Shown here piece after piece: positions 1-64,000 of a stretch of 64,000 bases of DNA. How positions within the stretch are numbered: position 1 is the stretch's first letter; every line of letters begins with the position of its first letter. Under the pieces are notes generated by a model. That model saw nothing but the letters and a program-made list of their open reading frames with translations. It was not told the origin of the DNA and made no database searches. The position numbers were made by a program, and so were the translations under genes. Location: assembly GCA_019058315.1 (NCBI GenBank), contig JAHPZH010000003.1, positions 588,451 to 652,450 of the forward strand, written 5' to 3'. The stretch is from Candidatus Helarchaeota archaeon (GTDB lineage Archaea; Asgardarchaeota; Lokiarchaeia; Helarchaeales; RDOG01).

Positions 1-348
1 GGTTATGTGAAATGTATCGTCATGAACTTGAACTTTTGAAGCGTCCATTTTAGCAAACTGGACATTATGAATGCCTTCTTTTTTAGAAATTGATGCCGCT
101 GTTTCAATGGCGGAAAATTTTATATCTATTCCAAAAACCATTCCTGGATTAGCCCTTCTAGCTAGATCTCTAGTACTAATTCCAGGGCCGCACCCAAAAT
201 CCATAATATTCATTCCAGGTCGGATTTCGAGCATATCAAAATGGTTTTGAAAAATTTCATAATTCATCTCGTTAGTGAGCAACATCCGTTTAACTTCTAA
301 ATCACCTTCGAACTCTTGATAAAGAGATGTTAGTTTTGTAACAATCAT
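1..348 (-). CDS. Class I SAM-dependent methyltransferase (partial, runs off window start)
   Basis: Manual translation from ATG at 348: MIVTKLTS...IRPGMNIMDFGCGPG...VFGIDI (SAM motifs I/II). Not in ORF track because there is no stop in the window. Confidence 0.85.
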   Translation of the reverse strand, partial: MIVTKLTSLYQEFEGDLEVKRMLLTNEMNYEIFQNHFDMLEIRPGMNIMDFGCGPGISTRDLARRANPGMVFGIDIKFSAIETAASISKKEGIHNVQFAKMDASKVQVHDDTFHIT

Positions 349-351
349 ATT

Positions 352-1344
352 TTATGTCCCACCATTTAACTCCTTGGCAAATATTAAATGTTTTCTTAAC
401 AGCTTACCCTTGCGTAAACACATGTCTAACATCTGTTGATTTCCGTCCCAGATATAGGTTCCTTCATAAGCAGGAATGTGCTTTTGATCCAATAGATCCA
501 TGACCGCATTTTTCATCTTTGAAAAGATAAAACGACCTCTATATTCCTTTGAAACATCAGCTACATACCAATTTACATCTTGAATAGCATTTCCAGACCA
601 AATATCATAAATATTGGGGATTAAAACAGCTAGACCTATTATTTTATCGTCACAAATAGCAAAAAATAAATAATCCAAAGCATTTATTGACTGGAAAAAT
701 TGGGCGAAATTAATTACGAGATTTCTATCCAATTCAGTCATATCTGGCATGTTAGCCATGCAGCCATTATATAAAGTTGCGATTTCATCAGCTCGTTGAA
801 CTATTTCGTCAAATGTAAGATTGATTAAAGAAATTTCTGAATCTTCTTTATCCGTCCATCGGATAAATGGGGCATTCCACTTTATACAATAATATTGCGT
901 ATCATAATCATAACCACATTTTTGTAATCTTCTGCCTAACCAATATTCGTTTTCCGGTACTCCTATTAATTCAGGAACACCGAATCCATGTATTAATACT
1001 CCTTGACCACCGATCATTACTGGTTCATTACGGGGTCCTCTGATCAGACTAACTCCTTGAGATCCTAAGTATTCTTCAACTTCACCTAAGAGTAATTCGA
1101 AATGTTTTGTTCTATTTCCATAGATCCATCCAAAAGAACCCACCTTTCCCCCATAACTTTCATAATTCGGATCGGTAAAAGCCATGACACGGCCTAAATA
1201 ATCCCCATTTTCCTTTAAAGCAAATAATGCACCCTTTTTGTCATGGATATTTTCCAGAGCAGTTATAATCATATTTTCTAATTGAGGAAAAGAAAGGGGA
1301 TTTATTTCCAAAAAAGTCTGAGGATCGACTTCTATGACGTTCAT
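352..1344 (-). CDS. GNAT-family N-acetyltransferase-like protein (YghO-like)
   Basis: GRVMAF..VGSFGW, LIRGP and C-terminal VSKEYRGR acetyl-CoA-binding-like motif. Confidence 0.7.
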   Translation of the reverse strand: MNVIEVDPQTFLEINPLSFPQLENMIITALENIHDKKGALFALKENGDYLGRVMAFTDPNYESYGGKVGSFGWIYGNRTKHFELLLGEVEEYLGSQGVSLIRGPRNEPVMIGGQGVLIHGFGVPELIGVPENEYWLGRRLQKCGYDYDTQYYCIKWNAPFIRWTDKEDSEISLINLTFDEIVQRADEIATLYNGCMANMPDMTELDRNLVINFAQFFQSINALDYLFFAICDDKIIGLAVLIPNIYDIWSGNAIQDVNWYVADVSKEYRGRFIFSKMKNAVMDLLDQKHIPAYEGTYIWDGNQQMLDMCLRKGKLLRKHLIFAKELNGGT

Positions 1345-1350
1345 TCATAA

Positions 1351-2508
1351 TCAACTCATAAAATACCTTACTTGTCCATAATCCATTACTTCTGGAACAC
1401 CTTTTAGTCCTAAGTCATCTATGAAATGCTGTACCAAAGACCAAGATTTAGATGAGAATTCAACTCTCTTAGATATCATACCACCATTACCCCATCCTGG
1501 GATCCAGACCATCAATACGCGATCTTCATATCTTTCACCCACGGTGTCTAATATCGGAATGTAACCAGTTGGTTTGAAACCAGCTTGAAGAAAGATCTTT
1601 TGATGTGTTGGCTCATAAGCATTGATGTATCCCCCAAGATACTTGATATTCTTATCTTTCACTTTTTTTACGATTTTTAAAAGAAGAGCTCCAAAAATTT
1701 CTGGATTTTCACAATTATATTCTACTATCTCTGCACTTTCTGCTTTTGGAATAATTTCGATTTTGATATGATTTTGGCCACAACTTAAGGTTATGTAAAT
1801 ATAATATTCGTGAATATCCTCAAAAGTCCCTATTTTTATCCCATTTTTAGGAATTGGAATCTCATCAACTTCTGCAATGGTATATTCCTTGACTTGTCTA
1901 TACTGTTTTTGAACAGCTTTTAATACATTTACAATTTCCGGAAGAATGATTGGATTTTTTCTTCGTTTCTTGAAAGCATGAGAAAAAATCAAAGCTTCAT
2001 ATATTTCAGACTCTCTTGCACCTACGCCTGTATCAAGATCAGGTAAAAACCCGATCGGTTTAAAACCGTTTTTTTCCATGAGCCGCTGCATTTTAGCGTC
2101 ACCAGGAACCATTCTTGCTGTACCGTATAAAATCTTTACTCTGCCTTGTAATTCTTTCATTATTTGATGGAGCGTTGTCATTCCTATGCCGCTCATCGCA
2201 CCCCTACCTTGATAATTGGGATCGATAGCTGTGGCTAATGCATAGAGTGTACCTCTGTCAGGATCAAAATCTAAAACCCCACAACCAAATACTTTTTGTT
2301 CTTCATCTTCGAAGACTTTAAAAAATTTATTTGGATTATCAACCTGAGTTTTAATCCATTTGGGGTCGAGATATTCCTCTAATGGATAATTACCATCATA
2401 AATTCTATTATAAATTCTAACAATATGTTCAGCATCATCCTCCCTTAAATCTCTACATACGTATTTAGGGATGGATTTTACCTCCTTTGTTTTGGCTTCA
2501 GATGCCAT
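1351..2508 (-). CDS. GNAT-family acetyltransferase (tandem GNAT folds)
   Basis: IDPNYQGRG motif A, GFKPIGFLP and GFKPTGYIP. ATG at 2508 preferred because GGAGG lies just upstream. Confidence 0.75.
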   Translation of the reverse strand: MASEAKTKEVKSIPKYVCRDLREDDAEHIVRIYNRIYDGNYPLEEYLDPKWIKTQVDNPNKFFKVFEDEEQKVFGCGVLDFDPDRGTLYALATAIDPNYQGRGAMSGIGMTTLHQIMKELQGRVKILYGTARMVPGDAKMQRLMEKNGFKPIGFLPDLDTGVGARESEIYEALIFSHAFKKRRKNPIILPEIVNVLKAVQKQYRQVKEYTIAEVDEIPIPKNGIKIGTFEDIHEYYIYITLSCGQNHIKIEIIPKAESAEIVEYNCENPEIFGALLLKIVKKVKDKNIKYLGGYINAYEPTHQKIFLQAGFKPTGYIPILDTVGERYEDRVLMVWIPGWGNGGMISKRVEFSSKSWSLVQHFIDDLGLKGVPEVMDYGQVRYFMS

Positions 2509-2798
2509 TAAAATCGCCTCCTTTTTCCAAGACCACATTTAGCGAAGTTTTATCCAAGGGGCTACTTGATAAGTTTGGCTTTTTTGTGCGGTATTTTTTA
2601 ATAGTAGCCAATTCCTTTTCTGAATTTAACGTGGGGTATGAGCCCCTATGGGTTAGGGGCTCAAATTGTTCTTGTTCGCGATTTCTCACGTTAAGTTTCA
2701 TATTCGCATATGTCCTGGTTTTTTGTGTGTGTTGCACTGAATTTAATCAATGACTAGGACATTATAAGGCGAAAAAATCTATATAAAAGAAAAAAATT

Positions 2799-2957
2799 GA
2801 AAAAAAATTGGAAAAAAACACGATCATATTTTCACAAATGTTTCAAAATGTCCAAAAAATTGACAAGCCCTAGTTAAAATTCGAGACCGCGATTTAATAT
2901 GGCTTTTTTTTACTTTGAAAAAAGATTGGAGTTTTTTGTCGTTTTTTTTTCACATAT
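2799..2957 (-). promoter_or_regulatory. Two copies of bipartite motif TGTGAA-N18-TCCAAT
   Basis: On + strand ATTGGA(2807-2812)-N18-TTCACA(2831-2836) and ATTGGA(2925-2930)-N18-TTCACA(2949-2954); third copy at 4394-4423. Confidence 0.6.
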
Positions 2958-3139
2958 TTCAAATTTTCGCAAATCAAGGAGATGAATTGGAATATAAAAT
3001 AAAATGATTTTTAAAAGAGCAGTTATTGAATTTAAGGAAATAAATGGATTAAGTTATATTTATGAATAAAATTAGAAATTATAATAATTTTTTTTTAATA
3101 ATTTTACCAGTTAATATTCATACTATTGATTTTTTGCCC

Positions 3140-4159
3140 TTATTTTATAGTTTGGACGGTAAGATCGTCCCATATCCAGTCCCCTTTTGTTGGATCATAT
3201 ACTTGATTAAGATTAAAACTATCAGAGATTTCACCAACAAGGGCCAGGATTGTATCAACTTCTAGAAAATTATCGCTTATATGATGGAAGAAAGGTATGT
3301 GAGGAGTTGGAGGTGTGAATAAACATAAAAGACCACTCCAACCACTATATGTAGGTTCGGGATAATATTTCTCGATTTGAAAGGGGTGACAATATAAAAA
3401 TAGTTCCATAAATGAATTAATCAATGTGAGGGCTCCAACTTTTTCAGGGATTTTTTCAGCAATATATAAAAATTTCCTTATAGAATTAATTGATAATATT
3501 CTCCTATATAGTATATCCTCCATTTTCTCTATTGCTGCATCATAATCTCTTCTTTGAGTTATGCCTAACTTTTTAATTATTTCCTTCCTTGAAACTCCTT
3601 GGAATTGATATTGTAATATTTGAAGCATGTTAAAATCGAAGTCTATAGATGAATGGTCTGGTATAGCGAGTTCTGGGAATTTCTCTTCCATAAGTAATGC
3701 TGTCCAACGGAACAATCTTTCTTCATGGGAAATTTCTGTCTTAAAATTCTTGAAGCTGTAACGTGGATGAGCTAATTCTTTAGCCTTATAAATCGTCACA
3801 TTCGGATTCATTTGAATAATTTTATCAATAAATTTGCTTTCAAATTTTAGCGGTATAACAAATTGAGATAAATCTTGTGTCGAAATTATGTAATATGGAG
3901 CAGTCTGAACTAGATATGGCGATTGATAACGATCTTTACCTAATACAAAAAAACGTGTTAATCCTAGTTTCTCATAAACAATATTTATTTCATTACTTAT
4001 TTTGTACTTTTTAAACAAAGTTTTCCTTTTATAATAATATAATTCCCGACTCCCATATCTTTTATGTAACTTCTCTGCTGGTGTATTATTTTGTAGAAAT
4101 TGTATTAATTCTTTTTCTTCTTCGCTTACATCTTCTGGAAATAGCCCATGAGTCTCCAT
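3140..4159 (-). CDS. Putative HTH (Lrp-like wHTH) transcriptional regulator
   Basis: DFNMLQILQ..GVSRKEIIKKLGIT..DAAIEKME resembles a wHTH. Confidence 0.45.
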   Translation of the reverse strand: METHGLFPEDVSEEEKELIQFLQNNTPAEKLHKRYGSRELYYYKRKTLFKKYKISNEINIVYEKLGLTRFFVLGKDRYQSPYLVQTAPYYIISTQDLSQFVIPLKFESKFIDKIIQMNPNVTIYKAKELAHPRYSFKNFKTEISHEERLFRWTALLMEEKFPELAIPDHSSIDFDFNMLQILQYQFQGVSRKEIIKKLGITQRRDYDAAIEKMEDILYRRILSINSIRKFLYIAEKIPEKVGALTLINSFMELFLYCHPFQIEKYYPEPTYSGWSGLLCLFTPPTPHIPFFHHISDNFLEVDTILALVGEISDSFNLNQVYDPTKGDWIWDDLTVQTIK

Positions 4160-4389
4160 CTTATATTCCGCTATTTATCAATTTTTAAAATATTATTATT
4201 ATAATTATGATCTAGAAATAAATTAGATGATACTCGTTTAAATAAATATTGATGAATTTTGCGTATTTTGTGTGATTCTATTTAGAAAAACAGAAATTTC
4301 ATAAAATTCTCTCTAATTTATACAGAAATTGGTTGTTAATTTTTTTAATTTAATTTATACCAAAAAATAGTCTATCTCTTCGATCATTG

Positions 4390-4431
4390 CATTTGTGAAA
4401 AAAATACAAAAAAAAAATCCAATTTTTTTCA
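4390..4431 (+). promoter_or_regulatory. Bipartite motif TGTGAA-N18-TCCAAT upstream of the TFE-like operon
   Basis: TGTGAA 4394-4399, TCCAAT 4418-4423; same spacing and gene-relative orientation as the copies at 2.8-2.95 kb. Confidence 0.6.
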
Positions 4432-4615
4432 GAAATCGAAGAGTTTGTAATACTGGCGCTATTAAAATCAAGGGAGTTTTAGGGAATTTTTTTCTGTCTT
4501 AGTTAAATAGAGAGAGTTTTGGGATCATAAACAATTCTTTATATATCAATGAAAAACCATTGAATATTTTGATGGCTTTTAACAAATTGTGCGGTGTAGG
4601 AAAAAATGATATTTA

Positions 4616-5938
4616 ATGAAAAAGAAGATAAATCGCATAATTATAAAGAATTTGAACAAGGTTAATGCCAGATATCTTACACCAGATAATAAATGGAATT
4701 TGATAGTTCCCCATCGAAACTTAAAAATCGATAATGATTTTGTAAAAATTAAATTTTCTAAAAAGATGGGTGTAGAATCAATAAACCTTTCTTATCCTTT
4801 TAAGATTAACAAACTTACAGCATATATTTTCGGATTAGTCTTAGGTTCTGCCGTAAAAAGAAAAGACCGGCTAACATTGAACGTGGATCCGCGACAAGTC
4901 CCCAAGCTTCTGAATTTCTGCAGACAGCTTAAAGTTGCCCCAGAATATAAGATAATTAAGAAAAGGTACAAGAACAGGTATAAAAATTTCTATAACAGAA
5001 TTTTTCAAAATGCTGTAGTCCATTTACCTTCACCAGTATACCAATATTTGAAAGCTCTAGGGCTTAATCTATATCAGCCTAAAATACCTTCTTATTTTAC
5101 CCCTAAATTTGACCACTATGTTATTTCGGGGTACCTGAATTCAAAAAAGGCATCTTTAATTCATCATTCAACAACTCCACTTCGCCAATTGATCCTAGTA
5201 AATGCAAAATCAAAACCTTATAAAAGAGATTTTGCCAAATCATTCATGCAACAAATATATCAGGATTTAAAATTCCATTCAATAAAAGCAAATATTAGAA
5301 ATTATAAATATCATTCAATAATAAAGATAAAAAGTCGTTCTATAACACATCTAATAAAGAAATATCATATTAGACGGCCCCAGATCCGTTACAGTGGAAA
5401 ATTCCTCGGTCTATTACATAAATACCCCCATCTCAAGACGACCATAAATCTATATGGACTTACTTCATTTCAACTTTCTGTATTAGAAATTGCGTTTTAT
5501 CACTTTTTTAATCGAAAAAATCGTGAAGTTGAATATACTAGGTTCGAAGAGATGTTTTCATGCAGTTCTAATAGAATTAGAAAATGTCTATATGAATTTC
5601 AAGCAATGGGATTACTACAATATTTTGCAAAGGGTAGAAAAGAATTTGTAAAACCTACTTTTCTATGTTTCAAGTATGCAGAAGACGTTATGAGGGAGAA
5701 ATTAACATCTTTAAAGGATGCTGTCGGTAAGGGAGAGGCATATATTTTTGTCTGTAAAGTTTGTGGAAAAGGTATAGATTACCTATCAGCTATGGAAGGA
5801 GGATCTTTCAGTTGTCCAAATTGTAGGTCAGAGCGACTGGAACAATATTCCGGGGAGAAAATAAAACGAAGCTTGAGTGCATATCACGGACAACTTTCAC
5901 AATTTAGAAATTCGTATGAGGTGATGTGTCGTGCTTAA
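4616..5938 (+). CDS. Degenerate LAGLIDADG-like domain fused to TFE/TFIIE-alpha-like wHTH plus Zn ribbon
   Basis: TAYIFGLVLGS and YVISGYLNS helices; SNRIRKCLYEF wHTH; FVCKVC..YLSAME..FSCPNC..L Zn ribbon as in TFE. Confidence 0.6.
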   Translation: MKKKINRIIIKNLNKVNARYLTPDNKWNLIVPHRNLKIDNDFVKIKFSKKMGVESINLSYPFKINKLTAYIFGLVLGSAVKRKDRLTLNVDPRQVPKLLNFCRQLKVAPEYKIIKKRYKNRYKNFYNRIFQNAVVHLPSPVYQYLKALGLNLYQPKIPSYFTPKFDHYVISGYLNSKKASLIHHSTTPLRQLILVNAKSKPYKRDFAKSFMQQIYQDLKFHSIKANIRNYKYHSIIKIKSRSITHLIKKYHIRRPQIRYSGKFLGLLHKYPHLKTTINLYGLTSFQLSVLEIAFYHFFNRKNREVEYTRFEEMFSCSSNRIRKCLYEFQAMGLLQYFAKGRKEFVKPTFLCFKYAEDVMREKLTSLKDAVGKGEAYIFVCKVCGKGIDYLSAMEGGSFSCPNCRSERLEQYSGEKIKRSLSAYHGQLSQFRNSYEVMCRA

Positions 5939-6410
5939 TATTTTTCAATTAAATAGTATCAAGATTGCTCGATTGAAGAAAGTGAGGAATCTGCTTAACA
6001 GCTCAGAAATTGACAAATTCAAAGATTCCTTTTCAGATCTATTTGGCAAAATTAAATCTGGAAATTATAACGGAAATAAATATTTCATTACAGAGGATGG
6101 AATCGTTTTTGGTTATTATTCAATGGCTCTTGCAGTTCTACAGAATTTCGGAGCACGAAGTGAAATTGTTCTTAAAGATAATCTTTGGCGGATAAAATCA
6201 AATGGAAAATGGTATCTCTTAAGTCAATATTTTGGTTTTTTATCAGAAGATTTATTGAATAAATCCAAAAAAATTCTTCGCCCTGAACGAAAACTGTATC
6301 TTCGATGGCCGTTCGAACAGGAAAAAGACTACATTGTAGTAACGAACGGAAAATATGCAATTATGATTCCACCCGCAAAAATTAACATTATAAGGGATAT
6401 GATTTTGTGA
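5931..6410 (+). CDS. Hypothetical protein
   Basis: GTG start, GAGGTG RBS, overlaps upstream stop. Confidence 0.6.
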   Translation: MLNIFQLNSIKIARLKKVRNLLNSSEIDKFKDSFSDLFGKIKSGNYNGNKYFITEDGIVFGYYSMALAVLQNFGARSEIVLKDNLWRIKSNGKWYLLSQYFGFLSEDLLNKSKKILRPERKLYLRWPFEQEKDYIVVTNGKYAIMIPPAKINIIRDMIL

Positions 6411-6628
6411 GCGATCCTTGTGAATGTAGTGTAGATGGTGTATGTGAATTCGTAATCAAAGATAATGTTAAATATTGTATTCTTTGTGGAAGAGTGGAGG
6501 AGATTATTCCACCGATGTGTGAGATTGTTGGGGAATGTCAATGGATTAATTTTGATAGTGTTGTGCTTTGTGCTCAATGTGGAAGAATAAAACCAAAAAG
6601 TGAAGGGGAAGTAAATGATCCAAAGTGA
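6407..6628 (+). CDS. Small Cys-rich protein with two repeated Zn-finger units
   Basis: CE..x.G.C..CxLCGR unit occurs twice. Confidence 0.65.
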   Translation: MSDPCECSVDGVCEFVIKDNVKYCILCGRVEEIIPPMCEIVGECQWINFDSVVLCAQCGRIKPKSEGEVNDPK

Positions 6629-6818
6629 GCAAAAGATAAAATATAAATCCAATTCTATTACAGAAGAAGTTTTAGTAAAAGGATTTGAGGGAATTCGGTC
6701 GCTTTTATCTGATTGTTTTTCCTTAAATGACACGTTAGGCGATAGTCTCAGTATTCAAGTTTTACATAGTGTCTATAGAATGATAACTAATACGAAAAAA
6801 GAAAGAATCATTAATTGA
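6615..6818 (+). CDS. Hypothetical protein
   Basis: GGGGA RBS; overlaps previous gene. Confidence 0.5.
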   Translation: MIQSEQKIKYKSNSITEEVLVKGFEGIRSLLSDCFSLNDTLGDSLSIQVLHSVYRMITNTKKERIIN

Positions 6819-6833
6819 TTTAGAGGGGAATGC

Positions 6834-7763
6834 ATGGAACAAACAAATTATATCATTTGTACTCATAACGATTTGGACGGTTTTTGCTGCGGTGCGATTT
6901 TATTGAGGCACTATCCTGAAGCAAAAGTCTTTTTCGCTACTCCTAATTCCCTATTCAAAACATTTTACCGAATTAAACATGCCTTGGTTGAAGAAATAAA
7001 GAACCATATGTTCATTTGTGATATAACATTAAATGGAAATACTGTTAATAGAATAAATCAAGCACTCCGCTATATCAGGAATGATTTTCATTTCGATTTT
7101 ACTTGGATAGACCATCATGATTGGCCTTTTGAAGAAAAATCATTGGGAAATTATGAAAAAATTTTAGACCTCACTCAAAAATCCGCCGCTTATTTGGTCC
7201 AGAAATATACAGATCCGGATAAAAATATTGATTTCGTGAACATGGCTGAAGGGATTGGGTCGATTAAAGATTATAAATATTGGAAAGTTGTAATAAGAAA
7301 TGTCTGCAAGACTTCTTTTGTTGATGAAAAGTTAGAACCAGTTTTACGTGCTTTTAGTAGGTTGGAACGAACTCCCGAAAGTGATGAGTTTTACCAAGAA
7401 ATAAAAGAACTTATTAGCGAAGATTTAAAGAAAATGGAAGTATTCAATACCAGAGAAGGGCGTAAATTTTCAGTATTGGATTTAAGGAAGATCCCTTACA
7501 AAGTGCAACTGTATAAAGAGGTCTTTAAGTTATCAACGTTTTATAATTGTGATTTTATTTGTGTGATATTTAAAAACGAAGAATTGTCCTGCTACAACAC
7601 AGATACTGTTTCCTTCAAATTTTTAAAAGATTTTGGGGCTGTGGGGCATTTAGAAAGAGGGGCAGTGCATATTCCAATTCCTTATGAAAAATCTGACACA
7701 TTCGGATTTCAAAGACCCTTGACAATTAAAGAATTCATTGAGGTCTTAAAGAAAAATTTATAG
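6834..7763 (+). CDS. DHH-family phosphoesterase (NrnA/RecJ superfamily)
   Basis: THNDLDG, ICDI, WIDHH, SAA and C-terminal AVGH motifs. Confidence 0.85.
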   Translation: MEQTNYIICTHNDLDGFCCGAILLRHYPEAKVFFATPNSLFKTFYRIKHALVEEIKNHMFICDITLNGNTVNRINQALRYIRNDFHFDFTWIDHHDWPFEEKSLGNYEKILDLTQKSAAYLVQKYTDPDKNIDFVNMAEGIGSIKDYKYWKVVIRNVCKTSFVDEKLEPVLRAFSRLERTPESDEFYQEIKELISEDLKKMEVFNTREGRKFSVLDLRKIPYKVQLYKEVFKLSTFYNCDFICVIFKNEELSCYNTDTVSFKFLKDFGAVGHLERGAVHIPIPYEKSDTFGFQRPLTIKEFIEVLKKNL

Positions 7764-7773
7764 GAGAATGAAA

Positions 7774-7944
7774 ATGGCATCGGATAACACGTTTATGAAG
7801 TTTCAATTCATGGTTAAAATACTTTGTGAAGATAGAGATCCATTAGAAGAGCTTAGAGAGGAAATTAAATCAATCTTGAATAGGTATAAATCTAAATATA
7901 AAGGTCGTTTAAAATCAGGGAATTTATCAGTGAGGAGAAAATAA
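7774..7944 (+). CDS. Small hypothetical protein (56 aa)
   Basis: AGGAG RBS; MASDNTFMKFQF...VRRK; below ORF-track cutoff. Confidence 0.55.
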   Translation: MASDNTFMKFQFMVKILCEDRDPLEELREEIKSILNRYKSKYKGRLKSGNLSVRRK

Positions 7945-8078
7945 TGGTTGTAAAAAATAAAGAACATGATAGAGATCAAAAAATGGGGATTATTGAACGA
8001 ATAGCTTGTGATTTAGAAAATTTTTCGGCTAAAGTAGCTGATGAGATTATTCATCGATTGACTAAAAAGATTGACTAA
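7944..8078 (+). CDS. Small hypothetical protein (44 aa)
   Basis: GAGGAG RBS; TAATG stop/start overlap. Confidence 0.5.
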   Translation: MVVKNKEHDRDQKMGIIERIACDLENFSAKVADEIIHRLTKKID

Positions 8079-8113
8079 TATTAATTTAAGGGCTGTTCGT
8101 TCTATATCTATAT

Positions 8114-8872
8114 TTATAAATCCATTGGATATTTTTTATTATTAAACAGATTCAAATCAATGAGTCGATATCGTTTTTCATCTTTACGATTTAAGTCGTT
8201 CAAATATAAATTTAGAATTTGTAAATTTATGAAATGCCCCACACCTTCAATTTTTCTTATTAAATTTCCTTCCAAATGGAGCTCCCTTAGATTAGGAATA
8301 TTTTCTAGCCCCTCAATTTTCTTGATTTGGTTATCATCGAGGTTCAATATCTTTAATTGAGATAATTTATCTAGACCTTCAATTTTATCTATTTGATTGC
8401 CCCTTAGGTTTAATTCATGTAGACTAGATAGAACCTCAAGCCCCTCAATCTTCTTAATTTTATTTACTTCCAAATTTAAAACTCGCAATTTGGTCAGATG
8501 CTCCAATCCTTCCAATTTTTCAATTTTATTCCAAGAGAGATTTAACCGTCTTAACTGTTTTAAACCTTCCAGACCTTGAATTTTTTGAATTTTATTATGT
8601 TGTAGATATAAATCTGTCAATTTTGGAAGGTTTTCTAATCCATATATCTCTTTAATATTATTAAAGCTAAGTTTTAACTCCCTCAAATCGTAGAGGTGCT
8701 GCAAACATTCCATTTTTTTTATGTTATTATATCGTACATTCAATAATTGTAATTGGTGTAAATTTTCAAAATATTCCAGCTTTGAAATATAATTATGATC
8801 AATATAGAGGGACCTTAAATGAGCAAAATTGTCCAAAATATCGGGAATTTTTCTTAAGCCTTTCTCGGACAA
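8114..8872 (-). CDS. Leucine-rich repeat protein (SDS22-like)
   Basis: About 9 tandem 22-aa LxxLxLxxNxIxKIEGLE repeats. Frame is open to ~8998, so the true start may be upstream. Confidence 0.92.
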   Translation of the reverse strand: MSEKGLRKIPDILDNFAHLRSLYIDHNYISKLEYFENLHQLQLLNVRYNNIKKMECLQHLYDLRELKLSFNNIKEIYGLENLPKLTDLYLQHNKIQKIQGLEGLKQLRRLNLSWNKIEKLEGLEHLTKLRVLNLEVNKIKKIEGLEVLSSLHELNLRGNQIDKIEGLDKLSQLKILNLDDNQIKKIEGLENIPNLRELHLEGNLIRKIEGVGHFINLQILNLYLNDLNRKDEKRYRLIDLNLFNNKKYPMDL

Positions 8873-8998
8873 AGAAATCTCTATAATATATCTTTTATTA
8901 AATTTAACATCCCATTTACTAATCTTTACTTTCTTCTTTAGTTCAGAAAGAGCTTTTTTTTCCGAGAGATATTTTGTTACGATTATATGAAAAGCCCC

Positions 8999-9976
8999 CT
9001 ATCTGAAGTAATTGTCCATGGTTTGTTGCCTCATCTTAAAGTAGTCAAATGCTTTTTTCAAACGTTCAAGCCCTCTTTCAATGCGTTTTTGAGAAAATTT
9101 TCCATTCAAAAATCCTTTTAATATATGAAAATTTGGATAACGGAAATGGGGACCGAAATTAAATGATGGTGGATTTAGAAATTTTGACCGTAAAATAGTA
9201 AAATCAAATTCTAGTGGTATAAATTCTTCATTTATAGTTTCTAAATCATTGTATTTCTTTATTAATTTCAACGCTTTCTTTGGACCTATGCCTTTCACAC
9301 CTCCTTTATTTAAATCTGTTCCTATTAATAATGCTATATCAACTAATTGTTTATATGTAATCCCAAGATGAGTCAAATTATCCTTTAGTTTTATCAAAGT
9401 TAATGTATCATTTTCAAAATCCAGGTCTTTTATCATATTTTTAGATCCAAATAATAAGACATCATAATCATAAGAAACCACTCCAAAGGCATATTTTTCC
9501 CTCACAATGCGGCATGCTTGTGCTTCACCTTCGGAAGGGGCTCTTACAGCGGGTAATCCCATGAATTTTAAAAATTCAATACATTCAACAATTGCCTTAT
9601 CAAATAGAAAAGCATAATCGTTCAATGCTCTGGAATTATAATTACCATCTTGGATGCTATCGTGGTATTTTTTCCAAAGATATAACAATTTCATATTATG
9701 ATACGTGGGAACCTTCCTTTTTTCCTCCATAGGCATCCCATCGAATACATAGATTGGACGTAATTTTCGTTCCATTAAGTTTATTGTAAAGTAAAAAATT
9801 CCTATCAAGTGAGATATGGGTTCTTTTTGATTTTTTCTTAAATTTTTATCAATATGGGATATTTTAGAAATATATCGCACTAAAAAATTAGTCCCATCAA
9901 CAGCTACAGTCTTTCCTCTAATATCTTCAAATTCAACACTTTCTGTTTTTAAGATCGGTGTTAATTTACATCCCAT
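8999..9976 (-). CDS. fen: Flap endonuclease 1 (FEN1/XPG family), divergent
   Basis: AVDG, YVFDG, PSEGEAQ, SYDYDVLLFG, GTD..GIGPKKAL; C-terminal PIP box QQTMDNYF. Confidence 0.92.
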   Translation of the reverse strand: MGCKLTPILKTESVEFEDIRGKTVAVDGTNFLVRYISKISHIDKNLRKNQKEPISHLIGIFYFTINLMERKLRPIYVFDGMPMEEKRKVPTYHNMKLLYLWKKYHDSIQDGNYNSRALNDYAFLFDKAIVECIEFLKFMGLPAVRAPSEGEAQACRIVREKYAFGVVSYDYDVLLFGSKNMIKDLDFENDTLTLIKLKDNLTHLGITYKQLVDIALLIGTDLNKGGVKGIGPKKALKLIKKYNDLETINEEFIPLEFDFTILRSKFLNPPSFNFGPHFRYPNFHILKGFLNGKFSQKRIERGLERLKKAFDYFKMRQQTMDNYFR

Positions 9977-10565
9977 TAAAATACCCCAATAGATTCTTTT
10001 TTCCTGGTTTCTTCAAAACAATTTCAAAAATCCCGGTTGTTCTATGGAATCCGTTATTCTGTATTAAAAGTGAGTTTAATTTCACATTCAAATAAAGCTG
10101 ATACAAAATTTCCCAATGTGTCCTGGATTGACTTTCCGTTTTTCTAATGAGATTAATCATGTTTTTTATCTCAGAATTGCTTGAAGAATATGCTATCTTT
10201 AATTTATTGACTTTCATCAGACGAATTTTTTTAGGAATATATCCTTCTCGAATTCCAAATCTTTTAGAACGATAATATAACTGCCTTAATTTCTCTTTTT
10301 TACAGAATATTAACTGACAATCGCTTATCTTACCCAAAATTAAATGAAGGAGTCGAAATTCTTCATCAATCCGTTCTATCATGAAGTTCTCTGGGAATGT
10401 TACAGGACGAGGACCTAATTTTTCAATTTCGCTGGTAATAAATTTAGTCTCATTTCCGTTATGATATACAAGATAATGTATCGAATCGCCATAGTTCTGT
10501 TTCTTTAACTTGGGATCTTCGCTTTTACCAATTTCAAAATCAAAAAATAATTGATTTATCATCAA
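9966..10565 (-). CDS. Degenerate family-B polymerase exonuclease-like protein
   Basis: FFDFE (ExoI-like), EEFRLL..I, LYYRSKRFGI; ExoII/III absent; PIP-like KNLLGYF end. Confidence 0.45.
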   Translation of the reverse strand: MMINQLFFDFEIGKSEDPKLKKQNYGDSIHYLVYHNGNETKFITSEIEKLGPRPVTFPENFMIERIDEEFRLLHLILGKISDCQLIFCKKEKLRQLYYRSKRFGIREGYIPKKIRLMKVNKLKIAYSSSNSEIKNMINLIRKTESQSRTHWEILYQLYLNVKLNSLLIQNNGFHRTTGIFEIVLKKPGKKNLLGYFNGM

Positions 10566-10678
10566 TTTTCACCGAAAGAAAGAACGTATTGGAGTGAATT
10601 TATAAGGTTTTCCCTCATCCAGAATTTTTGTCGGATATTCAAATAGATCTTTAAAGAAATCGAAATTTGTTTATACAA

Positions 10679-12286
10679 TTAGCTTTCAAATCCTCTTTCA
10701 CGTAATTGTCTTCGAAAGTCGTCTTCCGAAATTTCACCTTTCATTTTGGAATATTCAAGCAACTTTTGAACTCCTAATTCTGTAATTTTATAGGTGTTTC
10801 TTCTGGTCACTCCGAGGACTTCTTGACTCTGAATCAAAAAACGTAATTGTATGAGTTTATGGAGTAATACTCGCAAGACTTCATCCTCGATACCCGTAGC
10901 TGATTGAATTGAGCCATACATGATTTCATCGTATTCAGTAGCGATAGATAGAATGTTCTTAACATGTTCTGCATATTGATGGAAACTTCTTTCAATCGCA
11001 CTTCTTTCTGGGACAAATATAGGACCGAAATCCCAATCCGGATAAAACATTTTTAATCGCTCTTGAATTTCCTCGTCTTTTAGAACATGCGTTTCATCAA
11101 AATTCAGATAATCAAACATTATAGGAAAACAACTTTTTACATCGGGTCGATTAAGCAGGGCTTCACCTTCTTCCATAACTCGTAGATATTCATACTGATA
11201 TTGATATTTTCGTTTTTCAGAATAGGTCTCCGTGGTTCCCTCTTCTCGTGGTCGAAAGCTCAAATTCAATAAGGAACGTAATGCTTGGCTTTCTTCAAAA
11301 GAATGAGTTCTATGGACTATTATATTGAGAAAATTCGATAATATTTGTGGAATTATTAAAGAAGGATATTGAATCGAAGTGTGTATGCCAATATCATTAC
11401 GTCGTAATGTGCTCATCCAATTAAGCAGCGAGAAGTGAGGATCATCGTTTCTTCCAATATATAATTTCGGCTGTTCCATTCCAAAGATTAAATCTCCATC
11501 ATCTATTAGTATCATAAAATCTCTATAATTAAGAAATTTGGATAGTGTGATTATTTTGATCAATATTAGAAAAATCAAAAACCTGCGACTTCTCTTATCA
11601 TTTACATCAATTTCTATTAATGCAGGAGCATCTGATACAATTTCATAAATATTTTTCTTTGTATTAGCGATCATTCTTGTCGTTTCCCCGCTTAATAAAT
11701 TATCAATATATTTATAGACGGCATTAAATTCATTTCTTTCCTTATAGCTTATTTCAGGAGCCATAACTCCGTTCCAAAGCTCATCTGTAAAACTATTCAT
11801 TGCAGGACTATTACCATACATTTCATAGACATTTTTTAACATAGTCGAGATCGCAGCTACTATCTCATCACTGAAATTTACTGACAATCGTAACATTTCA
11901 ATAAAAAAGGGGATATAATTTTCAGCAGGTACCCCTTCAGTATCAAGTGGTCCGATAGAAATATCCTCTCCAAGACGAAATATCTTCATAGTAGGGATGA
12001 AGTCTGCAAGTCTTCGATAATTTTTATTGGAAGATATTATTATATAGGGGATATTTTTTTTCACAGATTCATAGACTATCTTGGCATTTGTTAAAAATCG
12101 TTCGAGTATGTTACTTCCAACTACGATAACTCCATTTCTCATATCATCTTCCCGTAGCCCGATGGGAAGTTCTTCATGTAAAAATTCAGTTTCTATTGTA
12201 TTTCCTAATGGACCTATCTCACTTTCTAAATTTGTAGGAACAATAAATTCCACCGGATATTGGTATGGCATCGATTTTACAGCCAT
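10679..12286 (-). CDS. HerA/VirB4/CedB-type ATPase domain with degenerate Walker A/B and C-terminal wHTH; probable C-terminal part of a frameshift fusion
   Basis: PIGL..D..GVIVVGS(NILERF), ILIDDGD, LRR.DIG..SIQYPS...LSN...IVHR. Confidence 0.75.
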   Translation of the reverse strand: MAVKSMPYQYPVEFIVPTNLESEIGPLGNTIETEFLHEELPIGLREDDMRNGVIVVGSNILERFLTNAKIVYESVKKNIPYIIISSNKNYRRLADFIPTMKIFRLGEDISIGPLDTEGVPAENYIPFFIEMLRLSVNFSDEIVAAISTMLKNVYEMYGNSPAMNSFTDELWNGVMAPEISYKERNEFNAVYKYIDNLLSGETTRMIANTKKNIYEIVSDAPALIEIDVNDKRSRRFLIFLILIKIITLSKFLNYRDFMILIDDGDLIFGMEQPKLYIGRNDDPHFSLLNWMSTLRRNDIGIHTSIQYPSLIIPQILSNFLNIIVHRTHSFEESQALRSLLNLSFRPREEGTTETYSEKRKYQYQYEYLRVMEEGEALLNRPDVKSCFPIMFDYLNFDETHVLKDEEIQERLKMFYPDWDFGPIFVPERSAIERSFHQYAEHVKNILSIATEYDEIMYGSIQSATGIEDEVLRVLLHKLIQLRFLIQSQEVLGVTRRNTYKITELGVQKLLEYSKMKGEISEDDFRRQLRERGFES

Positions 12287-12293
12287 CTTAGGA

Positions 12294-12337
12294 GCCTGGA
12301 GAAGATGATTGATCCCCTCCAGGCCTGTTAGAAAAAA
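12294..12337 (-). other. Candidate -1 programmed ribosomal frameshift signal
   Basis: T TTT TTC immediately before TAA, 6-nt spacer, hairpin GCCTGGAGGGGAT-caatc-ATCTTCTCCAGGC; the -1 frame is open into the ATPase ORF. Confidence 0.7.
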
Positions 12338-13233
12338 CGAAACTTCCCGCCGTCTGTTATCTGGACTCGTTTGGCAGCTAATAAATCCTTATCTTCAAGA
12401 AGTACTAATTTTGAATGTGGAAAATTGACCAGAAATGAGGATTCCAGCTTTTGAAGATTCAATTTCACATTTTCATAGACCTCTTGGATCGTTTCTGCTA
12501 CATTTGTCCCAATTTTTCTATTATCGGATGTCCCAAACACAATCCGTGCTTCCCAAACACCTTCCCTGTTTAAAAGAAATGAATTTAAACCATCTCCACC
12601 TAATGAATCCATAAATTTGCGCATATCTAACGTGACATTTTTCAAGCGTTTAACCTCTTTTTCATTAATTGGTGCTTGGACGTAATTCCAGAAGATAGGT
12701 ATTTTTTGACCGTAAATTGAGCGTATGAAATCATTGAATTTTCCGCTGATACTTATTGGTATTGTATCAATCTTAAAAAGCCCAAATGCCGCTATACGTC
12801 CCCGACTCTCAAAAAATAAGACATCTTTATGTAATTCTCCCGTATCCTTATCTCTATAGAAAAAACATTGTATATCATTCATGAAATCCACTGTTTCTAT
12901 AGCTGCTTTTGAAAGACTTGAAAATGCCCCCCTTATCCTGTAGGATATTTGAGGTTGTAGAAGTATTGAAAGTCCTGAAAAAACCACTATAGCAATTAGT
13001 GCTGATACAATCATATCTTGGATGAATGAAGTACATATTACCCATATGGATAAGGAAATTATCAATGTCCCTATCATTATAAATAAAATTCTTGATAAAC
13101 TAGGATGAATTATGCGATCTCCCGACCAGAAGTGTTGCGAACTCCTTAATTCTTCAGTTCTGCGTCTGTAAGCTTCATTTCTGCTTCGATTATTTCTATT
13201 ATAGATATTTCTATCATAACTTTCATCTAACAT
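12328..13233 (-). CDS. Two-TM membrane protein, N-terminal part of the VirB4/CedB-like fusion
   Basis: Two hydrophobic helices then a soluble domain; ATG at 13233 follows AGGTGA/AAGGA. Confidence 0.7.
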   Translation of the reverse strand: MLDESYDRNIYNRNNRSRNEAYRRRTEELRSSQHFWSGDRIIHPSLSRILFIMIGTLIISLSIWVICTSFIQDMIVSALIAIVVFSGLSILLQPQISYRIRGAFSSLSKAAIETVDFMNDIQCFFYRDKDTGELHKDVLFFESRGRIAAFGLFKIDTIPISISGKFNDFIRSIYGQKIPIFWNYVQAPINEKEVKRLKNVTLDMRKFMDSLGGDGLNSFLLNREGVWEARIVFGTSDNRKIGTNVAETIQEVYENVKLNLQKLESSFLVNFPHSKLVLLEDKDLLAAKRVQITDGGKFRFF

Positions 13234-13238
13234 TCCTT

Positions 13239-13718
13239 TCACCTTTTGAAAACGTAAATTACACCTATGATTATATAATAAATAAAATAGGGCAAGAGAG
13301 ACCAATTATTACCCCAATTTGCAGGGTCCAAAAAATTTTCAACTATAAAGAAGATTGTGATTCCAAACCAGACCAAAGCCCAACCAAATGCAGCTTTCTG
13401 CCACGCATTTAGATCTACATCGGGATCATCTTGTATGTTTTTAGTGTGTCCAATCGCACCACCCCTTACCATATACATTGTTTCCGATATATTCCTTGCT
13501 TTTTCTAACAAAATTCGATTTCGCAAGTCTCTTTGTGTGTCCCTGACAGAATCTTTAATATTTTTTGTCACCATTTCTTCCGAAAACTGGTTAAATATTT
13601 TTCCAGAATCCTTTCCCTTGAATAAAAACGACTTTATAGCAAAAAAACTGATGATGGCTGCAAGTAATAAGGGCCATTGTGTTATGAATTCCAGATATCC
13701 TAAACTCATTCGTGTCAC
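13239..13718 (-). CDS. Three-TM membrane protein
   Basis: Hydrophobic segments; in operon with the ATPase. Confidence 0.7.
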   Translation of the reverse strand: MTRMSLGYLEFITQWPLLLAAIISFFAIKSFLFKGKDSGKIFNQFSEEMVTKNIKDSVRDTQRDLRNRILLEKARNISETMYMVRGGAIGHTKNIQDDPDVDLNAWQKAAFGWALVWFGITIFFIVENFLDPANWGNNWSLLPYFIYYIIIGVIYVFKR

Positions 13719-13734
13719 CTACATTAATTTTAAC

Positions 13735-14085
13735 CTATAAATGAATCATTGTGAATAAGAGTAACAATGAACTACCGTCTTCAGGAGGAGGTTGAGTTGG
13801 CTGACCGTTGAATAGGAACCAGAGATACCAAAGAGTATACATTCCGATTTGACTCACTGATGTATTGAAAATTTCCATCCGATACCCAAAGATCTTGGTA
13901 AAAACTATCATGCAGACAGTAAATAGGACAAATCCAGCAAACATGTATTTGTTAAATTGCCTATTACCGATAAACATTAGAAATCCAATCATTGTAACTG
14001 CTGCAAGCAGGACTAACACTATTGTCATGAACCAAGTAGCGACTGCTTGTAAGGTTAAAGTTACATTTCCTAGAACATCAACCAT
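13735..14085 (-). CDS. Small membrane protein, VirB2/CedA1 pilin-like
   Basis: TM-basic loop-TM hairpin upstream of the VirB4-like gene. Confidence 0.5.
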   Translation of the reverse strand: MVDVLGNVTLTLQAVATWFMTIVLVLLAAVTMIGFLMFIGNRQFNKYMFAGFVLFTVCMIVFTKIFGYRMEIFNTSVSQIGMYTLWYLWFLFNGQPTQPPPEDGSSLLLLFTMIHL

Positions 14086-14150
14086 TTTTTCACTTTCTTC
14101 TTTTTGATTTTTTGAAAGATTCTGGTGGTATTAACTATTTAAAAAGATGA

Positions 14151-14558
14151 TCATCCATCTTGAAGGAGGATTTTTTCCAGTAATAAATCAATTTTTGACA
14201 TGGCAAAAATAGATTCAGCAAAAATGGTTATTTGTGCGAGTTGATCATTATATCCGAGATGCAAATAAAATTCCCCTGACTCATTTTTTAAATACCAGAT
14301 ATCTTCATCATTAGATACGGGTTGAAATCCTAAACCTAAAAGGTATTCCTTAAAATTATTTAGATCTTCGTCATCAGCAAATCTCAATATTCGTTTAGTT
14401 TTGTATCTATCCCTTAAAAAATACGGTTCTCTGATGATTGTATCCCTATCTGGTATCGGAAACATTATTTTATTGTATATTATAATCCCTATGACTATGA
14501 TAACTAAAAAAATCACCAAACCGATGATTGAACCTAACAATTCTGCGTAATTTTCCAT
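14151..14558 (-). CDS. Single-pass membrane protein
   Basis: N-terminal TM and small soluble domain. Confidence 0.65.
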   Translation of the reverse strand: MENYAELLGSIIGLVIFLVIIVIGIIIYNKIMFPIPDRDTIIREPYFLRDRYKTKRILRFADDEDLNNFKEYLLGLGFQPVSNDEDIWYLKNESGEFYLHLGYNDQLAQITIFAESIFAMSKIDLLLEKILLQDG

Positions 14559-14624
14559 TTTACAATCAGACTTATAAAGTCACTATAATGCTTTTTAAAA
14601 CTTATGTAAAAAAGGTGAATTTTC

Positions 14625-16859
14625 ATGGCTTTCGAATTGAAACGTTTTGGCTTGGATCAGAGGATAGTTGATATATTAATAGACCACAAAATTACAGAAC
14701 TGCGAGAAATTCAGAAAAAAGCTTTGAGATTGGGGCTCTTAAAAGGTCGAAAATTGCTTATCGTTGCACCTTCGGGATCTGGAAAAACCCTTATAGGAGA
14801 AATTGCTGCGGTTGATAGGATATTAAAACAAGGGACAAAAAGCGTCTTTTTAGTTCCTTTAAAAGCTATTGCTAATGAGAAATATGCTGAATTCACTGAA
14901 AAATATTCAAAATTAGGAATAAGTATTGCTTTGAGAACCGGGGATATCAAGGATGAACGATTGGATGTATTAAAATTCGACTTAATTATTTCGACATATG
15001 AACGATTCGATTCGTTGCTACGAACTGTTGTAGAAAAGGAGGAAAATTGGCTGGGGACAGTCGGCACAATTGTTATTGATGAAATTCATATATTAAATGA
15101 TTATTATCGAGGTCCAAGACTAGAGGGATTGATAAACAGGTTGCAACTTTATGCTTCAGATACTCAAATTATCGCACTTTCTGCAACCATTGCCAATCCC
15201 GAAGAACTTGCATTATGGTTAAATTGTAACCTAGTAAAAAGTGACCACCGACCAGTTCCCCTTGCATATGAAATTGTAGCGACTGCTGATAAAATTATTA
15301 CTATAAACAAATATGTGATTGAGACCTTGAAGCAAAATGGGCAGGTCCTCGTTTTTGCAAAGACTCGAAAGGAGGCCCAAGCATTAGCAAGGGGGCTTAC
15401 CACGGTGCTCCTTGAACATAAATTGTTAGATTCTGATGCACGTGTAAAACTAAATAACATATTTAAAAATGTGGAAATGACGCAGCGAGCAAAGTTGGAC
15501 CGGAGTCTTATAAGTGCATTGAGGTTTGGTGTTGCATATCATCATGCAGGGCTTGCATTATCTACAAGAAAGCTAGTTGAAGATAATTTTCGCGATCATT
15601 TGATTAAAGTAGTTTGTTGCACTACTACACTTGCTGCTGGGGTAAATCTCCCAGCAATGACTGTAATAGTTAAGGATTGCCAAGTAATTACCACTGATCC
15701 TAATCTAATTGTCGGTGATGATAGTCTCTATTGGCGAAATCAATTGGAACCCAATTTGCTTCACCAAATTTTAGGCAGGGCAGGAAGACCGGGCTATGAT
15801 GATGTAGGTATAGGTATTATTCTGACACCCACGAATGTCGACAAGAATAGGATTGAGCAATACTACTTTCATAGGCATAATGGAACTCTCTATCCTAAAT
15901 ATACAAATGTAAAAAGTAAATTAAACCAGAGAGAAGAACTCAAAGAGCAAGTATTAGTGAGAATACGTGAAAAAAAAGCTATGACTGCTCGACAAATATT
16001 AGATGACTTTCAAGGTTCTCTTTTATGGCACCAAATTCAATACGAAGATCCCTCAAAACCCATAGATCAATTGATAGAGATAGGTGCAATTTCCATCCAA
16101 AAAACTATTGAGGAACTTTCGGATGCGGAAATAAGGAAAAAAGCAAGGGCTATTCCAGATGGAGCGGTTCAAATCACGAAAGTCGATGAAAAAATACTTC
16201 AAGGGATTGTTTCTTCCAACATATCCCATACTTGCGCTCTATTTAGAGACTTTCCAAGCTGCACCTGTAGGGAGTTTAAGTTTAGGGAGACGACTGGTCA
16301 AATTACATTATGTAGACATTTGATAAAACTGATTGAGGTCGGATTAAAACATTACCCAAGCTTGACAAATGACTTGGCTTGTCTTTCCCTTCAAAAAGAA
16401 TTTATAATGGACTCCTTGGTAAAAGGGAATATGGTCAGATTAAGGGGGGATGAATATGTTCTTACTCCATTGGGTGATCTAATTGTCACAGCATATATTA
16501 AACCCCAAACAGCACCTGTAATAAGGGCCCATCTTGCGAGAATGACTTCAATTGCTGAAGTTTTAGAAGCTATTAGAGGAATATATACCGTTGAGATGCA
16601 TAAATATGTGGATTCAGACTTTGCTCAAATCATGTCCTATGTAATTGAACGTCCTCCAGGTGAAGATATAATGCCAAGGATTCTAGAGACATCTGAAAAA
16701 TATTTTAAAGGTCAGGGAGATATTGAGGAATTTATTTCCTTTACAAAATGGATATTAAGTGCGATAAAGAAGTTTGGGGAGCTATATGAAGTTGAGAATG
16801 CTGTTTATTATGCTGAAGAAATTGAAAGATTGTTAGAAATACCAAGAGAAGAAGAATAG
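14625..16859 (+). CDS. hel308: Ski2-like Hel308/Hjm helicase with inserted SWIM Zn finger
   Basis: APSGSGKT, DEIH, LSAT, YHHAGL, TLAAGVNLPA, QILGRAGRPG; CTC-x13-CRH. Confidence 0.88.
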   Translation: MAFELKRFGLDQRIVDILIDHKITELREIQKKALRLGLLKGRKLLIVAPSGSGKTLIGEIAAVDRILKQGTKSVFLVPLKAIANEKYAEFTEKYSKLGISIALRTGDIKDERLDVLKFDLIISTYERFDSLLRTVVEKEENWLGTVGTIVIDEIHILNDYYRGPRLEGLINRLQLYASDTQIIALSATIANPEELALWLNCNLVKSDHRPVPLAYEIVATADKIITINKYVIETLKQNGQVLVFAKTRKEAQALARGLTTVLLEHKLLDSDARVKLNNIFKNVEMTQRAKLDRSLISALRFGVAYHHAGLALSTRKLVEDNFRDHLIKVVCCTTTLAAGVNLPAMTVIVKDCQVITTDPNLIVGDDSLYWRNQLEPNLLHQILGRAGRPGYDDVGIGIILTPTNVDKNRIEQYYFHRHNGTLYPKYTNVKSKLNQREELKEQVLVRIREKKAMTARQILDDFQGSLLWHQIQYEDPSKPIDQLIEIGAISIQKTIEELSDAEIRKKARAIPDGAVQITKVDEKILQGIVSSNISHTCALFRDFPSCTCREFKFRETTGQITLCRHLIKLIEVGLKHYPSLTNDLACLSLQKEFIMDSLVKGNMVRLRGDEYVLTPLGDLIVTAYIKPQTAPVIRAHLARMTSIAEVLEAIRGIYTVEMHKYVDSDFAQIMSYVIERPPGEDIMPRILETSEKYFKGQGDIEEFISFTKWILSAIKKFGELYEVENAVYYAEEIERLLEIPREEE

Positions 16860-17027
16860 TTCTTTTTTATTTCTATATGTTTGTGGGTACAAACATACAA
16901 TGTTTTTGGATGAGTAAATAGCGCTTAACACCGTTCTGGACCATATAGTTAAATTCTTTTAGAGTTCAAACAAGGTCTTTATCTCTAATCGAATTTTCTA
17001 TTATAATATAAATCCCAAGTTTCGTAA

Positions 17028-17504
17028 TTAATGAAGTTTAAAACCACAATTAGCGCAATAGTCATCAAATACACTACAGGAATAACCACAGTTTGGACAT
17101 ATAATAAGATCATTGCTTACTTGCCCAAAACATGCTCTAATACTATCATCATTTAAATATCGAATAATAAGACTAAGTACCATTATCACAAGCATAACTA
17201 TTGGGAAAATAATACGGTTGTCTGGAATAGAAATAGGTATTAAAAATATAATGGAAGCTGTAAGAGCTATTGGATAATTAATAATTGCAATTATGGTTAA
17301 AATTCGACCCCACTCCTTTAAATTTAGCAGACTTGTACCCGCAGCAACGTTAAGGATGGATGTGCATAGATAAATTATTGACCCTATAAAAATTGAATAA
17401 CTTCGATGAAACATCGCATAATTAATTGAAGAAAAAATACCAAGAGTGCCAAGAATATTTAATATTATTCCCAACGCGGTTATTCCAGCGGGTTTTTGTA
17501 ACAA
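17028..17504 (-). CDS. Four-TM protein with C-terminal Zn ribbon
   Basis: KPAGIT start, four TMs, CPNCG...CANCG. Confidence 0.75.
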   Translation of the reverse strand: MLQKPAGITALGIILNILGTLGIFSSINYAMFHRSYSIFIGSIIYLCTSILNVAAGTSLLNLKEWGRILTIIAIINYPIALTASIIFLIPISIPDNRIIFPIVMLVIMVLSLIIRYLNDDSIRACFGQVSNDLIICPNCGYSCSVFDDYCANCGFKLH

Positions 17505-17691
17505 AATAACTCCCTTATAAAGATAATTCAGATTTTAAATTCAATATTTACATCCCAATATATCTTATTTTTTTAATTTTTTATTATGCTATAAATAATT
17601 TTGTGTTTGTAGGTATAGATGAACAATGTTTTTAAGAAAATTTAGGGATTATTTTCTTGAATAGGTCACAAATAGGACATTTTTTAAAAAA

Positions 17692-19416
17692 TTAAAAAAG
17701 GTCTTTTTCCTTGATCTTTTTTCCATTCGTATTAGATATATTATCATTAGCCTCAATTTGTAAATTTGGTTCAAAGGGTAAATAGTTCACTAAACCATGA
17801 CTATCCATACTTTCAACATTTCCAGAAATTTTACGTTTGATAATTTCTGGAAAAATATTAACATCCAATGGCAGAATATGTGATTTACAATCTGTTGATA
17901 GCATATTTACCAGGTATTTTTTTCCCACAAAATACGTACATGCTTTCCAGTACCCTATTTCCTCTCCTAATTGGTAATTGTCCAGTTCTTGCCAAAACCC
18001 TTCAAATTCCTTACTTTCATCAGGATAAAGTAAGTGCATTATTTTTGATTTTCGCATATTAGTATCGGAATCCCCGTACCAACTGTTTAGTTGCATTAAT
18101 TTAAATTTAGCTTCATCTTTAACAATATCAGATTTAAAATTATTTATCAATCGAGTCAAATTACTCTTTATTCTTTTTTGTTCCTTATTTAATTCGGGTT
18201 CTGTAAAGGGATGTAGTCGTAGAATAAATACAAAATCGTCCACACTTTCGGAATTGTTCGTTATTCTATTCAAAAATGTAAAAAGACCAGATTCACTTGC
18301 ACTAGTTTCCAAAATTTGCGTCCTAACATTTCGATTTCCCGATCTTTGGATTGAAATTTTAGCTTGGGGAGTTTGTTGCCGACTTAAAAGATTCATTTTC
18401 AGCTGAAAAATAGATGATTTTTTCTTATTCATACCCGATTCTAAAATTACAGTTTCACCTTCTGGTGATGGATTTTTTTGAATTTTTGAACCTTCCAGCG
18501 GATCCCAGATTAGGTACGGTCCTTCGAGAATTTTCTCCATGGTATAATCATCCCAGATTGCGGAGGGCTCATAACCAAAGGTTCGCAAATAATCATATAG
18601 TTCATAAAACTTTTTTTTACACAATTCCATAGCTCTTTCATACAATCTATCTTTTTCCATTATTCCACAATAAAAGTGTAATTGATTTTTTATATAATGA
18701 ATTTCCAACGTGATTTCTATATCAGCTTTATAAAAAACTGTTAAAAGCTGGACTGGATCATATCCTCCTTTTATTTCCAAGTATTTCAACGCTCTAAAGA
18801 TACAAAAATATTTTAGAAATATATAGAACAATAACGATATTCCGGATATTATTGCACAAGTTGTTGCACTCCACGGAAATCCCGGAACATTTGTCAGTTC
18901 ATAAATTAGAAATAGGAACGTGCTGAATATCCATAATACAAAATTGATTAGCAATATTGCTTTTAATCTTTCATCCTCTTCTTTATAAACGTAAGCTTTG
19001 TATTCCTTGTCGTAGGCAAATGGGTGACCAGGATAAGGGGTGAAAAAAGAAAAAATTCTAAATTTATTTAATAATCCTGCCCGATTATACCAAGCATAAG
19101 CAAGAAATAGGGGGATGATTATTGTACTGAAAGCTAACCATTCCGAAATTGTCGAAAGATAGTAATATAGGCAAATATATAAATGCAAAACCATCCCAAA
19201 TAATGCAAGATTAGTTAGATCTGGGAGTTTCAATTGATCTTGAAAATATTGCGAGGCTATAATTAGACCCATCCAGGTCAAGATCAGTATTAAATACCCA
19301 GCCCAATTTCCTTCAATCGCTTCGACAGTTCCCAATGTAAAAAGACTGACTAGAAAATAGATCAGTCCTGCTATAACTGCTATAATGATAACGTATTTCC
19401 AATTAATTCCTAGCAT
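17692..19416 (-). CDS. Multi-pass membrane protein (~6 TM) with large soluble domain
   Basis: Hydrophobic N-terminal third; start overlaps the radB-like stop. Confidence 0.7.
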   Translation of the reverse strand: MLGINWKYVIIIAVIAGLIYFLVSLFTLGTVEAIEGNWAGYLILILTWMGLIIASQYFQDQLKLPDLTNLALFGMVLHLYICLYYYLSTISEWLAFSTIIIPLFLAYAWYNRAGLLNKFRIFSFFTPYPGHPFAYDKEYKAYVYKEEDERLKAILLINFVLWIFSTFLFLIYELTNVPGFPWSATTCAIISGISLLFYIFLKYFCIFRALKYLEIKGGYDPVQLLTVFYKADIEITLEIHYIKNQLHFYCGIMEKDRLYERAMELCKKKFYELYDYLRTFGYEPSAIWDDYTMEKILEGPYLIWDPLEGSKIQKNPSPEGETVILESGMNKKKSSIFQLKMNLLSRQQTPQAKISIQRSGNRNVRTQILETSASESGLFTFLNRITNNSESVDDFVFILRLHPFTEPELNKEQKRIKSNLTRLINNFKSDIVKDEAKFKLMQLNSWYGDSDTNMRKSKIMHLLYPDESKEFEGFWQELDNYQLGEEIGYWKACTYFVGKKYLVNMLSTDCKSHILPLDVNIFPEIIKRKISGNVESMDSHGLVNYLPFEPNLQIEANDNISNTNGKKIKEKDLF

Positions 19417-20123
19417 TTTTCAAACCTATATAACCCATAATCTCCTATTTGGAAAGTTAAGTCGACCAAGTCTTTTTTGTGGAAGACTTTCTTTATTATT
19501 ATTGATCTTTTATTTTCAATGGAGTCTTTTTTGAATTCTAGGACATATTTACAGAATTTATTCGCCAATTGTCCTACAGCAACCTTCAATTCAGGATTAA
19601 AACATGCCCTAGTTTGACCAATTAAAATTATATGGAGATCATATGTCAGAACAATCCCTGCAATTATTGGTAATTGTATATTAAATAAATCTCTTCTAGA
19701 TCTAAATTCTAGATTTTCTTTGCTATGTAAGCGATAATAATGTATGAAAGGGTCGAGGACAATAAGCTTAGTAGAGTAGTTAATATATTTTTCTAGATTT
19801 TTTATCAATTCCATATTTTCTTTATAACTCTGAGGTCTGAATAATTTAATTTTAGAAGCGATTGAGTTATCATCATGGTTCATTAGGATAAGTCGATTAA
19901 AATCAAATGAATTATTTGTGTCGATCCATATAACTTCAAATCCATTTTGAATCGTTTCAAGAGACAATTGCATAGCAAATATAGTTTTTCCAGTGCCACT
20001 ATCCCCATAGTAATGACTTATGGTATTGTATTGGAACCCACCATCTAATAAACCATCTAAGGAGGGATGCTTTGTTGAAATAAACCCATTATTACTTAAT
20101 CTAATTTTCATTTTATCACTCAA
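19410..20123 (-). CDS. radB: RadB-like RecA-family paralog
   Basis: ISTKHPSLDGLLDGGF, GDSGTGKT, WIDT, IVLD; no N-terminal HhH domain. Confidence 0.8.
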   Translation of the reverse strand: MSDKMKIRLSNNGFISTKHPSLDGLLDGGFQYNTISHYYGDSGTGKTIFAMQLSLETIQNGFEVIWIDTNNSFDFNRLILMNHDDNSIASKIKLFRPQSYKENMELIKNLEKYINYSTKLIVLDPFIHYYRLHSKENLEFRSRRDLFNIQLPIIAGIVLTYDLHIILIGQTRACFNPELKVAVGQLANKFCKYVLEFKKDSIENKRSIIIKKVFHKKDLVDLTFQIGDYGLYRFEKC

Positions 20124-20325
20124 ATGTCTGAAATCCTATATCTGGACTCATATTTCCCAATTTTAACTCTTGAATGTATTCTAATGCGGATTTAGCCTTC
20201 TCAAATGTCTTAATTCTTTCATATCGATTCTTTATACCGCACTTTCTGCAAGTTACACCTTTCTGGTTTGCCCTAATGAACGTTAATTCTTGACATTTAA
20301 GGCATTTTATTACAATATATGCCAT
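20116..20325 (-). CDS. Small Zn-ribbon protein (DUF1922-like)
   Basis: YIVIKCLKC...CRKCG. Confidence 0.65.
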   Translation of the reverse strand: MAYIVIKCLKCQELTFIRANQKGVTCRKCGIKNRYERIKTFEKAKSALEYIQELKLGNMSPDIGFQTFE

Positions 20326-20493
20326 TGCTGTTTCCTTTTGTCGTATTTTTTTAAGAAAAAGAGGGTGAGAGTTTTTGATTTTAAAGTTTTCTATCTCAAT
20401 AAAATCTACTTGAGAAAAAATAAGGAATATAGCATGACCTTATATGAATTTCGAAAAAAAAATAAAAAAATAAGTTTTTCATAACATATTTTT

Positions 20494-21045
20494 TCACTGT
20501 ACCAATGATTGGATTACTAAAGTCATTCCGGAATTACCGCCAAAATATCCTGTACCACTATTAACACCAGCTTGTACTTGAATTAAATGAACACCCGGAG
20601 TAACATTGAAAATTATTTGTTGTAAAGATACTGACATATAAAGTGACCCATAACTGCTAACGTAGGGTGGATGTTGAGAAACACCATCTAAAGCAAACCT
20701 CAAATATACGTAATTTGGACCATCAGTCCTTGCGATACAATTAAGGCTTAAATATAAGGATATTTTATTAGTACCTTCTATTATAATAGTAGTGTTCATT
20801 TGAGTAATGTTTACACAATTCGGCCATGTATTAGTAGTAGTAAATTCACCATCAAATTGTGTATACCATGTATTTAGTACACCTTGTTGAGGAGTGGCAG
20901 CTTCTTCTCCACCGGCTATTTGCGATAGAATCAATATAGGATTTATTGGTTCTGGTTGTGTCATAGTGATATATCCAAAAGTTACTCCCGCAGCTCCAAT
21001 AACAATAGCTATAACAACAATGGCTTTTAATGTATTTTTCTCCAT
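20494..21045 (-). CDS. Membrane-anchored exported beta-rich protein
   Basis: N-terminal TM/signal, GGAGG RBS. Confidence 0.7.
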   Translation of the reverse strand: MEKNTLKAIVVIAIVIGAAGVTFGYITMTQPEPINPILILSQIAGGEEAATPQQGVLNTWYTQFDGEFTTTNTWPNCVNITQMNTTIIIEGTNKISLYLSLNCIARTDGPNYVYLRFALDGVSQHPPYVSSYGSLYMSVSLQQIIFNVTPGVHLIQVQAGVNSGTGYFGGNSGMTLVIQSLVQ

Positions 21046-21190
21046 AATACTACCTCCAAAATTAAAAAGAAATCATGTATAGATTTATTTTTTTATATTT
21101 AAGCTTTTACCATTATCTCTAATTTTAGATATACACTATCACAACCTTTTTAAATTAAACCTCAGACCTGCTAATTTCAAGTGGTTTAAA

Positions 21191-22363
21191 ATGGCATTAG
21201 AATTAAAAAACATAAAAGGTCTGAGAACGATGGATCTAACGAATCTCAGGGAAAATGGGATAGTTGATATCAACTATCTCGCTTCAGCGACAATCCATGA
21301 ACTTGAAGCTATTGGTTTCGGTAAGGATAGGGCTCAAAGAATAATCGAGGAAGCTGGGAAAATACTAGATGAGTTTATGGGAGCCAAAGATGGGTTTCTC
21401 ATGGGGACTGACCTCATAAAACAGTATTCTAAAATGGAAAGGTTGTCAACGGGTAGCCCCTCATTTGATAAGATTCTTGGTGGTGGTTTTGAAACGCAAA
21501 AGGTGTATGAAGTTTATGGAAAAGAAAAGTCTGGAAAATCAAGATTATGTCATCAATTAGTGGTACGTGCTCATCTATCGAAAGAAAAAGGTGGGTTAGG
21601 ATCACCAGCAGCGGTTTATATTGATACAGAAGGGACGTTTAACATGAAAACTCTGAAAACGATGGCACAATATGTTGGTCTCGACCCTGAAATGGTATCA
21701 AAGAACTTGGCTTATTCAAAACCTCCAACGAGTGGGACTTTGAATTATATAATTTGGAAGCATTTACCAAAAATCATGGAACAGACGGGTGCCAGGATAG
21801 TAATTTTGGATTCCATCGCAACCCACTTTCGGGCAGAATATGGAATTGCAAGGCAATTACTTCCAGAAAGGCAGATGAGGGCAAATCAAGTCATCCATAA
21901 CTTGAAAAAAGCAGCTACAAAATTTAATGCTCTTATCGTCATGACTAATCAAGCAGTGGCCAATGTCTCGGGTTATGGGGCTCCTTACAATCATGCTATG
22001 GGATTAGTTGTTGGTCATGAATCTCAAGTTCGTATCAGGATTCAAAAAAAGTCAGGTCCCGAAAGAGAAATCATGATTGAAAAAGCGATAGATCTACCCG
22101 AAGATACTTGTAAATTAGATATGACAGAGTTTGGTTTTGAAGAACAAAAGGAAAAAAAGAAGAAGGGTAAAAAGAAAATTAAGGAGGAAGAAGAGTCAGA
22201 AGAACAAGAGGAAGAATCAACCGAAGAAGAAATTGTCGAAAATGAAGTGGAACCAGAACTCGAGTCAGATGTGAATGGTGAGAAAGAAACCACAGCCAAA
22301 GTGACCAAGACCAAAAAAGCAAAAAAAGCGAAAAAGAAAGCAACGAAATCAGAGAGTTCATAA
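21191..22363 (+). CDS. radA: RadA/Rad51-family paralog with charged C-terminal tail
   Basis: HhH N-domain, LSTGSPSFDKILGGG, GKEKSGKS, YIDTEGTF, ILDS, TNQ. Confidence 0.85.
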   Translation: MALELKNIKGLRTMDLTNLRENGIVDINYLASATIHELEAIGFGKDRAQRIIEEAGKILDEFMGAKDGFLMGTDLIKQYSKMERLSTGSPSFDKILGGGFETQKVYEVYGKEKSGKSRLCHQLVVRAHLSKEKGGLGSPAAVYIDTEGTFNMKTLKTMAQYVGLDPEMVSKNLAYSKPPTSGTLNYIIWKHLPKIMEQTGARIVILDSIATHFRAEYGIARQLLPERQMRANQVIHNLKKAATKFNALIVMTNQAVANVSGYGAPYNHAMGLVVGHESQVRIRIQKKSGPEREIMIEKAIDLPEDTCKLDMTEFGFEEQKEKKKKGKKKIKEEEESEEQEEESTEEEIVENEVEPELESDVNGEKETTAKVTKTKKAKKAKKKATKSESS

Positions 22364-22365
22364 GT

Positions 22366-23127
22366 TTGTCAAGGACTAGACCTTTAATTATTCTTTTTTT
22401 AATCCCACTATTATTTTTTTCTCTAATCCCCGAATCTAAGGCGGAGTTATCCATCCCATTAATACGATTACCCTATCCAGATCTTACCTTATATTATCTA
22501 ATTGAGGGAGAAAGTATATTACAAAACGTAAATCCCTTACTTACCGTAAACTCGAGGCATAAATCATTCCTCCCAACTAGTATGTTACGTGTGACATTTC
22601 CAGACTATTATAATAAATCTAAAAAAGAGATGGTATATGAATTACGATATTTTGGATTTACAAATGGAGTAAATACTACTCTCAACGAATTAACCAGGGC
22701 CACAAAAGATGATCAATTTTGTCCGTTTTACCTTAAATATAGTGGAATTCCCAATATTATAGGTCTTGAATTTGACTGGATATATGAGTATGGGGGTGTT
22801 AAATATATTCAATGGAAAGATATTTGGTTAAAAACTACATTATATTACTTTAATTATCAAGATGGTGCCACAACATATTCATTTCGATTTTATTATGATT
22901 ACACAAGTCATGTTTTAATCCAATTAGAAGAAGAGACCACCACAAATTTAATCCAGACACAATACTTGAAATATACTTTGTTCATCGGAAATGTGTATGT
23001 AACCCAGCAATCTAATTTTACAGGAGAATGGGGGCAGATGGCAAATTATGTTATTGCTATTATAATTTCTTTGGTAGCCACGATATTTTTTGGATTGTTT
23101 TTAGTAAAGAAAAAAATGAAAAATTAG
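22366..23127 (+). CDS. Exported protein with signal peptide and C-terminal TM anchor
   Basis: Signal-like N-terminus; C-terminal TM followed by KKK. Confidence 0.7.
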   Translation: MSRTRPLIILFLIPLLFFSLIPESKAELSIPLIRLPYPDLTLYYLIEGESILQNVNPLLTVNSRHKSFLPTSMLRVTFPDYYNKSKKEMVYELRYFGFTNGVNTTLNELTRATKDDQFCPFYLKYSGIPNIIGLEFDWIYEYGGVKYIQWKDIWLKTTLYYFNYQDGATTYSFRFYYDYTSHVLIQLEEETTTNLIQTQYLKYTLFIGNVYVTQQSNFTGEWGQMANYVIAIIISLVATIFFGLFLVKKKMKN

Positions 23128-23136
23128 GTGTATTAA

Positions 23137-23304
23137 ATGATAGAGTTAGAAAACTTAAGCATAGAAGATATAATCAAAAAAATAAAAACCTGCGAGTTTT
23201 TTAATGGGTTTAAAGATGTTAAAGTATATTGCAAATTGGAAAAAGGTTTAACATCAATTAAAAATTGTATATCTTGTATAAGCATTTTGGAGAGTCAAAA
23301 TTAA
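23137..23304 (+). CDS. Small four-Cys protein (55 aa)
   Basis: AGGTG RBS; MIELENLS...C..C..CISC. Confidence 0.5.
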   Translation: MIELENLSIEDIIKKIKTCEFFNGFKDVKVYCKLEKGLTSIKNCISCISILESQN

Positions 23305-23329
23305 GGTCGTTTAAAAATATACGGAGTTT

Positions 23330-24154
23330 TTGACAAGCATGTCTGAGAATATACTTTTTCATGAAAAAAAGCACGGTTTATGTGGTTTTATAACAAATAA
23401 AGAAATTCGGGTTCTTTTGGGAAAAGATTATGTAGAACGGAATTATGTAGAGGTCGAATCTGAGATTATGGTCACTGAAACTAAAATTATTATTACACCT
23501 AAAATGAAAAATTATGATTCAATTACTCTTCCAATCAATCAAATAGTCCATGTAGAAAAAAAAGGAGAGTTTGAAGTAGATAAATGTGATAAAAAATGCT
23601 TTTCTTGGATATTTTTACAAAATGGCGTTAATTATAAAATTACATTTAATAGGGGAGCCAATAATAAATCAGAAAAAACTTATGATATGGATTTGAATAA
23701 TGCTTTTTATGGCGCACTGAGGCTCCCTTTGAGGCAGATTCATCAAGAAAGACAAAGAAAAAAAAGAAATTTGTTACAGAAAAAAGAAAAAACAAAAATT
23801 AATTGGTTTAGAAGTAGGATTAAAAAGTACCTTATCCCCTATAATGAGATCACTTTTAAAAAAATTGCAGCAGACTTCGATCTGAACATAATTCTCGTGG
23901 AAGAGGAACTAAAAAAGATGATTGCGAATGATATAATTAAGGGGAAGTTAATTCCAAATGGAATCGTCTTTTCAAGTCAGACTCATAATCAGCAAGTTCA
24001 ACAATCATTCGTTATTAATGCCACACTACCATCTGGAACAATAGAAGTGGGATCGAGGGCGTCAATTTGTCCACAATGTAAGGCACCATTAAAACGTGAG
24101 CCTCCTTGTAAATGTGATTATTGTAGTTTTCTCATTTCAAGCCCAGACAGATGA
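23330..24154 (+). CDS. PH-like, PCI-like wHTH and Zn-ribbon protein
   Basis: YNEITFKKIAADF..VEEELKKMI..IKGKL; CPQC..CDYC. Confidence 0.65.
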   Translation: MTSMSENILFHEKKHGLCGFITNKEIRVLLGKDYVERNYVEVESEIMVTETKIIITPKMKNYDSITLPINQIVHVEKKGEFEVDKCDKKCFSWIFLQNGVNYKITFNRGANNKSEKTYDMDLNNAFYGALRLPLRQIHQERQRKKRNLLQKKEKTKINWFRSRIKKYLIPYNEITFKKIAADFDLNIILVEEELKKMIANDIIKGKLIPNGIVFSSQTHNQQVQQSFVINATLPSGTIEVGSRASICPQCKAPLKREPPCKCDYCSFLISSPDR

Positions 24155-24378
24155 TTAGGATGACTATCGTAATAACAATAAATACAAGAAAATAGAATGA
24201 GGTTTAAATGACTCTATTATTTCAAGATATTAATAAATGACTTACCTATAAAAAAAAGTTTATAAATTAGTAAAATAAAATTTGCTTTAGATAATAAAAG
24301 GGGTGAAAAAGTACGTCATATACTGATAAGAATCTAACAATTGTTGGTTTAGGTGTTTATGAATTAGTTGTAGGGCTT

Positions 24379-24813
24379 GTGGTTGCGTTTATACCAACTT
24401 TTAAAATGGTTCGTTTGATAGGACTTATTGCACTTGGAGCTATGATAATTTTAATAGTGGGGATATTATTTATTCTAAGTGGCACCTTTTCTAGCAAAAA
24501 TATTGCAACAATCGCTTTTTTATTTGGTCTTATTAGTTGGATTATTTACATAGTTATAAGCATAATTGGGATAAACACAAACCTCAAGGCAATGGAAGAG
24601 AATTTGATTAATGCATTAATAATGAGTTATATGATCTTTAGACATTGGGAATTATTTTTCATGTTTTTAGGACCAACTAAAAGTATTCAAATGGGTTTAA
24701 TATTATCATGTATCCGTTTAGGGTTAACAATTTCTTTACCTGCCGTTGGAACTATTATATTAGTCATTTTAGTCAGAGAAGATAGATTATATGGTTTTTC
24801 AAGTTTTAGATAG
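24379..24813 (+). CDS. Membrane protein
   Basis: Several hydrophobic segments. Confidence 0.55.
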   Translation: MVAFIPTFKMVRLIGLIALGAMIILIVGILFILSGTFSSKNIATIAFLFGLISWIIYIVISIIGINTNLKAMEENLINALIMSYMIFRHWELFFMFLGPTKSIQMGLILSCIRLGLTISLPAVGTIILVILVREDRLYGFSSFR

Positions 24814-24973
24814 TTAATGGGAGAATTTACAAAATATTTAACCCACAATGGCAGAAAGATAGTTATTATATGTTAGTTTTTAGTCTCTATAATGAGACCT
24901 TAAAATGCGGGTTTTAAACTTTCCCATATCTTTTTTAACTGTGGAAGGGGATTTTAATTGTTAAGATCTTACC

Positions 24974-25375
24974 TCAATTTAAAATTTTTCCACAAAATTT
25001 ACAAACAGCTATTTCATTATTTAATAACTTTTGCCCTTGTTCTTTACTTATGGGGGCATGACAATGTGAACATTCCCATTTTGCTTTAGCTTCACTTACT
25101 TTTTTTTCTTCGGTTTTTACTTTTTTCCGTGGAATTTTATTTTTCTTTCCAATATATATCATAGTTTTATCAAATAATCGAAATTCAATTTCTCCATCTT
25201 GTATCATTTTCTTAATTATGGGTTTAATAAATTTAGCTTTATAATTCAACTTAGAAGCTATTTTAGGGATTGTTATTGTATTATACTGAGAGAGAAGTTT
25301 CTTTAATTTAATTTTAGCTTTCTCTTCTGCTTCTCTTAATTCTTTTTCTTTTTCTAATTTTCTAATTTTTTTCAT
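24974..25375 (-). CDS. PCI-like wHTH and Zn-ribbon protein
   Basis: YNTITIPKIASKL..IKKMIQDGEI; CSHC..CKFC. Confidence 0.65.
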   Translation of the reverse strand: MKKIRKLEKEKELREAEEKAKIKLKKLLSQYNTITIPKIASKLNYKAKFIKPIIKKMIQDGEIEFRLFDKTMIYIGKKNKIPRKKVKTEEKKVSEAKAKWECSHCHAPISKEQGQKLLNNEIAVCKFCGKILN

Positions 25376-25576
25376 TATATGTCACAATATAATTTTATCC
25401 ACTAAAGATTAAATTCTGATTATTAATGTCATTTGATCAAATCGATCCTCTCTTAATTCTTTTTAATTTTTTATATATTTTTATTTTACTAAATCGGTGA
25501 TTTTAAAAAAATTCGCTAATTTCTTCCTTCAAACACGCTTCCAGTTACCAACAAAACTCAATAATCAGTGTAATGT

Positions 25577-26074
25577 TCAAGCCCTTAACTTTTTATCTAC
25601 AATCCATTTTTCTATAATGAATGATTGTGATATCTCTTTTAAATGAGTAAAATTAGGAATTATGGTAGATTTAGGAAACCAGACTTTCGTTTTGGCATCT
25701 AATTCTAATAATAGACCTGCTTTAGTTTCAGCAATTATTTTTCCTTCAATTTTTGCAGTTTTTAAATTAAATACCTCTACAATCGTCTCAGGAATATCTG
25801 CTAATTGACCGCAGTATTTAACCATCCGTTCCTTTGCTTCGCTTAAAAATTCTCCAGATAAATTATTCCCCGAAAGTATCCATTTTGCACAATATGACAA
25901 GATACCAGCATCAGGTTTGTTAAAACCTACACCATTTCGATATCTACTTCGATTTATATATTTTTCATCATGTGTTTGGTTTTTATAAATGGCAACTATC
26001 GCCCATTCGAGAAAATTCTGATCGTTAAACAGTTTATATCTTAATTTTCTAATTATTTCATTTCTAGATCTCAT
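25577..26074 (-). CDS. Hypothetical protein with NGVGFNKPD motif
   Basis: AIVAIY..QT.DE..NGVGFN..D...KY..QL pattern recalled from phage proteins. Confidence 0.55.
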   Translation of the reverse strand: MRSRNEIIRKLRYKLFNDQNFLEWAIVAIYKNQTHDEKYINRSRYRNGVGFNKPDAGILSYCAKWILSGNNLSGEFLSEAKERMVKYCGQLADIPETIVEVFNLKTAKIEGKIIAETKAGLLLELDAKTKVWFPKSTIIPNFTHLKEISQSFIIEKWIVDKKLRA

Positions 26075-26079
26075 TTAAA

Positions 26080-26751
26080 TCACGAATTAGTAACAGTGGC
26101 AACCTTATAACATCCGATTAATAGAATTAAAGCCATAAAATAAGTAGAAATGAAATAAAACCAATTTATTTCATATACTGAATAAGCATTCCAAGAACCC
26201 GCAAACCATGCAGGAATAAAAGCAATAACAAGAGACATTAATTCAAATAGGGACCGCTTAGCATTAGTGTTAAATGGAACAAAAATAGTCTTTAGGTCTG
26301 GAGGGCTAGGCAATGCTGTAAATGTAAGGGTAAATATTAAATAATATTTTATTGCTTCATGTAAATTCGGTAAATAATAAAGTATTAATCCTACAAAAAG
26401 TCCATTTATGATGGCAGGACCTACTGAAATAAGAAAACTACTTAAAAAACTTTCCGGTTCTTCACAATCTACATATCCTGCTGCACCTGGTACTTCAGGG
26501 TCACCAAAAGTAAAAAATTTGACTTTTCTTACAGGTGTGCCAGTTATTATGCAAAAAATGAAATGACCAAACTCATGTAGGGCAATCCCTGGAATACAGA
26601 TTACTAAAAAGAATTTTCCAAGATAAGATACATATCTTTTAAAAGCTTCAATCTTTAATATTGAATTTATAACTATCGAGGCGAAAACTACTGCTATTAT
26701 TACCGTAACACCGAAAGGGATAAAATCAGATATGCTTTGGATTATTTCCAT
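26080..26751 (-). CDS. Membrane zinc metalloprotease (M50-like)
   Basis: PGIALHEFGH, GYV, SVGP, PSPPD. Confidence 0.8.
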   Translation of the reverse strand: MEIIQSISDFIPFGVTVIIAVVFASIVINSILKIEAFKRYVSYLGKFFLVICIPGIALHEFGHFIFCIITGTPVRKVKFFTFGDPEVPGAAGYVDCEEPESFLSSFLISVGPAIINGLFVGLILYYLPNLHEAIKYYLIFTLTFTALPSPPDLKTIFVPFNTNAKRSLFELMSLVIAFIPAWFAGSWNAYSVYEINWFYFISTYFMALILLIGCYKVATVTNS

Positions 26752-27093
26752 TTATATCATCTTATTTTTCTTGAATTTTAGTCGAGTATTTGATTTTACT
26801 TTTAAGTTTTTTGTTAATTAGAAATCAAATATTTTACTAGATATTTACAATATCTATGGTTTATAATAATGATATTATACAAATATCGTCCCAGATTATC
26901 TATTTATTAGAAAAATATCTTCTCATAAATTTAAATGGTTTATAATTTTAGTAATTTTATGCAGATAATGCATAACTCAAATTAAATTGAATTTTTGACA
27001 ACCAATAATTTTATAAAGAAAAGCTTGAGCTTGGCTTTTTTCAAAACGAGAATACAACAAAAATTATTCAAAAATTGATTCGGACCGAATAAT

Positions 27094-29577
27094 TTGAAAC
27101 GAATAATATCGCAAAGGAAAAACAAAAAACAATTATTTTTTATTGGAGTGATAGGATTAGTCATTATTCTATATTTTTGTTTCGATGCAATACGACCTAT
27201 TAATGGTCTAAATTTTGTTCCAAATACTGGAAAACATACCCAACTCCCCATATTTTCTTCTGCTATTAAGAATGTAACAGAAGCAAATCTATCAATTCTT
27301 TATCCTGTAAATATTGACCGATATTATACCGAACCTCTAAATGGTTTTGGGTCAGGAACTGTTGAAAATCTACAAAATGAAACAGGGATAGTCACTACCG
27401 CTGAGACTTATCCTAGTTCGGACTATGGAAACATATCTGTCGAAGTTTCTTTTAATACAACTGGTCTGGATATCAGCTCCATGACATTATTTCGTGTCAA
27501 TTGGGAAGGAAGTATCGCATCTACTGCAAGTTCAGTAGTGGATACAAAATTAAATGTATATATAGACAATCAAGGTGGCTGGGAAATGCTGCACAATGCA
27601 ACAAATACGGGTGGTAGTTTAATTGAACGTAAAATTGGATGGTGGGAGCATGCTATTCCATCAAATTTTCAAAATTATATTAGCGGAAATACTATTAAAC
27701 TAAAATTCGAGGCTGTCCAAAATTTAACAGCGACAGAAAATAATTGGTATTTTTATTTATTTCTTCATTGGTCAAATATTGTATTTGGAAAGGATATCGA
27801 ATTCACAAGATTAAATGCTACAGCCATCGAATTAATCTATAATGATACCAATTATGAACAAATTGGAAATATAACCAGTCTAGAAAATGATGAGGATAGT
27901 GATGTCCTATCTATAAAAATAAATGAGACATTGGTAGCTGGAAGGAACAATATTACCTTTGATGTCGTATTTGATTTACTTAATTATTCTTTGGATGACA
28001 TTTATGGTTTTACTTACTACCATGATGATTGGTTTTCATTCAATGGTGGGATTGAACCTCCACAATTGGGAACTATTAGTATTCAGAATACCTCCTCAGG
28101 TCAATTATTCCCAATTCAATATTTACGGGACTCCCATATTTCTTATACTAATTTATATCCAAAACAAGGCTTTGCAGCATACACATTTACAGACGCTGGG
28201 TGGTGGAATCCATCGGGATTACGGTTACGATATTACCGAAATATAACTGGGATTACTAATTGGGCTAAAATTGAAATCGATCTTGGATATATTGAACTTG
28301 CTAGAAGAACAAGTCCTATATTTTCCGTCTATGTAGAGAATAATACAAGGTATATTGATGAAATTGAACATATCCAAATTTTTGTTCAAAATTATAGGAG
28401 TAACGTGACTGATATTCAAGTTATTAGTTCGGAAGGAAATTCTTTTGTTAATGACTCAGAAGGAAATTACACATTTGAGATTACAAGGACAACATCAGGA
28501 TGGTATAACTTCTCAGTTCAAATTATAGATAATGAAGAGCATTTAGTCACTAAGGGTCTCTACAAAATTTGGTTTAATGGACGACCAGTTAATATCGACA
28601 TAACCTTATCTCCAATCCCTCAAGAAATTAACTGCCTACTTGTATTTACAGACAGTATTTATGGAGCTCCCGTAGCTAACAAAGCCTTTGATCTATGGAT
28701 TTATAGATATGGGGAGACTATCCCCTATGCTAGTTATCCCGGACTGACTACTAATGCTTCGGGGATGTTTTTTGATAGTTATAGTGTTCTTCCATACCTT
28801 GATCAAAGTTATACGTTTAATGTAACGACTTATGCAGATGCTAGCTATAGTCGTTGCTCGGTAACAAGTTCTATAACTTGTTCATATGCCCCCCCAAGGT
28901 TTACAATAACAGATGTCGTTTATAATTCTCAATATTCTGGAGAAACGGTTACTATACATTACACTTTGGAAGACTGGACCGTAAATATTGTAAGTGCTAA
29001 TCTCAAGGAAAATGGAAATTTCATAACAAGCATCCCTATCTCTCCCGGATTAAATCAAGTTTCTTTCACTACAATAAGCGGTAATAATAATTACACACTA
29101 TGGGCCGTAAATTCTAGAGGACAAGTGGGTGAATCCGAGATTGTGAATCTAAATTTATTTCTAAAACCGATAAAATTGGATATATTAACTTTTTACTTGG
29201 ACGATTTCTTCTATTTCTTTATAGACGTGAAGGATAATGAAACGGGTTCAAGTCTTGATGGTGTTCCGGTCCGAGTTTCAGTGTATGATAGCGGATTTCT
29301 ATTATTTTCAGGTCAAGTTGAAACTCATTCTATAATCGTTGGGGGCTTTCCCTTTGATGGGGGATTAGACCACCATTTCTTGTTCAGGGCTGAAGTCGTA
29401 GAAGATAATTTCGAAAATCGTCAAAAAGAATCACAATTACCATTTCAAGCATATCCTATATTGGAATTATTGACCTTTGGATTAATAACTCCAGCGATTG
29501 TAGGAGTAATTATATTTCCCCGATTAATAAGTAAAAGACGGAGATTTAGGCATAACGGACGTTATCGCCAAAGTTAA
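27094..29577 (+). CDS. Large surface glycoprotein with beta-sandwich/Ig-like domains
   Basis: N-terminal signal/TM, many NxS/T sequons, C-terminal TM and basic tail. Confidence 0.75.
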   Translation: MKRIISQRKNKKQLFFIGVIGLVIILYFCFDAIRPINGLNFVPNTGKHTQLPIFSSAIKNVTEANLSILYPVNIDRYYTEPLNGFGSGTVENLQNETGIVTTAETYPSSDYGNISVEVSFNTTGLDISSMTLFRVNWEGSIASTASSVVDTKLNVYIDNQGGWEMLHNATNTGGSLIERKIGWWEHAIPSNFQNYISGNTIKLKFEAVQNLTATENNWYFYLFLHWSNIVFGKDIEFTRLNATAIELIYNDTNYEQIGNITSLENDEDSDVLSIKINETLVAGRNNITFDVVFDLLNYSLDDIYGFTYYHDDWFSFNGGIEPPQLGTISIQNTSSGQLFPIQYLRDSHISYTNLYPKQGFAAYTFTDAGWWNPSGLRLRYYRNITGITNWAKIEIDLGYIELARRTSPIFSVYVENNTRYIDEIEHIQIFVQNYRSNVTDIQVISSEGNSFVNDSEGNYTFEITRTTSGWYNFSVQIIDNEEHLVTKGLYKIWFNGRPVNIDITLSPIPQEINCLLVFTDSIYGAPVANKAFDLWIYRYGETIPYASYPGLTTNASGMFFDSYSVLPYLDQSYTFNVTTYADASYSRCSVTSSITCSYAPPRFTITDVVYNSQYSGETVTIHYTLEDWTVNIVSANLKENGNFITSIPISPGLNQVSFTTISGNNNYTLWAVNSRGQVGESEIVNLNLFLKPIKLDILTFYLDDFFYFFIDVKDNETGSSLDGVPVRVSVYDSGFLLFSGQVETHSIIVGGFPFDGGLDHHFLFRAEVVEDNFENRQKESQLPFQAYPILELLTFGLITPAIVGVIIFPRLISKRRRFRHNGRYRQS

Positions 29578-29597
29578 ATTTATGGAGTATTTATAAA

Positions 29598-29861
29598 ATG
29601 AATATAATTTTTGCACTAATTGAAATAGTCCGGACAATAACATTCTTTTTCACATGTGGTGTGGCAATGATATTTTGTTATAATATTTTAAGCTATATTT
29701 TTGGGCTTGATTCTCCTGGAAAATCCATGAAGGCGTTGGGCATCAGTTTTCTGTTAATTATATTATTATTAACTCTAGATAACACGGTCTATTCGATTTA
29801 TCATGTGCATATTATAAATACGAAAATAGCTTTGGGGGCGACTCCAGATCCGATATTTTGA
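29598..29861 (+). CDS. Small two-TM pilin-like protein
   Basis: TM-GxSxKAL-TM-LD..VHI; paralog of the next gene. Confidence 0.65.
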   Translation: MNIIFALIEIVRTITFFFTCGVAMIFCYNILSYIFGLDSPGKSMKALGISFLLIILLLTLDNTVYSIYHVHIINTKIALGATPDPIF

Positions 29862-29870
29862 GGTGTCAAT

Positions 29871-30110
29871 ATGATCTTTACTGTAATATTAGGAATTGTA
29901 CAAAATTTAGTTTTTATAGCTATAATGATTGATATAATATTGATAATCTGGAATTTGTTAGGATGGCAACTAGGAATTTATGGTTCTGGAGGGTCGAAAA
30001 GAGCCTTAATGATTACCATAGGCATTCTTATAGGAATTTTCTACCTAGATGCTATATTGTTCGATATTTTCAAAGTTCATATTGTCTCATTCCCAGTTTT
30101 TATAATTTAA
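29871..30110 (+). CDS. Small two-TM pilin-like protein
   Basis: TM-GGSKRAL-TM-LD..VHI; GAGGTG RBS. Confidence 0.65.
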   Translation: MIFTVILGIVQNLVFIAIMIDIILIIWNLLGWQLGIYGSGGSKRALMITIGILIGIFYLDAILFDIFKVHIVSFPVFII

Positions 30111-30128
30111 TTTTATGGAGAGAAGATA

Positions 30129-33100
30129 ATGGCAAGTCATAGTATAGCAGAAGATGTTGAAGCACAAGATATGATAAAAGAAGTAAAGCCGAATATGACT
30201 AGAATTGAAAAATTAAATGCTTTTGCAAAGGAATTAATAATTCGTAAAGGTTACATCCCTCTAAATAGCGAATATTTTACGTCCCTACGCCACACAAAAT
30301 TATATTATCGACCTATTTATTTCTATCCCGCACCAGGAGAAAAAATCTGTGTTATTGATATATTGCTCCCCCATGGTACTTTAAAGGATAAAAGCCAACT
30401 TATTACTCAATTAGAATTGCTCAATAAAGAATGTAAGGAAATCCGTTCGATTTTATTGCAAGAATATCAGAATTGCCCAAAAGTATTTAATGATCAACAA
30501 TTCGGTTATGACGAATTTGGATTTATTCCTAAGAGATCTAAATTAGTTCCCTTATATGGTGAGTCATTACAAGTAGTATTTTCGGTAAAACCCATCATTT
30601 TAACAATTAAAGGCAAACCAGAATATGATATTCAGAGAGATTCGAGAGTAGATATTGTTCCAATTGAAAAAATTCAATGGTATTTAAATCAGTGGAGAAA
30701 TGAGGTAGTTGAACTAGCTAAAAAGGCATATAATATTAAGAAATTTAAACACTTTGAAGCACAAGACACTTTTGAAAAGTGGACATTGTTATTCTTGATG
30801 TTATATATGATACCCGTTGAATTAAACAACTTTCTCCAGTGGAATCTATGGTTTCTATCATTTTATTTCTTTCTTGCTGTTGCACTTTCAGTGGGTATTT
30901 CTAATTTTCCTCATAATTATCTTAGATATAAAAAATTCTCTAAATTATGCCGGGAAGAAATAATATCCTCTAAATGGGTAGATCAAAGCAGTTTTTTGAA
31001 ACCATTCCTCACTCGTTCAAAACAGCTATTGGTCCAACCCCTGGAAAATAAGCAAGGTGTAAATCAAAAGGTATATTCACAAAATAGAGATGAGATTAAA
31101 CCACTATTCTCAAAATCTCCTACCACAAATTCGATGAATACTATAGGAACAACAGTTAAGACATCAAGACCGGTAGAGAGCAGGGGGGAGATTAGAGAAG
31201 ATACCAATACTAAAGTTGTCCCGGAGGAATTAGTGCCAGACACTCCTTTAATAAAACCTTCTGGACCAAGAGGCATTAAAACCTTATTACTGAGGAAGTC
31301 GAAATCTAATGTCAATATTGAAATTTACAAGGAACAACTTGGTGATCTTTATTCTAAATTAAAAACAACTACAGACTTTGAAGTTTTTAGAATTACAGCA
31401 TTGAGAATTATCACCTTAATTCTTACTTGCGAATGGTTTAAGCGGACTGGCACTCCTCCTGTAAATATCAGGATTAGAGAGGTCTCAAATGATAGGATTG
31501 ACCACTTTCGACAAGCCGAAAACTTACTAACTCAATTTCTAGAACGGCTCCCTGATGCTATTAATATTGATGAGGTGTACCGCTTTGCTACTATAATAAA
31601 TATGGGTCAGATGAATCAAAAAATGATAGATCATGTTGAATGGAAGATAGAGGATTGGCTTTTAGATTATAAGCTTTTACCAGCTAATAAAATGAAAGTT
31701 TTACAAGCTAACCATTCTAAAATAACATCAGCTCCCGAAAGGATTGTGAGAAATTACACTGATAAGGTGGATTCAACTTTATCTAAGTTTAAAACTATAG
31801 ATTTGGAACGAAAAATGTCCCCTAAGCAGGAGGATAAGCCGGAGATTCCCGAAAAACCAAAGATTACCAATAAACCAAATACAGAGAAACTTCCAGAAAG
31901 GCGAATTGAAAGGAGACCTTTTACCTCACCAACCAGAAAAGAACAGTCAAATATTGTGGAAGAAGAAAAAAGCCTTGATACTATTATAAATGAAGCAAAA
32001 GGACACAGACCCCTCTTGACTATTGGAGAAGAGGTATTGGATTATTATAGGTTTAATTATATAACAAAAGATGTAGGTTACAACTCATATGGAACACCTG
32101 TATGCGTATTAGCTTATGATTCAAGGATCCACACAGATAAACCACTTCAAGAATTCAAGGAAATCGCAAAACAAATGTCCAATTTTGCATCCTATGTCTA
32201 TTTTGATTATGCTAACGTAAAACAAGAGATTTCTACAAACACAGAATTTGAACCATTATTAGAACCTAGACTCTGGATTAGGGACAAAAGCTTGGGTATT
32301 GATAAAAATTTCAAATTTTCTCCCTCAGCCATGGCAAATTTTCTTTCGGGAGTTCGAAGGAAATTGCGAAATAAAGATGCTCCAGACCCTTCTTTTGATG
32401 AAAGTGTAAATGGTGAGGTTCATGAATTTGAACAAGTGGAAGAGGATGATCAATTATCTCCCGAGGATTTGGAACATATTAATATTGATGCAGATCTCCC
32501 CGAAAGCGTAAAACAAGCTGCTAGAGTCTATGAGACTGAAGAACACACCGAACCTGTTGATGCTGTAATGCAGGAATTAGAAGAATTTGAAAAAGACGCT
32601 AGATTAGATAATTCTTTAATAGACCAAGAAATAGTCGTCCGTCACGAGACCCCATTTTTACAAAAAGAACTTTTCAAAACTGCAAAAAATAAAGGAAATG
32701 GAATTATTATAGACTCAAATAACTTTCTACATTCATTTTTACCAGAAATAAATATAATTAAGAAGGATTATGGATATATTCCCGATTATTATTTAATGCA
32801 TGTCTTTGATTTCTTATATAGAAAATTGGATGAATGGGGTTTTGGCCCTATAATCTTCTATACCGACCCTGATTTCTACATATATTTATTACCAGAACCC
32901 CAAAAAAGCAGAAAAATTGCTCATTTTAAAACAAAAGAAAAGTATCTATATTATCAAGCTTCAACAGAAGAGTCAAATTATTTCGAACATCAGCGCAAAT
33001 TGGGTCTTTTTAGGCAAGTTGAAAAAGGTGGGGATACAGACATGGAGATTTTGGTTGAAGGTTCCACTCATGATTATAAAATTTTAACTAACGACCAATT

Positions 33101-34133
33101 TAACCAGTCCAGATACGACCAATTTTGGGAATATGTCGCAAGTAACAGGCTTACATTCAAAATTGACAAATCTGCAATGACCATTTATGATTCAAAAAAT
33201 AATCAAATGGGAGAGCCATTATTTCTTATCAAACTTCCCGGAGATATTAAGGAAAAAGTATCTTCAATAGTTAAGACTAAGGCAGACATTCATCCACAGA
33301 TAAGAAGATTGACATCAGAAAATGCGAAAGAAATAACAAACGGTCTTGCAAAGGGGTATAGAGCTAATATTCTTGAAAAGCTCTCTATACACCCGATGAA
33401 CACATTGGAATTACAAAAATCCATTAATGGAAAAAATGAAGTAATCTCAATAGCAATTAAGGCATTAGCTGATGAAAATAAAATTGTCAGAATCGGATCA
33501 AAGTGGACAATAAACACATCAACCAGTTTACCACATCATGAGATAAGTAATTTTGAGACTTCAGTAATCGAAATCGTTTTTGGAGCATTTCATGCAAAAA
33601 TTGGACCGATTATTTTGTTTCCAACATGTAGCGAATGTTTAGACAAGTTCAATAAGGATAAGAACACAATTGATAGTATTTCCGAATTTGATTTACGACA
33701 CCATTTGAAATTGACTAATTGTAAATGCCCATTACCTAAAACAGGAATCCCTCGAGATGTAGTTAGAACACAACATTTAAACATCACGCTAAATTCTAAA
33801 GGGTTCCAAACTAGTGAGGGAGAGCATACCTTTCTATCATATAGATGGAGTAAAAAGGTAACCGACTCAGCAAGACAAGAATTAAGCTGGGCTATCTTGA
33901 TATATGTAAATCCAAAAAATCCAGTTTATAATATTGAAAGGGAGTTAATTAGAGATTTCTTATGGAGTTATGATTTTAACATAGATGAGGGCATAAGAAG
34001 TTTAGTCGAGCAAGGATTTAAGGGGGCAGAACTTGACGAGAAATTTTATGATCTAATGTACGAATATTTGATGAATTTCATTGATGATCTTACAAAAAGA
34101 ATTCATCACACATTAAATGAGTTAAAGGAGTGA
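30129..34133 (+). CDS. Multidomain membrane protein: two TMs, NYN/Regnase-like PIN RNase, wHTH, C-terminal longin/uDENN-like domain
   Basis: IIIDSNN...DTDMEIL...ILTNDQF; IVFGAFHAKIGPIILF...DSAR...AILIYV. Confidence 0.65.
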   Translation: MASHSIAEDVEAQDMIKEVKPNMTRIEKLNAFAKELIIRKGYIPLNSEYFTSLRHTKLYYRPIYFYPAPGEKICVIDILLPHGTLKDKSQLITQLELLNKECKEIRSILLQEYQNCPKVFNDQQFGYDEFGFIPKRSKLVPLYGESLQVVFSVKPIILTIKGKPEYDIQRDSRVDIVPIEKIQWYLNQWRNEVVELAKKAYNIKKFKHFEAQDTFEKWTLLFLMLYMIPVELNNFLQWNLWFLSFYFFLAVALSVGISNFPHNYLRYKKFSKLCREEIISSKWVDQSSFLKPFLTRSKQLLVQPLENKQGVNQKVYSQNRDEIKPLFSKSPTTNSMNTIGTTVKTSRPVESRGEIREDTNTKVVPEELVPDTPLIKPSGPRGIKTLLLRKSKSNVNIEIYKEQLGDLYSKLKTTTDFEVFRITALRIITLILTCEWFKRTGTPPVNIRIREVSNDRIDHFRQAENLLTQFLERLPDAINIDEVYRFATIINMGQMNQKMIDHVEWKIEDWLLDYKLLPANKMKVLQANHSKITSAPERIVRNYTDKVDSTLSKFKTIDLERKMSPKQEDKPEIPEKPKITNKPNTEKLPERRIERRPFTSPTRKEQSNIVEEEKSLDTIINEAKGHRPLLTIGEEVLDYYRFNYITKDVGYNSYGTPVCVLAYDSRIHTDKPLQEFKEIAKQMSNFASYVYFDYANVKQEISTNTEFEPLLEPRLWIRDKSLGIDKNFKFSPSAMANFLSGVRRKLRNKDAPDPSFDESVNGEVHEFEQVEEDDQLSPEDLEHINIDADLPESVKQAARVYETEEHTEPVDAVMQELEEFEKDARLDNSLIDQEIVVRHETPFLQKELFKTAKNKGNGIIIDSNNFLHSFLPEINIIKKDYGYIPDYYLMHVFDFLYRKLDEWGFGPIIFYTDPDFYIYLLPEPQKSRKIAHFKTKEKYLYYQASTEESNYFEHQRKLGLFRQVEKGGDTDMEILVEGSTHDYKILTNDQFNQSRYDQFWEYVASNRLTFKIDKSAMTIYDSKNNQMGEPLFLIKLPGDIKEKVSSIVKTKADIHPQIRRLTSENAKEITNGLAKGYRANILEKLSIHPMNTLELQKSINGKNEVISIAIKALADENKIVRIGSKWTINTSTSLPHHEISNFETSVIEIVFGAFHAKIGPIILFPTCSECLDKFNKDKNTIDSISEFDLRHHLKLTNCKCPLPKTGIPRDVVRTQHLNITLNSKGFQTSEGEHTFLSYRWSKKVTDSARQELSWAILIYVNPKNPVYNIERELIRDFLWSYDFNIDEGIRSLVEQGFKGAELDEKFYDLMYEYLMNFIDDLTKRIHHTLNELKE

Positions 34134-34139
34134 GTTAAT

Positions 34140-35204
34140 ATGAGCACAAATACGGACTATAAGTTGATTATATGTGGAATCTCAGGAGTTGGCAAGACCA
34201 GCATAGAACGCCATTTCTTTCATGGGAGAACCTATAATGAAATTGAAAATATGAATTTGGGACCTACTAAAGATGTTTTTTATTTTACTGAAAAACCCTT
34301 CAAACTCGGTTCTATGACAATACGTGCAGTTGATACAGGAGGCCAAAAATTGCTCCGTAAAAAACTTCATGGAGAAATGGAAGATTTATGCTGGATTGGG
34401 ACAGATGCATGTATTTACGTTATAGATATGGCTAGTGACATTATCAAATACGAAGAAATGTTACTTGAAAATGAAACATTGCCAGATAATTTTATTTGGA
34501 AACGGTTGGATGAGGCAAAAGAAGAACTAAAAAAAGTCCTTAATTCGTTAGTTAAATTCACTGTCCCTACTTCTAAGGTTAGGTTGATCATCCTACTTCA
34601 TAAATGGGATATATTGAAAGATTTTCCAAGAGATGTACAAGAAGAATGGCGACAGTGGTTACAAGACGAATTGGCGAAAATTGAAGATGAATGCCAATTT
34701 AACATACTTAATGGGAATAATGGTAGTAAAATTGAATTCTTAGGCTTTCACACCACTTCAATAATGGATAATAGTTGTAAGGCTGCTATTCGTAAAATTT
34801 TACCCCCACAAGAACAGTTGAAAAGGATACTAAGAGGATTTGTCGATAATTGTAAGGACCTTAAAGCAGACCAGGTCTACATAGCAGCTTTAAACGAGGA
34901 CGGTCTGGAAATTGAAAGCATACAATTTCCATCTATGATGGATACAGAACATTATTATGAAAATATCATAAGGTATTGTGTCCCTACTCTAAATCTACAG
35001 GAAAAATTTAAGTCAAATAGCATCATATCACTCTGTTTATTGAAAGAACCAGACCTACTATTGGCAGTTCAGCCCATATCAAAGGAAATTTCTGTTGTTG
35101 TTGTCACCGACATAACAGATTTAAATAAACTCAGAATTGTCATGGAGAGACTTAATGAAACACTTCGACATGTAAATAACATCATCAATATTTATTTTCA
35201 ATAG
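34140..35204 (+). CDS. Rag/Gtr-like small GTPase with C-terminal roadblock-like domain
   Basis: GISGVGKTS, LGPT, DTGGQ, LHKWD (His-type G4 as in Rags), TSIMD. Confidence 0.82.
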   Translation: MSTNTDYKLIICGISGVGKTSIERHFFHGRTYNEIENMNLGPTKDVFYFTEKPFKLGSMTIRAVDTGGQKLLRKKLHGEMEDLCWIGTDACIYVIDMASDIIKYEEMLLENETLPDNFIWKRLDEAKEELKKVLNSLVKFTVPTSKVRLIILLHKWDILKDFPRDVQEEWRQWLQDELAKIEDECQFNILNGNNGSKIEFLGFHTTSIMDNSCKAAIRKILPPQEQLKRILRGFVDNCKDLKADQVYIAALNEDGLEIESIQFPSMMDTEHYYENIIRYCVPTLNLQEKFKSNSIISLCLLKEPDLLLAVQPISKEISVVVVTDITDLNKLRIVMERLNETLRHVNNIINIYFQ

Positions 35205-35236
35205 AGGATGAAGGTTATATTACTGGGGATAATTAA

Positions 35237-37210
35237 ATGACTAGTGTTTTTTCTAAATTACCTTTTGAAGTGGAAAAATTCTTCCCCTTTGAAAAACTAA
35301 GACCTGGACAATCAATGTTGGCTAAAGAAATTTATTATAGTGTCCTTTCTAGAAAAAATGTGGTCATTGAAGCATCAAATGGTCTGGGCAAGACAATTAC
35401 TTCATTAATAGCCCTCCTTCCGATAGTGGAAAAGGAAAATAAAACTTTAATCTACTGCACTAGAACACATAGCCAAATGGAAAGGGTGCTGGAAGAACTT
35501 AATCGCATTCGTCAAGTAAAAAAATGGAAAATTACGGGAGTAAGTTTACAAGGCAGAACCGAAATGTGCATTAATCCCCAAATTCAATTAGCAGCTTTAA
35601 ATACCGCTGATGCCATGAATCTTTGTTCCACACTTCGTAAAAATAAGAATTGTCCTTGGTTTGAAAATTTGAAAAATAGCTCTGTATTGATCAATAAATT
35701 ACGGGGGTTTCCAATTTCCGCAGCACAAATGATCAATATTGGGAGAAAATTTAATATATGCCCATATTTTCTAGCACGGACTTTAATAAAACAGGCTCAT
35801 ATAGTTGTAACAACCTATTTATATATAATACATCCTGCAATACGCCAAATTTTCCTAAACGATATTGAAGTTCCCCTTTCTGAATGTATACTATTATTCG
35901 ATGAAAGCCATAATTTGCATGATCTAGTAATGCAGATGGCATCGGATTATGTTTCAAAGATCTCCTTGGAAAGAGCTTTAAGCGAATTTCATAATTACAT
36001 GTTCAGTAACGATACTGTTGAAGAATTTTTAACAAGATTCCATCGTTTACTTGAAGATAAAGGTTCATTCTATAAAGGTAATTATGGAGAAGAAGAATTT
36101 CCCGTTGGTAAAAGGGAGATTAAGGAAATTCTTAATCAATATAGTGATAATCATTTGGAACTAGCTGAATTAATAATCCAATTCGGAAAATCAGTTCGCA
36201 ATAAAAGAATGAAAGCGGGACATCCCTCAAGATCTTCCCTCTACAAATTCGGTCAGTTTCTTATCACGTTAATACAGACTATTGATGATAAAAAGTTTCT
36301 ACATGAATATGCTTACTCAGGATCTAAAAAGAAGTTAAAAATAAAATATTATATAAAATGTTTGGATGCAAGACCATTATTAAATGAATTAGCAGAAGCA
36401 AGGGCAATAGTTTGTCTTTCAGGGACACTGGAACCTATTGATGCCTATTTAGATCTATGTGGTTTTTCTAGATTTACTACTACTTCAAAAGTTCTTCCTT
36501 CACCCTTTCCAGCAAATCATCTTTTAATAATAACTGTTCAAAGTGTTGATACAAAGTATTATAACAGGACTCCAAGCAATTATAAGATGTTCAAAGAACG
36601 CTGCATAGAGGTTGTGAAAAATACCCCTAATAACACGGGTATTTTTTGTGCTTCCTACGGAGTCTTAGAGGGAGTGTTAAATGCCGGTCTATATGATGAC
36701 GTTGAGACTCTAGGGAAAGAATTATTCATTGAACAAGCGGATTTAACGAGTAAGGATAATGAGTTAATGATCCAAAATTATAAAGAAATTGGACGAAATG
36801 GAGGCAGTGCAGTGTTAGCTGGTGTGTGTGGAGGTCGAAATTCCGAAGGTGTCGACTTTCCAGGACCAGAGATGAATTCGGTTGTTATAGTGGGACTTCC
36901 ACTCGCTAAACCTACATATACATTGGAAGCATTGCAGAAATATTATCAGGAACAATTTGGAGGGGATAAAGGAAGAGAATATGGTTATTACTTGCCAGCA
37001 TTAAGAAAGTCAAACCAAGCGGCTGGTAGACCCGTTAGGAGGTTGATAGATAAGGGTGCAATTGTTTTTTTGGATGAGCGATATGCATTTCCCTATTACA
37101 AACGTTATTTATCTTGTTGGATTCGAGATTCTATGATTACAATCTTGAACCAAAAAGGAATTCTAGAAGAAGAAATAAAGAATTTTTATCAGAATAGAAA
37201 TTACTTGTAA
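35237..37210 (+). CDS. xpd: XPD/Rad3-family Fe-S DNA helicase
   Basis: RPGQ, SNGLGKT, RTHSQ, four Fe-S Cys ending ICPYF, DESHN, SGTL, SEGVDF, QAAGR. Confidence 0.93.
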   Translation: MTSVFSKLPFEVEKFFPFEKLRPGQSMLAKEIYYSVLSRKNVVIEASNGLGKTITSLIALLPIVEKENKTLIYCTRTHSQMERVLEELNRIRQVKKWKITGVSLQGRTEMCINPQIQLAALNTADAMNLCSTLRKNKNCPWFENLKNSSVLINKLRGFPISAAQMINIGRKFNICPYFLARTLIKQAHIVVTTYLYIIHPAIRQIFLNDIEVPLSECILLFDESHNLHDLVMQMASDYVSKISLERALSEFHNYMFSNDTVEEFLTRFHRLLEDKGSFYKGNYGEEEFPVGKREIKEILNQYSDNHLELAELIIQFGKSVRNKRMKAGHPSRSSLYKFGQFLITLIQTIDDKKFLHEYAYSGSKKKLKIKYYIKCLDARPLLNELAEARAIVCLSGTLEPIDAYLDLCGFSRFTTTSKVLPSPFPANHLLIITVQSVDTKYYNRTPSNYKMFKERCIEVVKNTPNNTGIFCASYGVLEGVLNAGLYDDVETLGKELFIEQADLTSKDNELMIQNYKEIGRNGGSAVLAGVCGGRNSEGVDFPGPEMNSVVIVGLPLAKPTYTLEALQKYYQEQFGGDKGREYGYYLPALRKSNQAAGRPVRRLIDKGAIVFLDERYAFPYYKRYLSCWIRDSMITILNQKGILEEEIKNFYQNRNYL

Positions 37211-37372
37211 TACTGTAACATATTTAGTTAACCCATGGAGAATATCCTTAAGGGTAATAATCTTCAAAATTTCATGAAGACTTAGTAGATTCTTCTTTCT
37301 AATTTAAAATAAATTTTTTAACTTGTAATAGATCTTAAATCAAAAAATTTGTAAAAATATATTTTTTAAATT

Positions 37373-38542
37373 CTACTCTTTTAAAGCTCTTAAGATTAGA
37401 TCGGTAATGTCAATTACGTTCAGTGATGTATCTGTCTTTTTGGCAGCATCTTTTAAATTTTTCAAGCAAAAAGGACAGTTTGTTGTAAGAATATCAGCAT
37501 TAATCTCTTTAGCTTCTTGAATTCTATCGACTCCAATTTCTAATGCTAATTCGGGAAAACCACTTTTAACACCTCCACCTGCACCACAGCACCAAGTATT
37601 TTCCCTATTTCTTTTCATTTCGATGAGTTTTAACTTAGGAATATTTAGGAGTATATTTCTAGGAGCATCATAAATTCTAGAAGAATGACTAAGATGGCAA
37701 GGATCATGATATGTGACAATTTCATTAGTCTCATTTTCAAATTTTAATTTTCCATCTTTTAATAATTGTTCAATGAATTCTGTAATGTGTAAAATTTTAA
37801 ATGGTAATTCACCAAGTATATCAAAATAGTCATTTTTTATCGTTTTATAGCATCCAGCGCAATGTGTAATTACAATTTTAGCTCCTGCATTTTTTATAGC
37901 TTCCACATTCTGACCTGCCAGTTCTCTCGCTAAAGTTTTTTTGCCAATCCTTAGAGCAATACTTCCACAACATTTTTCATCCTCACCAAGAATTCCGAAT
38001 TCAACATTGGCTTTCTCTAATATTTTAATCACATTATCTATGATACTAGGCATTCTATAACTTCCTGTACATCCAATGAAGAAAATAATTTCGGCATTAT
38101 TTGGAATTTTTTTATCCTTTAACCAATTTATGCGTTCTATATGTTTTTCCATATACGGATTAAATTCTTTTTGACACCAATCCAATATTTCTTTATGCCT
38201 TGGTAAGATATATCCATTTTCTAACAGATCTTCTCGAAATACCTCCCATAATTTTATATGATCTAACCAATAAGAATTTGGTAAATTTATGCAAGGATCA
38301 TAACTGTTATGACAAATTTCTTTACAAGAACCACATGTAGTGCATTTGAAGAAGTTTTCTGCAATTTCTTTACTAAGCTCTAATCTACCTTCAAGTAAAC
38401 CTTCTAATACTCTAAATCTACCTCTCGCATGTGTTGGTTCAAAACCAGCAGTATGTTCATAGATTGGGCAGACACCATATCGTCCTACACTTGGACGGTA
38501 CCCAATTCTGCAGTCTCCAATACCTGAACATGAATATATCAT
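37373..38542 (-). CDS. Fe-S oxidoreductase (GlcF/HdrD-like, CCG domains)
   Basis: CTTCGSC...C, CCGS, YHDPCHL, CCGAGGG, CPFC. Confidence 0.9.
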   Translation of the reverse strand: MIYSCSGIGDCRIGYRPSVGRYGVCPIYEHTAGFEPTHARGRFRVLEGLLEGRLELSKEIAENFFKCTTCGSCKEICHNSYDPCINLPNSYWLDHIKLWEVFREDLLENGYILPRHKEILDWCQKEFNPYMEKHIERINWLKDKKIPNNAEIIFFIGCTGSYRMPSIIDNVIKILEKANVEFGILGEDEKCCGSIALRIGKKTLARELAGQNVEAIKNAGAKIVITHCAGCYKTIKNDYFDILGELPFKILHITEFIEQLLKDGKLKFENETNEIVTYHDPCHLSHSSRIYDAPRNILLNIPKLKLIEMKRNRENTWCCGAGGGVKSGFPELALEIGVDRIQEAKEINADILTTNCPFCLKNLKDAAKKTDTSLNVIDITDLILRALKE

Positions 38543-38587
38543 TTTCTCATATTTTCTTAGATTAATTAATTTATCATTTGGAATTTT

Positions 38588-40093
38588 TTATTCACCATCC
38601 ATCCCTAATTTGTATTTACCAGGAGAAAGAATCCCTTTTGGATCTAAAGTTTGTTTAATATTCTTTAAAAATTCATAAAATTGTTCTGAAAAAGCACCTG
38701 CATTTATTAAAGCTCTTGAATATCTTAAACCTGTCATATATGGCATAAAACCATTTTTTATCAATGCCTCCGAGCAGGAATCCCACAACTCTCCATTTAA
38801 TTTCCTAAATTCAGGTTTATTCCAAACTACTAAACCCATTACAGCATCTATCATTGTGTGTTCAGACAATCCAAAGAAAGTTCCTATTGCTGGAATGGCT
38901 TTTGCGGCATTTATTTTAAGGTCATTATCTTTTACCCAATTAGACATTTCCTTTAAGAGAATCGGATATTGATGCATAGACACATACCCATCTGCAGATT
39001 GACCAACGCTTCCTGGTCCTAATGCACCCCATCCCATATGCGCAAATTGCCAATATCCATTTTTTTCATGTACCCAATTATAAAATTCATTAAAATCAAG
39101 TTCTTCAATTCCATTTTCATTTTTGGTTATTTGGGTAACAATCTTGATGTTTTCTTCTAACTGTGCTTCAGTATCGGCTATAATTGAGTATGAAATAATA
39201 GGTCGTTTCCGTGGATTAATTTCATTTAATTTTTCATAAATCGGTGGTAATTGAGGAAGAATTTTAGTCGATTGAGCAATTACCCAGGAAGAATCAAAAA
39301 ATATCGCTTGATATATTCCTAAATTACTCTTTTTACGACAATTTAAAAATATTTTAAGAGTTTTTTCTACAGGTCTTTTTTTAACAGTAAATGAATGACT
39401 AACTAAATAATTGGGTTTTTTATAAATATTCAATGATGCTTCAGTTTTGATTCCCATTATTCCATTATCGCCTAAAAAAATACCTAACAAATCGGGTCCG
39501 AAACCATGTCTACTGAACGGTTTGGTAATATACTTACTCGCTCCTGAGCCTATTTCTATAATGTCTCCTTTTTTATTTGGTAAAACAACTTTCAATCCCA
39601 CACAATTTTTTGTTACTGGACCATACATTGTACTGCCTTCACCATAACTATTATTACTTAATCCTCCACCAATAACGGCAGACATTCCGCTTTCAGGACC
39701 AATATTTCCTGTATAAAAGCCTCTTTTCATCAAAGAAGTATTCAATTGAGCCCATGTTATTCCACACTGCGCTCTAACGGTCATTATTTCTTCATTTATT
39801 TCTAAAATCTTATCCATTCTCGTTGTATCAATTACAATTCCTCCTGGATTATATGGAACGATACCCTGTAGAAGATCTGCACCTCCTCCTCGCGGAATTA
39901 TTGGAATTCTCTCATTGTATGCAATCTTGACAATTTCAGAGATCTCCTCTGAGCTTTCTGGGCGTACAACAAAATCGGGTCGATTTTCTTCCACTACAGC
40001 ATCTACACCTCTTGAATAACTTTCTCTAATGTATTCTGCATCAGTGACAAATTCAGCTCCAACAATATTTCTTAATGAGCCAAGGATATTCAT
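38588..40093 (-). CDS. FAD-linked oxidase (GlcD/D-lactate dehydrogenase family)
   Basis: PDFVVRP, PRGGG, IGGGLSNN, DPKGILSPGK. Confidence 0.9.
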   Translation of the reverse strand: MNILGSLRNIVGAEFVTDAEYIRESYSRGVDAVVEENRPDFVVRPESSEEISEIVKIAYNERIPIIPRGGGADLLQGIVPYNPGGIVIDTTRMDKILEINEEIMTVRAQCGITWAQLNTSLMKRGFYTGNIGPESGMSAVIGGGLSNNSYGEGSTMYGPVTKNCVGLKVVLPNKKGDIIEIGSGASKYITKPFSRHGFGPDLLGIFLGDNGIMGIKTEASLNIYKKPNYLVSHSFTVKKRPVEKTLKIFLNCRKKSNLGIYQAIFFDSSWVIAQSTKILPQLPPIYEKLNEINPRKRPIISYSIIADTEAQLEENIKIVTQITKNENGIEELDFNEFYNWVHEKNGYWQFAHMGWGALGPGSVGQSADGYVSMHQYPILLKEMSNWVKDNDLKINAAKAIPAIGTFFGLSEHTMIDAVMGLVVWNKPEFRKLNGELWDSCSEALIKNGFMPYMTGLRYSRALINAGAFSEQFYEFLKNIKQTLDPKGILSPGKYKLGMDGE

Positions 40094-40482
40094 AATTATC
40101 TCCTATTTTTAAATTATTTTTTGTTTTATATCATCTGCTTTTTAAAAAATGATGTTATTAAATATTTCTAAAATGGTTTTTAATAAAAAGACTATAACCA
40201 GAAATATTAAGACGAACTTTTAACTTTTTGGTTCGAATCTATATTTGTAGAGAAAGGTTATCGCGGTTTTCCGACAAATTGAAATCTTCTAACTATTTTT
40301 AAACAAAATAATACTTTAATCAACATCTCCTATTTTTTTAATCTTAATCAACTGTTCAAATATTTAAATTCATCAATTAAAAACAGTTTTAAAATCTTTA
40401 ATCGGATTCTTTCTATCTCCATAACCTTTTTAAAGGGTTCATCCTACCCGATGAAAATTATAACCTTTAAATGTAGATTTGT

Positions 40483-42243
40483 ATGTCACAAATAAATAAT
40501 TCAAAATCCTCATTAAGCATACCAAATACGAAAACCATTCATTTTCTTAAAGCTGCCAATTCCTATGTTTTAAATGAAAATTTTAAAAAAGGCCAGACAA
40601 CCACACTTCCCACAAAGATAGCAAACTACTTCCTAGCAAATAAAATTGCGGAAGAAGTCATTGAAAAAAAAGTAAGAACTGACTATGAAAGAATCAAAGA
40701 TAAATTGGAAGATAAAGAAGAAGAAAATAACGAAAAACCAAGATATGTCCGACATCCTCTAATTATTGAAAACACAATTGAAGCAAGACTATACCAAGAG
40801 GTCAGTTTTGCTGAAACAGTCAAGAAAAATTCCCTTGTAATTTTACCTACAGGACTAGGCAAGACAATAATTGCCGTCTTAAGTTCAGTTTATTGGCTAT
40901 CTCAAGATAAAACCAATAAAGTAATCATGTTTGCACCCACTAGACCGTTATTGGACCAGCATTTTGAAAATTTTTCTAAGTGGCTTAATTTGATGGATAA
41001 TGAAATTGTCCAGATCACAGGAAAAACATACAAAAAAAAGCGAGCTAAAATGTTTGAGAATGCCAGAATGATATTTATGACCCCCCAAATTACCCTTGAC
41101 GATTTCGATTTAAAAGATGTGGCTTTAATGATTTTTGACGAGTGTCATCGAGCTGTAAGGAGATATAGATATGTCAGTAACGCTGAAAAATATTTTATCG
41201 AGGCAACCAATCCCCATATTCTCGGATTGACTGCAACACCTGGCACACCAAAGAAGATTCTAAGTGTCATGCGAAACCTAAAAATAAATAAAGTTAGTCT
41301 GGCCAATGAGGAAACAGACACTGTAAAACCATACACTCATCAAATATACGAGGATTATGTAAGAATTACACTCCCTCCAGAATTAATGAAACTTCGTAAC
41401 TTCATTAACAATTCGCTAAAACGGAAATTGTCTATTTTAAGCCATCATCCACTTGTCAAAAAATATGTGGAAGATAAATACAGAATCAATCCCCACGATC
41501 TTTCACGGATTGTAAAGATGCATATGGGAACCATGGTTTCAGTTAAACCTATTTTGATGCAGGTACTTAGTCTTACCTATTTATTGAATCTTGTCGAAGC
41601 TCAATCCATAAGAGCTTTGGAAAATAAGTTGATCGATCTGCAAGGGTCTAGAAATCCAATTTATCAAGAGATAAATTCCATATTGACTGACTTAAGAAGA
41701 AAAAATATAGAACATCCTAAACCTAAAATAGCATCAAATATTGTCCAAAATTACTGCAAAAACCATGAAGATTCAAGAGTTCTAGTCTTTGTTCAATATC
41801 TGGATAGTGTTGATATTGTCTTGGAGGAATTACAGGAAAAAGGACTAAAAGTAAATAAATTAGTCGGACAAAAGACCATGAGTCAGGATTTACAAAGAGA
41901 AATATTGGAAAAATTTAGAAATGGAGAGTTCCAAGTGCTAGTAGCAACCTCGGTAGCAGAAGAAGGATTGGATATAGCACAATGTGACCTAGTGGTTTTT
42001 TATGATTGTATACCCTCAGGTATTCGAACAGTTCAAAGGCGAGGTAGGACCGGGAGACGTCGTGCTGGGATGTTAATTTATCTTTATACAGAAGGTACTT
42101 GGGAGGAAAGTTTTATTTATATATCAAGAAAGCGGATTAAAGAGACAAATCATATTTTAAAGCTCATGGAACGACAGGACGATCCGCTAGATTTTTTAAG
42201 GGAGTATTTACATTCAAAAAATAAGAAAATGAATTCGTATTAA
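40483..42243 (+). CDS. hef: Hef/FANCM-like DEAH helicase with N-terminal GINS B-like domain and no ERCC4 nuclease
   Basis: ARLYQ, LPTGLGKT, DECHRA, GLTATPG, HPK, ATSVAEEGLDI, QRRGRTGR. Confidence 0.88.
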   Translation: MSQINNSKSSLSIPNTKTIHFLKAANSYVLNENFKKGQTTTLPTKIANYFLANKIAEEVIEKKVRTDYERIKDKLEDKEEENNEKPRYVRHPLIIENTIEARLYQEVSFAETVKKNSLVILPTGLGKTIIAVLSSVYWLSQDKTNKVIMFAPTRPLLDQHFENFSKWLNLMDNEIVQITGKTYKKKRAKMFENARMIFMTPQITLDDFDLKDVALMIFDECHRAVRRYRYVSNAEKYFIEATNPHILGLTATPGTPKKILSVMRNLKINKVSLANEETDTVKPYTHQIYEDYVRITLPPELMKLRNFINNSLKRKLSILSHHPLVKKYVEDKYRINPHDLSRIVKMHMGTMVSVKPILMQVLSLTYLLNLVEAQSIRALENKLIDLQGSRNPIYQEINSILTDLRRKNIEHPKPKIASNIVQNYCKNHEDSRVLVFVQYLDSVDIVLEELQEKGLKVNKLVGQKTMSQDLQREILEKFRNGEFQVLVATSVAEEGLDIAQCDLVVFYDCIPSGIRTVQRRGRTGRRRAGMLIYLYTEGTWEESFIYISRKRIKETNHILKLMERQDDPLDFLREYLHSKNKKMNSY

Positions 42244-42357
42244 TTTACGTTGATAATATAGTTATCAGTATTTGCTACATAACAAAATTTCAAATTTCGA
42301 TGGTGAAAATTAAAGTAGAAATCATGAAAGACAAATTTTAAATCTTATATCTTTCAG

Positions 42358-42894
42358 ATGGTTTTACTAAAGGGTGATTGTAGAATGAAGGATTTAAAAC
42401 CAGAACGAAAAATTCAAGTTTATACGGGTGTAGTAGCTCTATTTGGTGGAATTTTTTTTACTATTGTAGGATTGGACTATCGAATATCTCCATGGAATAT
42501 ATTTCATACATACATAACAGAACCTCCTTGGCTATTATTGGGGTTAATTTATTTGTATTTTGGGTGTGTTGAAATAATTCAGTACCAATATATAAAATCT
42601 CACTATCTGCAATATCCTAGTAATGATCTATGTGATCTATGCGGTGAACATGTAGAAAAGATAAATATAAGAGGGTATTCAGGGTTCAGACTTATATTAT
42701 GCAAAAAATGTCATAAGAAAGTCTTAACGATTAATGGAATAGGTTTAGAGATCTTATTTCTTATGTTAATTCTATTACTCTTTTTTATATACCCCAGACT
42801 TGCTGATTCGTATAAAATAATTGGATTTTATATGTTTCTTGGCATTGCAGTCGGGATTCCTCCAATCATTATTTTTCTAATTCGAAGATATTAA
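42358..42894 (+). CDS. Membrane protein with internal Zn finger
   Basis: Four TMs; CDLC..CKKC. Confidence 0.65.
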   Translation: MVLLKGDCRMKDLKPERKIQVYTGVVALFGGIFFTIVGLDYRISPWNIFHTYITEPPWLLLGLIYLYFGCVEIIQYQYIKSHYLQYPSNDLCDLCGEHVEKINIRGYSGFRLILCKKCHKKVLTINGIGLEILFLMLILLLFFIYPRLADSYKIIGFYMFLGIAVGIPPIIIFLIRRY

Positions 42895-43189
42895 GCTTTT
42901 AAATTTTTATTTTATCGAAAAATCATAAATGCTTAAAAATCTATAACATTGTTTTAATTCAAATTAATAGTTAAAGACATTTAATTTGATTTTATTTTTT
43001 ATTACTTCTTTATTCCTATATTGTTTATAAGAATACCAAATTTATAAATTTATCTTATATTAATTAATCCCTCCTGTCTATATGGCAAGTTACTAGCTCT
43101 ACACCCAGTTTTGAATTTTTTACAAGAATAATATTTATAAAGGATTCATCATGCTTGGCTATTTTAAAATTTTTTTAGGAGTAAAAACC

Positions 43190-44233
43190 ATGAGTTTCGC
43201 GAAAAAATTTGATTTAGAATTAGATGATCTTCCGAGCATGACACCTCGAATTTCCAAGATATTAAAGCAAAATAGAATAACTTCCGTATCAACATTAGCT
43301 GCAACTAGCCTAAGGGAGCTGGTGGGACTTTATATTGACAGTGATACCGCTCAGACACTAATTGATGAGGCAGACGCAACAATGAGGCAAAGTGGATTTG
43401 GTTTTGTAATGGGATCAAAACTGTTAGATGAAGTTGATCAAGTTGAAGTTTTAACCACAGGTTGTAAAAGCCTAGACGTACTTTTAGGTGGAGGATTAGA
43501 CACCCAAAGATTATATGAATTTTATGGTCCCAATGGTGTCGGAAAGACTAATTTTCTTCATCAACTCATATGCACAGCCATGTTACCAAAAAGTAAAGGA
43601 GGTTTAGCCTCACGGGTGGTCTATATTGATGCAGAAGGTAATTTTAGCACCAAGCGAATTAGGATGATAGCCCCTGAATTCGATCTGAACGTTAATCAAG
43701 TGATAAAAAATATCCCTTTAATAAAGATCCACAACATAAGCGAGCTATTAAGCACATTAGAACATCATTTATATCCCGAAATGGAACAAACTGGAGCAAG
43801 GGTAGTTCTATTAGACAGTATAACCTATAATGTCCGTGGGGAATATATAGGAGAAAAAAATTTGCCTATCAGACAAGGAACACTTGGCAAAATAGCTCAT
43901 GCATTGAAAAAAGCATCACAAGCATTCAATGCAGTTGTAGTTGTGGTAAATCAAATAACGAAAAACCCCAAGACTGATGAAGTGACCTATTCTGGTGGCA
44001 ATGTTCTTGGACATGCAGTACAAGTGAGAGTTTCTATGACCAAGGCAGAAAAAGAGAGTAATGACTTGTATAAAAAAGATAGTACATCTCATAAAATACG
44101 GTTTTTTGTAGATAAAGCTGTCGATTTGCCAAGACAATCTTGTATCGTAATGATGGACAGTAGGGGTTTTCGGGATATTGAACCAGGATCCCAAGATGCT
44201 CAGGAAGAAGTAAAAGCAAAACAAGAGGTATAA
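43190..44233 (+). CDS. radA: RadA/Rad51-family paralog
   Basis: LTTGCKSLDVLLGGG, GPNGVGKT, YIDAEGNF, LLDS, NQ, GGNVLGH; ATG at 43190 follows AGGAG. Confidence 0.88.
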   Translation: MSFAKKFDLELDDLPSMTPRISKILKQNRITSVSTLAATSLRELVGLYIDSDTAQTLIDEADATMRQSGFGFVMGSKLLDEVDQVEVLTTGCKSLDVLLGGGLDTQRLYEFYGPNGVGKTNFLHQLICTAMLPKSKGGLASRVVYIDAEGNFSTKRIRMIAPEFDLNVNQVIKNIPLIKIHNISELLSTLEHHLYPEMEQTGARVVLLDSITYNVRGEYIGEKNLPIRQGTLGKIAHALKKASQAFNAVVVVVNQITKNPKTDEVTYSGGNVLGHAVQVRVSMTKAEKESNDLYKKDSTSHKIRFFVDKAVDLPRQSCIVMMDSRGFRDIEPGSQDAQEEVKAKQEV

Positions 44234-44262
44234 ATAATTTTTTAAAAATAAATGGTGGAGAA

Positions 44263-45744
44263 ATGTCACTAGTATCTTTTTTTAAAAAAGCAAAACAGCT
44301 ATCGGAAAACCTCAATTCTTGGGACCGGAAGTCAAAAGTCATGATTATCGGCCATAGGGATGGGGATGGTATAGCTGCTACTACAGTATTAAATCAGGGT
44401 CTAAAACACCTAGGTTTTGAAAAAATCATACCTCAAATATTGTTAAGCCCCGATATAGATCTTCTGATTTCTATGATAAAAAATAATAGTCCAAAATATG
44501 TTATTACATGCGATATTGGTGCAGAATTTGCACCAACTCTGGAAAAAAGAGTTAAGGATTTCATCATAACCGATCATCATCCTAAAAAAATCAGTAACTA
44601 TGGAGCGAAACAGCTGAATTGTATCGAATTTGGACTTGATGATGAAATTGACGCTTCAGGATCAACGACTGCACTATCTCTATTAACCAACTTATTTGAT
44701 GATACTTTTTGGGATTCAGATAAGGGAAAAGTAATCCTAGCATTCGCTGTAGCTGGAGCAATATCTGATTTTCAGTTTCAAAAAGGCATCCATAAAGTCA
44801 ATGGTGTCATTTTAAACAAAGCAAAAATTCACAGTGCAGTAGTTGTGTCAAAAGATATTTCGATTTTTGGTCGAAGTATGTATCCTGCATATATTGCAAT
44901 AAATCGAGCGAGTATTCCTGGACTAACAGATTATTATTTTTGCAGAGATATCATTAATGCGAGTATAGATCCAAGGATAGGAAGTTATTGGAAGCGTATT
45001 ATTGATCTAGATCAAGAGGAAAAGAAAAATATAATTGACATCATAATTTCCCAATTATCAGAGTTTTCCCATAAGATTAACATTAAAGAATTCCTAGCAA
45101 AAGAAGTTATAGGGGATGTATTTGATCTCATAGCTCTTTATGGATGGGATTGCACGTTAATTCGTGATGGTAGGGCAACCTTTGATCCAAGAGAAATACT
45201 ACATCAGGTAAATTATTGCTGCCGATTAGGTCACTGGGATATAGCTTTGGATTTATTAAACCATAAAATGGTATCAGATCACACAATGAAGACGATTTCT
45301 GAATTTCATAGACAAGGAGATCAAGAGGTTGCAGAAGCATTAAAAGCCTATCAAAATAACCTCATCGAACTCCAATCAGATTGTGATGGAAAGGTACTAC
45401 TAGCAGATTTCACTGACCTTATTTTTTATGACGAAGTTGGAGTTATCGCAGGAGTGATTATGAAGCAAGATCGTGACATAGACATCATGCTCTCCTCATG
45501 TCGAATGGAAAATAATGGGTTATACAAGGTCAGCGTTCGTGCCAGAAGCAATGTATGGGAAATGGTCGATTCTGATAATGAATTTGCAGATGCTAAGAAA
45601 GTATATGAAAAGACTAAAATAGAGACCGGCAGCGAAATTAAATATGGAGGACATAGATTTGCAATGTCGGGGTATTTACCTAAAGAAACTATTCCTATTT
45701 TGTTTAAAAATATGGTAACTTATTATAAAAAATTAATAAATTAA
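44263..45744 (+). CDS. RecJ/GAN/Cdc45-like DHH nuclease
   Basis: HRDGDG, CDIG, TDHH, SGS, AGAISD, KVSVR, GGHRFA. Confidence 0.88.
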   Translation: MSLVSFFKKAKQLSENLNSWDRKSKVMIIGHRDGDGIAATTVLNQGLKHLGFEKIIPQILLSPDIDLLISMIKNNSPKYVITCDIGAEFAPTLEKRVKDFIITDHHPKKISNYGAKQLNCIEFGLDDEIDASGSTTALSLLTNLFDDTFWDSDKGKVILAFAVAGAISDFQFQKGIHKVNGVILNKAKIHSAVVVSKDISIFGRSMYPAYIAINRASIPGLTDYYFCRDIINASIDPRIGSYWKRIIDLDQEEKKNIIDIIISQLSEFSHKINIKEFLAKEVIGDVFDLIALYGWDCTLIRDGRATFDPREILHQVNYCCRLGHWDIALDLLNHKMVSDHTMKTISEFHRQGDQEVAEALKAYQNNLIELQSDCDGKVLLADFTDLIFYDEVGVIAGVIMKQDRDIDIMLSSCRMENNGLYKVSVRARSNVWEMVDSDNEFADAKKVYEKTKIETGSEIKYGGHRFAMSGYLPKETIPILFKNMVTYYKKLIN

Positions 45745-45758
45745 GGGAGTGAAAATTT

Positions 45759-46472
45759 ATGCAAAACGTAAAAATTAATGACCTAGAATCTGGTGACAAG
45801 GGGTTTAATATCAAAGTCAAGGTTCTAAAAAAGACCACAGACCGGGTTGTGACTATAAAAAAGACCGGAATGCAAAACAGGGTTGCGAACTTCGTTGTCG
45901 CGGATGACACGGGTCAGTTAAACTTAACTGTATGGGGAGTTGAGATCGATAAAATCCCTATCGATAAGACCATCTCTATTCAAAAAAGTTATGTAAGTGA
46001 GTTTAATGGTAGGCTTTCTTTAAATATTGGAAAATATAGTGAATGGAAAGCATCTAAGGATGAAATAACAATAAAAGATACTCCAAAATCACCAGAACCT
46101 ATGGTAAAATCACATGTTAAAATTTGTAGTGCTCCAGCTAAAAAGAAAGGGATTAACTTGGATAAAGTAAAAGTCCTCGAAATATCCAATATCAGATCAG
46201 TCAAAGTTAAGCGTGACGGTTCTGAACATGAGGTAGCTGATGCACTACTGGGAGACGATACTGGTTGTATAAAATGTTCCTTATGGGATGAGGATATCCG
46301 AAAAATTAAGGAGGATATGATTCTAAGGATTTTTAACGCGTATATTTCAGAATTTCGTAACATTCCACAATTAAATTTGAGCCGATTCAGTAAATATGAA
46401 ATCTTAGAGCCAGAAGATCTTGAAGTGGACTTGGAAAATAATTTATCTCTTAAGGAAAAAGCACAAACATAG
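45759..46472 (+). CDS. rpa: RPA/SSB with two OB folds
   Basis: Two VA..vGD(D/E)TG..L(T/S)(V/L)W OB units. Confidence 0.88.
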   Translation: MQNVKINDLESGDKGFNIKVKVLKKTTDRVVTIKKTGMQNRVANFVVADDTGQLNLTVWGVEIDKIPIDKTISIQKSYVSEFNGRLSLNIGKYSEWKASKDEITIKDTPKSPEPMVKSHVKICSAPAKKKGINLDKVKVLEISNIRSVKVKRDGSEHEVADALLGDDTGCIKCSLWDEDIRKIKEDMILRIFNAYISEFRNIPQLNLSRFSKYEILEPEDLEVDLENNLSLKEKAQT

Positions 46473-46625
46473 ATGGTTTATTCTTTTTCTATTCTGGTAA
46501 GGTAAATTAATTAAAAAGTTTTGTTTTAATAAAAGAAAAAGGATAACCAAATTCTTAATAAATGAAATAAGATTAATATTTTATCTTATAAGAGGAATAC
46601 TTCACCTCTAATAATAAAATCTATA

Positions 46626-46928
46626 TTAGCATCCACATTTTAAGGTTTCATTATAGATATGCTTTGCTTGTACATATATTTCTTCTTTTTTAAAGAATTT
46701 TACTTTATCTTGTATAATTTGACCATGTAGTAAAATTTTATCATTTGGTCGTAGGATTACTCGAGCATATTTCCAACCTAAAGAAATTGAAGGACGAATA
46801 AAAACGGGAAGTTCTTCAGGGATACCCTCAATTTTTTCATCTAATTTTAGAACGAACTTTATATAACTTGTAGGATATAAATAAGAAACACTTCCACGAA
46901 GAGTTCCTTTAAATAATATTTTTGTCAT
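46626..46928 (-). CDS. Small OB-fold-like protein
   Basis: Beta-rich; LRPNDKILLHG pattern. Confidence 0.5.
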   Translation of the reverse strand: MTKILFKGTLRGSVSYLYPTSYIKFVLKLDEKIEGIPEELPVFIRPSISLGWKYARVILRPNDKILLHGQIIQDKVKFFKKEEIYVQAKHIYNETLKCGC

Positions 46929-47046
46929 TTTAAAGAAATCCCTCTATTTACTAATTGTTTTAATCAACTACTTGGTTTCCTTTTTTCATAATATTTTTAA
47001 GTACTTTATTAATTTTAGCTATTGAAAATTATAGAGTTTATAACTT

Positions 47047-48888
47047 CTATGTTTTGGAGACTGTTGTTTTACTGATTTTTTCTTCAAGCATTTTGATTTT
47101 TTTTCGTTTTTTATATATATTTACAGCCAATATAGTAAATGCCGCGACAACATTTGCGAAAACTATTAAATAAAGGAATGAGATATCACGGCTTGCTCCT
47201 ATTGGTGGAATGAAGGGAGCACGAATATCATATTTTATTCCTACAAAAACCGTATCTGAAATTCCATATTGATTATGGAAATCATAATATTCAATAGTAT
47301 AATTGAATATCCCCTCTACACTTCGATTTATAGGGATTTTTAAATTTGTATTTTTCGTCCATGTCGTCCAATTTATCCACAAAAGGCTATTATTATTATT
47401 AGTATTTGTTACCCAGACCCGATATTTTCCTCCGCCAGTCTCATCATAAAGTACCCAATTTATTCTTTCTGAACTGATAATATCTGTTAGAATATCAGCT
47501 GGGTGGTTTGAAGTAGGTTTTTCACTCATAATTGTATACATTATTTCTTGATCAGTTCCCCACACACCAACCGTATCGTCATCCCATGCTACATGTATAT
47601 TTCCGCCATTTTCAACAGCTATGCTTGTCGCACCACTCCAACCATCGTTCCACCCTGTATTATCATCTGAAATCACGGTTGCATTTAACCAACCTGCAGC
47701 GGTATAATTTGTGTACATTACTTCCATATCACTTCCCCACTCACCATTTGTATCATCATGCCAGGTCACATGCACATTTCCGCCACCATCCACTGCGACA
47801 CTTGGAGTATAACTTTCTCCATTGTTCCAACCGTAAAGATCAGAAATTACGGTTGCATTTGACCATCCACTGATGTTATAATTTGTGTACATTATTTCTA
47901 TATCACTTCCCCACTCGCCGTCCGTATAATCCTGCCAGGTCACATGTACATTTCCGCTATTATCCGCGGCGACGCTTGGGGACAGACTATTACCATTGTT
48001 CCACCCATAAAGGCCGGAAATCGCGGTTGCGTTGGACCAGATCCCTGCGGTACAATTTGTGTACATTATTTCACTATCTGATCCCCATTCACCATCCGTA
48101 CTATCACTCCAAACCACATGCAAATTATCATTACCGTCCACAGCGATACGTGGGGATCCACTGCTACCATTATTCCACCCATAAATATCGGAAATCACTG
48201 TTGCGTTTGACCAACCTGTGATAGTATAGTTAGCATACATTATTTCAGTATCAGTTCCCCACTCACCGTCCGTATAATCTTGCCAGACTACGTGTACAAT
48301 ACCTCTACCATCCACAGCGATGCTTGGTTCATGACTATCACCGTCGTTCCACCTGTAAAGATCGGAAATCGCGGTGGCGTTGGACCAGCCTGAGGGAGTG
48401 TATTTTGCATACATTATTTCTCTATCAGATCCCCACTCACCGTCTGTATCATCATACCAGACTACATGTACGTTTCCGCTACCGTCAACAGCGATGCTTG
48501 GGCGCAGACTAGCATCATCATTCCATCCATAAAGGTCGGAAATCGGGGTGGCATTTGACCAGCCCATGGTTGTGTAATTTGTATACATTATTTCACTATC
48601 CGTTCCCCATTCGCCATCAGTTTCATCTTGCCAGACCACGTGTACATTTCCTCTACTGTCTACAGCGATATTTGTGTACCAACTAGTGCCATCGTTCCAC
48701 CCAGTGTCATCATCGGAAATAACAGAGGAATTAGACCAACTTGAAATAGAGAATGAAACAAAATTGGTTCCATTAACTGAAGGCGAGAAAAAATTAACCG
48801 GATCAGATTTGGAGACTTTATTAAAATTAAAAATTATAAAAATCATGAAAATTAACGTAAAAATTGTTATTATTTTTTTACATTTCAT
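47047..48888 (-). CDS. Surface protein with seven-bladed beta-propeller-like repeats and C-terminal TM
   Basis: Seven ~58-aa WSNATxISD..PSIAVDxxGNVHVVWxDxTDGEWGxDxEIMY repeats. Confidence 0.85.
   Translation of the reverse strand: MKCKKIITIFTLIFMIFIIFNFNKVSKSDPVNFFSPSVNGTNFVSFSISSWSNSSVISDDDTGWNDGTSWYTNIAVDSRGNVHVVWQDETDGEWGTDSEIMYTNYTTMGWSNATPISDLYGWNDDASLRPSIAVDGSGNVHVVWYDDTDGEWGSDREIMYAKYTPSGWSNATAISDLYRWNDGDSHEPSIAVDGRGIVHVVWQDYTDGEWGTDTEIMYANYTITGWSNATVISDIYGWNNGSSGSPRIAVDGNDNLHVVWSDSTDGEWGSDSEIMYTNCTAGIWSNATAISGLYGWNNGNSLSPSVAADNSGNVHVTWQDYTDGEWGSDIEIMYTNYNISGWSNATVISDLYGWNNGESYTPSVAVDGGGNVHVTWHDDTNGEWGSDMEVMYTNYTAAGWLNATVISDDNTGWNDGWSGATSIAVENGGNIHVAWDDDTVGVWGTDQEIMYTIMSEKPTSNHPADILTDIISSERINWVLYDETGGGKYRVWVTNTNNNNSLLWINWTTWTKNTNLKIPINRSVEGIFNYTIEYYDFHNQYGISDTVFVGIKYDIRAPFIPPIGASRDISFLYLIVFANVVAAFTILAVNIYKKRKKIKMLEEKISKTTVSKT
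47530..48740 (-). repeat. Seven ~174-bp tandem coding repeats
   Basis: Recurring catta(t/c)ttc..ccccactc..ccagac..catgtac units at ~174-bp period. Confidence 0.85.
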
Positions 48889-49024
48889 AACATCACTTCA
48901 TTTTTAAAACGTATAGTAATGAAAATATATTTTTTTTAATTTAAATTTTTTATAATTTAAAGATTAAGACACATGGAATTAAAGTCAATTTTGACATGGA
49001 GAGAATTTAATTTGTTGAAAGACT

Positions 49025-49699
49025 TCATTTATTTAATTTTCCAAAAAAGCAATAATGTTTTAAATTATCGATCCAGAATTTTTGAATTTCAAAGTTTTTA
49101 AATTCTTTATACAAGAGTTTTTTATTAAAGCTGTAATGGGGAACACCCTTTTCGTCTCCACCCAGTATTATATAAGTCCTTGGAGCAATATATTTGATTC
49201 CAAATTGTCTTTCTACTGGCACCTCTTTTTTAGACTTCTTTTTTGGAACAGTGATAAAAATAAACCCATTTGGTTTCAGGACTCTTTCTATTTCCTTAAT
49301 TGTTATTCTAATCTCTGATATTACGTTATGGTGAATTGCACGAACACATATTACAGCATCAAAAGAGTTATCCATATATGGAAGTCTTTGGTACATTGAG
49401 CTAGTAACGAGTTCAGCATGGAGTTTTTTTTCTTCTAATTGAGATTTTGCTTTTTTAATCCCTTCATTTGAAAAGTCAAGACCATACATCTCAAACCCCG
49501 ACTCAACCAAGTATAAAATATGTCTCCCAGAACCACAAGCTAGATCTAATATTCTTTTATATTTATTATTTTTACAAATTTCTGCAAATTCGGGTAGCCC
49601 TTCTTGAATTCCAGAAAGAAAACTTTTAGTTTTCTTTACATCTCGAAAAATCTCATCCCATCGCTTTTTACTATGTTCCTCTAGAACCACAATTATCAC
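49025..49699 (-). CDS. Class I SAM-dependent methyltransferase
   Basis: ILDLACGSGRH, GLDFS, FDAVI, RVLKPNG. Confidence 0.9.
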   Translation of the reverse strand: MIIVVLEEHSKKRWDEIFRDVKKTKSFLSGIQEGLPEFAEICKNNKYKRILDLACGSGRHILYLVESGFEMYGLDFSNEGIKKAKSQLEEKKLHAELVTSSMYQRLPYMDNSFDAVICVRAIHHNVISEIRITIKEIERVLKPNGFIFITVPKKKSKKEVPVERQFGIKYIAPRTYIILGGDEKGVPHYSFNKKLLYKEFKNFEIQKFWIDNLKHYCFFGKLNK

Positions 49700-49929
49700 T
49701 ATTTCTCTTTATGTTCATCCCTAATTATAAGCAATTCTGCATTTTATTCTTACGGTTTTTCCTTATTTTTAGGTTTCTTTTTTATTTTCTTGTTCTTCAA
49801 AGGAAATATCTTGCGATGGTACCAATAGTCTTTATTTAGCATTATTTAATCACATATCTTATTTTTTAATCTATGGAACAAGCCAAGCATAATTAGTATT
49901 TATAAGGGTTTCTATCAATTGAAAAAAAG

Positions 49930-50163
49930 TTAGTTATATCCATATCTGCGTATAATATATTCCATCATTTCGCTGCAATCCCTAAGAGCACACATAGCAT
50001 CTATGCCTATTAGAATGTGGTCTTCCACTCCAGTTTCATAATATTTTTCCCACGCTAAATTATGCACTTCGAAAATTTTCTCTCTAAATACAAATATATC
50101 ATCCAGATTAAGACCAGAATTCATTTTATTCACGATTCTATTATAATTGTTGTTATACTGCAA
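49930..50163 (-). CDS. Hypothetical protein
   Basis: ORF only. Confidence 0.4.
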   Translation of the reverse strand: MQYNNNYNRIVNKMNSGLNLDDIFVFREKIFEVHNLAWEKYYETGVEDHILIGIDAMCALRDCSEMMEYIIRRYGYN

Positions 50164-50371
50164 ATTTTATATTATATTTCTAAGTAATTTCCTAGTTTTT
50201 AAGAGGAATAAGGGTTCATGATAACTAAAAAAACCAAAAGAAAATTTGCGCATTTTCTATTTTTAAATAATACTTTCAGTCATCTCTCCCCCCAATGTTC
50301 ATTTAATCTGATCGATCTAAGTAAAAATCTATTTAAATTACATTTCTCACAAACAACATTAAGTGATGAAT

Positions 50372-50530
50372 ATGGCAAGCACAAATACCAAACAAGAAAT
50401 CGAAGCTGTATGGTCCCCTGGACTTAGCACGACGGCGAAAATTAATTATCTAAAAAATCATTTTAATGGAAAATTGGAAACTTTATCCTTCTGGGAATTA
50501 TACAGATTTGTAAAAACGCTCAATTCTTAA
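50372..50530 (+). CDS. Small hypothetical protein (52 aa)
   Basis: MASTNTKQEIEAVW...; GTGA upstream. Confidence 0.4.
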   Translation: MASTNTKQEIEAVWSPGLSTTAKINYLKNHFNGKLETLSFWELYRFVKTLNS

Positions 50531-50548
50531 TTTTTTTATTTATTTTTC

Positions 50549-50908
50549 TTGGGTTCTACTATGAAAAAAGAATTTTGCGTTAAATGCTATTCAATTGAAA
50601 AAGGAATAACATTATTTATTTCTATTTTTCTTTACGGTACAATATTTCTCTCTTTATATGCAATTAAGATACTAGGATATGTTGAAATCCATCCAGTAAC
50701 GAAATTGAATTTCGACTTCTTTATGTTATTTTATTGCTTTGTTCCATTGATATATTTTTTAGTTTTAAAATATGCGTATGAAGGAATTAGCGGGGAAAGT
50801 TGGGAAATTGCTTATCATAAATTAGTAGTATTAGTTCTTATAATCTCCTTAATCCATAGAATTATCGATTTTTCATGGGGTTTATATTTAATAATAAAAC
50901 CCTTGTAA
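50549..50908 (+). CDS. Three-TM membrane protein
   Basis: Hydrophobic segments. Confidence 0.55.
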   Translation: MGSTMKKEFCVKCYSIEKGITLFISIFLYGTIFLSLYAIKILGYVEIHPVTKLNFDFFMLFYCFVPLIYFLVLKYAYEGISGESWEIAYHKLVVLVLIISLIHRIIDFSWGLYLIIKPL

Positions 50909-50966
50909 AATCTCAGATTTTTATTTTTATAGAAATAACAATATATAGGATGGAATTAAAGCTCGT

Positions 50967-51045
50967 AAAGGGTGAATCTCACCCTTTTAAAATGAGAACC
51001 TTTGTCTAAGGGGGATGCAAAATGATCTCAAAGGGTGAGATTCAA
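50967..51045. repeat. Inverted-repeat element
   Basis: TGAATCTCACCCTTT ... AAAGGGTGAGATTCA; related copy at 52612-52692. Confidence 0.6.
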
Positions 51046-51265
51046 TATTTAATAATACAATATTTAACCCGATCAATCCATTATTGGTTGTTTTTTATAT
51101 TATTGATCACAATATTTAAAATTAATGTTCAGCTACGACAAATTTTAGGTTATGTTTGGTTCATAATTGAAAAATTTGTAGATTTATAGAGAGGTATTTG
51201 GATTTTTAAATTGACTAACTAGGTCTTTTATGAAGCACTAATGTTAGAAAATACCATAACATAAT

Positions 51266-51368
51266 ACAAGGAGTATAAATATTATTTTAAAAATAAAGTG
51301 GTGGTTTTATGTCGATATTATTTGTCTTTAAAAATAAGTTTAGATATCATGAGAACTTTAGGGAGTAA
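51266..51368 (+). pseudogene. Collapsed remnant of radA-end / recJ start and end
   Basis: 51266-51313 aligns with 44221-44267; 51316-51368 resembles 45696-45752. Confidence 0.55.
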
Positions 51369-51374
51369 ATAATA

Positions 51375-52091
51375 ATGGATTATATAAAAGTTCAGGGCTT
51401 AAAGTCCGATTCCAAAGGTTTTAACATTAAAGTTAAGGTATTAGAAAAGGTTTCTGATAGGATAGTAACTATTAAAAAGACGAATATGCAGAATAGGGTT
51501 GCAAATTTTCTTGTTGGAGATGAGACTGGTCAGATAACTTTGAATGTATGGGGAGATGAAATTGACAAAATTCCTATTAATGGAATTATTTCAATTCAAA
51601 AAAGCTATGTAAATGAATTCAACAATAAATTATTCATTAATATTGGAAAATACAGTAGTTGGGCCGAATCTAATGGAGAGATTAGTGTTAAAGAAACACC
51701 CCAACCTCCGAACGAATCAAAAAATAATTCGAATATTAAAATTTGTAGTGTTCCTACAAAAAAGAAAGGAATTAACTTAGATAAAGTCAAAGTATTAGAA
51801 ATTTCAAATATAAGACAAGTGAAAGTAAAAAAGGATGGTTCTGAGCATGAAGTCGCGGATGCTTTACTAGGAGACGACACCGGCTGTATAAAATGTGCTT
51901 TATGGGACGAAGATATTCGAAAAATTAAAGAGGATATGATCTTACGGATTCATAATGCTTATATAACAGAATATCGTGAAATTCCACAACTGAATTTAAG
52001 CAAGTTTAGCAAATACGAAATTCTACCACCAGAAGATCTTGATATAGACTTAGAAAATAACCTATCACTTCAAGAAGAAGCTCAGACATAA
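51375..52091 (+). CDS. rpa: RPA/SSB with two OB folds (paralog of 45759..46472)
   Basis: Collinear, visibly highly similar, same AQT C-terminus. Confidence 0.88.
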   Translation: MDYIKVQGLKSDSKGFNIKVKVLEKVSDRIVTIKKTNMQNRVANFLVGDETGQITLNVWGDEIDKIPINGIISIQKSYVNEFNNKLFINIGKYSSWAESNGEISVKETPQPPNESKNNSNIKICSVPTKKKGINLDKVKVLEISNIRQVKVKKDGSEHEVADALLGDDTGCIKCALWDEDIRKIKEDMILRIHNAYITEYREIPQLNLSKFSKYEILPPEDLDIDLENNLSLQEEAQT

Positions 52092-52120
52092 TTTATATTG
52101 GTGCTTTATTATTTCTAATT

Positions 52121-52591
52121 ATGACTAGCAAATTAATTATTGAGCGGATTTCAGAGAGTAATTTTGACGATTTCATTTATTTAATTGAGAAATTAGCCGA
52201 ATACGAAAAACTTGACCCCCCTGATGCTCAAGCTAAAATAAGACTAAAGAGAGACGGGTTGTCTGAAGATCCCAAATATGAAGCTTATTTAGGCTTTTTG
52301 AATGGAAAGCCTATAGGTTATATAATCTTCTTTTTTACTTATTCATCCTTTCTCGCCCTGCCAACTCTCTATTTAGAAGATATTTTTATTCTAAAGGACT
52401 ACAGAAGAGAAGGTTTTGGACAGAAAATGTTTAATTTTTGTGTTAAACAAGCGCAAATAAGAGGATGCGGAAGGATGGAGTGGTGTGTTTTAACTTGGAA
52501 TGAACCTGCAATTAAATTTTATGAAAAAATTGGTGCATCACGTTTAAATTGGTATTTTTATAGATTAACTAAAGATGAATTCATAAAATAA
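52121..52591 (+). CDS. GNAT acetyltransferase (SSAT-like)
   Basis: LAEYEK, YSSF, LYLEDIF..YRREGFG, VLTWNEPAIKFY. Confidence 0.9.
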   Translation: MTSKLIIERISESNFDDFIYLIEKLAEYEKLDPPDAQAKIRLKRDGLSEDPKYEAYLGFLNGKPIGYIIFFFTYSSFLALPTLYLEDIFILKDYRREGFGQKMFNFCVKQAQIRGCGRMEWCVLTWNEPAIKFYEKIGASRLNWYFYRLTKDEFIK

Positions 52592-52611
52592 AACAACGTT
52601 TAATTATTAAA

Positions 52612-52692
52612 TAAGGGTGAACCTCACCCCCGCTAAAAAGGGGAATGTAGGGAGGAGGGGGTTAAAAAGTAGATTGCGGGGGCAAGGTTCAT
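52612..52692. repeat. Inverted-repeat element
   Basis: TGAACCTCACCCCCGC ... GCGGGGGCAAGGTTCA. Confidence 0.6.
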
Positions 52693-52784
52693 AGTTATAT
52701 TCCTACGGTTTCCTAATAAATACCAATTCAATTTAGTATTTAAACTTTGCTAGTACAGATATATATATTTTTTTTGTGTATTGA

Positions 52785-53687
52785 TTATACTTTAATCGAG
52801 CTTGAACTTACTTTAACCAAAGTTGAAGAACATTCAGGACATAAATAGTCGCCTTCATTTTTAACTTTGAAAAACGTATTACAATTTGTACAAGTAAGCA
52901 CAACACTTTCGATTGTAGTAGGAGTGGCAACATTCAGTAATTTGGATACATAAACAATTTGATTTTCGCACCAGTTAACACCATCCTCGAATTTAGCTTG
53001 TTTTGCCCAAAATAATGCTTCTTTGAGATATTTCAGGGTCTCATGTTTATTTCCTGCTTGGAAATATGCATTAGCTTTATTTGCAGCATCATCGTATTTT
53101 TTATATGATACTTCGGAATGAATTTGAGTTTTTTCGTATTGTATTCCTGCTTCCTTCAATTTATCTATGTATTTAGGGTCAATTACCATCTTTACAAGAG
53201 TGGTAAAAGCTGATTCTACAGACTCACCAGATTTTGCACTAGTTTCAAAATAAAGAGTATTATATTTTTTAGCAAGATCTTGAGCTTCTTCCGTAGAAAC
53301 TTGTTGATCAGGTAAATCTATTTTATTACCTATGAGAATTAGAGGAATTTGTCCAGCGTGATCATAAACTTCTTTAAACCATTTTCCAATATTATAAAAA
53401 CTTTGACGACTAGTCTTATCAAAAACTACAAAACCACTAGTACTGCCATTATAATACATTGGACGGACATAACTAAACTGTTCTTGCCCTCCAGTATCCC
53501 AAATCTGGAATTTTACACTTTGATCATCAACATTTAGAATTTTTGTGCTAAAATCCACTCCAATAGTCATTTTATAATCGTCTTTAAATTTACCTTCTGT
53601 GTAACGAATGGAAAGAGCAGTCTTTCCTACTCCACCATCTCCCACTATAATACATTTTAAAATATAATCATATTTTTGAGAACTCAT
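52785..53687 (-). CDS. Rab-like small GTPase with helical and Zn-ribbon C-terminal extension
   Basis: GDGGVGKT, TIGVDF, WDTGGQE, GNKID, ETSAK; CTNC..CPEC. Confidence 0.92.
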   Translation of the reverse strand: MSSQKYDYILKCIIVGDGGVGKTALSIRYTEGKFKDDYKMTIGVDFSTKILNVDDQSVKFQIWDTGGQEQFSYVRPMYYNGSTSGFVVFDKTSRQSFYNIGKWFKEVYDHAGQIPLILIGNKIDLPDQQVSTEEAQDLAKKYNTLYFETSAKSGESVESAFTTLVKMVIDPKYIDKLKEAGIQYEKTQIHSEVSYKKYDDAANKANAYFQAGNKHETLKYLKEALFWAKQAKFEDGVNWCENQIVYVSKLLNVATPTTIESVVLTCTNCNTFFKVKNEGDYLCPECSSTLVKVSSSSIKV

Positions 53688-53945
53688 AAAAATAATTCTC
53701 CCTATATAGTGTCGAAAAGATTTAATAATTCAATGAATTTTTCTTAATAAATTTATTTATTAGATAGTGTTTAAAACTCTATTTGTTTTTATCCGATGGG
53801 ATTTTCGCAAATTGTAATAAAAAAAATAGGTTTTTCGCAAAAATTTATTTGAGATTTCTCGATTTTGGTTATAATATCTTAATCTAGACATAGTTAAAAA
53901 AAAAATCCATTTAAAAGAAGTATAATATTTTAAAATTTAAAAGAG

Positions 53946-55427
53946 TCAAGAACCGATAATTGAAATATATTTTTTATAAGCCTCTTCCCATTCTGAAACA
54001 TTTTGAGGAGAATACGATTCAATATCAAATGAATTTCTTACAATTGTCCGAAGATCAGAAAGAGTCGAAATTTCATTCGAATAGAAACATTGAACTAATA
54101 TATTACCGATAGATGTTGATTCAGAAGGTCCAGCCTTTACTTCTAAATTTGTAGCATTGGCAGCAAATTGATTTAAGAGTTTATTTTTGGATCCTCCTCC
54201 AAAGATATGGAATTTATTGATAGATTTCTTTGTAATTTCTTTTAATTTTATGTATACTTCTTTATATTTACACGCTAATGACTCGAGAATACATCTTGTA
54301 ATTTCGCCAATACTATTTGGTATTTTTTGATTAGTTTTTTTGCAATATTGTTTTATCGTTTCAGGCATATTCATAGGATTTAAAAATACAGGATCCTCAG
54401 GATTAATAAAAGAGTTAAATGGTTTAGCTTTCTTGGCCTCTTTCGTCAAATAATCATATGAAAATTCCTTGCCTGATTGTTCCCAAATTCTTTTACATTC
54501 TTGAAGCAACCATAACCCTATAATATTTTTAAGGAAGCGAATAGTGTTTTTAACTCCACCTTCATTTGTAAAATTGTATTTTAATGCTATATCCGATGTA
54601 TTTGGGGCATCTAACTCTACCCCCATAAGGGCCCATGTTCCACTGCTAAGATACAAGAAATCGCTACCTTGGGCAGGAACAGCGGCTATTGCGGCAGCAG
54701 TATCGTGAGATGCAGTTGCAATAACTGGTATTTCACTCATACCTGTTTCATTCGCTATTGCTGGCAATAAATTTCCAATTTTAGTGCCTGGCTGAATAAT
54801 TTCGGGAAACATATCCAGTTCCAACCCTAATTTTTGAATTATAGTTTTTGACCAATTTTTAGCTTTTAAATCATACATTTGGGAAGTAGATGTAAGAGTA
54901 TATTCACAAAAGGCTTTTTTTGTGAATAAATAATTAAAGAAGTCTGCAATCATTAAATATTTTCTCGCTATTTTTAGAAGTGGTGATTTAGAAAGGACCA
55001 TTGAATATAATTGAACTAAACTATTGATTTGAATGAATTGTAGACCAGAAATTTGAAAAAGTTGTTTTTTTGGAATAAGCTCGGTTAATTTTTCTATAAC
55101 TCCATTTGTTCTTTTATCTCGATAATTATAGGGATTACCTACTACCATACCGTTACTATTTAATAAAACGAAATCAACTCCCCAAGAATCAATACCTATA
55201 CTATCTACATTTCCATGTTTTTGAGCAGTTTCGAAAAGCCCTTTTTTCATTTTATCAAAAAATCCTAACACATTCCAGAATAAGGAATCAAATATCCGAG
55301 TTATACCGGTTTCGAAACGATAAATTTCTTCTATTTCTAATTTTTTTTCTTTTTTAGATAAAATTCCTAATATTGCTCTACCACTCGAAGCTCCTAAATC
55401 ATATGCAAGAATTTTCTTATCAGTCAT
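53946..55427 (-). CDS. rhaB: Rhamnulokinase (FGGY family)
   Basis: DLGASSGR, GIDSWGVD, YRD.RT, ASHDTA, SSGTW, FTNEGG. Confidence 0.88.
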   Translation of the reverse strand: MTDKKILAYDLGASSGRAILGILSKKEKKLEIEEIYRFETGITRIFDSLFWNVLGFFDKMKKGLFETAQKHGNVDSIGIDSWGVDFVLLNSNGMVVGNPYNYRDKRTNGVIEKLTELIPKKQLFQISGLQFIQINSLVQLYSMVLSKSPLLKIARKYLMIADFFNYLFTKKAFCEYTLTSTSQMYDLKAKNWSKTIIQKLGLELDMFPEIIQPGTKIGNLLPAIANETGMSEIPVIATASHDTAAAIAAVPAQGSDFLYLSSGTWALMGVELDAPNTSDIALKYNFTNEGGVKNTIRFLKNIIGLWLLQECKRIWEQSGKEFSYDYLTKEAKKAKPFNSFINPEDPVFLNPMNMPETIKQYCKKTNQKIPNSIGEITRCILESLACKYKEVYIKLKEITKKSINKFHIFGGGSKNKLLNQFAANATNLEVKAGPSESTSIGNILVQCFYSNEISTLSDLRTIVRNSFDIESYSPQNVSEWEEAYKKYISIIGS

Positions 55428-55565
55428 TTTAAATCATCAAATTCCTTGGTTTATGAGATCTAAAAAATATTTTTGATAAATTTAAGTTCAATTTTTTCTT
55501 AATATTTATATTCCTCATTAATTACTTAATTTTAAATTAACAAAATGCGTAACGGGTAAAAAAAA

Positions 55566-56279
55566 TTGAAGAATACTGAATTTAAATTGGTTTTTTTTGA
55601 TTTTGATCAAACAATAATTAATTCTGGAGTAGGTTTTTCTGCTGCATATAAAAAATTAGCTGAAAAATTTGAATCAATATTAAAAATCCAAGGTTTACAG
55701 TTAGATTCAGAAGTAATCTTGAATAAAATCCTCACTAAAGACAAGGAATTTAATAAAAATAAAATTTATGATCGTGATTTATGGTGGAACCCGATTTTAA
55801 AGGAATTTAATGTGAAACAAGAATTAAGTCAAGATAAAATCAAAAGACTAACGGAGACTTATTGGAATACAGTTATTGAATACACAGAACCTTATCCAGA
55901 TACATTTGAAATTTTAGATTATTTAAAGGATAAATATAAACTAGCCCTTATATCAGATACTGATGGATTGAAAGGAATGAAAAAAATAAGGATTCAAAAA
56001 AGTAATATTGCACAATATTTCGATTATATAATTGTTCCAGGTGATGATACGAAATCAGTTAAACCAGATCCGGAACCTTTTTTACGGATTGCTAAACAGG
56101 CTAAAGTCAAACCCTCTAAAAAAGAATGTTTAATGATTGGTGATAAACCCTTTACTGACATTAAAGGAGCAAAAAACGCTGGATTTACAACAGTTTTAAT
56201 TCATCGAGCGGATTGGAATGTAGACCCAGTTCCGGATTATCTCATTAAAGAATTGAGGGAATTAAAAGAAATTCTTTAA
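55566..56279 (+). CDS. HAD-family hydrolase
   Basis: FDFDQT, KPDP, IGDKPFTDIKGA. Confidence 0.88.
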   Translation: MKNTEFKLVFFDFDQTIINSGVGFSAAYKKLAEKFESILKIQGLQLDSEVILNKILTKDKEFNKNKIYDRDLWWNPILKEFNVKQELSQDKIKRLTETYWNTVIEYTEPYPDTFEILDYLKDKYKLALISDTDGLKGMKKIRIQKSNIAQYFDYIIVPGDDTKSVKPDPEPFLRIAKQAKVKPSKKECLMIGDKPFTDIKGAKNAGFTTVLIHRADWNVDPVPDYLIKELRELKEIL

Positions 56280-56491
56280 TTTGAAGATAAAATCTATCAA
56301 ATCTAAAATGAATTTCATTTCTTTTCTTTCGGATATGGATATATTCATTCCATAAGTTAGATTTCCTAGAGATGCTATCATTTTTTTATCACCTTCATTT
56401 TCAATTTTTTTTTTTTTTTTTATTTCCTAAAATTTAACCAATTTTTTATAAAAAAGATAAAAATTTCAAATTATAATAAAAAAATTTTGGA

Positions 56492-56896
56492 TTATTCTAT
56501 ATCTACTGTACGATCAGGTTCTTTTTTTGGTAAATGAACAGTCAATATCCCTAGTTTTAATGTTGCATAAACTTTTTCTGCTACCACATTTGGTGGGAGT
56601 GGATAAAAATGTGGTTCATCATCAATTTCAATGGTTAATGTATCTGCACTTGCTTTAGCACTAATTTTATCTTTTTCAATACCTGGGACTTCAATTTGAA
56701 GTACATATTCATCTTCTTTATCTTCATAATTGTAAAATGGAAATCCCATTCTTAAACGTCTCATGATACGACCAATGGGAGATTTAAAACCAAACAAAGA
56801 CCCGAATAAATTAAATTTTGAATGGTGATGTGCCCCTAGATGGTGTGGTTCCATTGAGTCGTCCCATCTTTTAAACCATTTTCTAAATTCGCTCAT
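56492..56896 (-). CDS. Hsp20 small heat-shock protein
   Basis: EVPGIEKDKI, ATLKLGILTVHLPK. Confidence 0.85.
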   Translation of the reverse strand: MSEFRKWFKRWDDSMEPHHLGAHHHSKFNLFGSLFGFKSPIGRIMRRLRMGFPFYNYEDKEDEYVLQIEVPGIEKDKISAKASADTLTIEIDDEPHFYPLPPNVVAEKVYATLKLGILTVHLPKKEPDRTVDIE

Positions 56897-56920
56897 TTTT
56901 TTCTTTCACCTCCTTCATTT

Positions 56921-57442
56921 CTATTCAATTGGTATATTTACAAATTTCATATCTTTCTCAATTTCTTTTATTTTTTCTTGTTTCTTTTCAATAACGTGAT
57001 TAATCTTTGAAAGTTGTTCTTCAAGGTAATTTTTTCGTCTTTCTAACCTCTTAATTTCTTTTTTAAGGTGATATATTCTTCTCATATCAGTATCTTCTCT
57101 GGGAAAGTCAAAGAAGAAAAAATTTGAAAACTTTTGATGAAATTTCTCAAATCCATCAATCATGTCATCATCCACAATATTTTCTAGCTTTTTTTCTCCT
57201 TCATCAGTTAAACTGTATTTTCTTTTATAGTCATCCCCAGATTCTTCTTGAATCCAATTTCTTTTGAGAAATTTTTTAAGAATTGGATATATAGTACCTG
57301 ATTTAGCTTTGAAAGAAGTATCTCCAAACTCTTTTTTTAGTTCATTTATGATTTCGTTACCATAAAGAGGTTTTTCTTTTAAAACTCTAAGCACAAGTAA
57401 TTCAATTGGACTTATTCTATGATGTTTTCCACGATAATACAT
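56921..57442 (-). CDS. PadR-family regulator with coiled coil
   Basis: PLYGNEI, SGTIYPIL, RKYSLTDEG. Confidence 0.88.
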   Translation of the reverse strand: MYYRGKHHRISPIELLVLRVLKEKPLYGNEIINELKKEFGDTSFKAKSGTIYPILKKFLKRNWIQEESGDDYKRKYSLTDEGEKKLENIVDDDMIDGFEKFHQKFSNFFFFDFPREDTDMRRIYHLKKEIKRLERRKNYLEEQLSKINHVIEKKQEKIKEIEKDMKFVNIPIE

Positions 57443-58165
57443 ATTTTATCATTTTTTACTTTTGTAGATGTCTACATTATTATAGTAGAATTCTACTATT
57501 TAAATGTTTAGGAAAAAAGTAATTTAGAAAAAGTAATTAGATATATCAAAAAATAAAATAAACAAATTAAAATAGGGTTGAAAGGGTTTCTGTAAAAATA
57601 AGAGTAAAAAGGCGTTGTTATTAGTTAAATCCATAATTAATTATCATGATAAGGGATTTAAGCCGGCCTACCACTTTGAAGAAGGGAGGGAGGGGATAAT
57701 TATAAAGGAGAGGTAAAAAAAGCAGTTTTCAAAGAAGTAAGCCTTTTGCCATCCCATTACCATTACTTAATTATTGGATTTTTATATTTTTTTTAATAAC
57801 CTCTTTATAATAATTTTTCCTATTATAATTTCTTTGGTATTAATCTTTTTCCTCACTCTACAGAATAATTATTTATCCTTCGAGAAATTTATAATACCTC
57901 GATATAATAACCAACTTAAAAGTATATATACCTTATGAGTCCAATTATACGAAAAACCATACTTTTCTACACATGATTAGTCAAAAAAATGTGCATGTAT
58001 GCCTTTTAAATAATATAAAGAGCTTAAGTCAATTCAATTTTACTTAATTTTAATTTTTATCATTTTTTTAATTATACACTAATTAAATCAATTTTATTCG
58101 ATTACTAAGAAAAAAACTAATTAAATTCATAAGAGCGAAGATTTGTTTAAGAATTCTTTATTATT

Positions 58166-59134
58166 CTAAATTTCAGGTAGAAATATTTTATATAATTTTC
58201 TTAAAGATGGAATTCCATGGATTTCTTCTTTAAAAAACGGAATAGTAATGGGATTATACTGCTTAAATCTCTCTTGAATTATTTTTAACTCATGATCTTG
58301 AATTATTTTTTTGGCTTTACAAAATTCACAGTCAGTACTTATTGGAAAAATTTTATTAACAAGCAATTGTCCAATTGGAATCTCATAATTATTTATTTCG
58401 TTTATTAGTCGAGCGGTTTCATTAATACTTAGAGTTTCAGGGATAGTCACAACATTAAATCGAGTTGTTTTCTCATTTGATAGCAAATTCTTTGTTCTAA
58501 TAGCCCAATCTTTTATTTTTTCCATGAATTCTGCAGGATCATCAAACCCTTCTTTATCTTCTTTCTTCTTTCTCCTAAAAAAACCTGCAAGTTTTTCAGC
58601 AAAAACACCCACCTTTTGTCGTAATTGAATAAGGCGCATTGCCGTACCTTTCATGAAATCAGGAAAAGATAAAAAACGGAGAGTATGACCTGTTGGGGCA
58701 GTATCAATTATAATTAGATCAAAATCTGAATGCAGGTTAAAAGTTCTATTTAAATCAATAACACTAAATCCATCAATCATACCCGGAACTAATTCTAGTG
58801 AATCACCCAAAATAAATTTATATTCTGGATATTTATCTAGATAAGGTTGATAGTCTTTGGCAACTTGAGCAGTTTCTATTTCTTTTACAGATAGTTTAGA
58901 AATTCCATCAACTGATACTATTTGTCCACCCGTTAAATCTTGGTCAAAGATATCGCTTAAAGAATGTGCTGGGTCTGAGGATATCAATAAAGTTTTAGTT
59001 TTATGTTCTGCTGCCCAGAGTGCAGTTGCTGAAGCTAAGCTGGTCTTTCCAACACCACCTTTGCCACCAAATAATAATAGATGGCGACCATTTTCCTGTA
59101 AAAATTTTGCAATGGAGTCCATTTTATCATCCAT
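58166..59134 (-). CDS. ArsA/Get3 (TRC40)-family ATPase
   Basis: GGKGGVGKT, SDPAHS, DTAPTGHT, CEFC. Confidence 0.9.
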   Translation of the reverse strand: MDDKMDSIAKFLQENGRHLLLFGGKGGVGKTSLASATALWAAEHKTKTLLISSDPAHSLSDIFDQDLTGGQIVSVDGISKLSVKEIETAQVAKDYQPYLDKYPEYKFILGDSLELVPGMIDGFSVIDLNRTFNLHSDFDLIIIDTAPTGHTLRFLSFPDFMKGTAMRLIQLRQKVGVFAEKLAGFFRRKKKEDKEGFDDPAEFMEKIKDWAIRTKNLLSNEKTTRFNVVTIPETLSINETARLINEINNYEIPIGQLLVNKIFPISTDCEFCKAKKIIQDHELKIIQERFKQYNPITIPFFKEEIHGIPSLRKLYKIFLPEI

Positions 59135-59212
59135 TTATCTTTAAATTACTTAGTTATTAATTTCATATAAATAATTTAAAATATTCATTTAGTTTCACTA
59201 TCTATTAATAAA

Positions 59213-60067
59213 TTATTTCCATGATTCTAAAACGACTATCGTAGTTCTTTGAATCATAAACTCTCCAAGATGCTGTCTGAAAAATTTAATTCTTTTATTA
59301 AATGAAAGTTCTTCTTCAATATATCTATTAAATTTTTCATCTGTCCACCCCACATTCTTCAGGAATTGGAGGTAGAAATCCTTCGAAGACTGAATTAATT
59401 TTAAATAAGCGGATTTATTAAAGGTCTTTTCCCATAAATCAATTAATTTTTCCGTTATCTTCGTTTTTTGTTCAAAAATATATTCATACCGTTCAGAATT
59501 TAATTCAAATTTTGAAAATAAATTTTGAATATAATTGCCTTCATCTTTTATCGGGCAACCCATTTTCTCTACACCTTTTAAATATTCGCTGTAAAAATAA
59601 GAATCTTCAATTTCAATTGGAATTTTTTCAAATTTACTTTTCTCTATAACTAAAGATATGAATCTACCATCTTTCTTCTTAACCCTTATCATTTCATCTA
59701 TAGCATTTAAAGGATTTTCTAACCATTCCAATAAACCAAAGGATGTTATTACATTAAATTCGTCTCTTGGAAAATCCATAGTATAGACATCACCATATGA
59801 TAAATGGATGTTCTCGGGTTTACCCCAATGCTTTTGACCCCAATTTATTAAATTTTGGTCAATATCGATACCATAAATTTGGTAAGCATTTTTATACATT
59901 TTATAAATTAGTCGAGGTACTGTCCCAATCCCACAACCGACATCTAATATCTTTTCTTGATTTTTTAATTTAATGATTTTTTTAAAAAAATCCCTAAACT
60001 TACTATCTTTAATGTAATTTTCCCTACTTCTTTTCATTAAATCCGCAAAATTCCAATTTATTTTCAA
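59213..60067 (-). CDS. Class I SAM-dependent methyltransferase
   Basis: ILDVGCGIG, GIDID, EMIRV. Confidence 0.85.
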   Translation of the reverse strand: MKINWNFADLMKRSRENYIKDSKFRDFFKKIIKLKNQEKILDVGCGIGTVPRLIYKMYKNAYQIYGIDIDQNLINWGQKHWGKPENIHLSYGDVYTMDFPRDEFNVITSFGLLEWLENPLNAIDEMIRVKKKDGRFISLVIEKSKFEKIPIEIEDSYFYSEYLKGVEKMGCPIKDEGNYIQNLFSKFELNSERYEYIFEQKTKITEKLIDLWEKTFNKSAYLKLIQSSKDFYLQFLKNVGWTDEKFNRYIEEELSFNKRIKFFRQHLGEFMIQRTTIVVLESWK

Positions 60068-60167
60068 ATTGATACCTCTTCATTATAAAACACACTCTAT
60101 AAAGTATAAAAATTATCAAATTGCGTTTTTAACAAAATTAAAATAGAATATGTTATTTATTTACATT

Positions 60168-63100
60168 ATGAATTCAAGATTTCTTCCATTTTGGGAAATT
60201 CCACAATATAAATTAAAAAAGACATATGATTTATTAAGAGCTGAATTTCAAAACGCTTCCAAATACATTATAAGTGAATTCAAGAAGGATAGAATCAAAG
60301 GCTTTGGTAATCTGGAGAGGACTTTTTGGGGTTTATTGACAGCTTATTGTTTAAATAAAGTAAAGGATTTAAATCCGAAAAGTATAGAGAAATTTATTTT
60401 TCAATTTCGCTCATCAGGGGGAGGATTTTTTTCTGAAGGTTCTAATATTCCAGATGTTCATTCAACTTTTTTTGCAATTTATAGTCTAAGAATTTTAGGG
60501 TTTGACTTAAATGAGGATGAAAAACAAATAACAGCAAAATTTTTATTACAAAATCAAAGAGGAGATGGATTTTCCCATTGTAATGATCGTAATTGTAAAA
60601 AATGTGGGGGAAAGACATTAATTGAATCAACTTTTTATGCAATTTCATCATTATATTTATTGGATAAGTTAAATGAACTTGATTTAAACCTTGCTTCAAA
60701 GTATCTATCAAAAAGATTACCTAAGAGTAATATTAATAACGCTCTAATTATTCTAGCAGACATTCTTGTTGAAGGTTCAGCTCGAATAGATGAAAATGTA
60801 TCCTATTTATTAGATTTTCAAACAGATGACGGTTGTTTTTGTGAGAAGGAAGAGGGAGAAGAAGATCTCGAAAACACTTTTTGGGTCATTTCTTGTTTGC
60901 GAGCCATAAAACTTAATTTTAATAGAGGGTTAGTTTATGATAAATTTCTCAGAAAATTAAGAAGAAAAGATGGGGGATATAATAAACAACCTCTTAATAC
61001 AGAATCAGATTTGATCGATACTGCTCATGCTATTGCTATTTATTCATTAATAATTCCTGATTTAGTAGACCAAATCGAAAATGACATTTTAGGTTCAATT
61101 GATTTACAAAAAGAAGTATATTTAATCAATCTAGCAGATAAAAATTTTGTTGATGAAAAATTTGTATTAAAGATATTAGGAGGACTTCAAGAATATAAGT
61201 GGTTTACTGTTGAACTTATTCATTCTAAAGACCTAATTGATAGTTTCTTAAAAAAACTTGGTTCAAGTGAGAGAGAGTTAACAAGCAAAATAATCAAAAA
61301 ATTAAAAAAATTGCATAATATCTCCATAGATTTGGGTGAATTCGCAAAATCACTCAAGATTCCTGTTTCAAAGGGATCAAGTTATTTACCATCCGAAGAA
61401 GTCGTTAAAAACAGTATAAACAAATTATTAGATAATAAATTCATTATCGGAGAATTAGAAGAAGCTAGAAAACGATTAAAGAAAACCTCATATCTTAAAC
61501 TCCAATTCATTCCTAATTATGTACTAGTTCGGAAACAAAAATTCGATTTTGAAGAAATAATGAAAGAAAGGGAGAATCTATCAAATGTAGATAAGCATAT
61601 TAAGGAATTAATAGATGCTGCTCTTAAAATTCCTGATGAATTTAATATGGAAATTAAAAATTTATTAGATATTGATGAGGTAGAACTGGCCCGGGAGAAG
61701 TTAGAGGGGAGTTTCGATCAAAAAATAAATGATTTAGAGGATTATGATAAATCTGTCAGATTCTTAAAAGATAGCCTTAGATATGTTAAAGTTGAAATTT
61801 TAGATTCTTATCTGAACTGGTTAGCTATTTCCAAAAACGTTGAAAATGAATTAGAAGGTCTTAAAAAAATATTAGAAAGAAATATATTAGAAAAAGAAAG
61901 ACTTATTGATGCTTATAATAAATTAAATGAGCTCGTAAATTATGTGGAGGAAAATATTAGTAAGTTTAATGAAGATATGGATAATTTAAATGCATTTTTC
62001 ATTGATACATGTAGACTCCATAATTTGGATAAAAAGAAACAGGATATTATAGTTAAAGCTTCAACTTTAGAAGATAATATTAAAAAAATTGCGGGAGAGG
62101 TCCAAGATAGGTCTAAAGAAATTTCCCATATTACAAATAAAGTAAAATTCTTAAAGAACGTAATTGTTTCTGAAGATTTAAGTATAAGTAAAAGAATTGT
62201 GACTCAAGAATTAAGAGAAAAATTACAACCATTTGAGGGTTGGTTAGAAAATCAGTGGAATACAAAAAGACATTTGACTCATCAAAAATTAGAGACTATT
62301 CGTTCAAAGATACATAAAAGAGAAGAATTAAAAAATATTATAGCATCAAGGAAAAAAACCTTTAAAGTAAAACTTGAGGAGATTCCAAGCCAAATTCAGC
62401 GATTTGTAGATCAAAACAAATATGATCTAGCTAATGAAAAGCTTAATAGTTCAATTAATGATATATTAGAATTCCTCTCAAATACGGCTCAATTTATTCA
62501 AGATTTCATTCAGGATACGAATAAATTATTAGAAGAATTTGAATTAACTGCTGAAGATATTCCCTTATTATGGCAAGACTCTATGGAACAGATGAGAGAA
62601 GACTTGGAGAAGATGAAAATTGAAGTTTTGAAACAAATTATTTCAGAACAAGAAATGGATAAGAAGAATCAACTTGACGCCACAATTAACAAACATATCG
62701 ATGATGTAAGTAAAAAGCTGACAGAAATCTCACAATTAAGTAAAATTGACTATGAAAAAATAACAATAAATATGAAGGATCTTTTAAAAAATAAGATTAA
62801 AGAGATAGAAGATCATTGTAATAGCGCGAACAATGAGATTTCTACATTTGTCAAAAATACATCTAAATCATTTCCTAATTTTCAAGATACAACTAATATT
62901 AGTATTCATAAATGGCAGACTTTCCTTGATTCATTACCAACAGTTTTCAATCAAGTTAATGAGCAGACTCTTTCAGATTTCACTATAAATGTTATAAAAT
63001 CATTATCTAGACCGGAGAATGGTGGAAGGGTAGATTTAGAGGAAATTAGTAGAATTTTAGGACTAAATGTTGGGCAAGTAAAGAAATTGTTGCAAAAATT

Positions 63101-64000
63101 GATTTCTGTTTCGAAATTGGAGGCTAGAATAGAAGAAAAACAAATGGTTCCCTTATATGTAGAAAATAAGATGCAATTAGAGTTTGAAAAATTAATTGTT
63201 CAATTTCAAGAAGAGCTTGATTTAAATCTTGTAAAATTTCTGAATTTTTTTGTTACATCATATGAAAGAAAACAATTAGATAATAATGAACCTGAAATCC
63301 GTGAGCGAGTTAAAGAATTTAAGAATAATATCAATAATTATGATGTTGAATTAAAGGTAAAATTTGAGAATCAAATAAAAAATATCTATAATGAACCATT
63401 ATTACTCGATTGGGGGAATTTAAAAAATAAATTAAATAGCAAATTAGAAGGTGTTATTCGAATTTTAAACACCCGAAATGAATATAAAGCTTCATTTTTA
63501 GAAAAAATTCAAAATTTTAGGGATAAATTGGAAGATATAACTAAGACTATAGTTGATAAAATAGAGGATAGAAAAGAATTACCAAAATTAATAGATAAGT
63601 TAAGTGCAAAAGAAGATGATCTAAGACTAGCTATTATAGACCAAAGACATATTTTTAAAAATAATATAACCCAACTTACAAATGATATAGAGCATTTTGA
63701 TGGGATAATTGAAGATGCACATGCAAATTTTATTTTTGAAACTGATAAAATCTTGTTAGATTTAAAAAATTTAAAAAGAAAATTAGAGGAGAAAATAATA
63801 GAGAAACAGTGCGAATCCGAAAAAGAAAATTTAAAGGAAAAAATACTAAGTCATACTGAGGAATTCAAAGAATTAGTAGATGTAATGGATAAAGAGGTTT
63901 ATAATATAATTGAAACTGGAAATTTATCAGAAGCAGCAACCACATTAAAACAATCTTATGAAGAAAATAAAAATTATATTAAGACCGCGGATAATTCTAT
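60168..64000 (+). CDS. Large protein (partial, >1270 aa): prenyltransferase-like repeats, coiled coils and PCI-like wHTH
   Basis: Manual translation: GGF..PDVHSTFFAIYSL, ESTFYAISSL, DGCF..ENTFWVISCL, DGGY; later GGRVDLEEISRILGL. Absent from ORF track because it runs off the window end. Confidence 0.8.
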   Translation, partial: MNSRFLPFWEIPQYKLKKTYDLLRAEFQNASKYIISEFKKDRIKGFGNLERTFWGLLTAYCLNKVKDLNPKSIEKFIFQFRSSGGGFFSEGSNIPDVHSTFFAIYSLRILGFDLNEDEKQITAKFLLQNQRGDGFSHCNDRNCKKCGGKTLIESTFYAISSLYLLDKLNELDLNLASKYLSKRLPKSNINNALIILADILVEGSARIDENVSYLLDFQTDDGCFCEKEEGEEDLENTFWVISCLRAIKLNFNRGLVYDKFLRKLRRKDGGYNKQPLNTESDLIDTAHAIAIYSLIIPDLVDQIENDILGSIDLQKEVYLINLADKNFVDEKFVLKILGGLQEYKWFTVELIHSKDLIDSFLKKLGSSERELTSKIIKKLKKLHNISIDLGEFAKSLKIPVSKGSSYLPSEEVVKNSINKLLDNKFIIGELEEARKRLKKTSYLKLQFIPNYVLVRKQKFDFEEIMKERENLSNVDKHIKELIDAALKIPDEFNMEIKNLLDIDEVELAREKLEGSFDQKINDLEDYDKSVRFLKDSLRYVKVEILDSYLNWLAISKNVENELEGLKKILERNILEKERLIDAYNKLNELVNYVEENISKFNEDMDNLNAFFIDTCRLHNLDKKKQDIIVKASTLEDNIKKIAGEVQDRSKEISHITNKVKFLKNVIVSEDLSISKRIVTQELREKLQPFEGWLENQWNTKRHLTHQKLETIRSKIHKREELKNIIASRKKTFKVKLEEIPSQIQRFVDQNKYDLANEKLNSSINDILEFLSNTAQFIQDFIQDTNKLLEEFELTAEDIPLLWQDSMEQMREDLEKMKIEVLKQIISEQEMDKKNQLDATINKHIDDVSKKLTEISQLSKIDYEKITINMKDLLKNKIKEIEDHCNSANNEISTFVKNTSKSFPNFQDTTNISIHKWQTFLDSLPTVFNQVNEQTLSDFTINVIKSLSRPENGGRVDLEEISRILGLNVGQVKKLLQKLISVSKLEARIEEKQMVPLYVENKMQLEFEKLIVQFQEELDLNLVKFLNFFVTSYERKQLDNNEPEIRERVKEFKNNINNYDVELKVKFENQIKNIYNEPLLLDWGNLKNKLNSKLEGVIRILNTRNEYKASFLEKIQNFRDKLEDITKTIVDKIEDRKELPKLIDKLSAKEDDLRLAIIDQRHIFKNNITQLTNDIEHFDGIIEDAHANFIFETDKILLDLKNLKRKLEEKIIEKQCESEKENLKEKILSHTEEFKELVDVMDKEVYNIIETGNLSEAATTLKQSYEENKNYIKTADNS

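Follow-up and report, generated by a model that had tools for sequence, protein, structure and literature searches.

The genome of a Helarchaeota archaeon (Asgard) carries paralogs of FEN1, Hel308, RadB, RadA and XPD in operons with membrane proteins, at about 4.6-37.2 kb of the window (the whole 64-kb stretch of DNA that was analysed). The locus raises the question of whether these genes work together on DNA at the cell membrane, and if so, to what end. The first-pass annotation had proposed a co-regulated, Ced-like machine for cell-to-cell DNA transfer, built as a single toolkit of ~42 kb. Judged from its genes, the cluster pairs spare, divergent recombination enzymes with membrane proteins and an apparently ATP-dead relative of VirB4. 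No published description of this cluster was found in the literature.

Content of the cluster

The features are listed in Table 1. Membrane and DNA-processing genes do share operons, and every gene pair that the first-pass annotation had named was found in place. The proposed co-regulation is not shown: no promoter word common to the cluster genes was found, and no RNA run was found to contain this DNA. The labels "RNase/longin" and "pilin-like" could be confirmed for no gene.

Table 1. Features of the cluster and of the adjoining block, in window coordinates.
Feature	Coordinates	Strand	Remarks
440-aa protein, no family assigned	4616..5938	+	Orthologs in G002 (beside FEN) and L028
309-aa protein, DHH-like N-terminal motif (HNDLDG)	6834..7763	+	No Pfam match
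FEN1 paralog, divergent	8999..9976	-	Pfam XPG_I/XPG_N
199-aa protein, between VirB4-like gene and FEN	9966..10565	-	No family match; same-position orthologs in L027, L028
VirB4 C-terminal-domain homolog, 535 aa	10679..12286	-	No Walker A; C-terminal winged helix weakly predicted
Candidate -1 frameshift signal between VirB4 halves	12285..12340	-	Slippery site and hairpin
TM hairpin and VirB4 N-domain-like protein, 325 aa	12328..13305	-	Upstream half of split VirB4 homolog
Three small membrane proteins heading VirB4-like operon	13239..14558	-	159 aa/3 TM, 116 aa/2 TM, 135 aa/1 TM (TM prediction)
Hel308/Ski2-like helicase paralog, divergent	14625..16859	+	Pfam DEAD/Helicase_C
158-aa protein, 4 TM and C-terminal zinc ribbon	17028..17504	-	End of RadB operon
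574-aa membrane protein, 5 predicted TM and large soluble domain	17692..19416	-	Coupled translationally to RadB-like
RadB-like RecA-family ATPase	19410..20123	-	Walker A intact
RadA1, divergent RadA paralog	21191..22363	+	HhH and Rad51 domain, Walker A kept
253-aa exported/anchored protein	22366..23127	+	2 nt past radA1; signal-like N-terminal helix, C-terminal TM
827-aa surface protein, N- and C-terminal TM	27094..29577	+	Orthologs in G001 and G002 clusters
1334-aa protein, upstream of GTPase	30129..34133	+	No Pfam, PDB or atlas match
Gtr1/RagA-type small GTPase	34140..35204	+	Pfam PF04670, E 1.6e-14; 32 nt upstream of XPD
XPD/Rad3 paralog	35237..37210	+	Pfam DEAD_2/HBB/Helicase_C_2
Hef helicase, 4-TM protein, RadA2, DHH (RecJ/GAN-like) protein, SSB	40483..46472	+	Pfam and NCBIfam

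Recombination and repair paralogs

The genome has at least nine RadA-family genes, and many of its other repair genes are duplicated too. The NCBIfam scores of the cluster paralogs are below those of other genome copies for FEN, Hel308, Hef, XPD and RadA. By this sequence measure, the repair genes of the cluster are extra, divergent copies. Higher-scoring FEN, Hel308, Hef and XPD and three higher-scoring RadA do exist elsewhere in the genome.

The FEN paralog has a TIGR03674 score of 250 bits (cut-off 352), whereas the copy at C5:534906 reaches 464 bits. The alignment shows that the paralog retains the acidic residues needed for catalysis and, at its C-terminus, a PIP-like motif. This PCNA-binding-like motif fits replication-coupled repair equally with recombination of imported DNA. 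The Hel308-like paralog matches the Hel308 model only over residues 10-474, with a score of 340 bits versus 836 bits for the copy at C6:130270. The RadB-like ATPase scores 107 bits with TIGR02237 (cut-off 172). In a midpoint-rooted tree, drawn as an open fork, it belongs to a group of 11 cluster-linked RadB-like proteins that is separate from the genome's other RadB (UFBoot/SH-aLRT 94/96). The NF003301 scores are 219 bits for RadA1 (cut-off 259) and 194 for RadA2, versus 477, 459 and 403 for three other genome copies; RadA1 lies within a Helarchaeales-wide clade (support 99/94). The XPD paralog has a TIGR00604 score of 333 bits versus 382 bits for the C5 copy, and its Walker A (GKT), DESH motif and four candidate Fe-S cysteines are all present. 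Walker A is also retained in the RadA, RadB and Hel308 paralogs. From their motifs, the FEN, XPD, RadA, RadB and Hel308 paralogs look active.

A paralog of the 309-aa protein is fused to a RadA paralog in a 651-aa ORF (C1:380162-382117): the N-terminal half of this ORF shares 42% identity with the 309-aa protein, and the C-terminal half is RadA-like. The 440-aa protein has no match in Pfam, PHROGs, PADLOC or PDB sequences.

The VirB4-like pair

The minus-strand operon at 8999-14558 encodes three small TM proteins, a split VirB4-like pair, the 199-aa protein and FEN. The Hel308-like gene begins 66 nt from this operon and is transcribed divergently. In the AF2 model of the 535-aa protein, residues 39-317 best match VirB4 (4ag5_A, VIA Z 19.3, 256 aa, rmsd 3.6), followed by DndH-C (18.3), HerA (14.7) and TrwB (14.5). 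Its language-model neighbours are in DUF87/HerA/VirB4/CedB clusters. For the model of the 325-aa protein (pLDDT 82.5), the sole match with a Z of at least 8 is the N-terminal domain of TrwK/VirB4 (7o42_A, Z 8.1), which aligns with residues 139-325, and the top Foldseek matches are TrwK/VirB4 in 8 of 8 cases. The resemblance of this predicted domain to its VirB4 counterpart is weak. In these models the membrane-linked pair folds like VirB4. The VirB4-like gene of the first-pass annotation is a real homolog, one that is split in two here and has no Walker A.

The orthologs in G002, f10 and f29 unite the two halves in a single ORF, which is 784-825 aa long and has TM segments at its N-terminus. 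A candidate frameshift signal would fuse both halves here as well. It consists of U UUU UUC in phase ahead of the stop codon and, beyond a spacer of 6 nt, a hairpin of 14 bp (-23.9 kcal/mol, z -4.9). The -1 frame at the junction codes for a linker resembling that in the fused orthologs.

The P-loop position reads GSNILER in the 535-aa protein and GG[ST]xx[ED]R in its relatives. Walker A is absent in all 11 aligned VirB4-like orthologs and in 108 of the 112 long members of the family, and the acidic pair of Walker B is not maintained either. Since Walker A is missing, the VirB4 homolog is unlikely to be a motor. It cannot fill the role of translocation motor that is ascribed to CedB/TedB. The winged helix of the 535-aa protein is a sub-threshold Pfam HTH_34 match, located where the model has low confidence.

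This family-wide loss of ATPase motifs suits a scaffold more than a pump. A rather unlikely alternative is membrane-tethered repair or chromosome resolution with no DNA transfer, in which a dead protein of the VirB4/FtsK superfamily would anchor chromosomal DNA or stalled forks while the paralog set would restart forks, resolve joints or repair breaks at the membrane. The layout of TM segments, RecA-like core and possible C-terminal winged helix is FtsK-like, and the weak HTH_34 match and the PIP-like motif kept by the FEN paralog are consistent with such a role. However, the best fold match of both halves is VirB4 and not FtsK, and the co-encoded exported and surface proteins (827 aa, 253 aa and small 2-TM) would not be needed for purely internal repair.

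The C-terminal domain of DndH, from a defence system, fits the fold of the 535-aa protein nearly as well as VirB4 does (Z 18.3). As the second-best fold match, and together with HerA-Sir2 and HerA-DUF defence complexes at Z 12.7-13.5, it would fit defence against viruses or plasmids, with a membrane-anchored HerA/DndH-like sensor, a Hachiman-type Hel308-like helicase and nucleases acting on incoming DNA. The Hel308 paralog also matches PADLOC HamB models (E 1.8e-44), but this match is generic because HamB is itself a Hel308 relative. None of the eight tested proteins without a known family matches a PADLOC model, and RadA, RadB and XPD paralogs are atypical as defence parts. Defence islands spread patchily, whereas here gene order is kept from one family to the next and RadA and RadB sequences cluster by family in their trees. 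A defence role seems improbable.

Linkage across Asgard genomes

The expectation of conserved synteny holds at the order level and in the other families sampled. Six other Asgard families share with Helarchaeales (G001, G002, G004, G006 and two metagenome contigs) the linkage of the VirB4-like, Hel308, RadA, RadB (with its 5-TM partner), XPD and FEN paralogs. In 11 genomes from these six families, chosen from the VirB4-like match list blind to gene neighbours, the Hel308 paralog is inside the fetched 20-40 kb around the VirB4-like gene in 10. In 16 contigs the VirB4-like gene has a full-length Hel308-like ortholog as its neighbour. Of the 18 contig sets that were examined in all, 15 contain RadA/RadB-family genes, 10 contain FEN and 9 contain XPD. 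Thorarchaeota-type genomes have all components in a single 15-gene same-strand array. The cluster-linked RadA of five distant genomes scores 253-342 bits versus 473-501 bits for the separate RadA.

Since the linkage recurs in other genomes, the clustering is beyond chance. The number of duplicated repair genes in this genome, the 40.5-46.5 kb block that is unlinked in three relatives, and the interruption of the span by unrelated metabolic genes might suggest that lineage-specific duplicates came to lie next to membrane genes that are unrelated to them and do not work with them. The synteny in relatives disfavours such incidental clustering, as the same six gene families stay linked in the sampled genomes despite rearrangement and form one array in Thorarchaeota. 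This explanation is very improbable.

An equally slight chance is given to a mobile element, conjugative or otherwise, that integrated here with its own recombination genes, or to what is left of one. The combination of a VirB4 homolog and small membrane proteins is the hallmark of conjugative elements, and the genome is large and paralog-rich (5.8 Mb versus 3.5-4.7 Mb in relatives). Conjugation, however, requires an active VirB4, and the ATPase here appears dead. In agreement with the first-pass annotation, no integrase, relaxase or capsid family was found among the region's ORFs in Pfam and PHROGs searches. No replication initiator was found in the region and no tRNA gene in the window, the GC content of the region is the same as that of the genome, and the flanking contexts of the cluster vary across the phylum; the family-wise grouping of its RadA and RadB also speaks against such an element. 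The spread looks vertical, with a match in 49 of 90 high-quality Asgard genomes and no mobile-element genes seen nearby, which agrees with membrane-tethered repair.

Membrane, surface and GTPase genes

The start of the 574-aa protein and the RadB-like gene overlap by 7 nt. Orthologs of the 574-aa protein are downstream of the RadB-like gene in G001, L027 and G065, and a weak profile match relates this protein to the 5-TM partner in Thorarchaeota (hhalign 84%, E 8e-6). A multi-TM protein (4-5 segments) also immediately follows the RadB-like gene in f1, f10, f12 and f22. A TM protein of the same size as the 253-aa protein follows RadA1 in G002, G004 and G006 (hhalign 92%, E 6e-7). Orthologs of the three small membrane proteins keep their order in L027 and L028, and do so in part in G001 and G002. 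Between Asgard orders, the accessory membrane proteins have no recognisable conservation.

The plus-strand run encodes the 827-aa surface protein, small 2-TM proteins, the 1334-aa protein, the Gtr1/RagA-type GTPase and XPD, in that order. In G001 the position of the 1334-aa protein is taken by a 1354-aa ORF. The Rag GTPase switch of the first-pass annotation is retained in so far as a Gtr1/RagA-type gene does lie upstream of XPD; the adjacency is present in one relative (G001) and absent from the XPD contigs of G002, G004 and G006.

Proposed role of the module

It is somewhat probable that the module acts on DNA at the membrane. The reading that we favour, with a little less than even confidence, is that the core is the Helarchaeales version of an Asgard module by which a second, divergent complement of enzymes for recombination and repair is tied to the membrane, with DNA uptake or exchange with recombination as its likeliest role. 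DNA import or exchange specifically, which is argued by analogy, is doubtful when taken as a claim of its own. The enzymes would be the RadA, XPD and FEN1 paralogs, the RadB-like ATPase and the Hel308-like helicase. The link to the membrane would be made by the anchored VirB4 homolog without ATPase motifs, by the polytopic RadB-like partner and by the further small membrane and surface proteins. The dead VirB4 may serve as a membrane dock rather than a motor, perhaps holding DNA via its weakly predicted winged helix. The helicases would then provide ATP-driven DNA movement, RadA and RadB would load onto the resulting single strand, and FEN would trim flaps following strand exchange. Uptake or cell-to-cell exchange of DNA would in this way be coupled directly to homologous recombination, as in a Ced/Ted-like system.

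Ced/Ted is a domesticated T4SS that imports DNA, and Ted loci additionally carry Rad50 and HerA genes (PMC9905601). No homolog of a VirB6/CedA-like channel or a VirB2/CedA1-like pilin was identified in the cluster, nor was a coupling protein, relaxase, pilus gene or active translocase. Thus, of the Ced-like transfer machine first proposed, the VirB4 fold and the linkage stand, while the function goes beyond the evidence. Three findings had been named in advance as counting against the proposal (sole copies branching as ordinary orthologs, unconserved linkage and unrelated folds), and none of them was made.

The 40.5-46.5 kb block

The single toolkit of ~42 kb is reduced to the 4.6-37.2 kb core. 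The 40.5-46.5 kb block consists of extra repair paralogs that are unlinked in the three relatives checked. Its Hef scores 444 bits versus 651 and 617 for other genome copies, and its DHH protein and SSB are 65% and 74% identical to other copies in the same genome. The relatives carry only one DHH gene, and its flanks, fetched for three of them, contain nothing that matches RadA, SSB or Hef. Between the core and this block, two genes at 37373-40093 belong to the CCG/FAD-oxidase genes, a multi-copy metabolic family.

Gene content and setting

In many Asgard genomes a complete second set of enzymes (RadA, RadB, Hel308, XPD and FEN paralogs) is kept as one linked module, tied to the membrane through an apparent secretion-system relic. 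The example analyzed here lies in a genome of 5.79 Mb in 12 contigs (~30% GC) from an uncultured organism, where the window is C11:588451-652450, and the GC content of the region is the same as that of the rest of the genome. Genes were called from the ORF listing and Pfam, and their membrane partners from hydropathy analysis.

Features of the window, with the basis on which each was called
Feature	Position	Strand	Basis
440-aa protein	4616-5938	+	
309-aa protein	6834-7763	+	
LRR protein	8114-8872	-	
FEN/XPG nuclease	8999-9976	-	ORF listing, Pfam
199-aa protein	9966-10565	-	
535-aa protein (VirB4-like C-half)	10679-12286	-	
325-aa protein (VirB4-like N-half)	12328-13305	-	
Small 2-TM protein, 116 aa	13735-14085		topology prediction
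Hel308/Ski2-type helicase	14625-16859	+	ORF listing, Pfam
574-aa protein	17692-19416	-	hydropathy analysis
RadB-like ATPase	19410-20123	-	ORF listing, Pfam
RadA (RadA1)	21191-22363	+	ORF listing, Pfam
253-aa protein	22366-23127	+	
827-aa surface protein	27094-29577	+	
Small 2-TM protein, 87 aa (79-aa ORF next)	29598-29861		topology prediction
1334-aa protein	30129-34133	+	
Gtr1/RagA-type GTPase	34140-35204	+	ORF listing, Pfam
XPD	35237-37210	+	ORF listing, Pfam
CCG/4Fe-4S protein and FAD-linked oxidase	37373-40093	-	
Hef helicase	40483-42243	+	ORF listing, Pfam
Second RadA (RadA2)	43151-44233	+	ORF listing, Pfam
DHH/RecJ-like protein	44263-45744	+	ORF listing, Pfam
SSB	45759-46472	+	ORF listing, Pfam
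100-aa protein	46626-46928	-	
613-aa surface protein	47047-48888	-	
Second SSB	51375-52091	+	
Ras-family GTPase	52785-53687	-	
PCI/winged-helix proteins (n=2)			ORF listing, Pfam

The first-pass annotation had described membrane and DNA-processing genes that share operons, and the ORF listing, Pfam and hydropathy analysis agree with it. The RadB-like gene overlaps the gene for the 574-aa membrane protein by 7 nt, so the coupling stands, but five TM segments are predicted here rather than six. The gene for the 253-aa exported or anchored protein starts 2 nt beyond RadA1, as had been claimed. The run ending in XPD contains the 827-aa surface protein, small 2-TM proteins, the 1334-aa protein and the GTPase, much as described before; the Rag-XPD adjacency, however, recurs in only one relative (G001, Helarchaeales). 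Hel308 is indeed divergent from the operon of the VirB4-like protein, which consists of three small TM proteins, the 325-aa 2-TM protein, the 535-aa and 199-aa proteins and FEN.

Among the intergenic regions of the cluster, no 11-mer occurs in more than two. The word TGTG-N20-TCCAA occurs three times (2808-2836 and 2926-2954 on the minus strand, 4394-4422 on the plus strand) where 0.38 copies are expected, a count reached in 2 of 100 shuffles. All three copies are left of the cluster, upstream of a 395-aa GNAT-domain gene and the 440-aa gene, and none is at a repair-operon promoter. The sequencing runs listed for 9000-18999 are sediment metagenome DNA only, with no RNA run.

Divergent copies of repair enzymes

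Whole-genome tblastn and NCBIfam scores were used to compare the copies. The earlier proposal could have failed if these were the only copies in the genome, but higher-scoring RadA, FEN, Hel308, Hef and XPD genes are present elsewhere.

Profile scores (bits) of repair-enzyme copies in the window and elsewhere in the genome
Enzyme	Profile	Window	Elsewhere	Cut-off
RadA	NF003301	219 (RadA1), 194 (RadA2)	477, 459, 403	259
RadA	TIGR02236	203 (RadA1), 177 (RadA2)		361
FEN	TIGR03674	250	464 (contig C5)	352
Hel308	PRK02362	340 (helicase core only)	836 (contig C6)	887
Hef	PRK13766	444	651, 617	610
XPD	TIGR00604	333	382	247

Both RadA genes fall below the equivalog cut-offs that the three other RadA genes exceed, and both contain the Rad51 Pfam domain, an HhH domain and Walker A. 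The Hel308 paralog matches only over residues 4-490 (308-340 bits against cut-offs of 887-1200 for NF040935/PRK02362), without a match to the C-terminal ratchet and HLH, while the C6 copy matches over its full length. XPD is above its cut-off and has the GKT and DESH motifs and cysteines 111, 130, 139 and 175. Walker A is also kept in the RadB-like and Hel308 proteins, and the acidic residues of the window FEN line up with their counterparts in the higher-scoring copy. Judged by these motifs, the enzymes of the window still appear capable of catalysis. The module accounts for the "duplicate" repair genes seen by annotation pipelines in these genomes.

In an alignment, the C-terminal QQTMDNYF of the FEN paralog falls on the PIP-box-like QKSLDKWF of the copy with the higher score; therefore, the divergent FEN may still bind PCNA. 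A eukaryote-like affinity of the Hel308 paralog was considered, and scores of 256 (ASCC3), 254 (Brr2) and 250 bits (archaeal Hjm) allow no conclusion.

At least nine genes of the RadA family with an HhH-type region at the N-terminus occur in this genome, and three exceed the RadA equivalog cut-off. Seven RadA-family loci (L001-L007) are at C3:1276985, C2:281941, C3:655655, C7:18668, C1:380162, C11:760892 and C2:13843, and two more pairs of RadA-like and SSB genes are at C11:760191-761944 and C2:13127-14796. For the 309-aa protein, which carries a DHH-like motif (HNDLDG), a paralog with 42% identity forms part of a 651-aa ORF (L005, C1:380162-382114), where it is joined to a RadA paralog. Such a fusion suggests that the two are functionally linked.

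A probable split VirB4 homolog

No Pfam family reaches the threshold for the 535-aa protein. A language model places it next to DUF87/HerA/VirB4/CedB clusters (0.91-0.97), and its AlphaFold model is confident for residues ~50-310 only. Residues 39-317 match the VirB4 C-terminal domain 4ag5_A (VIA Z 19.3 over 256 aa, rmsd 3.6; Foldseek E 1.5e-8), so the modelled protein has a RecA-like C-terminal domain with the VirB4 fold. The other fold matches are DndH-C (Z 18.3, nearly tied with VirB4), DotL (15.3), HerA (14.7) and TrwB (14.5). The DndH-like fold and a HamB-like helicase would both suit a rival reading of the cluster as a defence system; PHROGs and PADLOC searches with the unknown proteins gave generic helicase matches only.

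The 325-aa protein, modelled from a 42-sequence alignment (pLDDT 82.5), has a TM hairpin of two helices upstream of a soluble domain. Residues 139-325 match residues 15-335 of TrwK at Z 8.1, the sole match with Z of at least 8 (the next is 7.2), and the top eight Foldseek matches are all TrwK/VirB4 with weak E-values of 2e-3 to 3e-2. The proposed likeness of this membrane-linked pair to Ced/VirB proteins is strong in structure for the C-domain and weak for the N-domain. Both halves form one ORF of 784-825 aa with N-terminal TM segments in a Helarchaeales relative (G002) and in two other Asgard families (f10 and f29), and in family f4 they are within proteins of ~1300 aa. Since the halves are joined in these genomes, the 325-aa and 535-aa proteins appear to be a split VirB4 homolog with the N-terminal TM hairpin at the VirB3 position. 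The split into two genes is found in Helarchaeales and four other families sampled.

None of the aligned orthologs of the VirB4-like protein (5 close, 10 distant) has Walker A. At the P-loop position the window protein has GSNILER and relatives have GG[ST]xx[ED]R, and the Walker B acidic pair varies among orthologs. In the wider family, 108 of the 112 long members have no Walker A match, and just one of the four that do is VirB4/HerA-like (GTTGSGKT). The family is small: a set of 1.84 billion proteins yields 270 representatives (E <= 1e-3), and its members are annotated, where at all, as 'hypothetical protein'. An additional C-terminal region has a weak winged-helix match. A search of the family profile against PDB sequences gave nothing useful.

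The junction of the two genes (12285-12340, minus strand) has the features of a textbook -1 frameshift signal: the sequence U UUU UUC stands in phase ahead of the stop that ends the 325-aa gene, and a 6-nt spacer and a 14-bp hairpin (-23.9 kcal/mol, z -4.9) come next. The -1 frame runs into the 535-aa gene through the linker GLEGINHLLQAPK, which resembles the linker of fused or extended orthologs (alignment A1). Given the slippery site, the hairpin and this linker, a programmed -1 frameshift could restore a full-length VirB4-like protein of ~870 aa.

Conservation of the linkage

Orthologs of RadA1 (43-49% identity) are confined to its own family and order, and RadA1 belongs to a Helarchaeales clade (99/94). 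G001 carries FEN, the VirB4 N-half-like gene, Hel308, 574-like, RadB-like, RadA1, 827-like, Rag and XPD genes. G002 has the fused VirB4-like, 827-like, 440-like, FEN, Hel308, XPD, RadA1 and RadB-like genes, two further relatives (G004 and G006) have part of the gene set only, and the same operon is on two metagenome contigs.

Of the 301 Asgard genomes sampled, 121 have a match to the VirB4-like profile, as do 49 of the 90 high-quality ones. Surroundings of 20-40 kb were fetched for 11 of these matches in six other families, chosen blind to their neighbours, and 10 of the 11 contain the Hel308 paralog. These Hel308 paralogs match the window copy over its full length and better than they match the canonical Hel308 of the genome. 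Across 18 contig sets, RadA/RadB-family genes are found in 15, FEN in 10 and XPD in 9. Family f10, with one member labelled Thorarchaeota, has all parts in a 15-gene same-strand array (RadA, XPD, VirB4-like, Hel308, RadB-like, a 5-TM protein and FEN, with small proteins between), and the order RadA, XPD, VirB4-like, Hel308 is kept in f29. The RadA linked to the cluster reaches 253-342 bits in five distant genomes, and a separate RadA there reaches 473-501. The cluster-linked RadB-like proteins form a group apart from the other RadB of this genome (94/96, midpoint-rooted tree). The synteny asked for by the first-pass annotation thus recurs in Helarchaeales and six other families, with paralogs that score apart from canonical copies.

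The accessory membrane proteins differ between Asgard orders. A multi-TM protein (4-5 segments) directly follows the RadB-like gene in families f1, f10, f12 and f22, and the 574-aa protein has a weak profile match to the Thorarchaeota 5-TM partner (73-84%, E 8e-6 at 84%). Profile-profile comparison of Helarchaeales and Thorarchaeota accessory proteins gave weak links only, namely this pair and a zinc-ribbon-like stretch. Complex prediction for the RadB-like and 574-aa proteins scored 0.00, which speaks neither for nor against binding.

This recurrence bears on two rival explanations. Incidental clustering is disfavoured, since the synteny recurs and looks vertical. The same pattern disfavours a mobile-element remnant, for which hallmarks were also sought: the ORFs searched with Pfam and PHROGs include no integrase, relaxase or capsid family, as the first reading of the sequence had stated, and no replication initiator family, and the window has no tRNA gene.

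Comparison with known systems

The DNA importers Ced (Sulfolobales) and Ted (Thermoproteales) are domesticated forms of type IV secretion systems (T4SS) and serve recombinational repair; CedB and TedB are described as the ATPases powering import, and Ted loci carry Rad50 and HerA genes (PMC9905601). Like the module, they have a chromosomal, non-mobile VirB4-family protein and small 2-TM proteins, with recombination or repair genes nearby and no relaxase. Unlike CedB and TedB, the VirB4-like protein of the module has no Walker A and no conserved Walker B. Ced and Ted also have a VirB6/CedA-like channel and a VirB2/CedA1-like pilin, for which the module has topology candidates only. Candidates for a VirB6/CedA/TedA-like channel, a polytopic protein of 6-7 TM segments, are the 574-aa 5-TM partner of RadB-like and a 223-aa 5-TM protein; the 116-aa, 87-aa and 79-aa small 2-TM proteins are candidates, by topology alone, for a VirB2/CedA1/TedC-like pilin. 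Searches of the 1334-, 309- and 440-aa proteins against PDB sequences gave nothing useful, and the 574- and 1334-aa proteins had no usable match in a language-model atlas. The module's own RadA, RadB, Hel308, XPD and FEN paralogs are absent from Ced and Ted, which occur in Thermoproteota rather than Asgard archaea.

Bacterial VirB3-VirB4 (TrwM-TrwK of R388; Thermoanaerobacter pseudethanolicus VirB4, 4ag5) shares the domain order of TM hairpin, N-terminal domain and RecA-like C-terminal domain, and the fused VirB4-like proteins (~785-825 aa) are near the length of the solved TrwK/VirB4 chains (783-937 residues). The VirB4-like family differs in the GG[ST]xx[ED]R-type stretch in place of a P-loop, the extra C-terminal region and the split genes, and no other subunits of a bacterial T4SS were recognised in the module.

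FtsK/SpoIIIE belongs to the same HerA/FtsK superfamily and has a similar layout, with an N-terminal membrane anchor, a RecA-like core, a possible C-terminal winged helix and a connection with recombination, FtsK gamma being an activator of XerCD. FtsK pumps actively, whereas the VirB4-like family is without ATPase motifs, and FtsK chains are absent among the fold matches listed for the VirB4-like protein. The layout shared with FtsK and the PIP-like motif of the FEN paralog favour a rival reading in which the module serves membrane-tethered repair or chromosome resolution. Even so, such a use of a catalytically dead VirB4 would be undescribed.

Full-text literature searches found no description of the module. 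Publications asking whether Asgard archaea had a second, specialised recombination system have considered only RadA. The nearest report, in its available part, describes two RadA clades in Asgard archaea, the second in several classes, and concludes that the Rad51/Dmc1 split is later (PMC12722695). That text treats RadA alone, with no genomic context or link to membrane proteins, VirB4-like, Hel308, XPD or FEN described. The second clade may correspond to the cluster-linked RadA paralog.

Possible function of the module

A second set of enzymes for strand exchange, unwinding and flap removal stays with a membrane-anchored VirB4 relic, a membrane partner of RadB-like and exported proteins. We infer a machine for DNA processing at the membrane. 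Since the VirB4 homolog is without the usual ATP-hydrolysis motifs, it is taken as a probable dock or scaffold rather than a motor. Its C-terminal region might hold DNA, and movement of the DNA would then be left to the helicases, whose families are known to unwind in opposite polarities (Hel308 3'-5', XPD 5'-3').

Import or exchange of DNA is the leading reading, because the closest working model is Ced/Ted; the analogy consists only of a single homologous component and the genomic surroundings. The dedicated machine for cell-cell DNA transfer and recombination proposed in the first-pass annotation is partly supported, by the extra paralogs, the VirB4 fold and the conserved linkage; the lack of ATPase motifs in the VirB4-like protein speaks against it. 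We regard the module as an undescribed form of T4SS-derived DNA-handling system with a putative role. Should DNA exchange be correct, Asgard archaea would have their first described DNA-transfer system, and with it a concrete, testable link from prokaryotic gene exchange to the origin of meiotic recombination.

A more far-reaching version, which we consider unlikely, is a vertically inherited Asgard DNA-exchange apparatus, with a T4SS-derived dock and its own recombinase, RadB-like mediator, Hel308- and XPD-like helicases and flap nuclease, as a forerunner of the 'sexual' recombination toolkit in the lineage leading to eukaryotes. The dock would be the dead VirB4 with its surface and membrane partners, and the RadA paralog would be specialised for incoming DNA and functionally Dmc1-like.

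Genes outside the conserved module

The ~42 kb described as one system holds together for the VirB4-like, Hel308, RadA, RadB, XPD and FEN genes but not for its right-hand part. The relatives carry a single DHH gene, and the flanks fetched for three of them have no RadA, SSB or Hef match. The window DHH and SSB have twins elsewhere in the genome (65% and 74% identical, respectively). Therefore, 40.5-46.5 kb looks like a lineage-specific duplicate set. The CCG/FAD-oxidase genes to its left are from a multi-copy family unrelated to the module. They are a GlcF/GlcD-like pair that interrupts the cluster, with copies at C11:541856-546191 (77% and 63% identical).

The second SSB is 5 kb downstream of the first and is the 74% identical copy. 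The Ras-family GTPase beside it has a weak, below-cut-off C-terminal zinc-ribbon match. Several neighbouring genes are also from expanded families: the 613-aa surface protein has ~140 tblastn matches in the genome, many of them 55-63% identical on C11, the LRR protein has 149 matches, and the 100-aa protein has 23, with tandem arrays on C5.

Follow-up and report, generated by a model that had tools for sequence, protein, structure and literature searches.

In the dnaX gene (tau/gamma) and in the phage tail-chaperone genes G/GT, a short and a long product share their N-terminus, and the frameshift between them is thought to set the stoichiometry of the two. In Archaea, fucA1, which encodes an alpha-L-fucosidase in Saccharolobus solfataricus, was the only cellular gene for which −1 programmed ribosomal frameshifting (PRF) had been reported as of 2021, and only a few strains of that species have the split (PMC8211752). 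In the literature that we searched, neither the VirB4-like gene family described below nor any frameshifting in Asgard archaea is covered.

Here, we describe two neighbouring open reading frames, to be called ORF-A and ORF-B, in a 64,000-nt stretch of a Helarchaeota genome (the window). We consider it likely, from the comparison of sequences, that they are one gene decoded by −1 PRF, which would yield a 301-aa product with the membrane anchor only and a full-length product of 851 aa. With fucA1, the locus has in common a pair of ORFs offset by −1, a heptamer of the type X XXY YYZ (A AAA AAT in fucA1), a putative stem-loop downstream, and full-length orthologues that consist of a single ORF. 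It differs from fucA1 in that its signal is kept across four Asgard lineages that are divergent from one another, in having a U-based heptamer with the zero-frame stop directly adjoining, and in belonging to an unrelated gene family. With dnaX and G/GT, the locus shares the heptamer, the downstream structure and, as proposed here, short and long products from one gene. The shift in dnaX leads to the shorter product, whereas here it would lead to the longer one, as it does in G/GT and gag-pol. The host is an archaeon, and there is no evident upstream SD-like stimulator, in which the locus differs from bacterial dnaX and phage G/GT.

The junction of ORF-A and ORF-B

On the minus strand, the junction reads ...AAG TTT CGT TTT TTC TAA CAG GCC TGG AGG GGA TCA ATC ATC TTC TCC AGG CTC CTA AGA TGG CT. 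Its elements are listed in Table 1, together with the neighbouring genes. As an ORF call, the upstream ORF spans 12328..13305; the form in the protein database is the one of 301 aa, from the ATG at 13233. The T6 run of the heptamer is located at 12337-12332. The initial annotation had seen a T TTT TTC heptamer in the correct phase at the stop, followed by the spacer TAACAG and a GC-rich 13-bp stem, with the −1 frame continuing into the MAVKS of the downstream ORF, and all of these elements were recovered. The stem is locally G+C-rich in a window with a G+C content of ~32%, and translation of the −1 frame from 12334 gives F-LTGLEGINHLLQAPK-MAVKS, leading into ORF-B without a stop. The predicted fusion is, thus, 301 + 550 = 851 aa long.

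Table 1. Features of the frameshift locus and its neighbours (window coordinates; an asterisk marks a stop).
Feature	Position	Strand	Remark
ORF-A, zero frame	12328..13233	-	301-aa product ending ...GGKFRFF*
Slippery heptamer T TTT TTC	12331..12337	-	X XXY YYZ, in the phase of ORF-A
Zero-frame stop TAA	12328..12330	-	abuts the heptamer
Spacer UAACAG, 6 nt	12325..12330	-	separates heptamer from stem
Stimulatory hairpin (predicted)	12294..12324	-	13-bp stem 12324-12312/12306-12294, 5-nt loop
Linker LTGLEGINHLLQAPK, −1 frame only	12287..12331	-	homologous to the linker that joins the domains in continuous orthologues
Possible pseudoknot stem 2, 3′ arm UGGCUG	12280..12285	-	pairs with loop and stem top, 12311-12306
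ORF-B as annotated, 535 aa	10679..12286	-	C-half of the full-length protein; ATG at 12286
Three small ORFs (159, 116, 135 aa)	13239-14558	-	upstream of ORF-A; 1-3 predicted TM helices each
DEAD/Helicase_C (Hel308-like) gene	14625-16859	+	divergent, upstream of ORF-A
199-aa ORF and FEN1 (XPG_N/XPG_I)	8999-10565	-	downstream; the 199-aa ORF precedes and overlaps FEN1 and has no family match
Leucine-rich-repeat protein, 252 aa	8114-8872	-	just past FEN1; LRR_4/LRR_8, E 1e-35

No ATG, GTG or TTG lies upstream of 12286 in the −1 frame of the window. Since no such start precedes the conserved linker, the latter is translatable only by frameshifting. The motif as such is not rare. The bare 10-mer TTTTTTYTRA, which is common in this A+T-rich DNA, occurs 11 times in the window against 14.8 matches expected; it is not enriched, and motif counting was therefore dropped as evidence. 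The significance of the site lies in its phase, context and conservation rather than in the motif alone. A search of the junction against Rfam gave no meaningful match.

The same signal in related loci

In all, we identified 16 frameshifted loci, including that of a second strain (X4, see below), in JGI, NCBI, ENA and Logan assemblies. They represent four divergent lineages with protein identities of 27-100%. All 16 carry NNT TTT TTY with an immediate stop (TAA or TGA), a spacer of 5-6 nt and a predicted hairpin; conservation of the split, the heptamer and the stem in orthologues, which the initial annotation had named as a point to examine, thus extends to all four lineages. The codon ahead of the Phe pair specifies R, A, S or H and ends in T in every frameshifted locus.

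A word-indexed search with the N-half (ORF-A) returned seven more stand-alone proteins of 299-306 aa (NCBI, JGI and Logan; 51-68% identity), all seven ending in ...GGxFRFF*. A search for longer proteins matching the N-half found none, a weak negative result, as the divergence of the continuous forms leaves them no words in common with it. The closest relative is P0009 (68% identity), the junction DNA of which was left out of the comparison of loci. The DNA of the other N-half relatives reads CGT TTT TTC TAA/TGA, then TGG GCY TGG AG...CTY CAR GY, and the −1 frame continues into MAVKS.

Within the clade of the window, CGT TTT TTC is invariant in seven out of seven loci. Seventeen degenerate codons at the end of ORF-A specify an invariant amino acid across seven sequences; only five of them are represented by a single codon, and three of these five are CGT, TTT and TTC. 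Three other invariant Phe residues in the same clade are encoded by TTT and TTC in alternation. The invariance of the heptamer, therefore, amounts to conservation at synonymous sites beyond the protein-coding constraint, and the changes in the stem are compensatory.

In another genome of the order, G006, the gene is split at the same codon as in the window (GCT TTT TTT TGA), and the −1 frame gives FFLSGTEGVDHFLEVPQIITKS. With five loci added by a metagenome scan and contig look-ups, the G006 clade comprises six loci, which read GCT/AGT TTT TTT TGA or GCT TTT TTC TGA. The corresponding sequence is AGT TTT TTC TAA in locus L050 and CAT TTT TTC TGA in locus L040.

The site is a homopolymer, extended to T8 in four loci of the G006 clade, and the same full-length protein as from a ribosomal slip would be predicted if RNA polymerase added one U in the U6-U8 run, by which a subpopulation of the mRNA would be in frame. 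Productive transcriptional slippage typically needs runs of 7-9 or more, for which the T6 of the window is short. Moreover, T8 and T6 (TTT TTC) alternate within the G006 clade with an unchanged frame relation, implying that the heptamer is kept and not the length of the run, and the conserved hairpin 5-6 nt further on, possibly a pseudoknot, is a hallmark of ribosomal slippage. We therefore regard transcriptional slippage as quite improbable and ribosomal frameshifting as the preferred reading of the T-run.

Verification of the T6 run

The frame breaks within a homopolymer, and the source genome (5.79 Mb in 12 contigs) is a metagenome-derived assembly, so that a homopolymer sequencing error, or else a recent inactivating deletion, had to be weighed. 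The initial annotation had pointed to T6 versus T7 in the reads as a point to check. A 49-kb Logan contig of run X1, the probable source run, shows no differences and no gaps at a depth of 17 and confirms T6. With this contig, a slip during polishing is excluded for the assembly as submitted, but the evidence is tied to the one sample. In addition, a 469-nt contig from a different study of marine sediment (X4) spans 12128-12594 with 15 substitutions (~97% identity) and no indels. Because there is no indel across this interval, the X4 strain also keeps T6 and the stop. The junction was not covered in runs X2 and X3.

Of the 12 substitutions between X4 and the window within the two annotated ORFs, 10 are at third codon positions (hand count); one other falls within the −1 linker (I to L), and a further two are unclassified. 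The third-position pattern fits purifying selection on both halves, as judged from these two strains, and is at odds with a dead gene. Neither does a sequencing error agree with T6 in two studies, or with the same frame break in 16 loci from four assembly sources over the whole range of protein identities. The artefact or pseudogene reading is most improbable and can be considered effectively refuted.

Predicted stimulatory structure

The stem in the window starts 6 nt past the heptamer, within the 5-9 nt of a canonical −1 PRF signal, and two of its 13 bp are G-U pairs. RNAfold predicts −25.8 kcal/mol for the hairpin, with a z-score of −3.5 against dinucleotide shuffles. In an alignment of eight junctions, the cells of the stem are paired in 85-92% of the cases, versus 32-65% when the 3′ arm is slid. 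One stem pair switches from U-A to C-G with a 4:3 split, at synonymous sites of a Leu and a Gln codon (the covariation is drawn from eight sequences only).

When a fixed 57-nt segment was folded, long regular helices of −14.4 to −24.7 kcal/mol were predicted for 14 frameshifted loci, whereas six continuous orthologues gave values of −5.8 to −13.1 kcal/mol and no comparable long G+C-rich helix. The continuous, G+C-matched sister of the G006 clade (L053), which reads TCT TTC TAT TTG, folds at −12.3 kcal/mol with a z-score of +0.6. The possibility that the hairpin is a by-product of the conserved codons G-x-E-G...H-F-L was rejected, given the weak folding of continuous orthologues in which similar residues occur. 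The arm sequences are unrelated between lineages (GCCUGGAGGGGAU, GGCACCGAGGGAG, GGGGCGGAGUCUGC and GGGUUGGAG). G006 has its own 16-bp bulged hairpin, and in L040, the 3′ arm is found at a different, non-homologous position.

Three continuous, low-GC loci (L042, L043 and L048) carry a modest A/U-rich hairpin of 7-10 bp, GAAAAUG/CAUUUUC, at the position of the G+C-rich stem, with a z-score of −3.2 in L048. This hairpin may simply follow from the codons for E-N-V-x-H-F, or it may represent a precursor structure.

An H-type pseudoknot at the junction is possible and is taken here as no more than a lead. The loop sequence of L029-L035, CCGCCA, is perfectly complementary to UGGCGG, located 6 nt past the stem; in the window, this second helix is weak, with five of six pairs. 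In the junction alignment, helix 2 is paired in 90.5%. The geometry would be tight, given a connecting loop of 6 nt across an 11-bp stem.

Continuous orthologues and true fissions

Four other members of the order have an orthologue. In three of these, it is a single continuous ORF (G002, 825 aa; G001, 838 aa; G004, partial), and the fourth is the split gene of G006. An exhaustive representative search showed that most relatives at 30% identity are fused proteins of 750-850 aa. Continuous orthologues (L042, L043, L044, L048, L039, L053 and some 20 database proteins of 750-850 aa) could be aligned across the junction, and the −1-frame linker of the window aligns residue for residue with their inter-domain linker, e.g., RFYLTGLENVRHFLDIPKMLVKS. 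The invariant G and E of this linker are encoded upstream of the annotated ATG at 12286. The continuous orthologues (~770-850 aa) have neither the stop nor a strong stem, and five of the six for which DNA was available also lack an in-phase heptamer. The initial annotation had considered that orthologues which are all continuous, without slippery site and stem, would count against a frameshift; continuous forms do exist, side by side with the frameshifted loci, and their linker is the one that the −1 frame specifies in the window.

The exception amongst the six is L039, which reads AAT TTT TTC ATT in phase, without a stop and without a strong stem (about 165-200). A −1 slip in L039 would end after three more codons (FF-HYW*), the reverse, dnaX-like arrangement.

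Genuine two-gene forms also occur. L036 and L037/L038 are true fissions, in which translation of the C-half can start at an ATG of its own, located 6-7 nt past a GGAGG. The two ORFs overlap by 31-34 nt in the −1 frame (2501-2531 in L036; 2501-2534 in L037/L038), and these loci continue with ParA/NifH-like and nitrogenase-like oxidoreductase genes. Since these are true fissions, the halves can work as separate chains. Slippery site and strong stem are both absent from L036 and L037, which, judged by their DNA, are a natural control: a real two-gene form without the frameshift signal.

The existence of such fissions raises the question of whether ORF-A and ORF-B, too, are separately translated genes, ORF-B being reached by termination-reinitiation or from a start of its own. 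No fusion would then be made, and the T-run and the hairpin would serve another role, e.g., in mRNA stability or coupling. Some of the frameshifted loci have a junction that would suit this: the stop is overlapped by a −1-frame ATG in L029-L035 (TAATG/TGATG) and by a TTG in the T8 loci of the G006 clade. In both groups, coupled re-initiation may also yield the C-half. The junctions of the window, L050, L047, L051 and L040, on the other hand, are devoid of ATG, GTG and TTG, and use of the first start available would cost 12-30 conserved linker residues. Fission also leaves unexplained why CGT TTT TTC is invariant at synonymous sites, why the preceding codon ends in T in four lineages and why a hairpin follows 5-6 nt past the heptamer, and the true fissions have no synonymous-invariant heptamer, no T-ending codon and no hairpin so placed. 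For these reasons, we consider fission unlikely as an account of the split, and frameshifting is retained as the reading that also covers the loci without a start at the junction.

We inferred a quick maximum likelihood tree of the C-half with IQ-TREE (SH-aLRT support). In this tree, the frameshifted loci occupy four separate positions among the continuous forms, and well-supported branches force four state changes. It follows that the signal was either lost more than once or gained more than once, in the latter case at a T-rich Phe-Phe/Tyr linker. Independent gain in at least some cases is favoured by the non-homologous 3′ arm of L040, as far as can be read from these sequences.

Predicted architecture of the two halves

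The N-half has two predicted TM helices, at about residues 41-79, and an alpha/beta domain. Its AF2 model has a pLDDT of 75; Foldseek returned nothing for this model at E ≤ 0.001, and the only rows were weak ones to the N-terminal region of TrwK/VirB4. The C-half model, made with AlphaFold2 from a 40-sequence alignment, has a pLDDT of 89. Its best Foldseek matches in the PDB are to the C-terminal ATPase domain of VirB4 (4ag5/4ag6; E 6e-11, target TM 0.73), followed by HerA (4d2i), DndH-C and TrwB (1e9r), in that order. The model has the RecA-like ASCE fold of the VirB4/HerA type, in support of the VirB4-like nature ascribed to this half from sequence at the outset. From the folds of the two halves, it follows that the frameshift site is located at what would be the linker between the N-terminal and C-terminal domains of a VirB4-like protein.

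Sequence profiles were far less informative. With Pfam and NCBIfam, including DUF87 and CagE_TrbE_VirB, both halves gave only sub-threshold noise. The distant relative P0060 scores 23.0 bits against DUF87, for which the cut-off is 23.2. Distant relatives of ~1250 aa occur in a sister family of the same class. A sequence-profile search of the PDB gave only weak MarR-like matches, to the winged helix at the C-terminus of the C-half. A Walker A motif, GxxGxGK[ST], is absent: the window reads GVIVVGSNILERF at that position, no K[ST] is found in any of five aligned orthologues, and aligned sequences read VVGSNILERF, TLGGTPDQRF, SVGAIQDELF and similar. Walker B is only partly kept. The VirB4-like C-half is, by these motifs, probably devoid of ATP hydrolysis, i.e., a pseudo-ATPase.

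The protein, thus, resembles VirB4, TrwK and HerA (FtsK-HerA superfamily) in the predicted fold of the C-half, in the weak similarity of the N-half to TrwK and in the three small membrane-protein genes ahead of it. It differs from VirB4 and HerA by the lack of a Pfam/NCBIfam match and of GK[ST] and by the appended winged helix, and from T4SS genes by its synteny with genes for a Hel308-like helicase and FEN1.

The neighbours listed in Table 1 recur in related loci. The Hel308-like gene is linked to the VirB4-like gene, divergently or co-directionally, in every lineage examined (L029, L031, L032, L036 and L037), and the pair of 199-aa ORF and FEN1 is also found past the VirB4-like gene in L029, L030 and L031. 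From this gene content, a membrane apparatus that handles DNA may reasonably be guessed at. As regards the Ced DNA-import system, in which CedB has CedA, A1 and A2 as partners, the one relevant observation is the set of three small membrane-protein genes upstream of ORF-A.

Proposed decoding and its implications

In the decoding that we propose, ribosomes translating ORF-A would arrive at CG-U UUU UUC with tRNA-Phe in the P site as well as the A site, where the G+C-rich hairpin 6 nt downstream, together with the adjoining zero-frame stop, would slow them. A fraction of them would slip back by one base (from UUU UUC to UUU UUU), decode CUA as the following codon and go on through LTGLEGINHLLQAPK-MAVKS, such that the trans-frame junction peptide would be FFLTGLEGINHLLQAPK. 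The resulting 851-aa product would consist of two TM helices, the N-domain, the VirB4-like pseudo-ATPase domain and the winged helix, while the remaining ribosomes would terminate and release the 301-aa membrane-anchored N-half.

Beyond the window, we consider it fairly probable that −1 PRF has long been kept in Asgard archaea (Helarchaeales and relatives), that its gain or loss has happened four or more times, each at the same linker between the domains of a chromosomal VirB4-like membrane machine, and that it sets the ratio of the anchor-only to the anchor-plus-pseudo-ATPase form. On the strength of the sequence comparisons, a phylogenetically conserved −1 frameshift in a cellular gene would here be proposed for the first time in Archaea. 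What sets the case apart is the host lineage, the depth of conservation and the apparent recurrence.

In practical terms, annotation would have to be corrected, in that two "hypothetical proteins" in the MAGs concerned are one VirB4-like gene. The synteny with a Hel308-like helicase, small membrane proteins and FEN1 suggests that this gene of uncultured Asgard archaea points to a membrane-associated, possibly DNA-handling, apparatus. Recurrence in four lineages offers a testable model of archaeal PRF with a natural allelic series: T6 and T8 runs, hairpin versus possible pseudoknot, and continuous and fission forms. If the proposal is true, some lineages may use an H-type pseudoknot. Asgard archaea are the closest prokaryotic relatives of eukaryotes, and the locus would then provide a natural system for the study of archaeal frameshift stimulators in that lineage.

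Follow-up and report, generated by a model that had tools for sequence, protein, structure and literature searches.

A longin of the FLCN/NPRL2 fold class beside a Rag-architecture GTPase in Helarchaeota: a candidate switch and its regulator

Six bases past the gene for a 1334-residue Helarchaeota protein, whose modelled tail has the fold of FLCN and NPRL2 and carries a conserved arginine, lies the gene for a Rag-architecture GTPase, and the two can therefore be treated as a testable switch-and-regulator pair. The locus belongs to a window of 64,000 nucleotides from Candidatus Helarchaeota (GenBank assembly GCA_019058315.1, contig JAHPZH010000003.1, positions 588,451 to 652,450), and its features are collected in Table 1. 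In eukaryotic nutrient sensing, folliculin (FLCN) and GATOR1, both tumour suppressors, are off-switches of Rag GTPases: FLCN-FNIP is the GTPase-activating protein (GAP) for RagC/D (Gtr2), and NPRL2, in GATOR1/SEACIT, is the GAP for RagA/B (Gtr1). These eukaryotic longin GAPs are longin-longin heterodimers in which the longins are followed by DENN-like domains. The reading that we favour, tentatively and as plausible rather than probable, is that the archaeal locus encodes a Rag GTPase together with a cognate longin GAP borne on a membrane-tethered scaffold; we infer the binding, the GAP chemistry and the output.

Table 1. Features of the locus, in window coordinates
Feature	Position	Strand	Basis or remark
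827-aa predicted surface protein	27094..29577	+	First gene of the co-directional block
Two small hydrophobic proteins	29598..30110	+	87 aa at 29598-29861, 79 aa at 29871-30110
P0001, 1334-aa multidomain protein	30129..34133	+	ORF translation
Hydrophobic hairpin of P0001, two predicted membrane helices	30780..30908	+	Residues ~218-260, read from sequence
NYN-like (Zc3h12a/PIN-type) nuclease domain core of P0001	32700..33101	+	Motifs IDSNN, YTDPDF, DTD, TNDQF
Short winged-helix-like segment of P0001, between NYN-like domain and longin	33369..33521	+	Sequence pattern only
C-terminal longin domain of P0001, residues 1140-1334	33546..34130	+	AF2 model, fold matches
Gly1159-Pro1160, GP-motif position	33603..33608	+	Start of strand beta2 (model strand E20-25)
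Cys-x2-Cys ... Cys-x-Cys insert, between beta2 and helix 1	33621..33731	+	Presumed zinc-binding knuckle
Arg1249 codon, candidate arginine finger	33873..33875	+	Beta4-beta5 loop, two residues before beta5
P0002, Rag/Gtr-family GTPase, 354 aa	34140..35204	+	PF04670, motifs, model fold
XPD/Rad3-family helicase	35237..37210	+	Last gene of the co-directional block

The C-terminal longin domain and its arginine

The AF2 model of the last 195 residues of P0001 (pLDDT 88.3, pTM 0.86) runs strand-strand-(insert)-helix-strand-strand-strand-helix. When this model was compared by VIA-align with 48,161 PDB representatives in an unbiased exhaustive alignment, eight chains reached Z >= 7.5: a Lokiarchaeal longin (10.3), FLCN (10.1), FNIP2 (9.2), C9orf72-SMCR8 (9.1 and 7.5), NPRL2 (9.0), a chain of the SEA complex (8.9) and Lst4 (8.7). 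Every one of them is a member of the class, a partner subunit or an Asgard longin, and generic longins (VAMP7, Mon1-Ccz1, Sec22, sigma-adaptins and sedlin) stayed at Z <= 7.2. A shape search of the ESM Atlas brought up clusters of the NPR2 family, at TM 0.53-0.56, together with Asgard clusters, of which one belongs partly to PF11704. By modelled fold, then, the tail of P0001 is a longin of the FLCN/NPRL2/SMCR8 class, within which fold scores do not separate the catalytic FLCN, NPRL2 and SMCR8 from the non-catalytic FNIP2/Lst4 and C9orf72.

Sequence profiles do not recover this relationship. Neither PF11704 (Folliculin) nor PF06218 (NPR2) matches P0001 or P0023 at E values up to 1, hhalign probabilities for the longin are 3.3-4.4% when it is compared with 14 Asgard folliculin-type longins that Pfam recognises, an HMM made from such longins misses P0001 in a search of the genome, and a profile search of PDB sequences with the longin does not find FLCN or NPRL2. 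The argument for homology to FLCN and NPRL2 is one of fold and motif only. The sequence-only reading of this DNA had seen in the pair a proto-GATOR1/FLCN, an ancestry that is not supported: the family occurs in one Helarchaeota-like family only and shows no significant profile similarity to the Pfam-recognised Asgard folliculin-type longins.

The candidate arginine finger closes a DSAR motif (residues 1246-1249; nucleotides 33864-33890 translate as DSARQELSW) that lies between FLSYRW, from residue 1235, and WAILIYV, from 1254; the beta1-beta2 motif begins at residue 1149 (nucleotide 33573). DSSP assignment of the model places a strand at 96-104, the arginine at 110 and the next strand at 112-121 (model numbering). 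Arg1249 is invariant in all eight longin sequences, including the 20%-identical G304 ortholog from another genus. In the FLCN and GATOR1 structures, R164 of FLCN and R78 of NPRL2 lie in this same beta4-beta5 loop; the equivalence of R1249 to them is topological, as judged from the model. Gly1159 is also invariant (8/8), and the proline after it is kept in three of the eight, namely the window protein, P0013 and the G304 ortholog. The GEF-D-P-x-x-GP start of the G304 ortholog resembles the beta1-beta2 motif of NPRL2. FLCN has a Cys-rich insert after beta2, as does the longin of P0001; the four cysteines of the latter are invariant in 7 close relatives, the insert is missing from the G304 ortholog, and its middle is modelled poorly (pLDDT < 50 at model residues 41-46). 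GAP-type longins have been described as bearing a GP motif at the beta1-beta2 turn (PMC12290439), and the G304 sequence, GEFDPISGPEI ... ALPRGEA, is near the published pattern of GP motif and arginine finger. The sequence-only reading had quoted the motifs, placed the arginine codon at 33873-33875 and put the following gene 6 nt away, and the ORF translation bears out all of this; the proposals of that reading, an FLCN/NPRL2-like longin and a candidate arginine finger in its loop, agree with the fold matches and the alignment.

Both eukaryotic systems offer likenesses and differences. FLCN (yeast Lst7; PDB 6NZD, 6ULG, 8DHB) aligns with the longin at Z 9.6-10.1 (rmsd 3.7-3.8 over 141-156 residues), and the likeness extends to the conserved arginine of the beta4-beta5 loop, the glycine at the start of beta2 and a Rag-architecture GTPase as candidate partner. 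Unlike FLCN, P0001 has no PF11704 match, DENN domain or FNIP-like partner gene: it ends about 70 residues past beta5 with helices only and no DENN-like domain, and Pfam and profile searches found no second longin gene in the block. Its longin is moreover the tail of a 1334-residue, putatively membrane-tethered protein with an NYN-like domain, and the proline of the GP motif is mostly lost. NPRL2 (yeast Npr2; PDB 7T3B, 8FW5, 9V0J, 8ADL) aligns at Z 8.4-9.3, with the Atlas TM values given above, and the best sequence matches of the GTPase in the PDB are Gtr1 and RagA, the NPRL2 clients, rather than Gtr2 and RagC. Unlike the NPRL2 system, the whole genome has no PF06218 match, and no NPRL3- or DEPDC5-like gene was seen in the block by Pfam and family searches.

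Asgard folliculin/SMCR8-type or NPRL2-like longins have been described before (PMC12290439, Traffic 2025; Liu et al., bioRxiv 10.1101/2020.10.19.343400), and longins with an arginine-finger layout are among them (PMC12290439). They share with P0001 the phylum, the fold class and the logic of the arginine loop. The P0001 longin differs in being missed by their profile and by Pfam and in its zinc-knuckle-like insert; unlike the Pfam-recognisable Asgard longins that we examined, it forms the end of a large scaffold whose gene shares an operon with that of a Rag-type GTPase.

The GTPase, the large protein and the gene block

P0002 consists of a G domain (~1-220) and a C-terminal roadblock domain (~221-354). 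Its motifs are the P-loop GISGVGKT (13-20), DTGGQ (65-69), HKWD (154-157) and TTSIMD (205-210), with H154, K155, D157, S207 and D210 invariant in 7 relatives; HKxD at G4 (instead of NKxD) and TSI at G5 are marks of the Rag family. Residues 8-239 match Pfam PF04670 (Gtr1_RagA) at 54.3 bits against a cut-off of 22, which by itself is not very specific because the control genomes of E. coli and M. jannaschii also match, and the G304 ortholog scores 45.6 bits. The AF2 model is of moderate quality (pLDDT 69.7, switch regions < 50). Residues 223-353 run helix-strand-strand-helix-strand-strand-strand-helix, and residues 221-353 align with MglB at Z 14.6 (rmsd 2.5, 123 residues). Over the whole chain RagA and Gtr1 reach Z 15.3, and the best full-length match, LokiRagM, reaches Z 17.0 (272 residues, rmsd 5.7, 15% identity). 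P0002 is a Rag-architecture GTPase, as its motifs and roadblock-like tail had led the sequence-only reading to say.

Other Asgard Rag-like GTPases also combine G and roadblock domains (LokiRagM, PDB 8ZLA/9M28; LokiRagO, 8YL2; modelled, Tran et al. 2024, PMC10933270), but unlike the LokiRag GTPases the P0002 family is always coupled to the gene for a longin-bearing scaffold. A prokaryotic precedent for a GAP of the roadblock/longin superfamily acting on a neighbouring small GTPase is MglA-MglB of Myxococcus and Thermus. MglB works as a roadblock homodimer and is not known to use an arginine finger. The present case differs in having a longin with a conserved arginine as its candidate GAP and a roadblock domain that lies inside the GTPase itself.

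The large protein is composed, in order, of an N-terminal domain, the hydrophobic hairpin, a helical domain, a further globular domain, the NYN-like domain, the winged-helix-like segment and the longin; it matches no Pfam or NCBIfam family, and its orthologs are 1152-1368 aa long. The predicted hairpin, a segment kept in the orthologs, would anchor an otherwise cytoplasmic protein in the membrane. The NYN-like domain has no match in Pfam; the 4 orthologs with the domain (P0013 lacks it) keep its four motifs, and its Atlas feature score of 0.89, with 184 of 256 features common to the Zc3h12a-like PF11977 cluster, is a lead only. The winged-helix-like segment cannot be aligned in P0012 and is fragmentary in P0014.

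These genes belong to a co-directional block of six. The 827-aa predicted surface protein has N- and C-terminal hydrophobic anchors, many N-x-S/T sites and no Pfam family, and orthologs of 827 and 803 aa keep its position in loci L003 and G304. The two small genes that follow are separated by 9 nt and end 18 nt before the P0001 gene; their products match no Pfam or PADLOC family, and the pair also occurs in L003. Between the TGA of P0001 and the GTPase ORF there are 6 nt, with a Shine-Dalgarno-like word, AAGGAG, placed within the 3' end of the P0001 gene, a layout from which the two genes are judged to be translationally coupled. The helicase scores 333 bits against TIGR00604 (rad3; cut-off 247), shows the domains DEAD_2 (PF06733, 128.7 bits), HBB (PF06777, 48) and Helicase_C_2 (PF13307, 121.2), and has a single other relative in the genome, which is 26% identical. 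The block is probably a co-transcribed, lineage-specific module of a Helarchaeota-like family.

In the favoured reading, P0001 would be a large cytoplasmic scaffold held at the membrane by its hairpin, and the GTPase encoded next to it would be its cognate switch. The longin would dock onto the GTP-bound G domain, Arg1249 would enter the nucleotide pocket from its loop, with Gly1159 adjoining, and GTP hydrolysis would be sped up, as it is by FLCN on RagC/D and by NPRL2 on RagA/B. The nucleotide state of the GTPase could then decide whether it binds the scaffold, and through this the activity or placement of the other scaffold domains.

Doubtful, yet the most serious of the alternatives, is that the longin serves as a platform or anchor rather than as a GAP, pairing side by side with the roadblock tail and so tethering a Rag-like GTPase that has no partner, with the arginine structural or interfacial. 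Pairing of this kind between longin and roadblock domains is seen in Rag-Ragulator, Rag heterodimers and MglB dimers. Rag GTPases are known as obligate heterodimers of two paralogs joined through their roadblock domains, and the PF04670 search found no second Rag-like gene in the block or elsewhere in the window to fill that place. P0002 has as its best full-length match a monomeric Asgard Rag-like GTPase. The solved structure nearest to the longin is that of a dimeric Lokiarchaeal longin (Z 10.3), and the non-catalytic FNIP2 and Lst4 match the P0001 longin no worse than the catalytic subunits do. The membrane hairpin is in P0001, with none in the GTPase. Against this, a dimer interface would not usually call for an arginine that is invariant at 20% identity, at the loop position of the arginine fingers and beside the invariant glycine of the GP position, and the platform and GAP roles are not mutually exclusive.

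Conservation and distribution of the pairing

The GTPase gene lies immediately downstream of the longin gene in all nine loci examined (the window, L001, L002, L003, L004, L063, L064, L065 and G304; in L001 a cut copy of the large gene abuts the GTPase). The P0001 family has 7 real representatives among 1.8 billion, with no real match in 300 other Asgard genomes, and is confined to one Helarchaeota-like family; that of P0002 is also small (6 relatives among 5.8 billion proteins). The operon-type longin-Rag pair of the sequence-only reading is thus recognisable as a tightly coupled, co-inherited unit. Synteny in L003 and G304 spans the whole six-gene block, not the longin-GTPase pair alone, and adjacency within one family could partly reflect shared descent.

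An unlikely interpretation is that the two proteins have no direct partnership, the block being co-inherited in a narrow lineage and the longin regulating another small GTPase of the genome. There is no shortage of candidates: PF04670 finds 54 matches in the genome, of which about 24 are strong, and there are 16 further folliculin-type longins, eight of which are fused to Ras/Rab-like G domains, so that longin-GTPase pairings are many and varied. All relatives also fall within one family-level lineage. What counts against it is that the gaps remain <= 18 nt in all nine loci despite identities falling to 34% (GTPase) and 20% (longin), and that both families are single-copy, restricted to the same lineage and always found together.

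Five of the 17 folliculin-type longin ORFs of this genome lie <= 2 kb from a strong PF04670 match, a distance within which 1.7% of its ORFs >= 200 aa fall, and 20,000 random draws never gave as many as five. At 20 Pfam-recognised folliculin-type longin loci of other Asgard genomes, an HKxD-type GTPase was found within 7 kb once, 2.5 kb away, so that longin-Rag pairing is not a general trait of the class. The Pfam-recognisable Asgard longins examined stand alone, are fused to a Ras/Rab- or Arf-like G domain, or have no adjoining GTPase.

In sister families within this order, RadA is followed by a ~255-aa gene and XPD, without the Rag-longin module, and the module was therefore inserted later, or so it looks, upstream of an older repair operon, which would make the link to XPD secondary.

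Other possible roles and biological meaning

It is improbable that the longin instead promotes nucleotide exchange on the GTPase, the role of longin domains in DENN proteins, Mon1-Ccz1 and TRAPP. Longin domains are commoner in exchange factors than in GAPs, according to PMC12290439 and PMC3747258, and Mon1-Ccz1 and DENND1 do appear among the weaker fold matches (Z 5.4-7.2); these exchange-factor longins, however, score 2-3 Z units below those of GAP complexes, and the conserved arginine loop and glycine are the features that distinguish GAP longins (PMC12290439). The suggestion of the sequence-only reading that the pair gates XPD or nearby DNA-repair genes by nutrient state has in its favour the position of XPD, 32 nt after the GTPase and behind it also in L001, L002, L003 and G304, the many repair genes of the window (FEN1, a helicase of Ski2 type that matches no finer family, a RadB-like gene, two RadA, a DEAD/Helicase_C helicase, a DHH (RecJ-type) protein and an SSB) and the NYN-like and winged-helix-like parts of P0001, but it is the least credible of all, since sister families keep RadA, the ~255-aa gene and XPD without the module, Pfam and family searches found no transporter, TOR-like kinase or amino-acid-binding domain in the locus, and NYN domains are mostly RNases.

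Whatever the output, what is new here, around an already known type of Asgard longin, is the presence of the NYN-like and winged-helix-like parts and the operon with XPD. More speculatively, and with little expectation that it is right, the Rag GTPase and longin GAP may switch a membrane-tethered nucleic-acid-processing apparatus rather than nutrient signalling, made up of the surface protein, the two small membrane proteins, the NYN/winged-helix scaffold and XPD, amid recombination genes. Such an apparatus could take up or export nucleic acid, or keep watch for it, at the cell envelope, and the Rag-longin GAP pair would then predate, and be separable from, its lysosomal role in nutrient sensing.

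Whether ArfR or Rag/Gtr GTPases are the partners of Asgard longins is a question left open by PMC12290439. To the question of which GTPase the Asgard arginine-finger longins act on, the favoured reading, of a Rag GTPase with a cognate longin GAP on a scaffold, makes this locus one concrete and testable answer. Its setting, with a membrane hairpin, an NYN-like nuclease domain and an XPD operon, is unlike any eukaryotic one, and if the pair is functional, archaea would have used the Rag-longin module for other outputs.

A divergent longin at the end of the large protein

The C-terminal domain of P0001, the 1334-residue large protein, is predicted to be a longin of the class found in eukaryotic longin GAP complexes, which bears out the FLCN/NPRL2-like identity that the sequence-only reading had given it. 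Pfam and NCBIfam returned nothing for P0001 except a sub-threshold DUF6001 match, Pfam found nothing relevant in the ortholog from genome G304 (another genus of the same family), searched whole or as its C-terminal 165 residues, and a search of PDB sequences with a profile of the longin-family alignment (A1) did not find FLCN or NPRL2. An exhaustive HMMER search of 1.8 billion representatives, started from the C-terminal 260 residues of P0001, recovered seven real relatives; one further match was rejected as a repetitive false positive. The AF2 model built on the alignment of these seven (pLDDT 88.3, pTM 0.86) runs strand, strand, partly disordered insert, helix, three strands, then helices, and this order of elements in the model is that of a longin. 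Foldseek returned SEA-complex and GATOR1 chains as the top PDB rows, at marginal E-values. With VIA-align, the Foldseek candidates scored Z 10.3 (a Lokiarchaeal longin), 9.6-10.1 (FLCN), 8.4-9.3 (NPRL2), 8.9-9.3 (SEA-complex chains) and 8.9 (Lst4), and generic longins at most 7; catalytic and non-catalytic subunits of longin GAP complexes score alike by this measure. In an independent run over 48,161 PDB chains, which agrees, Z of at least 7.5 was reached only by the Lokiarchaeal longin, FLCN, FNIP2, C9orf72-SMCR8, NPRL2, a SEA-complex chain and Lst4. A shape search of the ESM Atlas gave NPR2-family clusters (TM 0.53-0.56) as well as Asgard clusters, one of them partly annotated Folliculin; queried with the longin, the Atlas feature search yielded nothing usable.

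All strings quoted in the sequence-only reading were found where it had placed them, including the codon of its candidate arginine finger, R1249. This residue (110 in the model) falls between model strands 96-104 and 112-121, in the beta4-beta5 loop; FLCN R164 and NPRL2 R78 sit in that loop too, and the equivalence with R1249 is topological. The arginine proved to be conserved, being invariant among the seven close relatives and kept in the G304 ortholog, which has GEFDPISGPEI at beta1-beta2 and ALPRGEA in the loop; in G304 the longin is 20% and the GTPase 34% identical. Invariant in all eight proteins are G1152, F1154, G1159, P1165, W1240, R1249 and N1268; in the GP motif, accordingly, the Gly is invariant, and the Pro is present in three of the eight. 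Following beta2 comes a CxxC...CxC insert, probably a zinc knuckle, which does not vary among the seven close relatives and has no counterpart in the G304 ortholog. Its second Cys pair, together with the next helix, weakly matches the RAD18 UBZ zinc finger (E 0.024, A1 against PDB sequences).

When A1, A5 and the G304 ortholog were compared by hhalign with 14 Asgard PF11704-type longins, the probabilities were 1-4%, which is not significant, and the alignments paired the Arg loops of the two groups one residue out of register. A profile of those Asgard longins, run on the host genome, did not find P0001. Its connection to the FLCN/NPRL2 class is accordingly one of fold and motif, not of sequence statistics. 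Across 300 other Asgard genomes, among them two from this order, the A1 profile found no real match; its sole match there, a cysteine-rich zinc-ribbon protein, was judged spurious.

The Rag-like GTPase and its gene linkage to the longin

The neighbouring protein, P0002, was rightly read as a Rag-like GTPase with a roadblock tail. It matches Pfam Gtr1_RagA at 54.3 bits (cut-off 22), its closest PDB sequences are Gtr1 and RagA (E 5e-6 to 2e-3), and its motifs are GISGVGKT, DTGGQ, HKWD and TTSIMD, with key residues invariant among relatives. The AF2 model has a pLDDT of 69.7 and poorly defined switch regions; in it the G domain is followed, at residues 223-353, by a helix-strand-strand-helix-strand-strand-strand-helix tail that aligns with MglB (Z 14.6, rmsd 2.5 over 123 residues), and the full chain aligns with LokiRagM, a monomeric Lokiarchaeal Rag-like GTPase (Z 17.0, 272 residues), and with RagA and Gtr1 (Z 15.3). 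Among the 54 PF04670 matches in the host genome (5.8 Mb, 12 contigs, estimated 94% complete, the window lying on contig C11), about 24 of which are strong, P0002 is one of the more divergent, and its family has no matches in five other genomes of the order.

Our tentatively favoured reading is that the two proteins are cognate: the longin tail of P0001 would dock on the GTP-bound G domain of P0002 and supply R1249 as arginine finger. A complex prediction of longin (A1) and GTPase (alignment A2) with GTP and Mg gave 0.22 and 0.15, below the mark of 0.32, in a single job run without controls; these scores weigh neither for nor against binding. The main rival, which we consider possible and less probable than the cognate GAP pair, is that the longin pairs with the MglB-like roadblock tail as an anchor; anchor and GAP roles could coexist.

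The GTPase gene lies directly 3' of the longin gene on every longin-bearing contig. The gap is 6 nt in the window, as the earlier reading had it, and 0, 18, 13, 17, 9 and 13 nt at the relatives' loci L002, L003, L004, L063, L064 and L065, respectively; in G304 the longin gene stop and the GTPase gene start overlap, and at L001 the GTPase gene is abutted by a cut copy of the large gene. The host genome has one copy of each family, and neither turned up outside this lineage in the searches of other Asgard genomes described above. Only 1.7% of host ORFs of at least 200 aa have a strong PF04670 match within 2 kb, against 5 of the 17 folliculin-type longin ORFs, a count reached in none of 20,000 random draws; the loci are not independent. 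Such gene pairing is not a rule for the folliculin-type longin class. At 20 Pfam-recognised longin loci of other Asgard genomes, an HKxD-motif GTPase is near only one, 2.5 kb off, and one locus encodes a longin-Arf-like fusion; half of the profile-detectable longins in the host genome (8/16) are fused to Ras/Rab-like G domains; and in genus g44 a conserved Arf-like GTPase of ~320 aa lies constantly ~5.5 kb from the longin gene. We regard it as unlikely that longin and GTPase have no direct partnership, and as improbable that the longin is a GEF for the GTPase.

Other longin architectures were seen along the way. Eight ~340-aa paralogs in the host genome (C1:30628-35004, C3:542573-544696, C11:29023-30069, C1:452966-454012), four of them in one C1 array, begin with a folliculin-type longin that has a GP motif and an ARGG loop and is fused to a Ras/Rab-like G domain. 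A 311-aa protein (C3:347969-348901; L010:4967-5902) has an N-terminal folliculin-type longin with a DSARGG loop and C-terminal membrane helices; strong Rag-like GTPase genes lie at 2 kb and 5 kb from its gene, whose neighbours include genes for a methyltransferase, a TrmB-type regulator and a TPR protein. A 473-aa ORF at L061 (G159:C197) combines a folliculin-type longin with an Arf-like G domain (GLGKAGKT, DLGGQ, NKYD), and PF11704-positive ORFs of 471-495 aa in G019, G117, G135, G186 and G040 are of similar size.

The scaffold, its gene block and the DNA-repair neighbourhood

The window is AT-rich (G+C 27-35%). Its public sequencing runs are sediment and mangrove metagenomes, with no RNA run among those listed. 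Near relatives of two proteins from this genome carry the NCBI label 'Candidatus Helarchaeota archaeon', which marks the source as an Asgard archaeon. Gaps among the surface-protein gene, the two small genes and the large gene are 9-20 nt, and as all gaps are at most 32 nt on one strand, 27094-37210 comprises six co-directional genes. An AAGGAG word lies just within the 3' end of the large gene, ahead of the GTPase gene; this placement and the short gap form the layout expected for translational coupling. The surface protein, rich in glycosylation sites, and the two small membrane proteins, both two-helix, head the block and are kept in L003 and G304; Pfam and PADLOC gave no family for them. 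PADLOC assigned no defence family to these proteins, P0001 or P0002; its match of XPD to a type IV DinG model is what membership of that superfamily would lead one to expect.

Coordinates of features in the window (nucleotides unless residues are indicated)
Feature	Position	Strand	Remark
FEN1	8999-9976		
Ski2-type helicase	14625-16859		no finer family match
RadB-like	19410-20123		
RadA	21191-22363		
274-aa protein	23330-24154		PCI domain, E 8.5e-9
827-aa predicted surface protein and two small hydrophobic proteins	27094-30110	+	same strand, 5' of large gene
Large protein P0001	30129-34133	+	ORF, 1334 residues
P0001 conserved N-terminal domain	residues ~1-215		
P0001 hydrophobic hairpin	residues ~218-260		
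P0001 helical domain	residues ~381-521		
P0001 another globular domain	residues ~627-745		followed by acidic linker, NYN-like domain, winged-helix-like segment, longin
CxxC...CxC insert	33621-33731		
R1249 codon	33873-33875		
GTPase P0002	34140-35204	+	ORF, 354 residues
XPD/Rad3	35237-37210	+	starts 32 nt past GTPase gene
FAD-linked oxidase and Fe-S/CCG protein	37373-40093	-	Pfam FAD_binding_4, CCG, Fer4_8
DEAD/Helicase_C helicase	40483-42243		
Second RadA	43151-44233		
DHH protein (RecJ-type)	44263-45744		
SSB	45759-46472		

The domain layout of P0001 was read from five orthologs aligned along their length. Because the ends of its hairpin face the same side of the membrane, we infer that P0001 is probably wholly cytoplasmic and membrane-tethered. 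A domain with the motifs IDSNN, YTDPDF, DTD and TNDQF, lacking in one ortholog, resembles NYN nucleases; it has no Pfam match, and the Atlas feature search gives a lead, no more, in the same direction (0.89). For the N-terminal 215 residues that search gave only unnamed clusters (0.87-0.88), and the only match to residues 1-560 in a word-based search was a partial Helarchaeota protein. Two proteins of metagenome relatives, P0017 (369 aa) and P0015 (478 aa), were rejected as short architectures and are probably fragments of the large gene: single in-frame stops within conserved large-gene sequence (L063:1-210, L064:3-316) yield these short calls, and could reflect a split gene, a pseudogene or an assembly error.

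Repair and recombination genes are unusually dense at 8999-22363 and 40483-46472. The oxidase and Fe-S/CCG genes separate XPD from the DEAD/Helicase_C helicase, which directly follows XPD at L001 and L003. In two sister families of the order (L069, L070), a ~255-aa gene stands between RadA and XPD, joined by one more gene in G301, and there is no scaffold or Rag gene; the ~255-aa proteins show weak, co-linear similarity to the window's 253-aa protein, encoded next after RadA. The simplest reading is that the block from surface protein to GTPase was inserted between the 253-aa gene and XPD in the family's ancestor. Compared with these loci, the window has ~12 kb of apparently inserted DNA (23128-35236), which holds the genes for a PCI-domain protein, small proteins, the surface protein, the scaffold and the Rag-like GTPase. 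PCI domains are typical of proteasome-lid, COP9 and eIF3 subunits.

The connection to XPD drawn by the sequence-only reading is thus real as gene order, kept in G304, but lineage-specific, and it need not be functional. Its further proposal that the pair gates XPD by nutrient state is the least probable of the readings considered; nothing in the analysis speaks to nutrient sensing.

A new setting for a longin-Rag gene pair

Asgard RagA-like GTPases, NPRL2-like longins and FLCN-like proteins have been catalogued, most of these genes being without conserved neighbourhoods (Liu et al., bioRxiv 10.1101/2020.10.19.343400), and Asgard Rag-like GTPases have been modelled (Tran et al., PMC10933270). 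New here are a longin family too divergent for existing profiles to reach; its place as the tail of a putatively membrane-tethered scaffold that also has an NYN-like domain and a segment like a winged helix; an insert resembling a zinc knuckle; and what appears to be a strict coupling, as one operon, with a Rag-type GTPase and XPD. If longin and GTPase are a cognate pair, the state of the GTPase would feed back on the scaffold.
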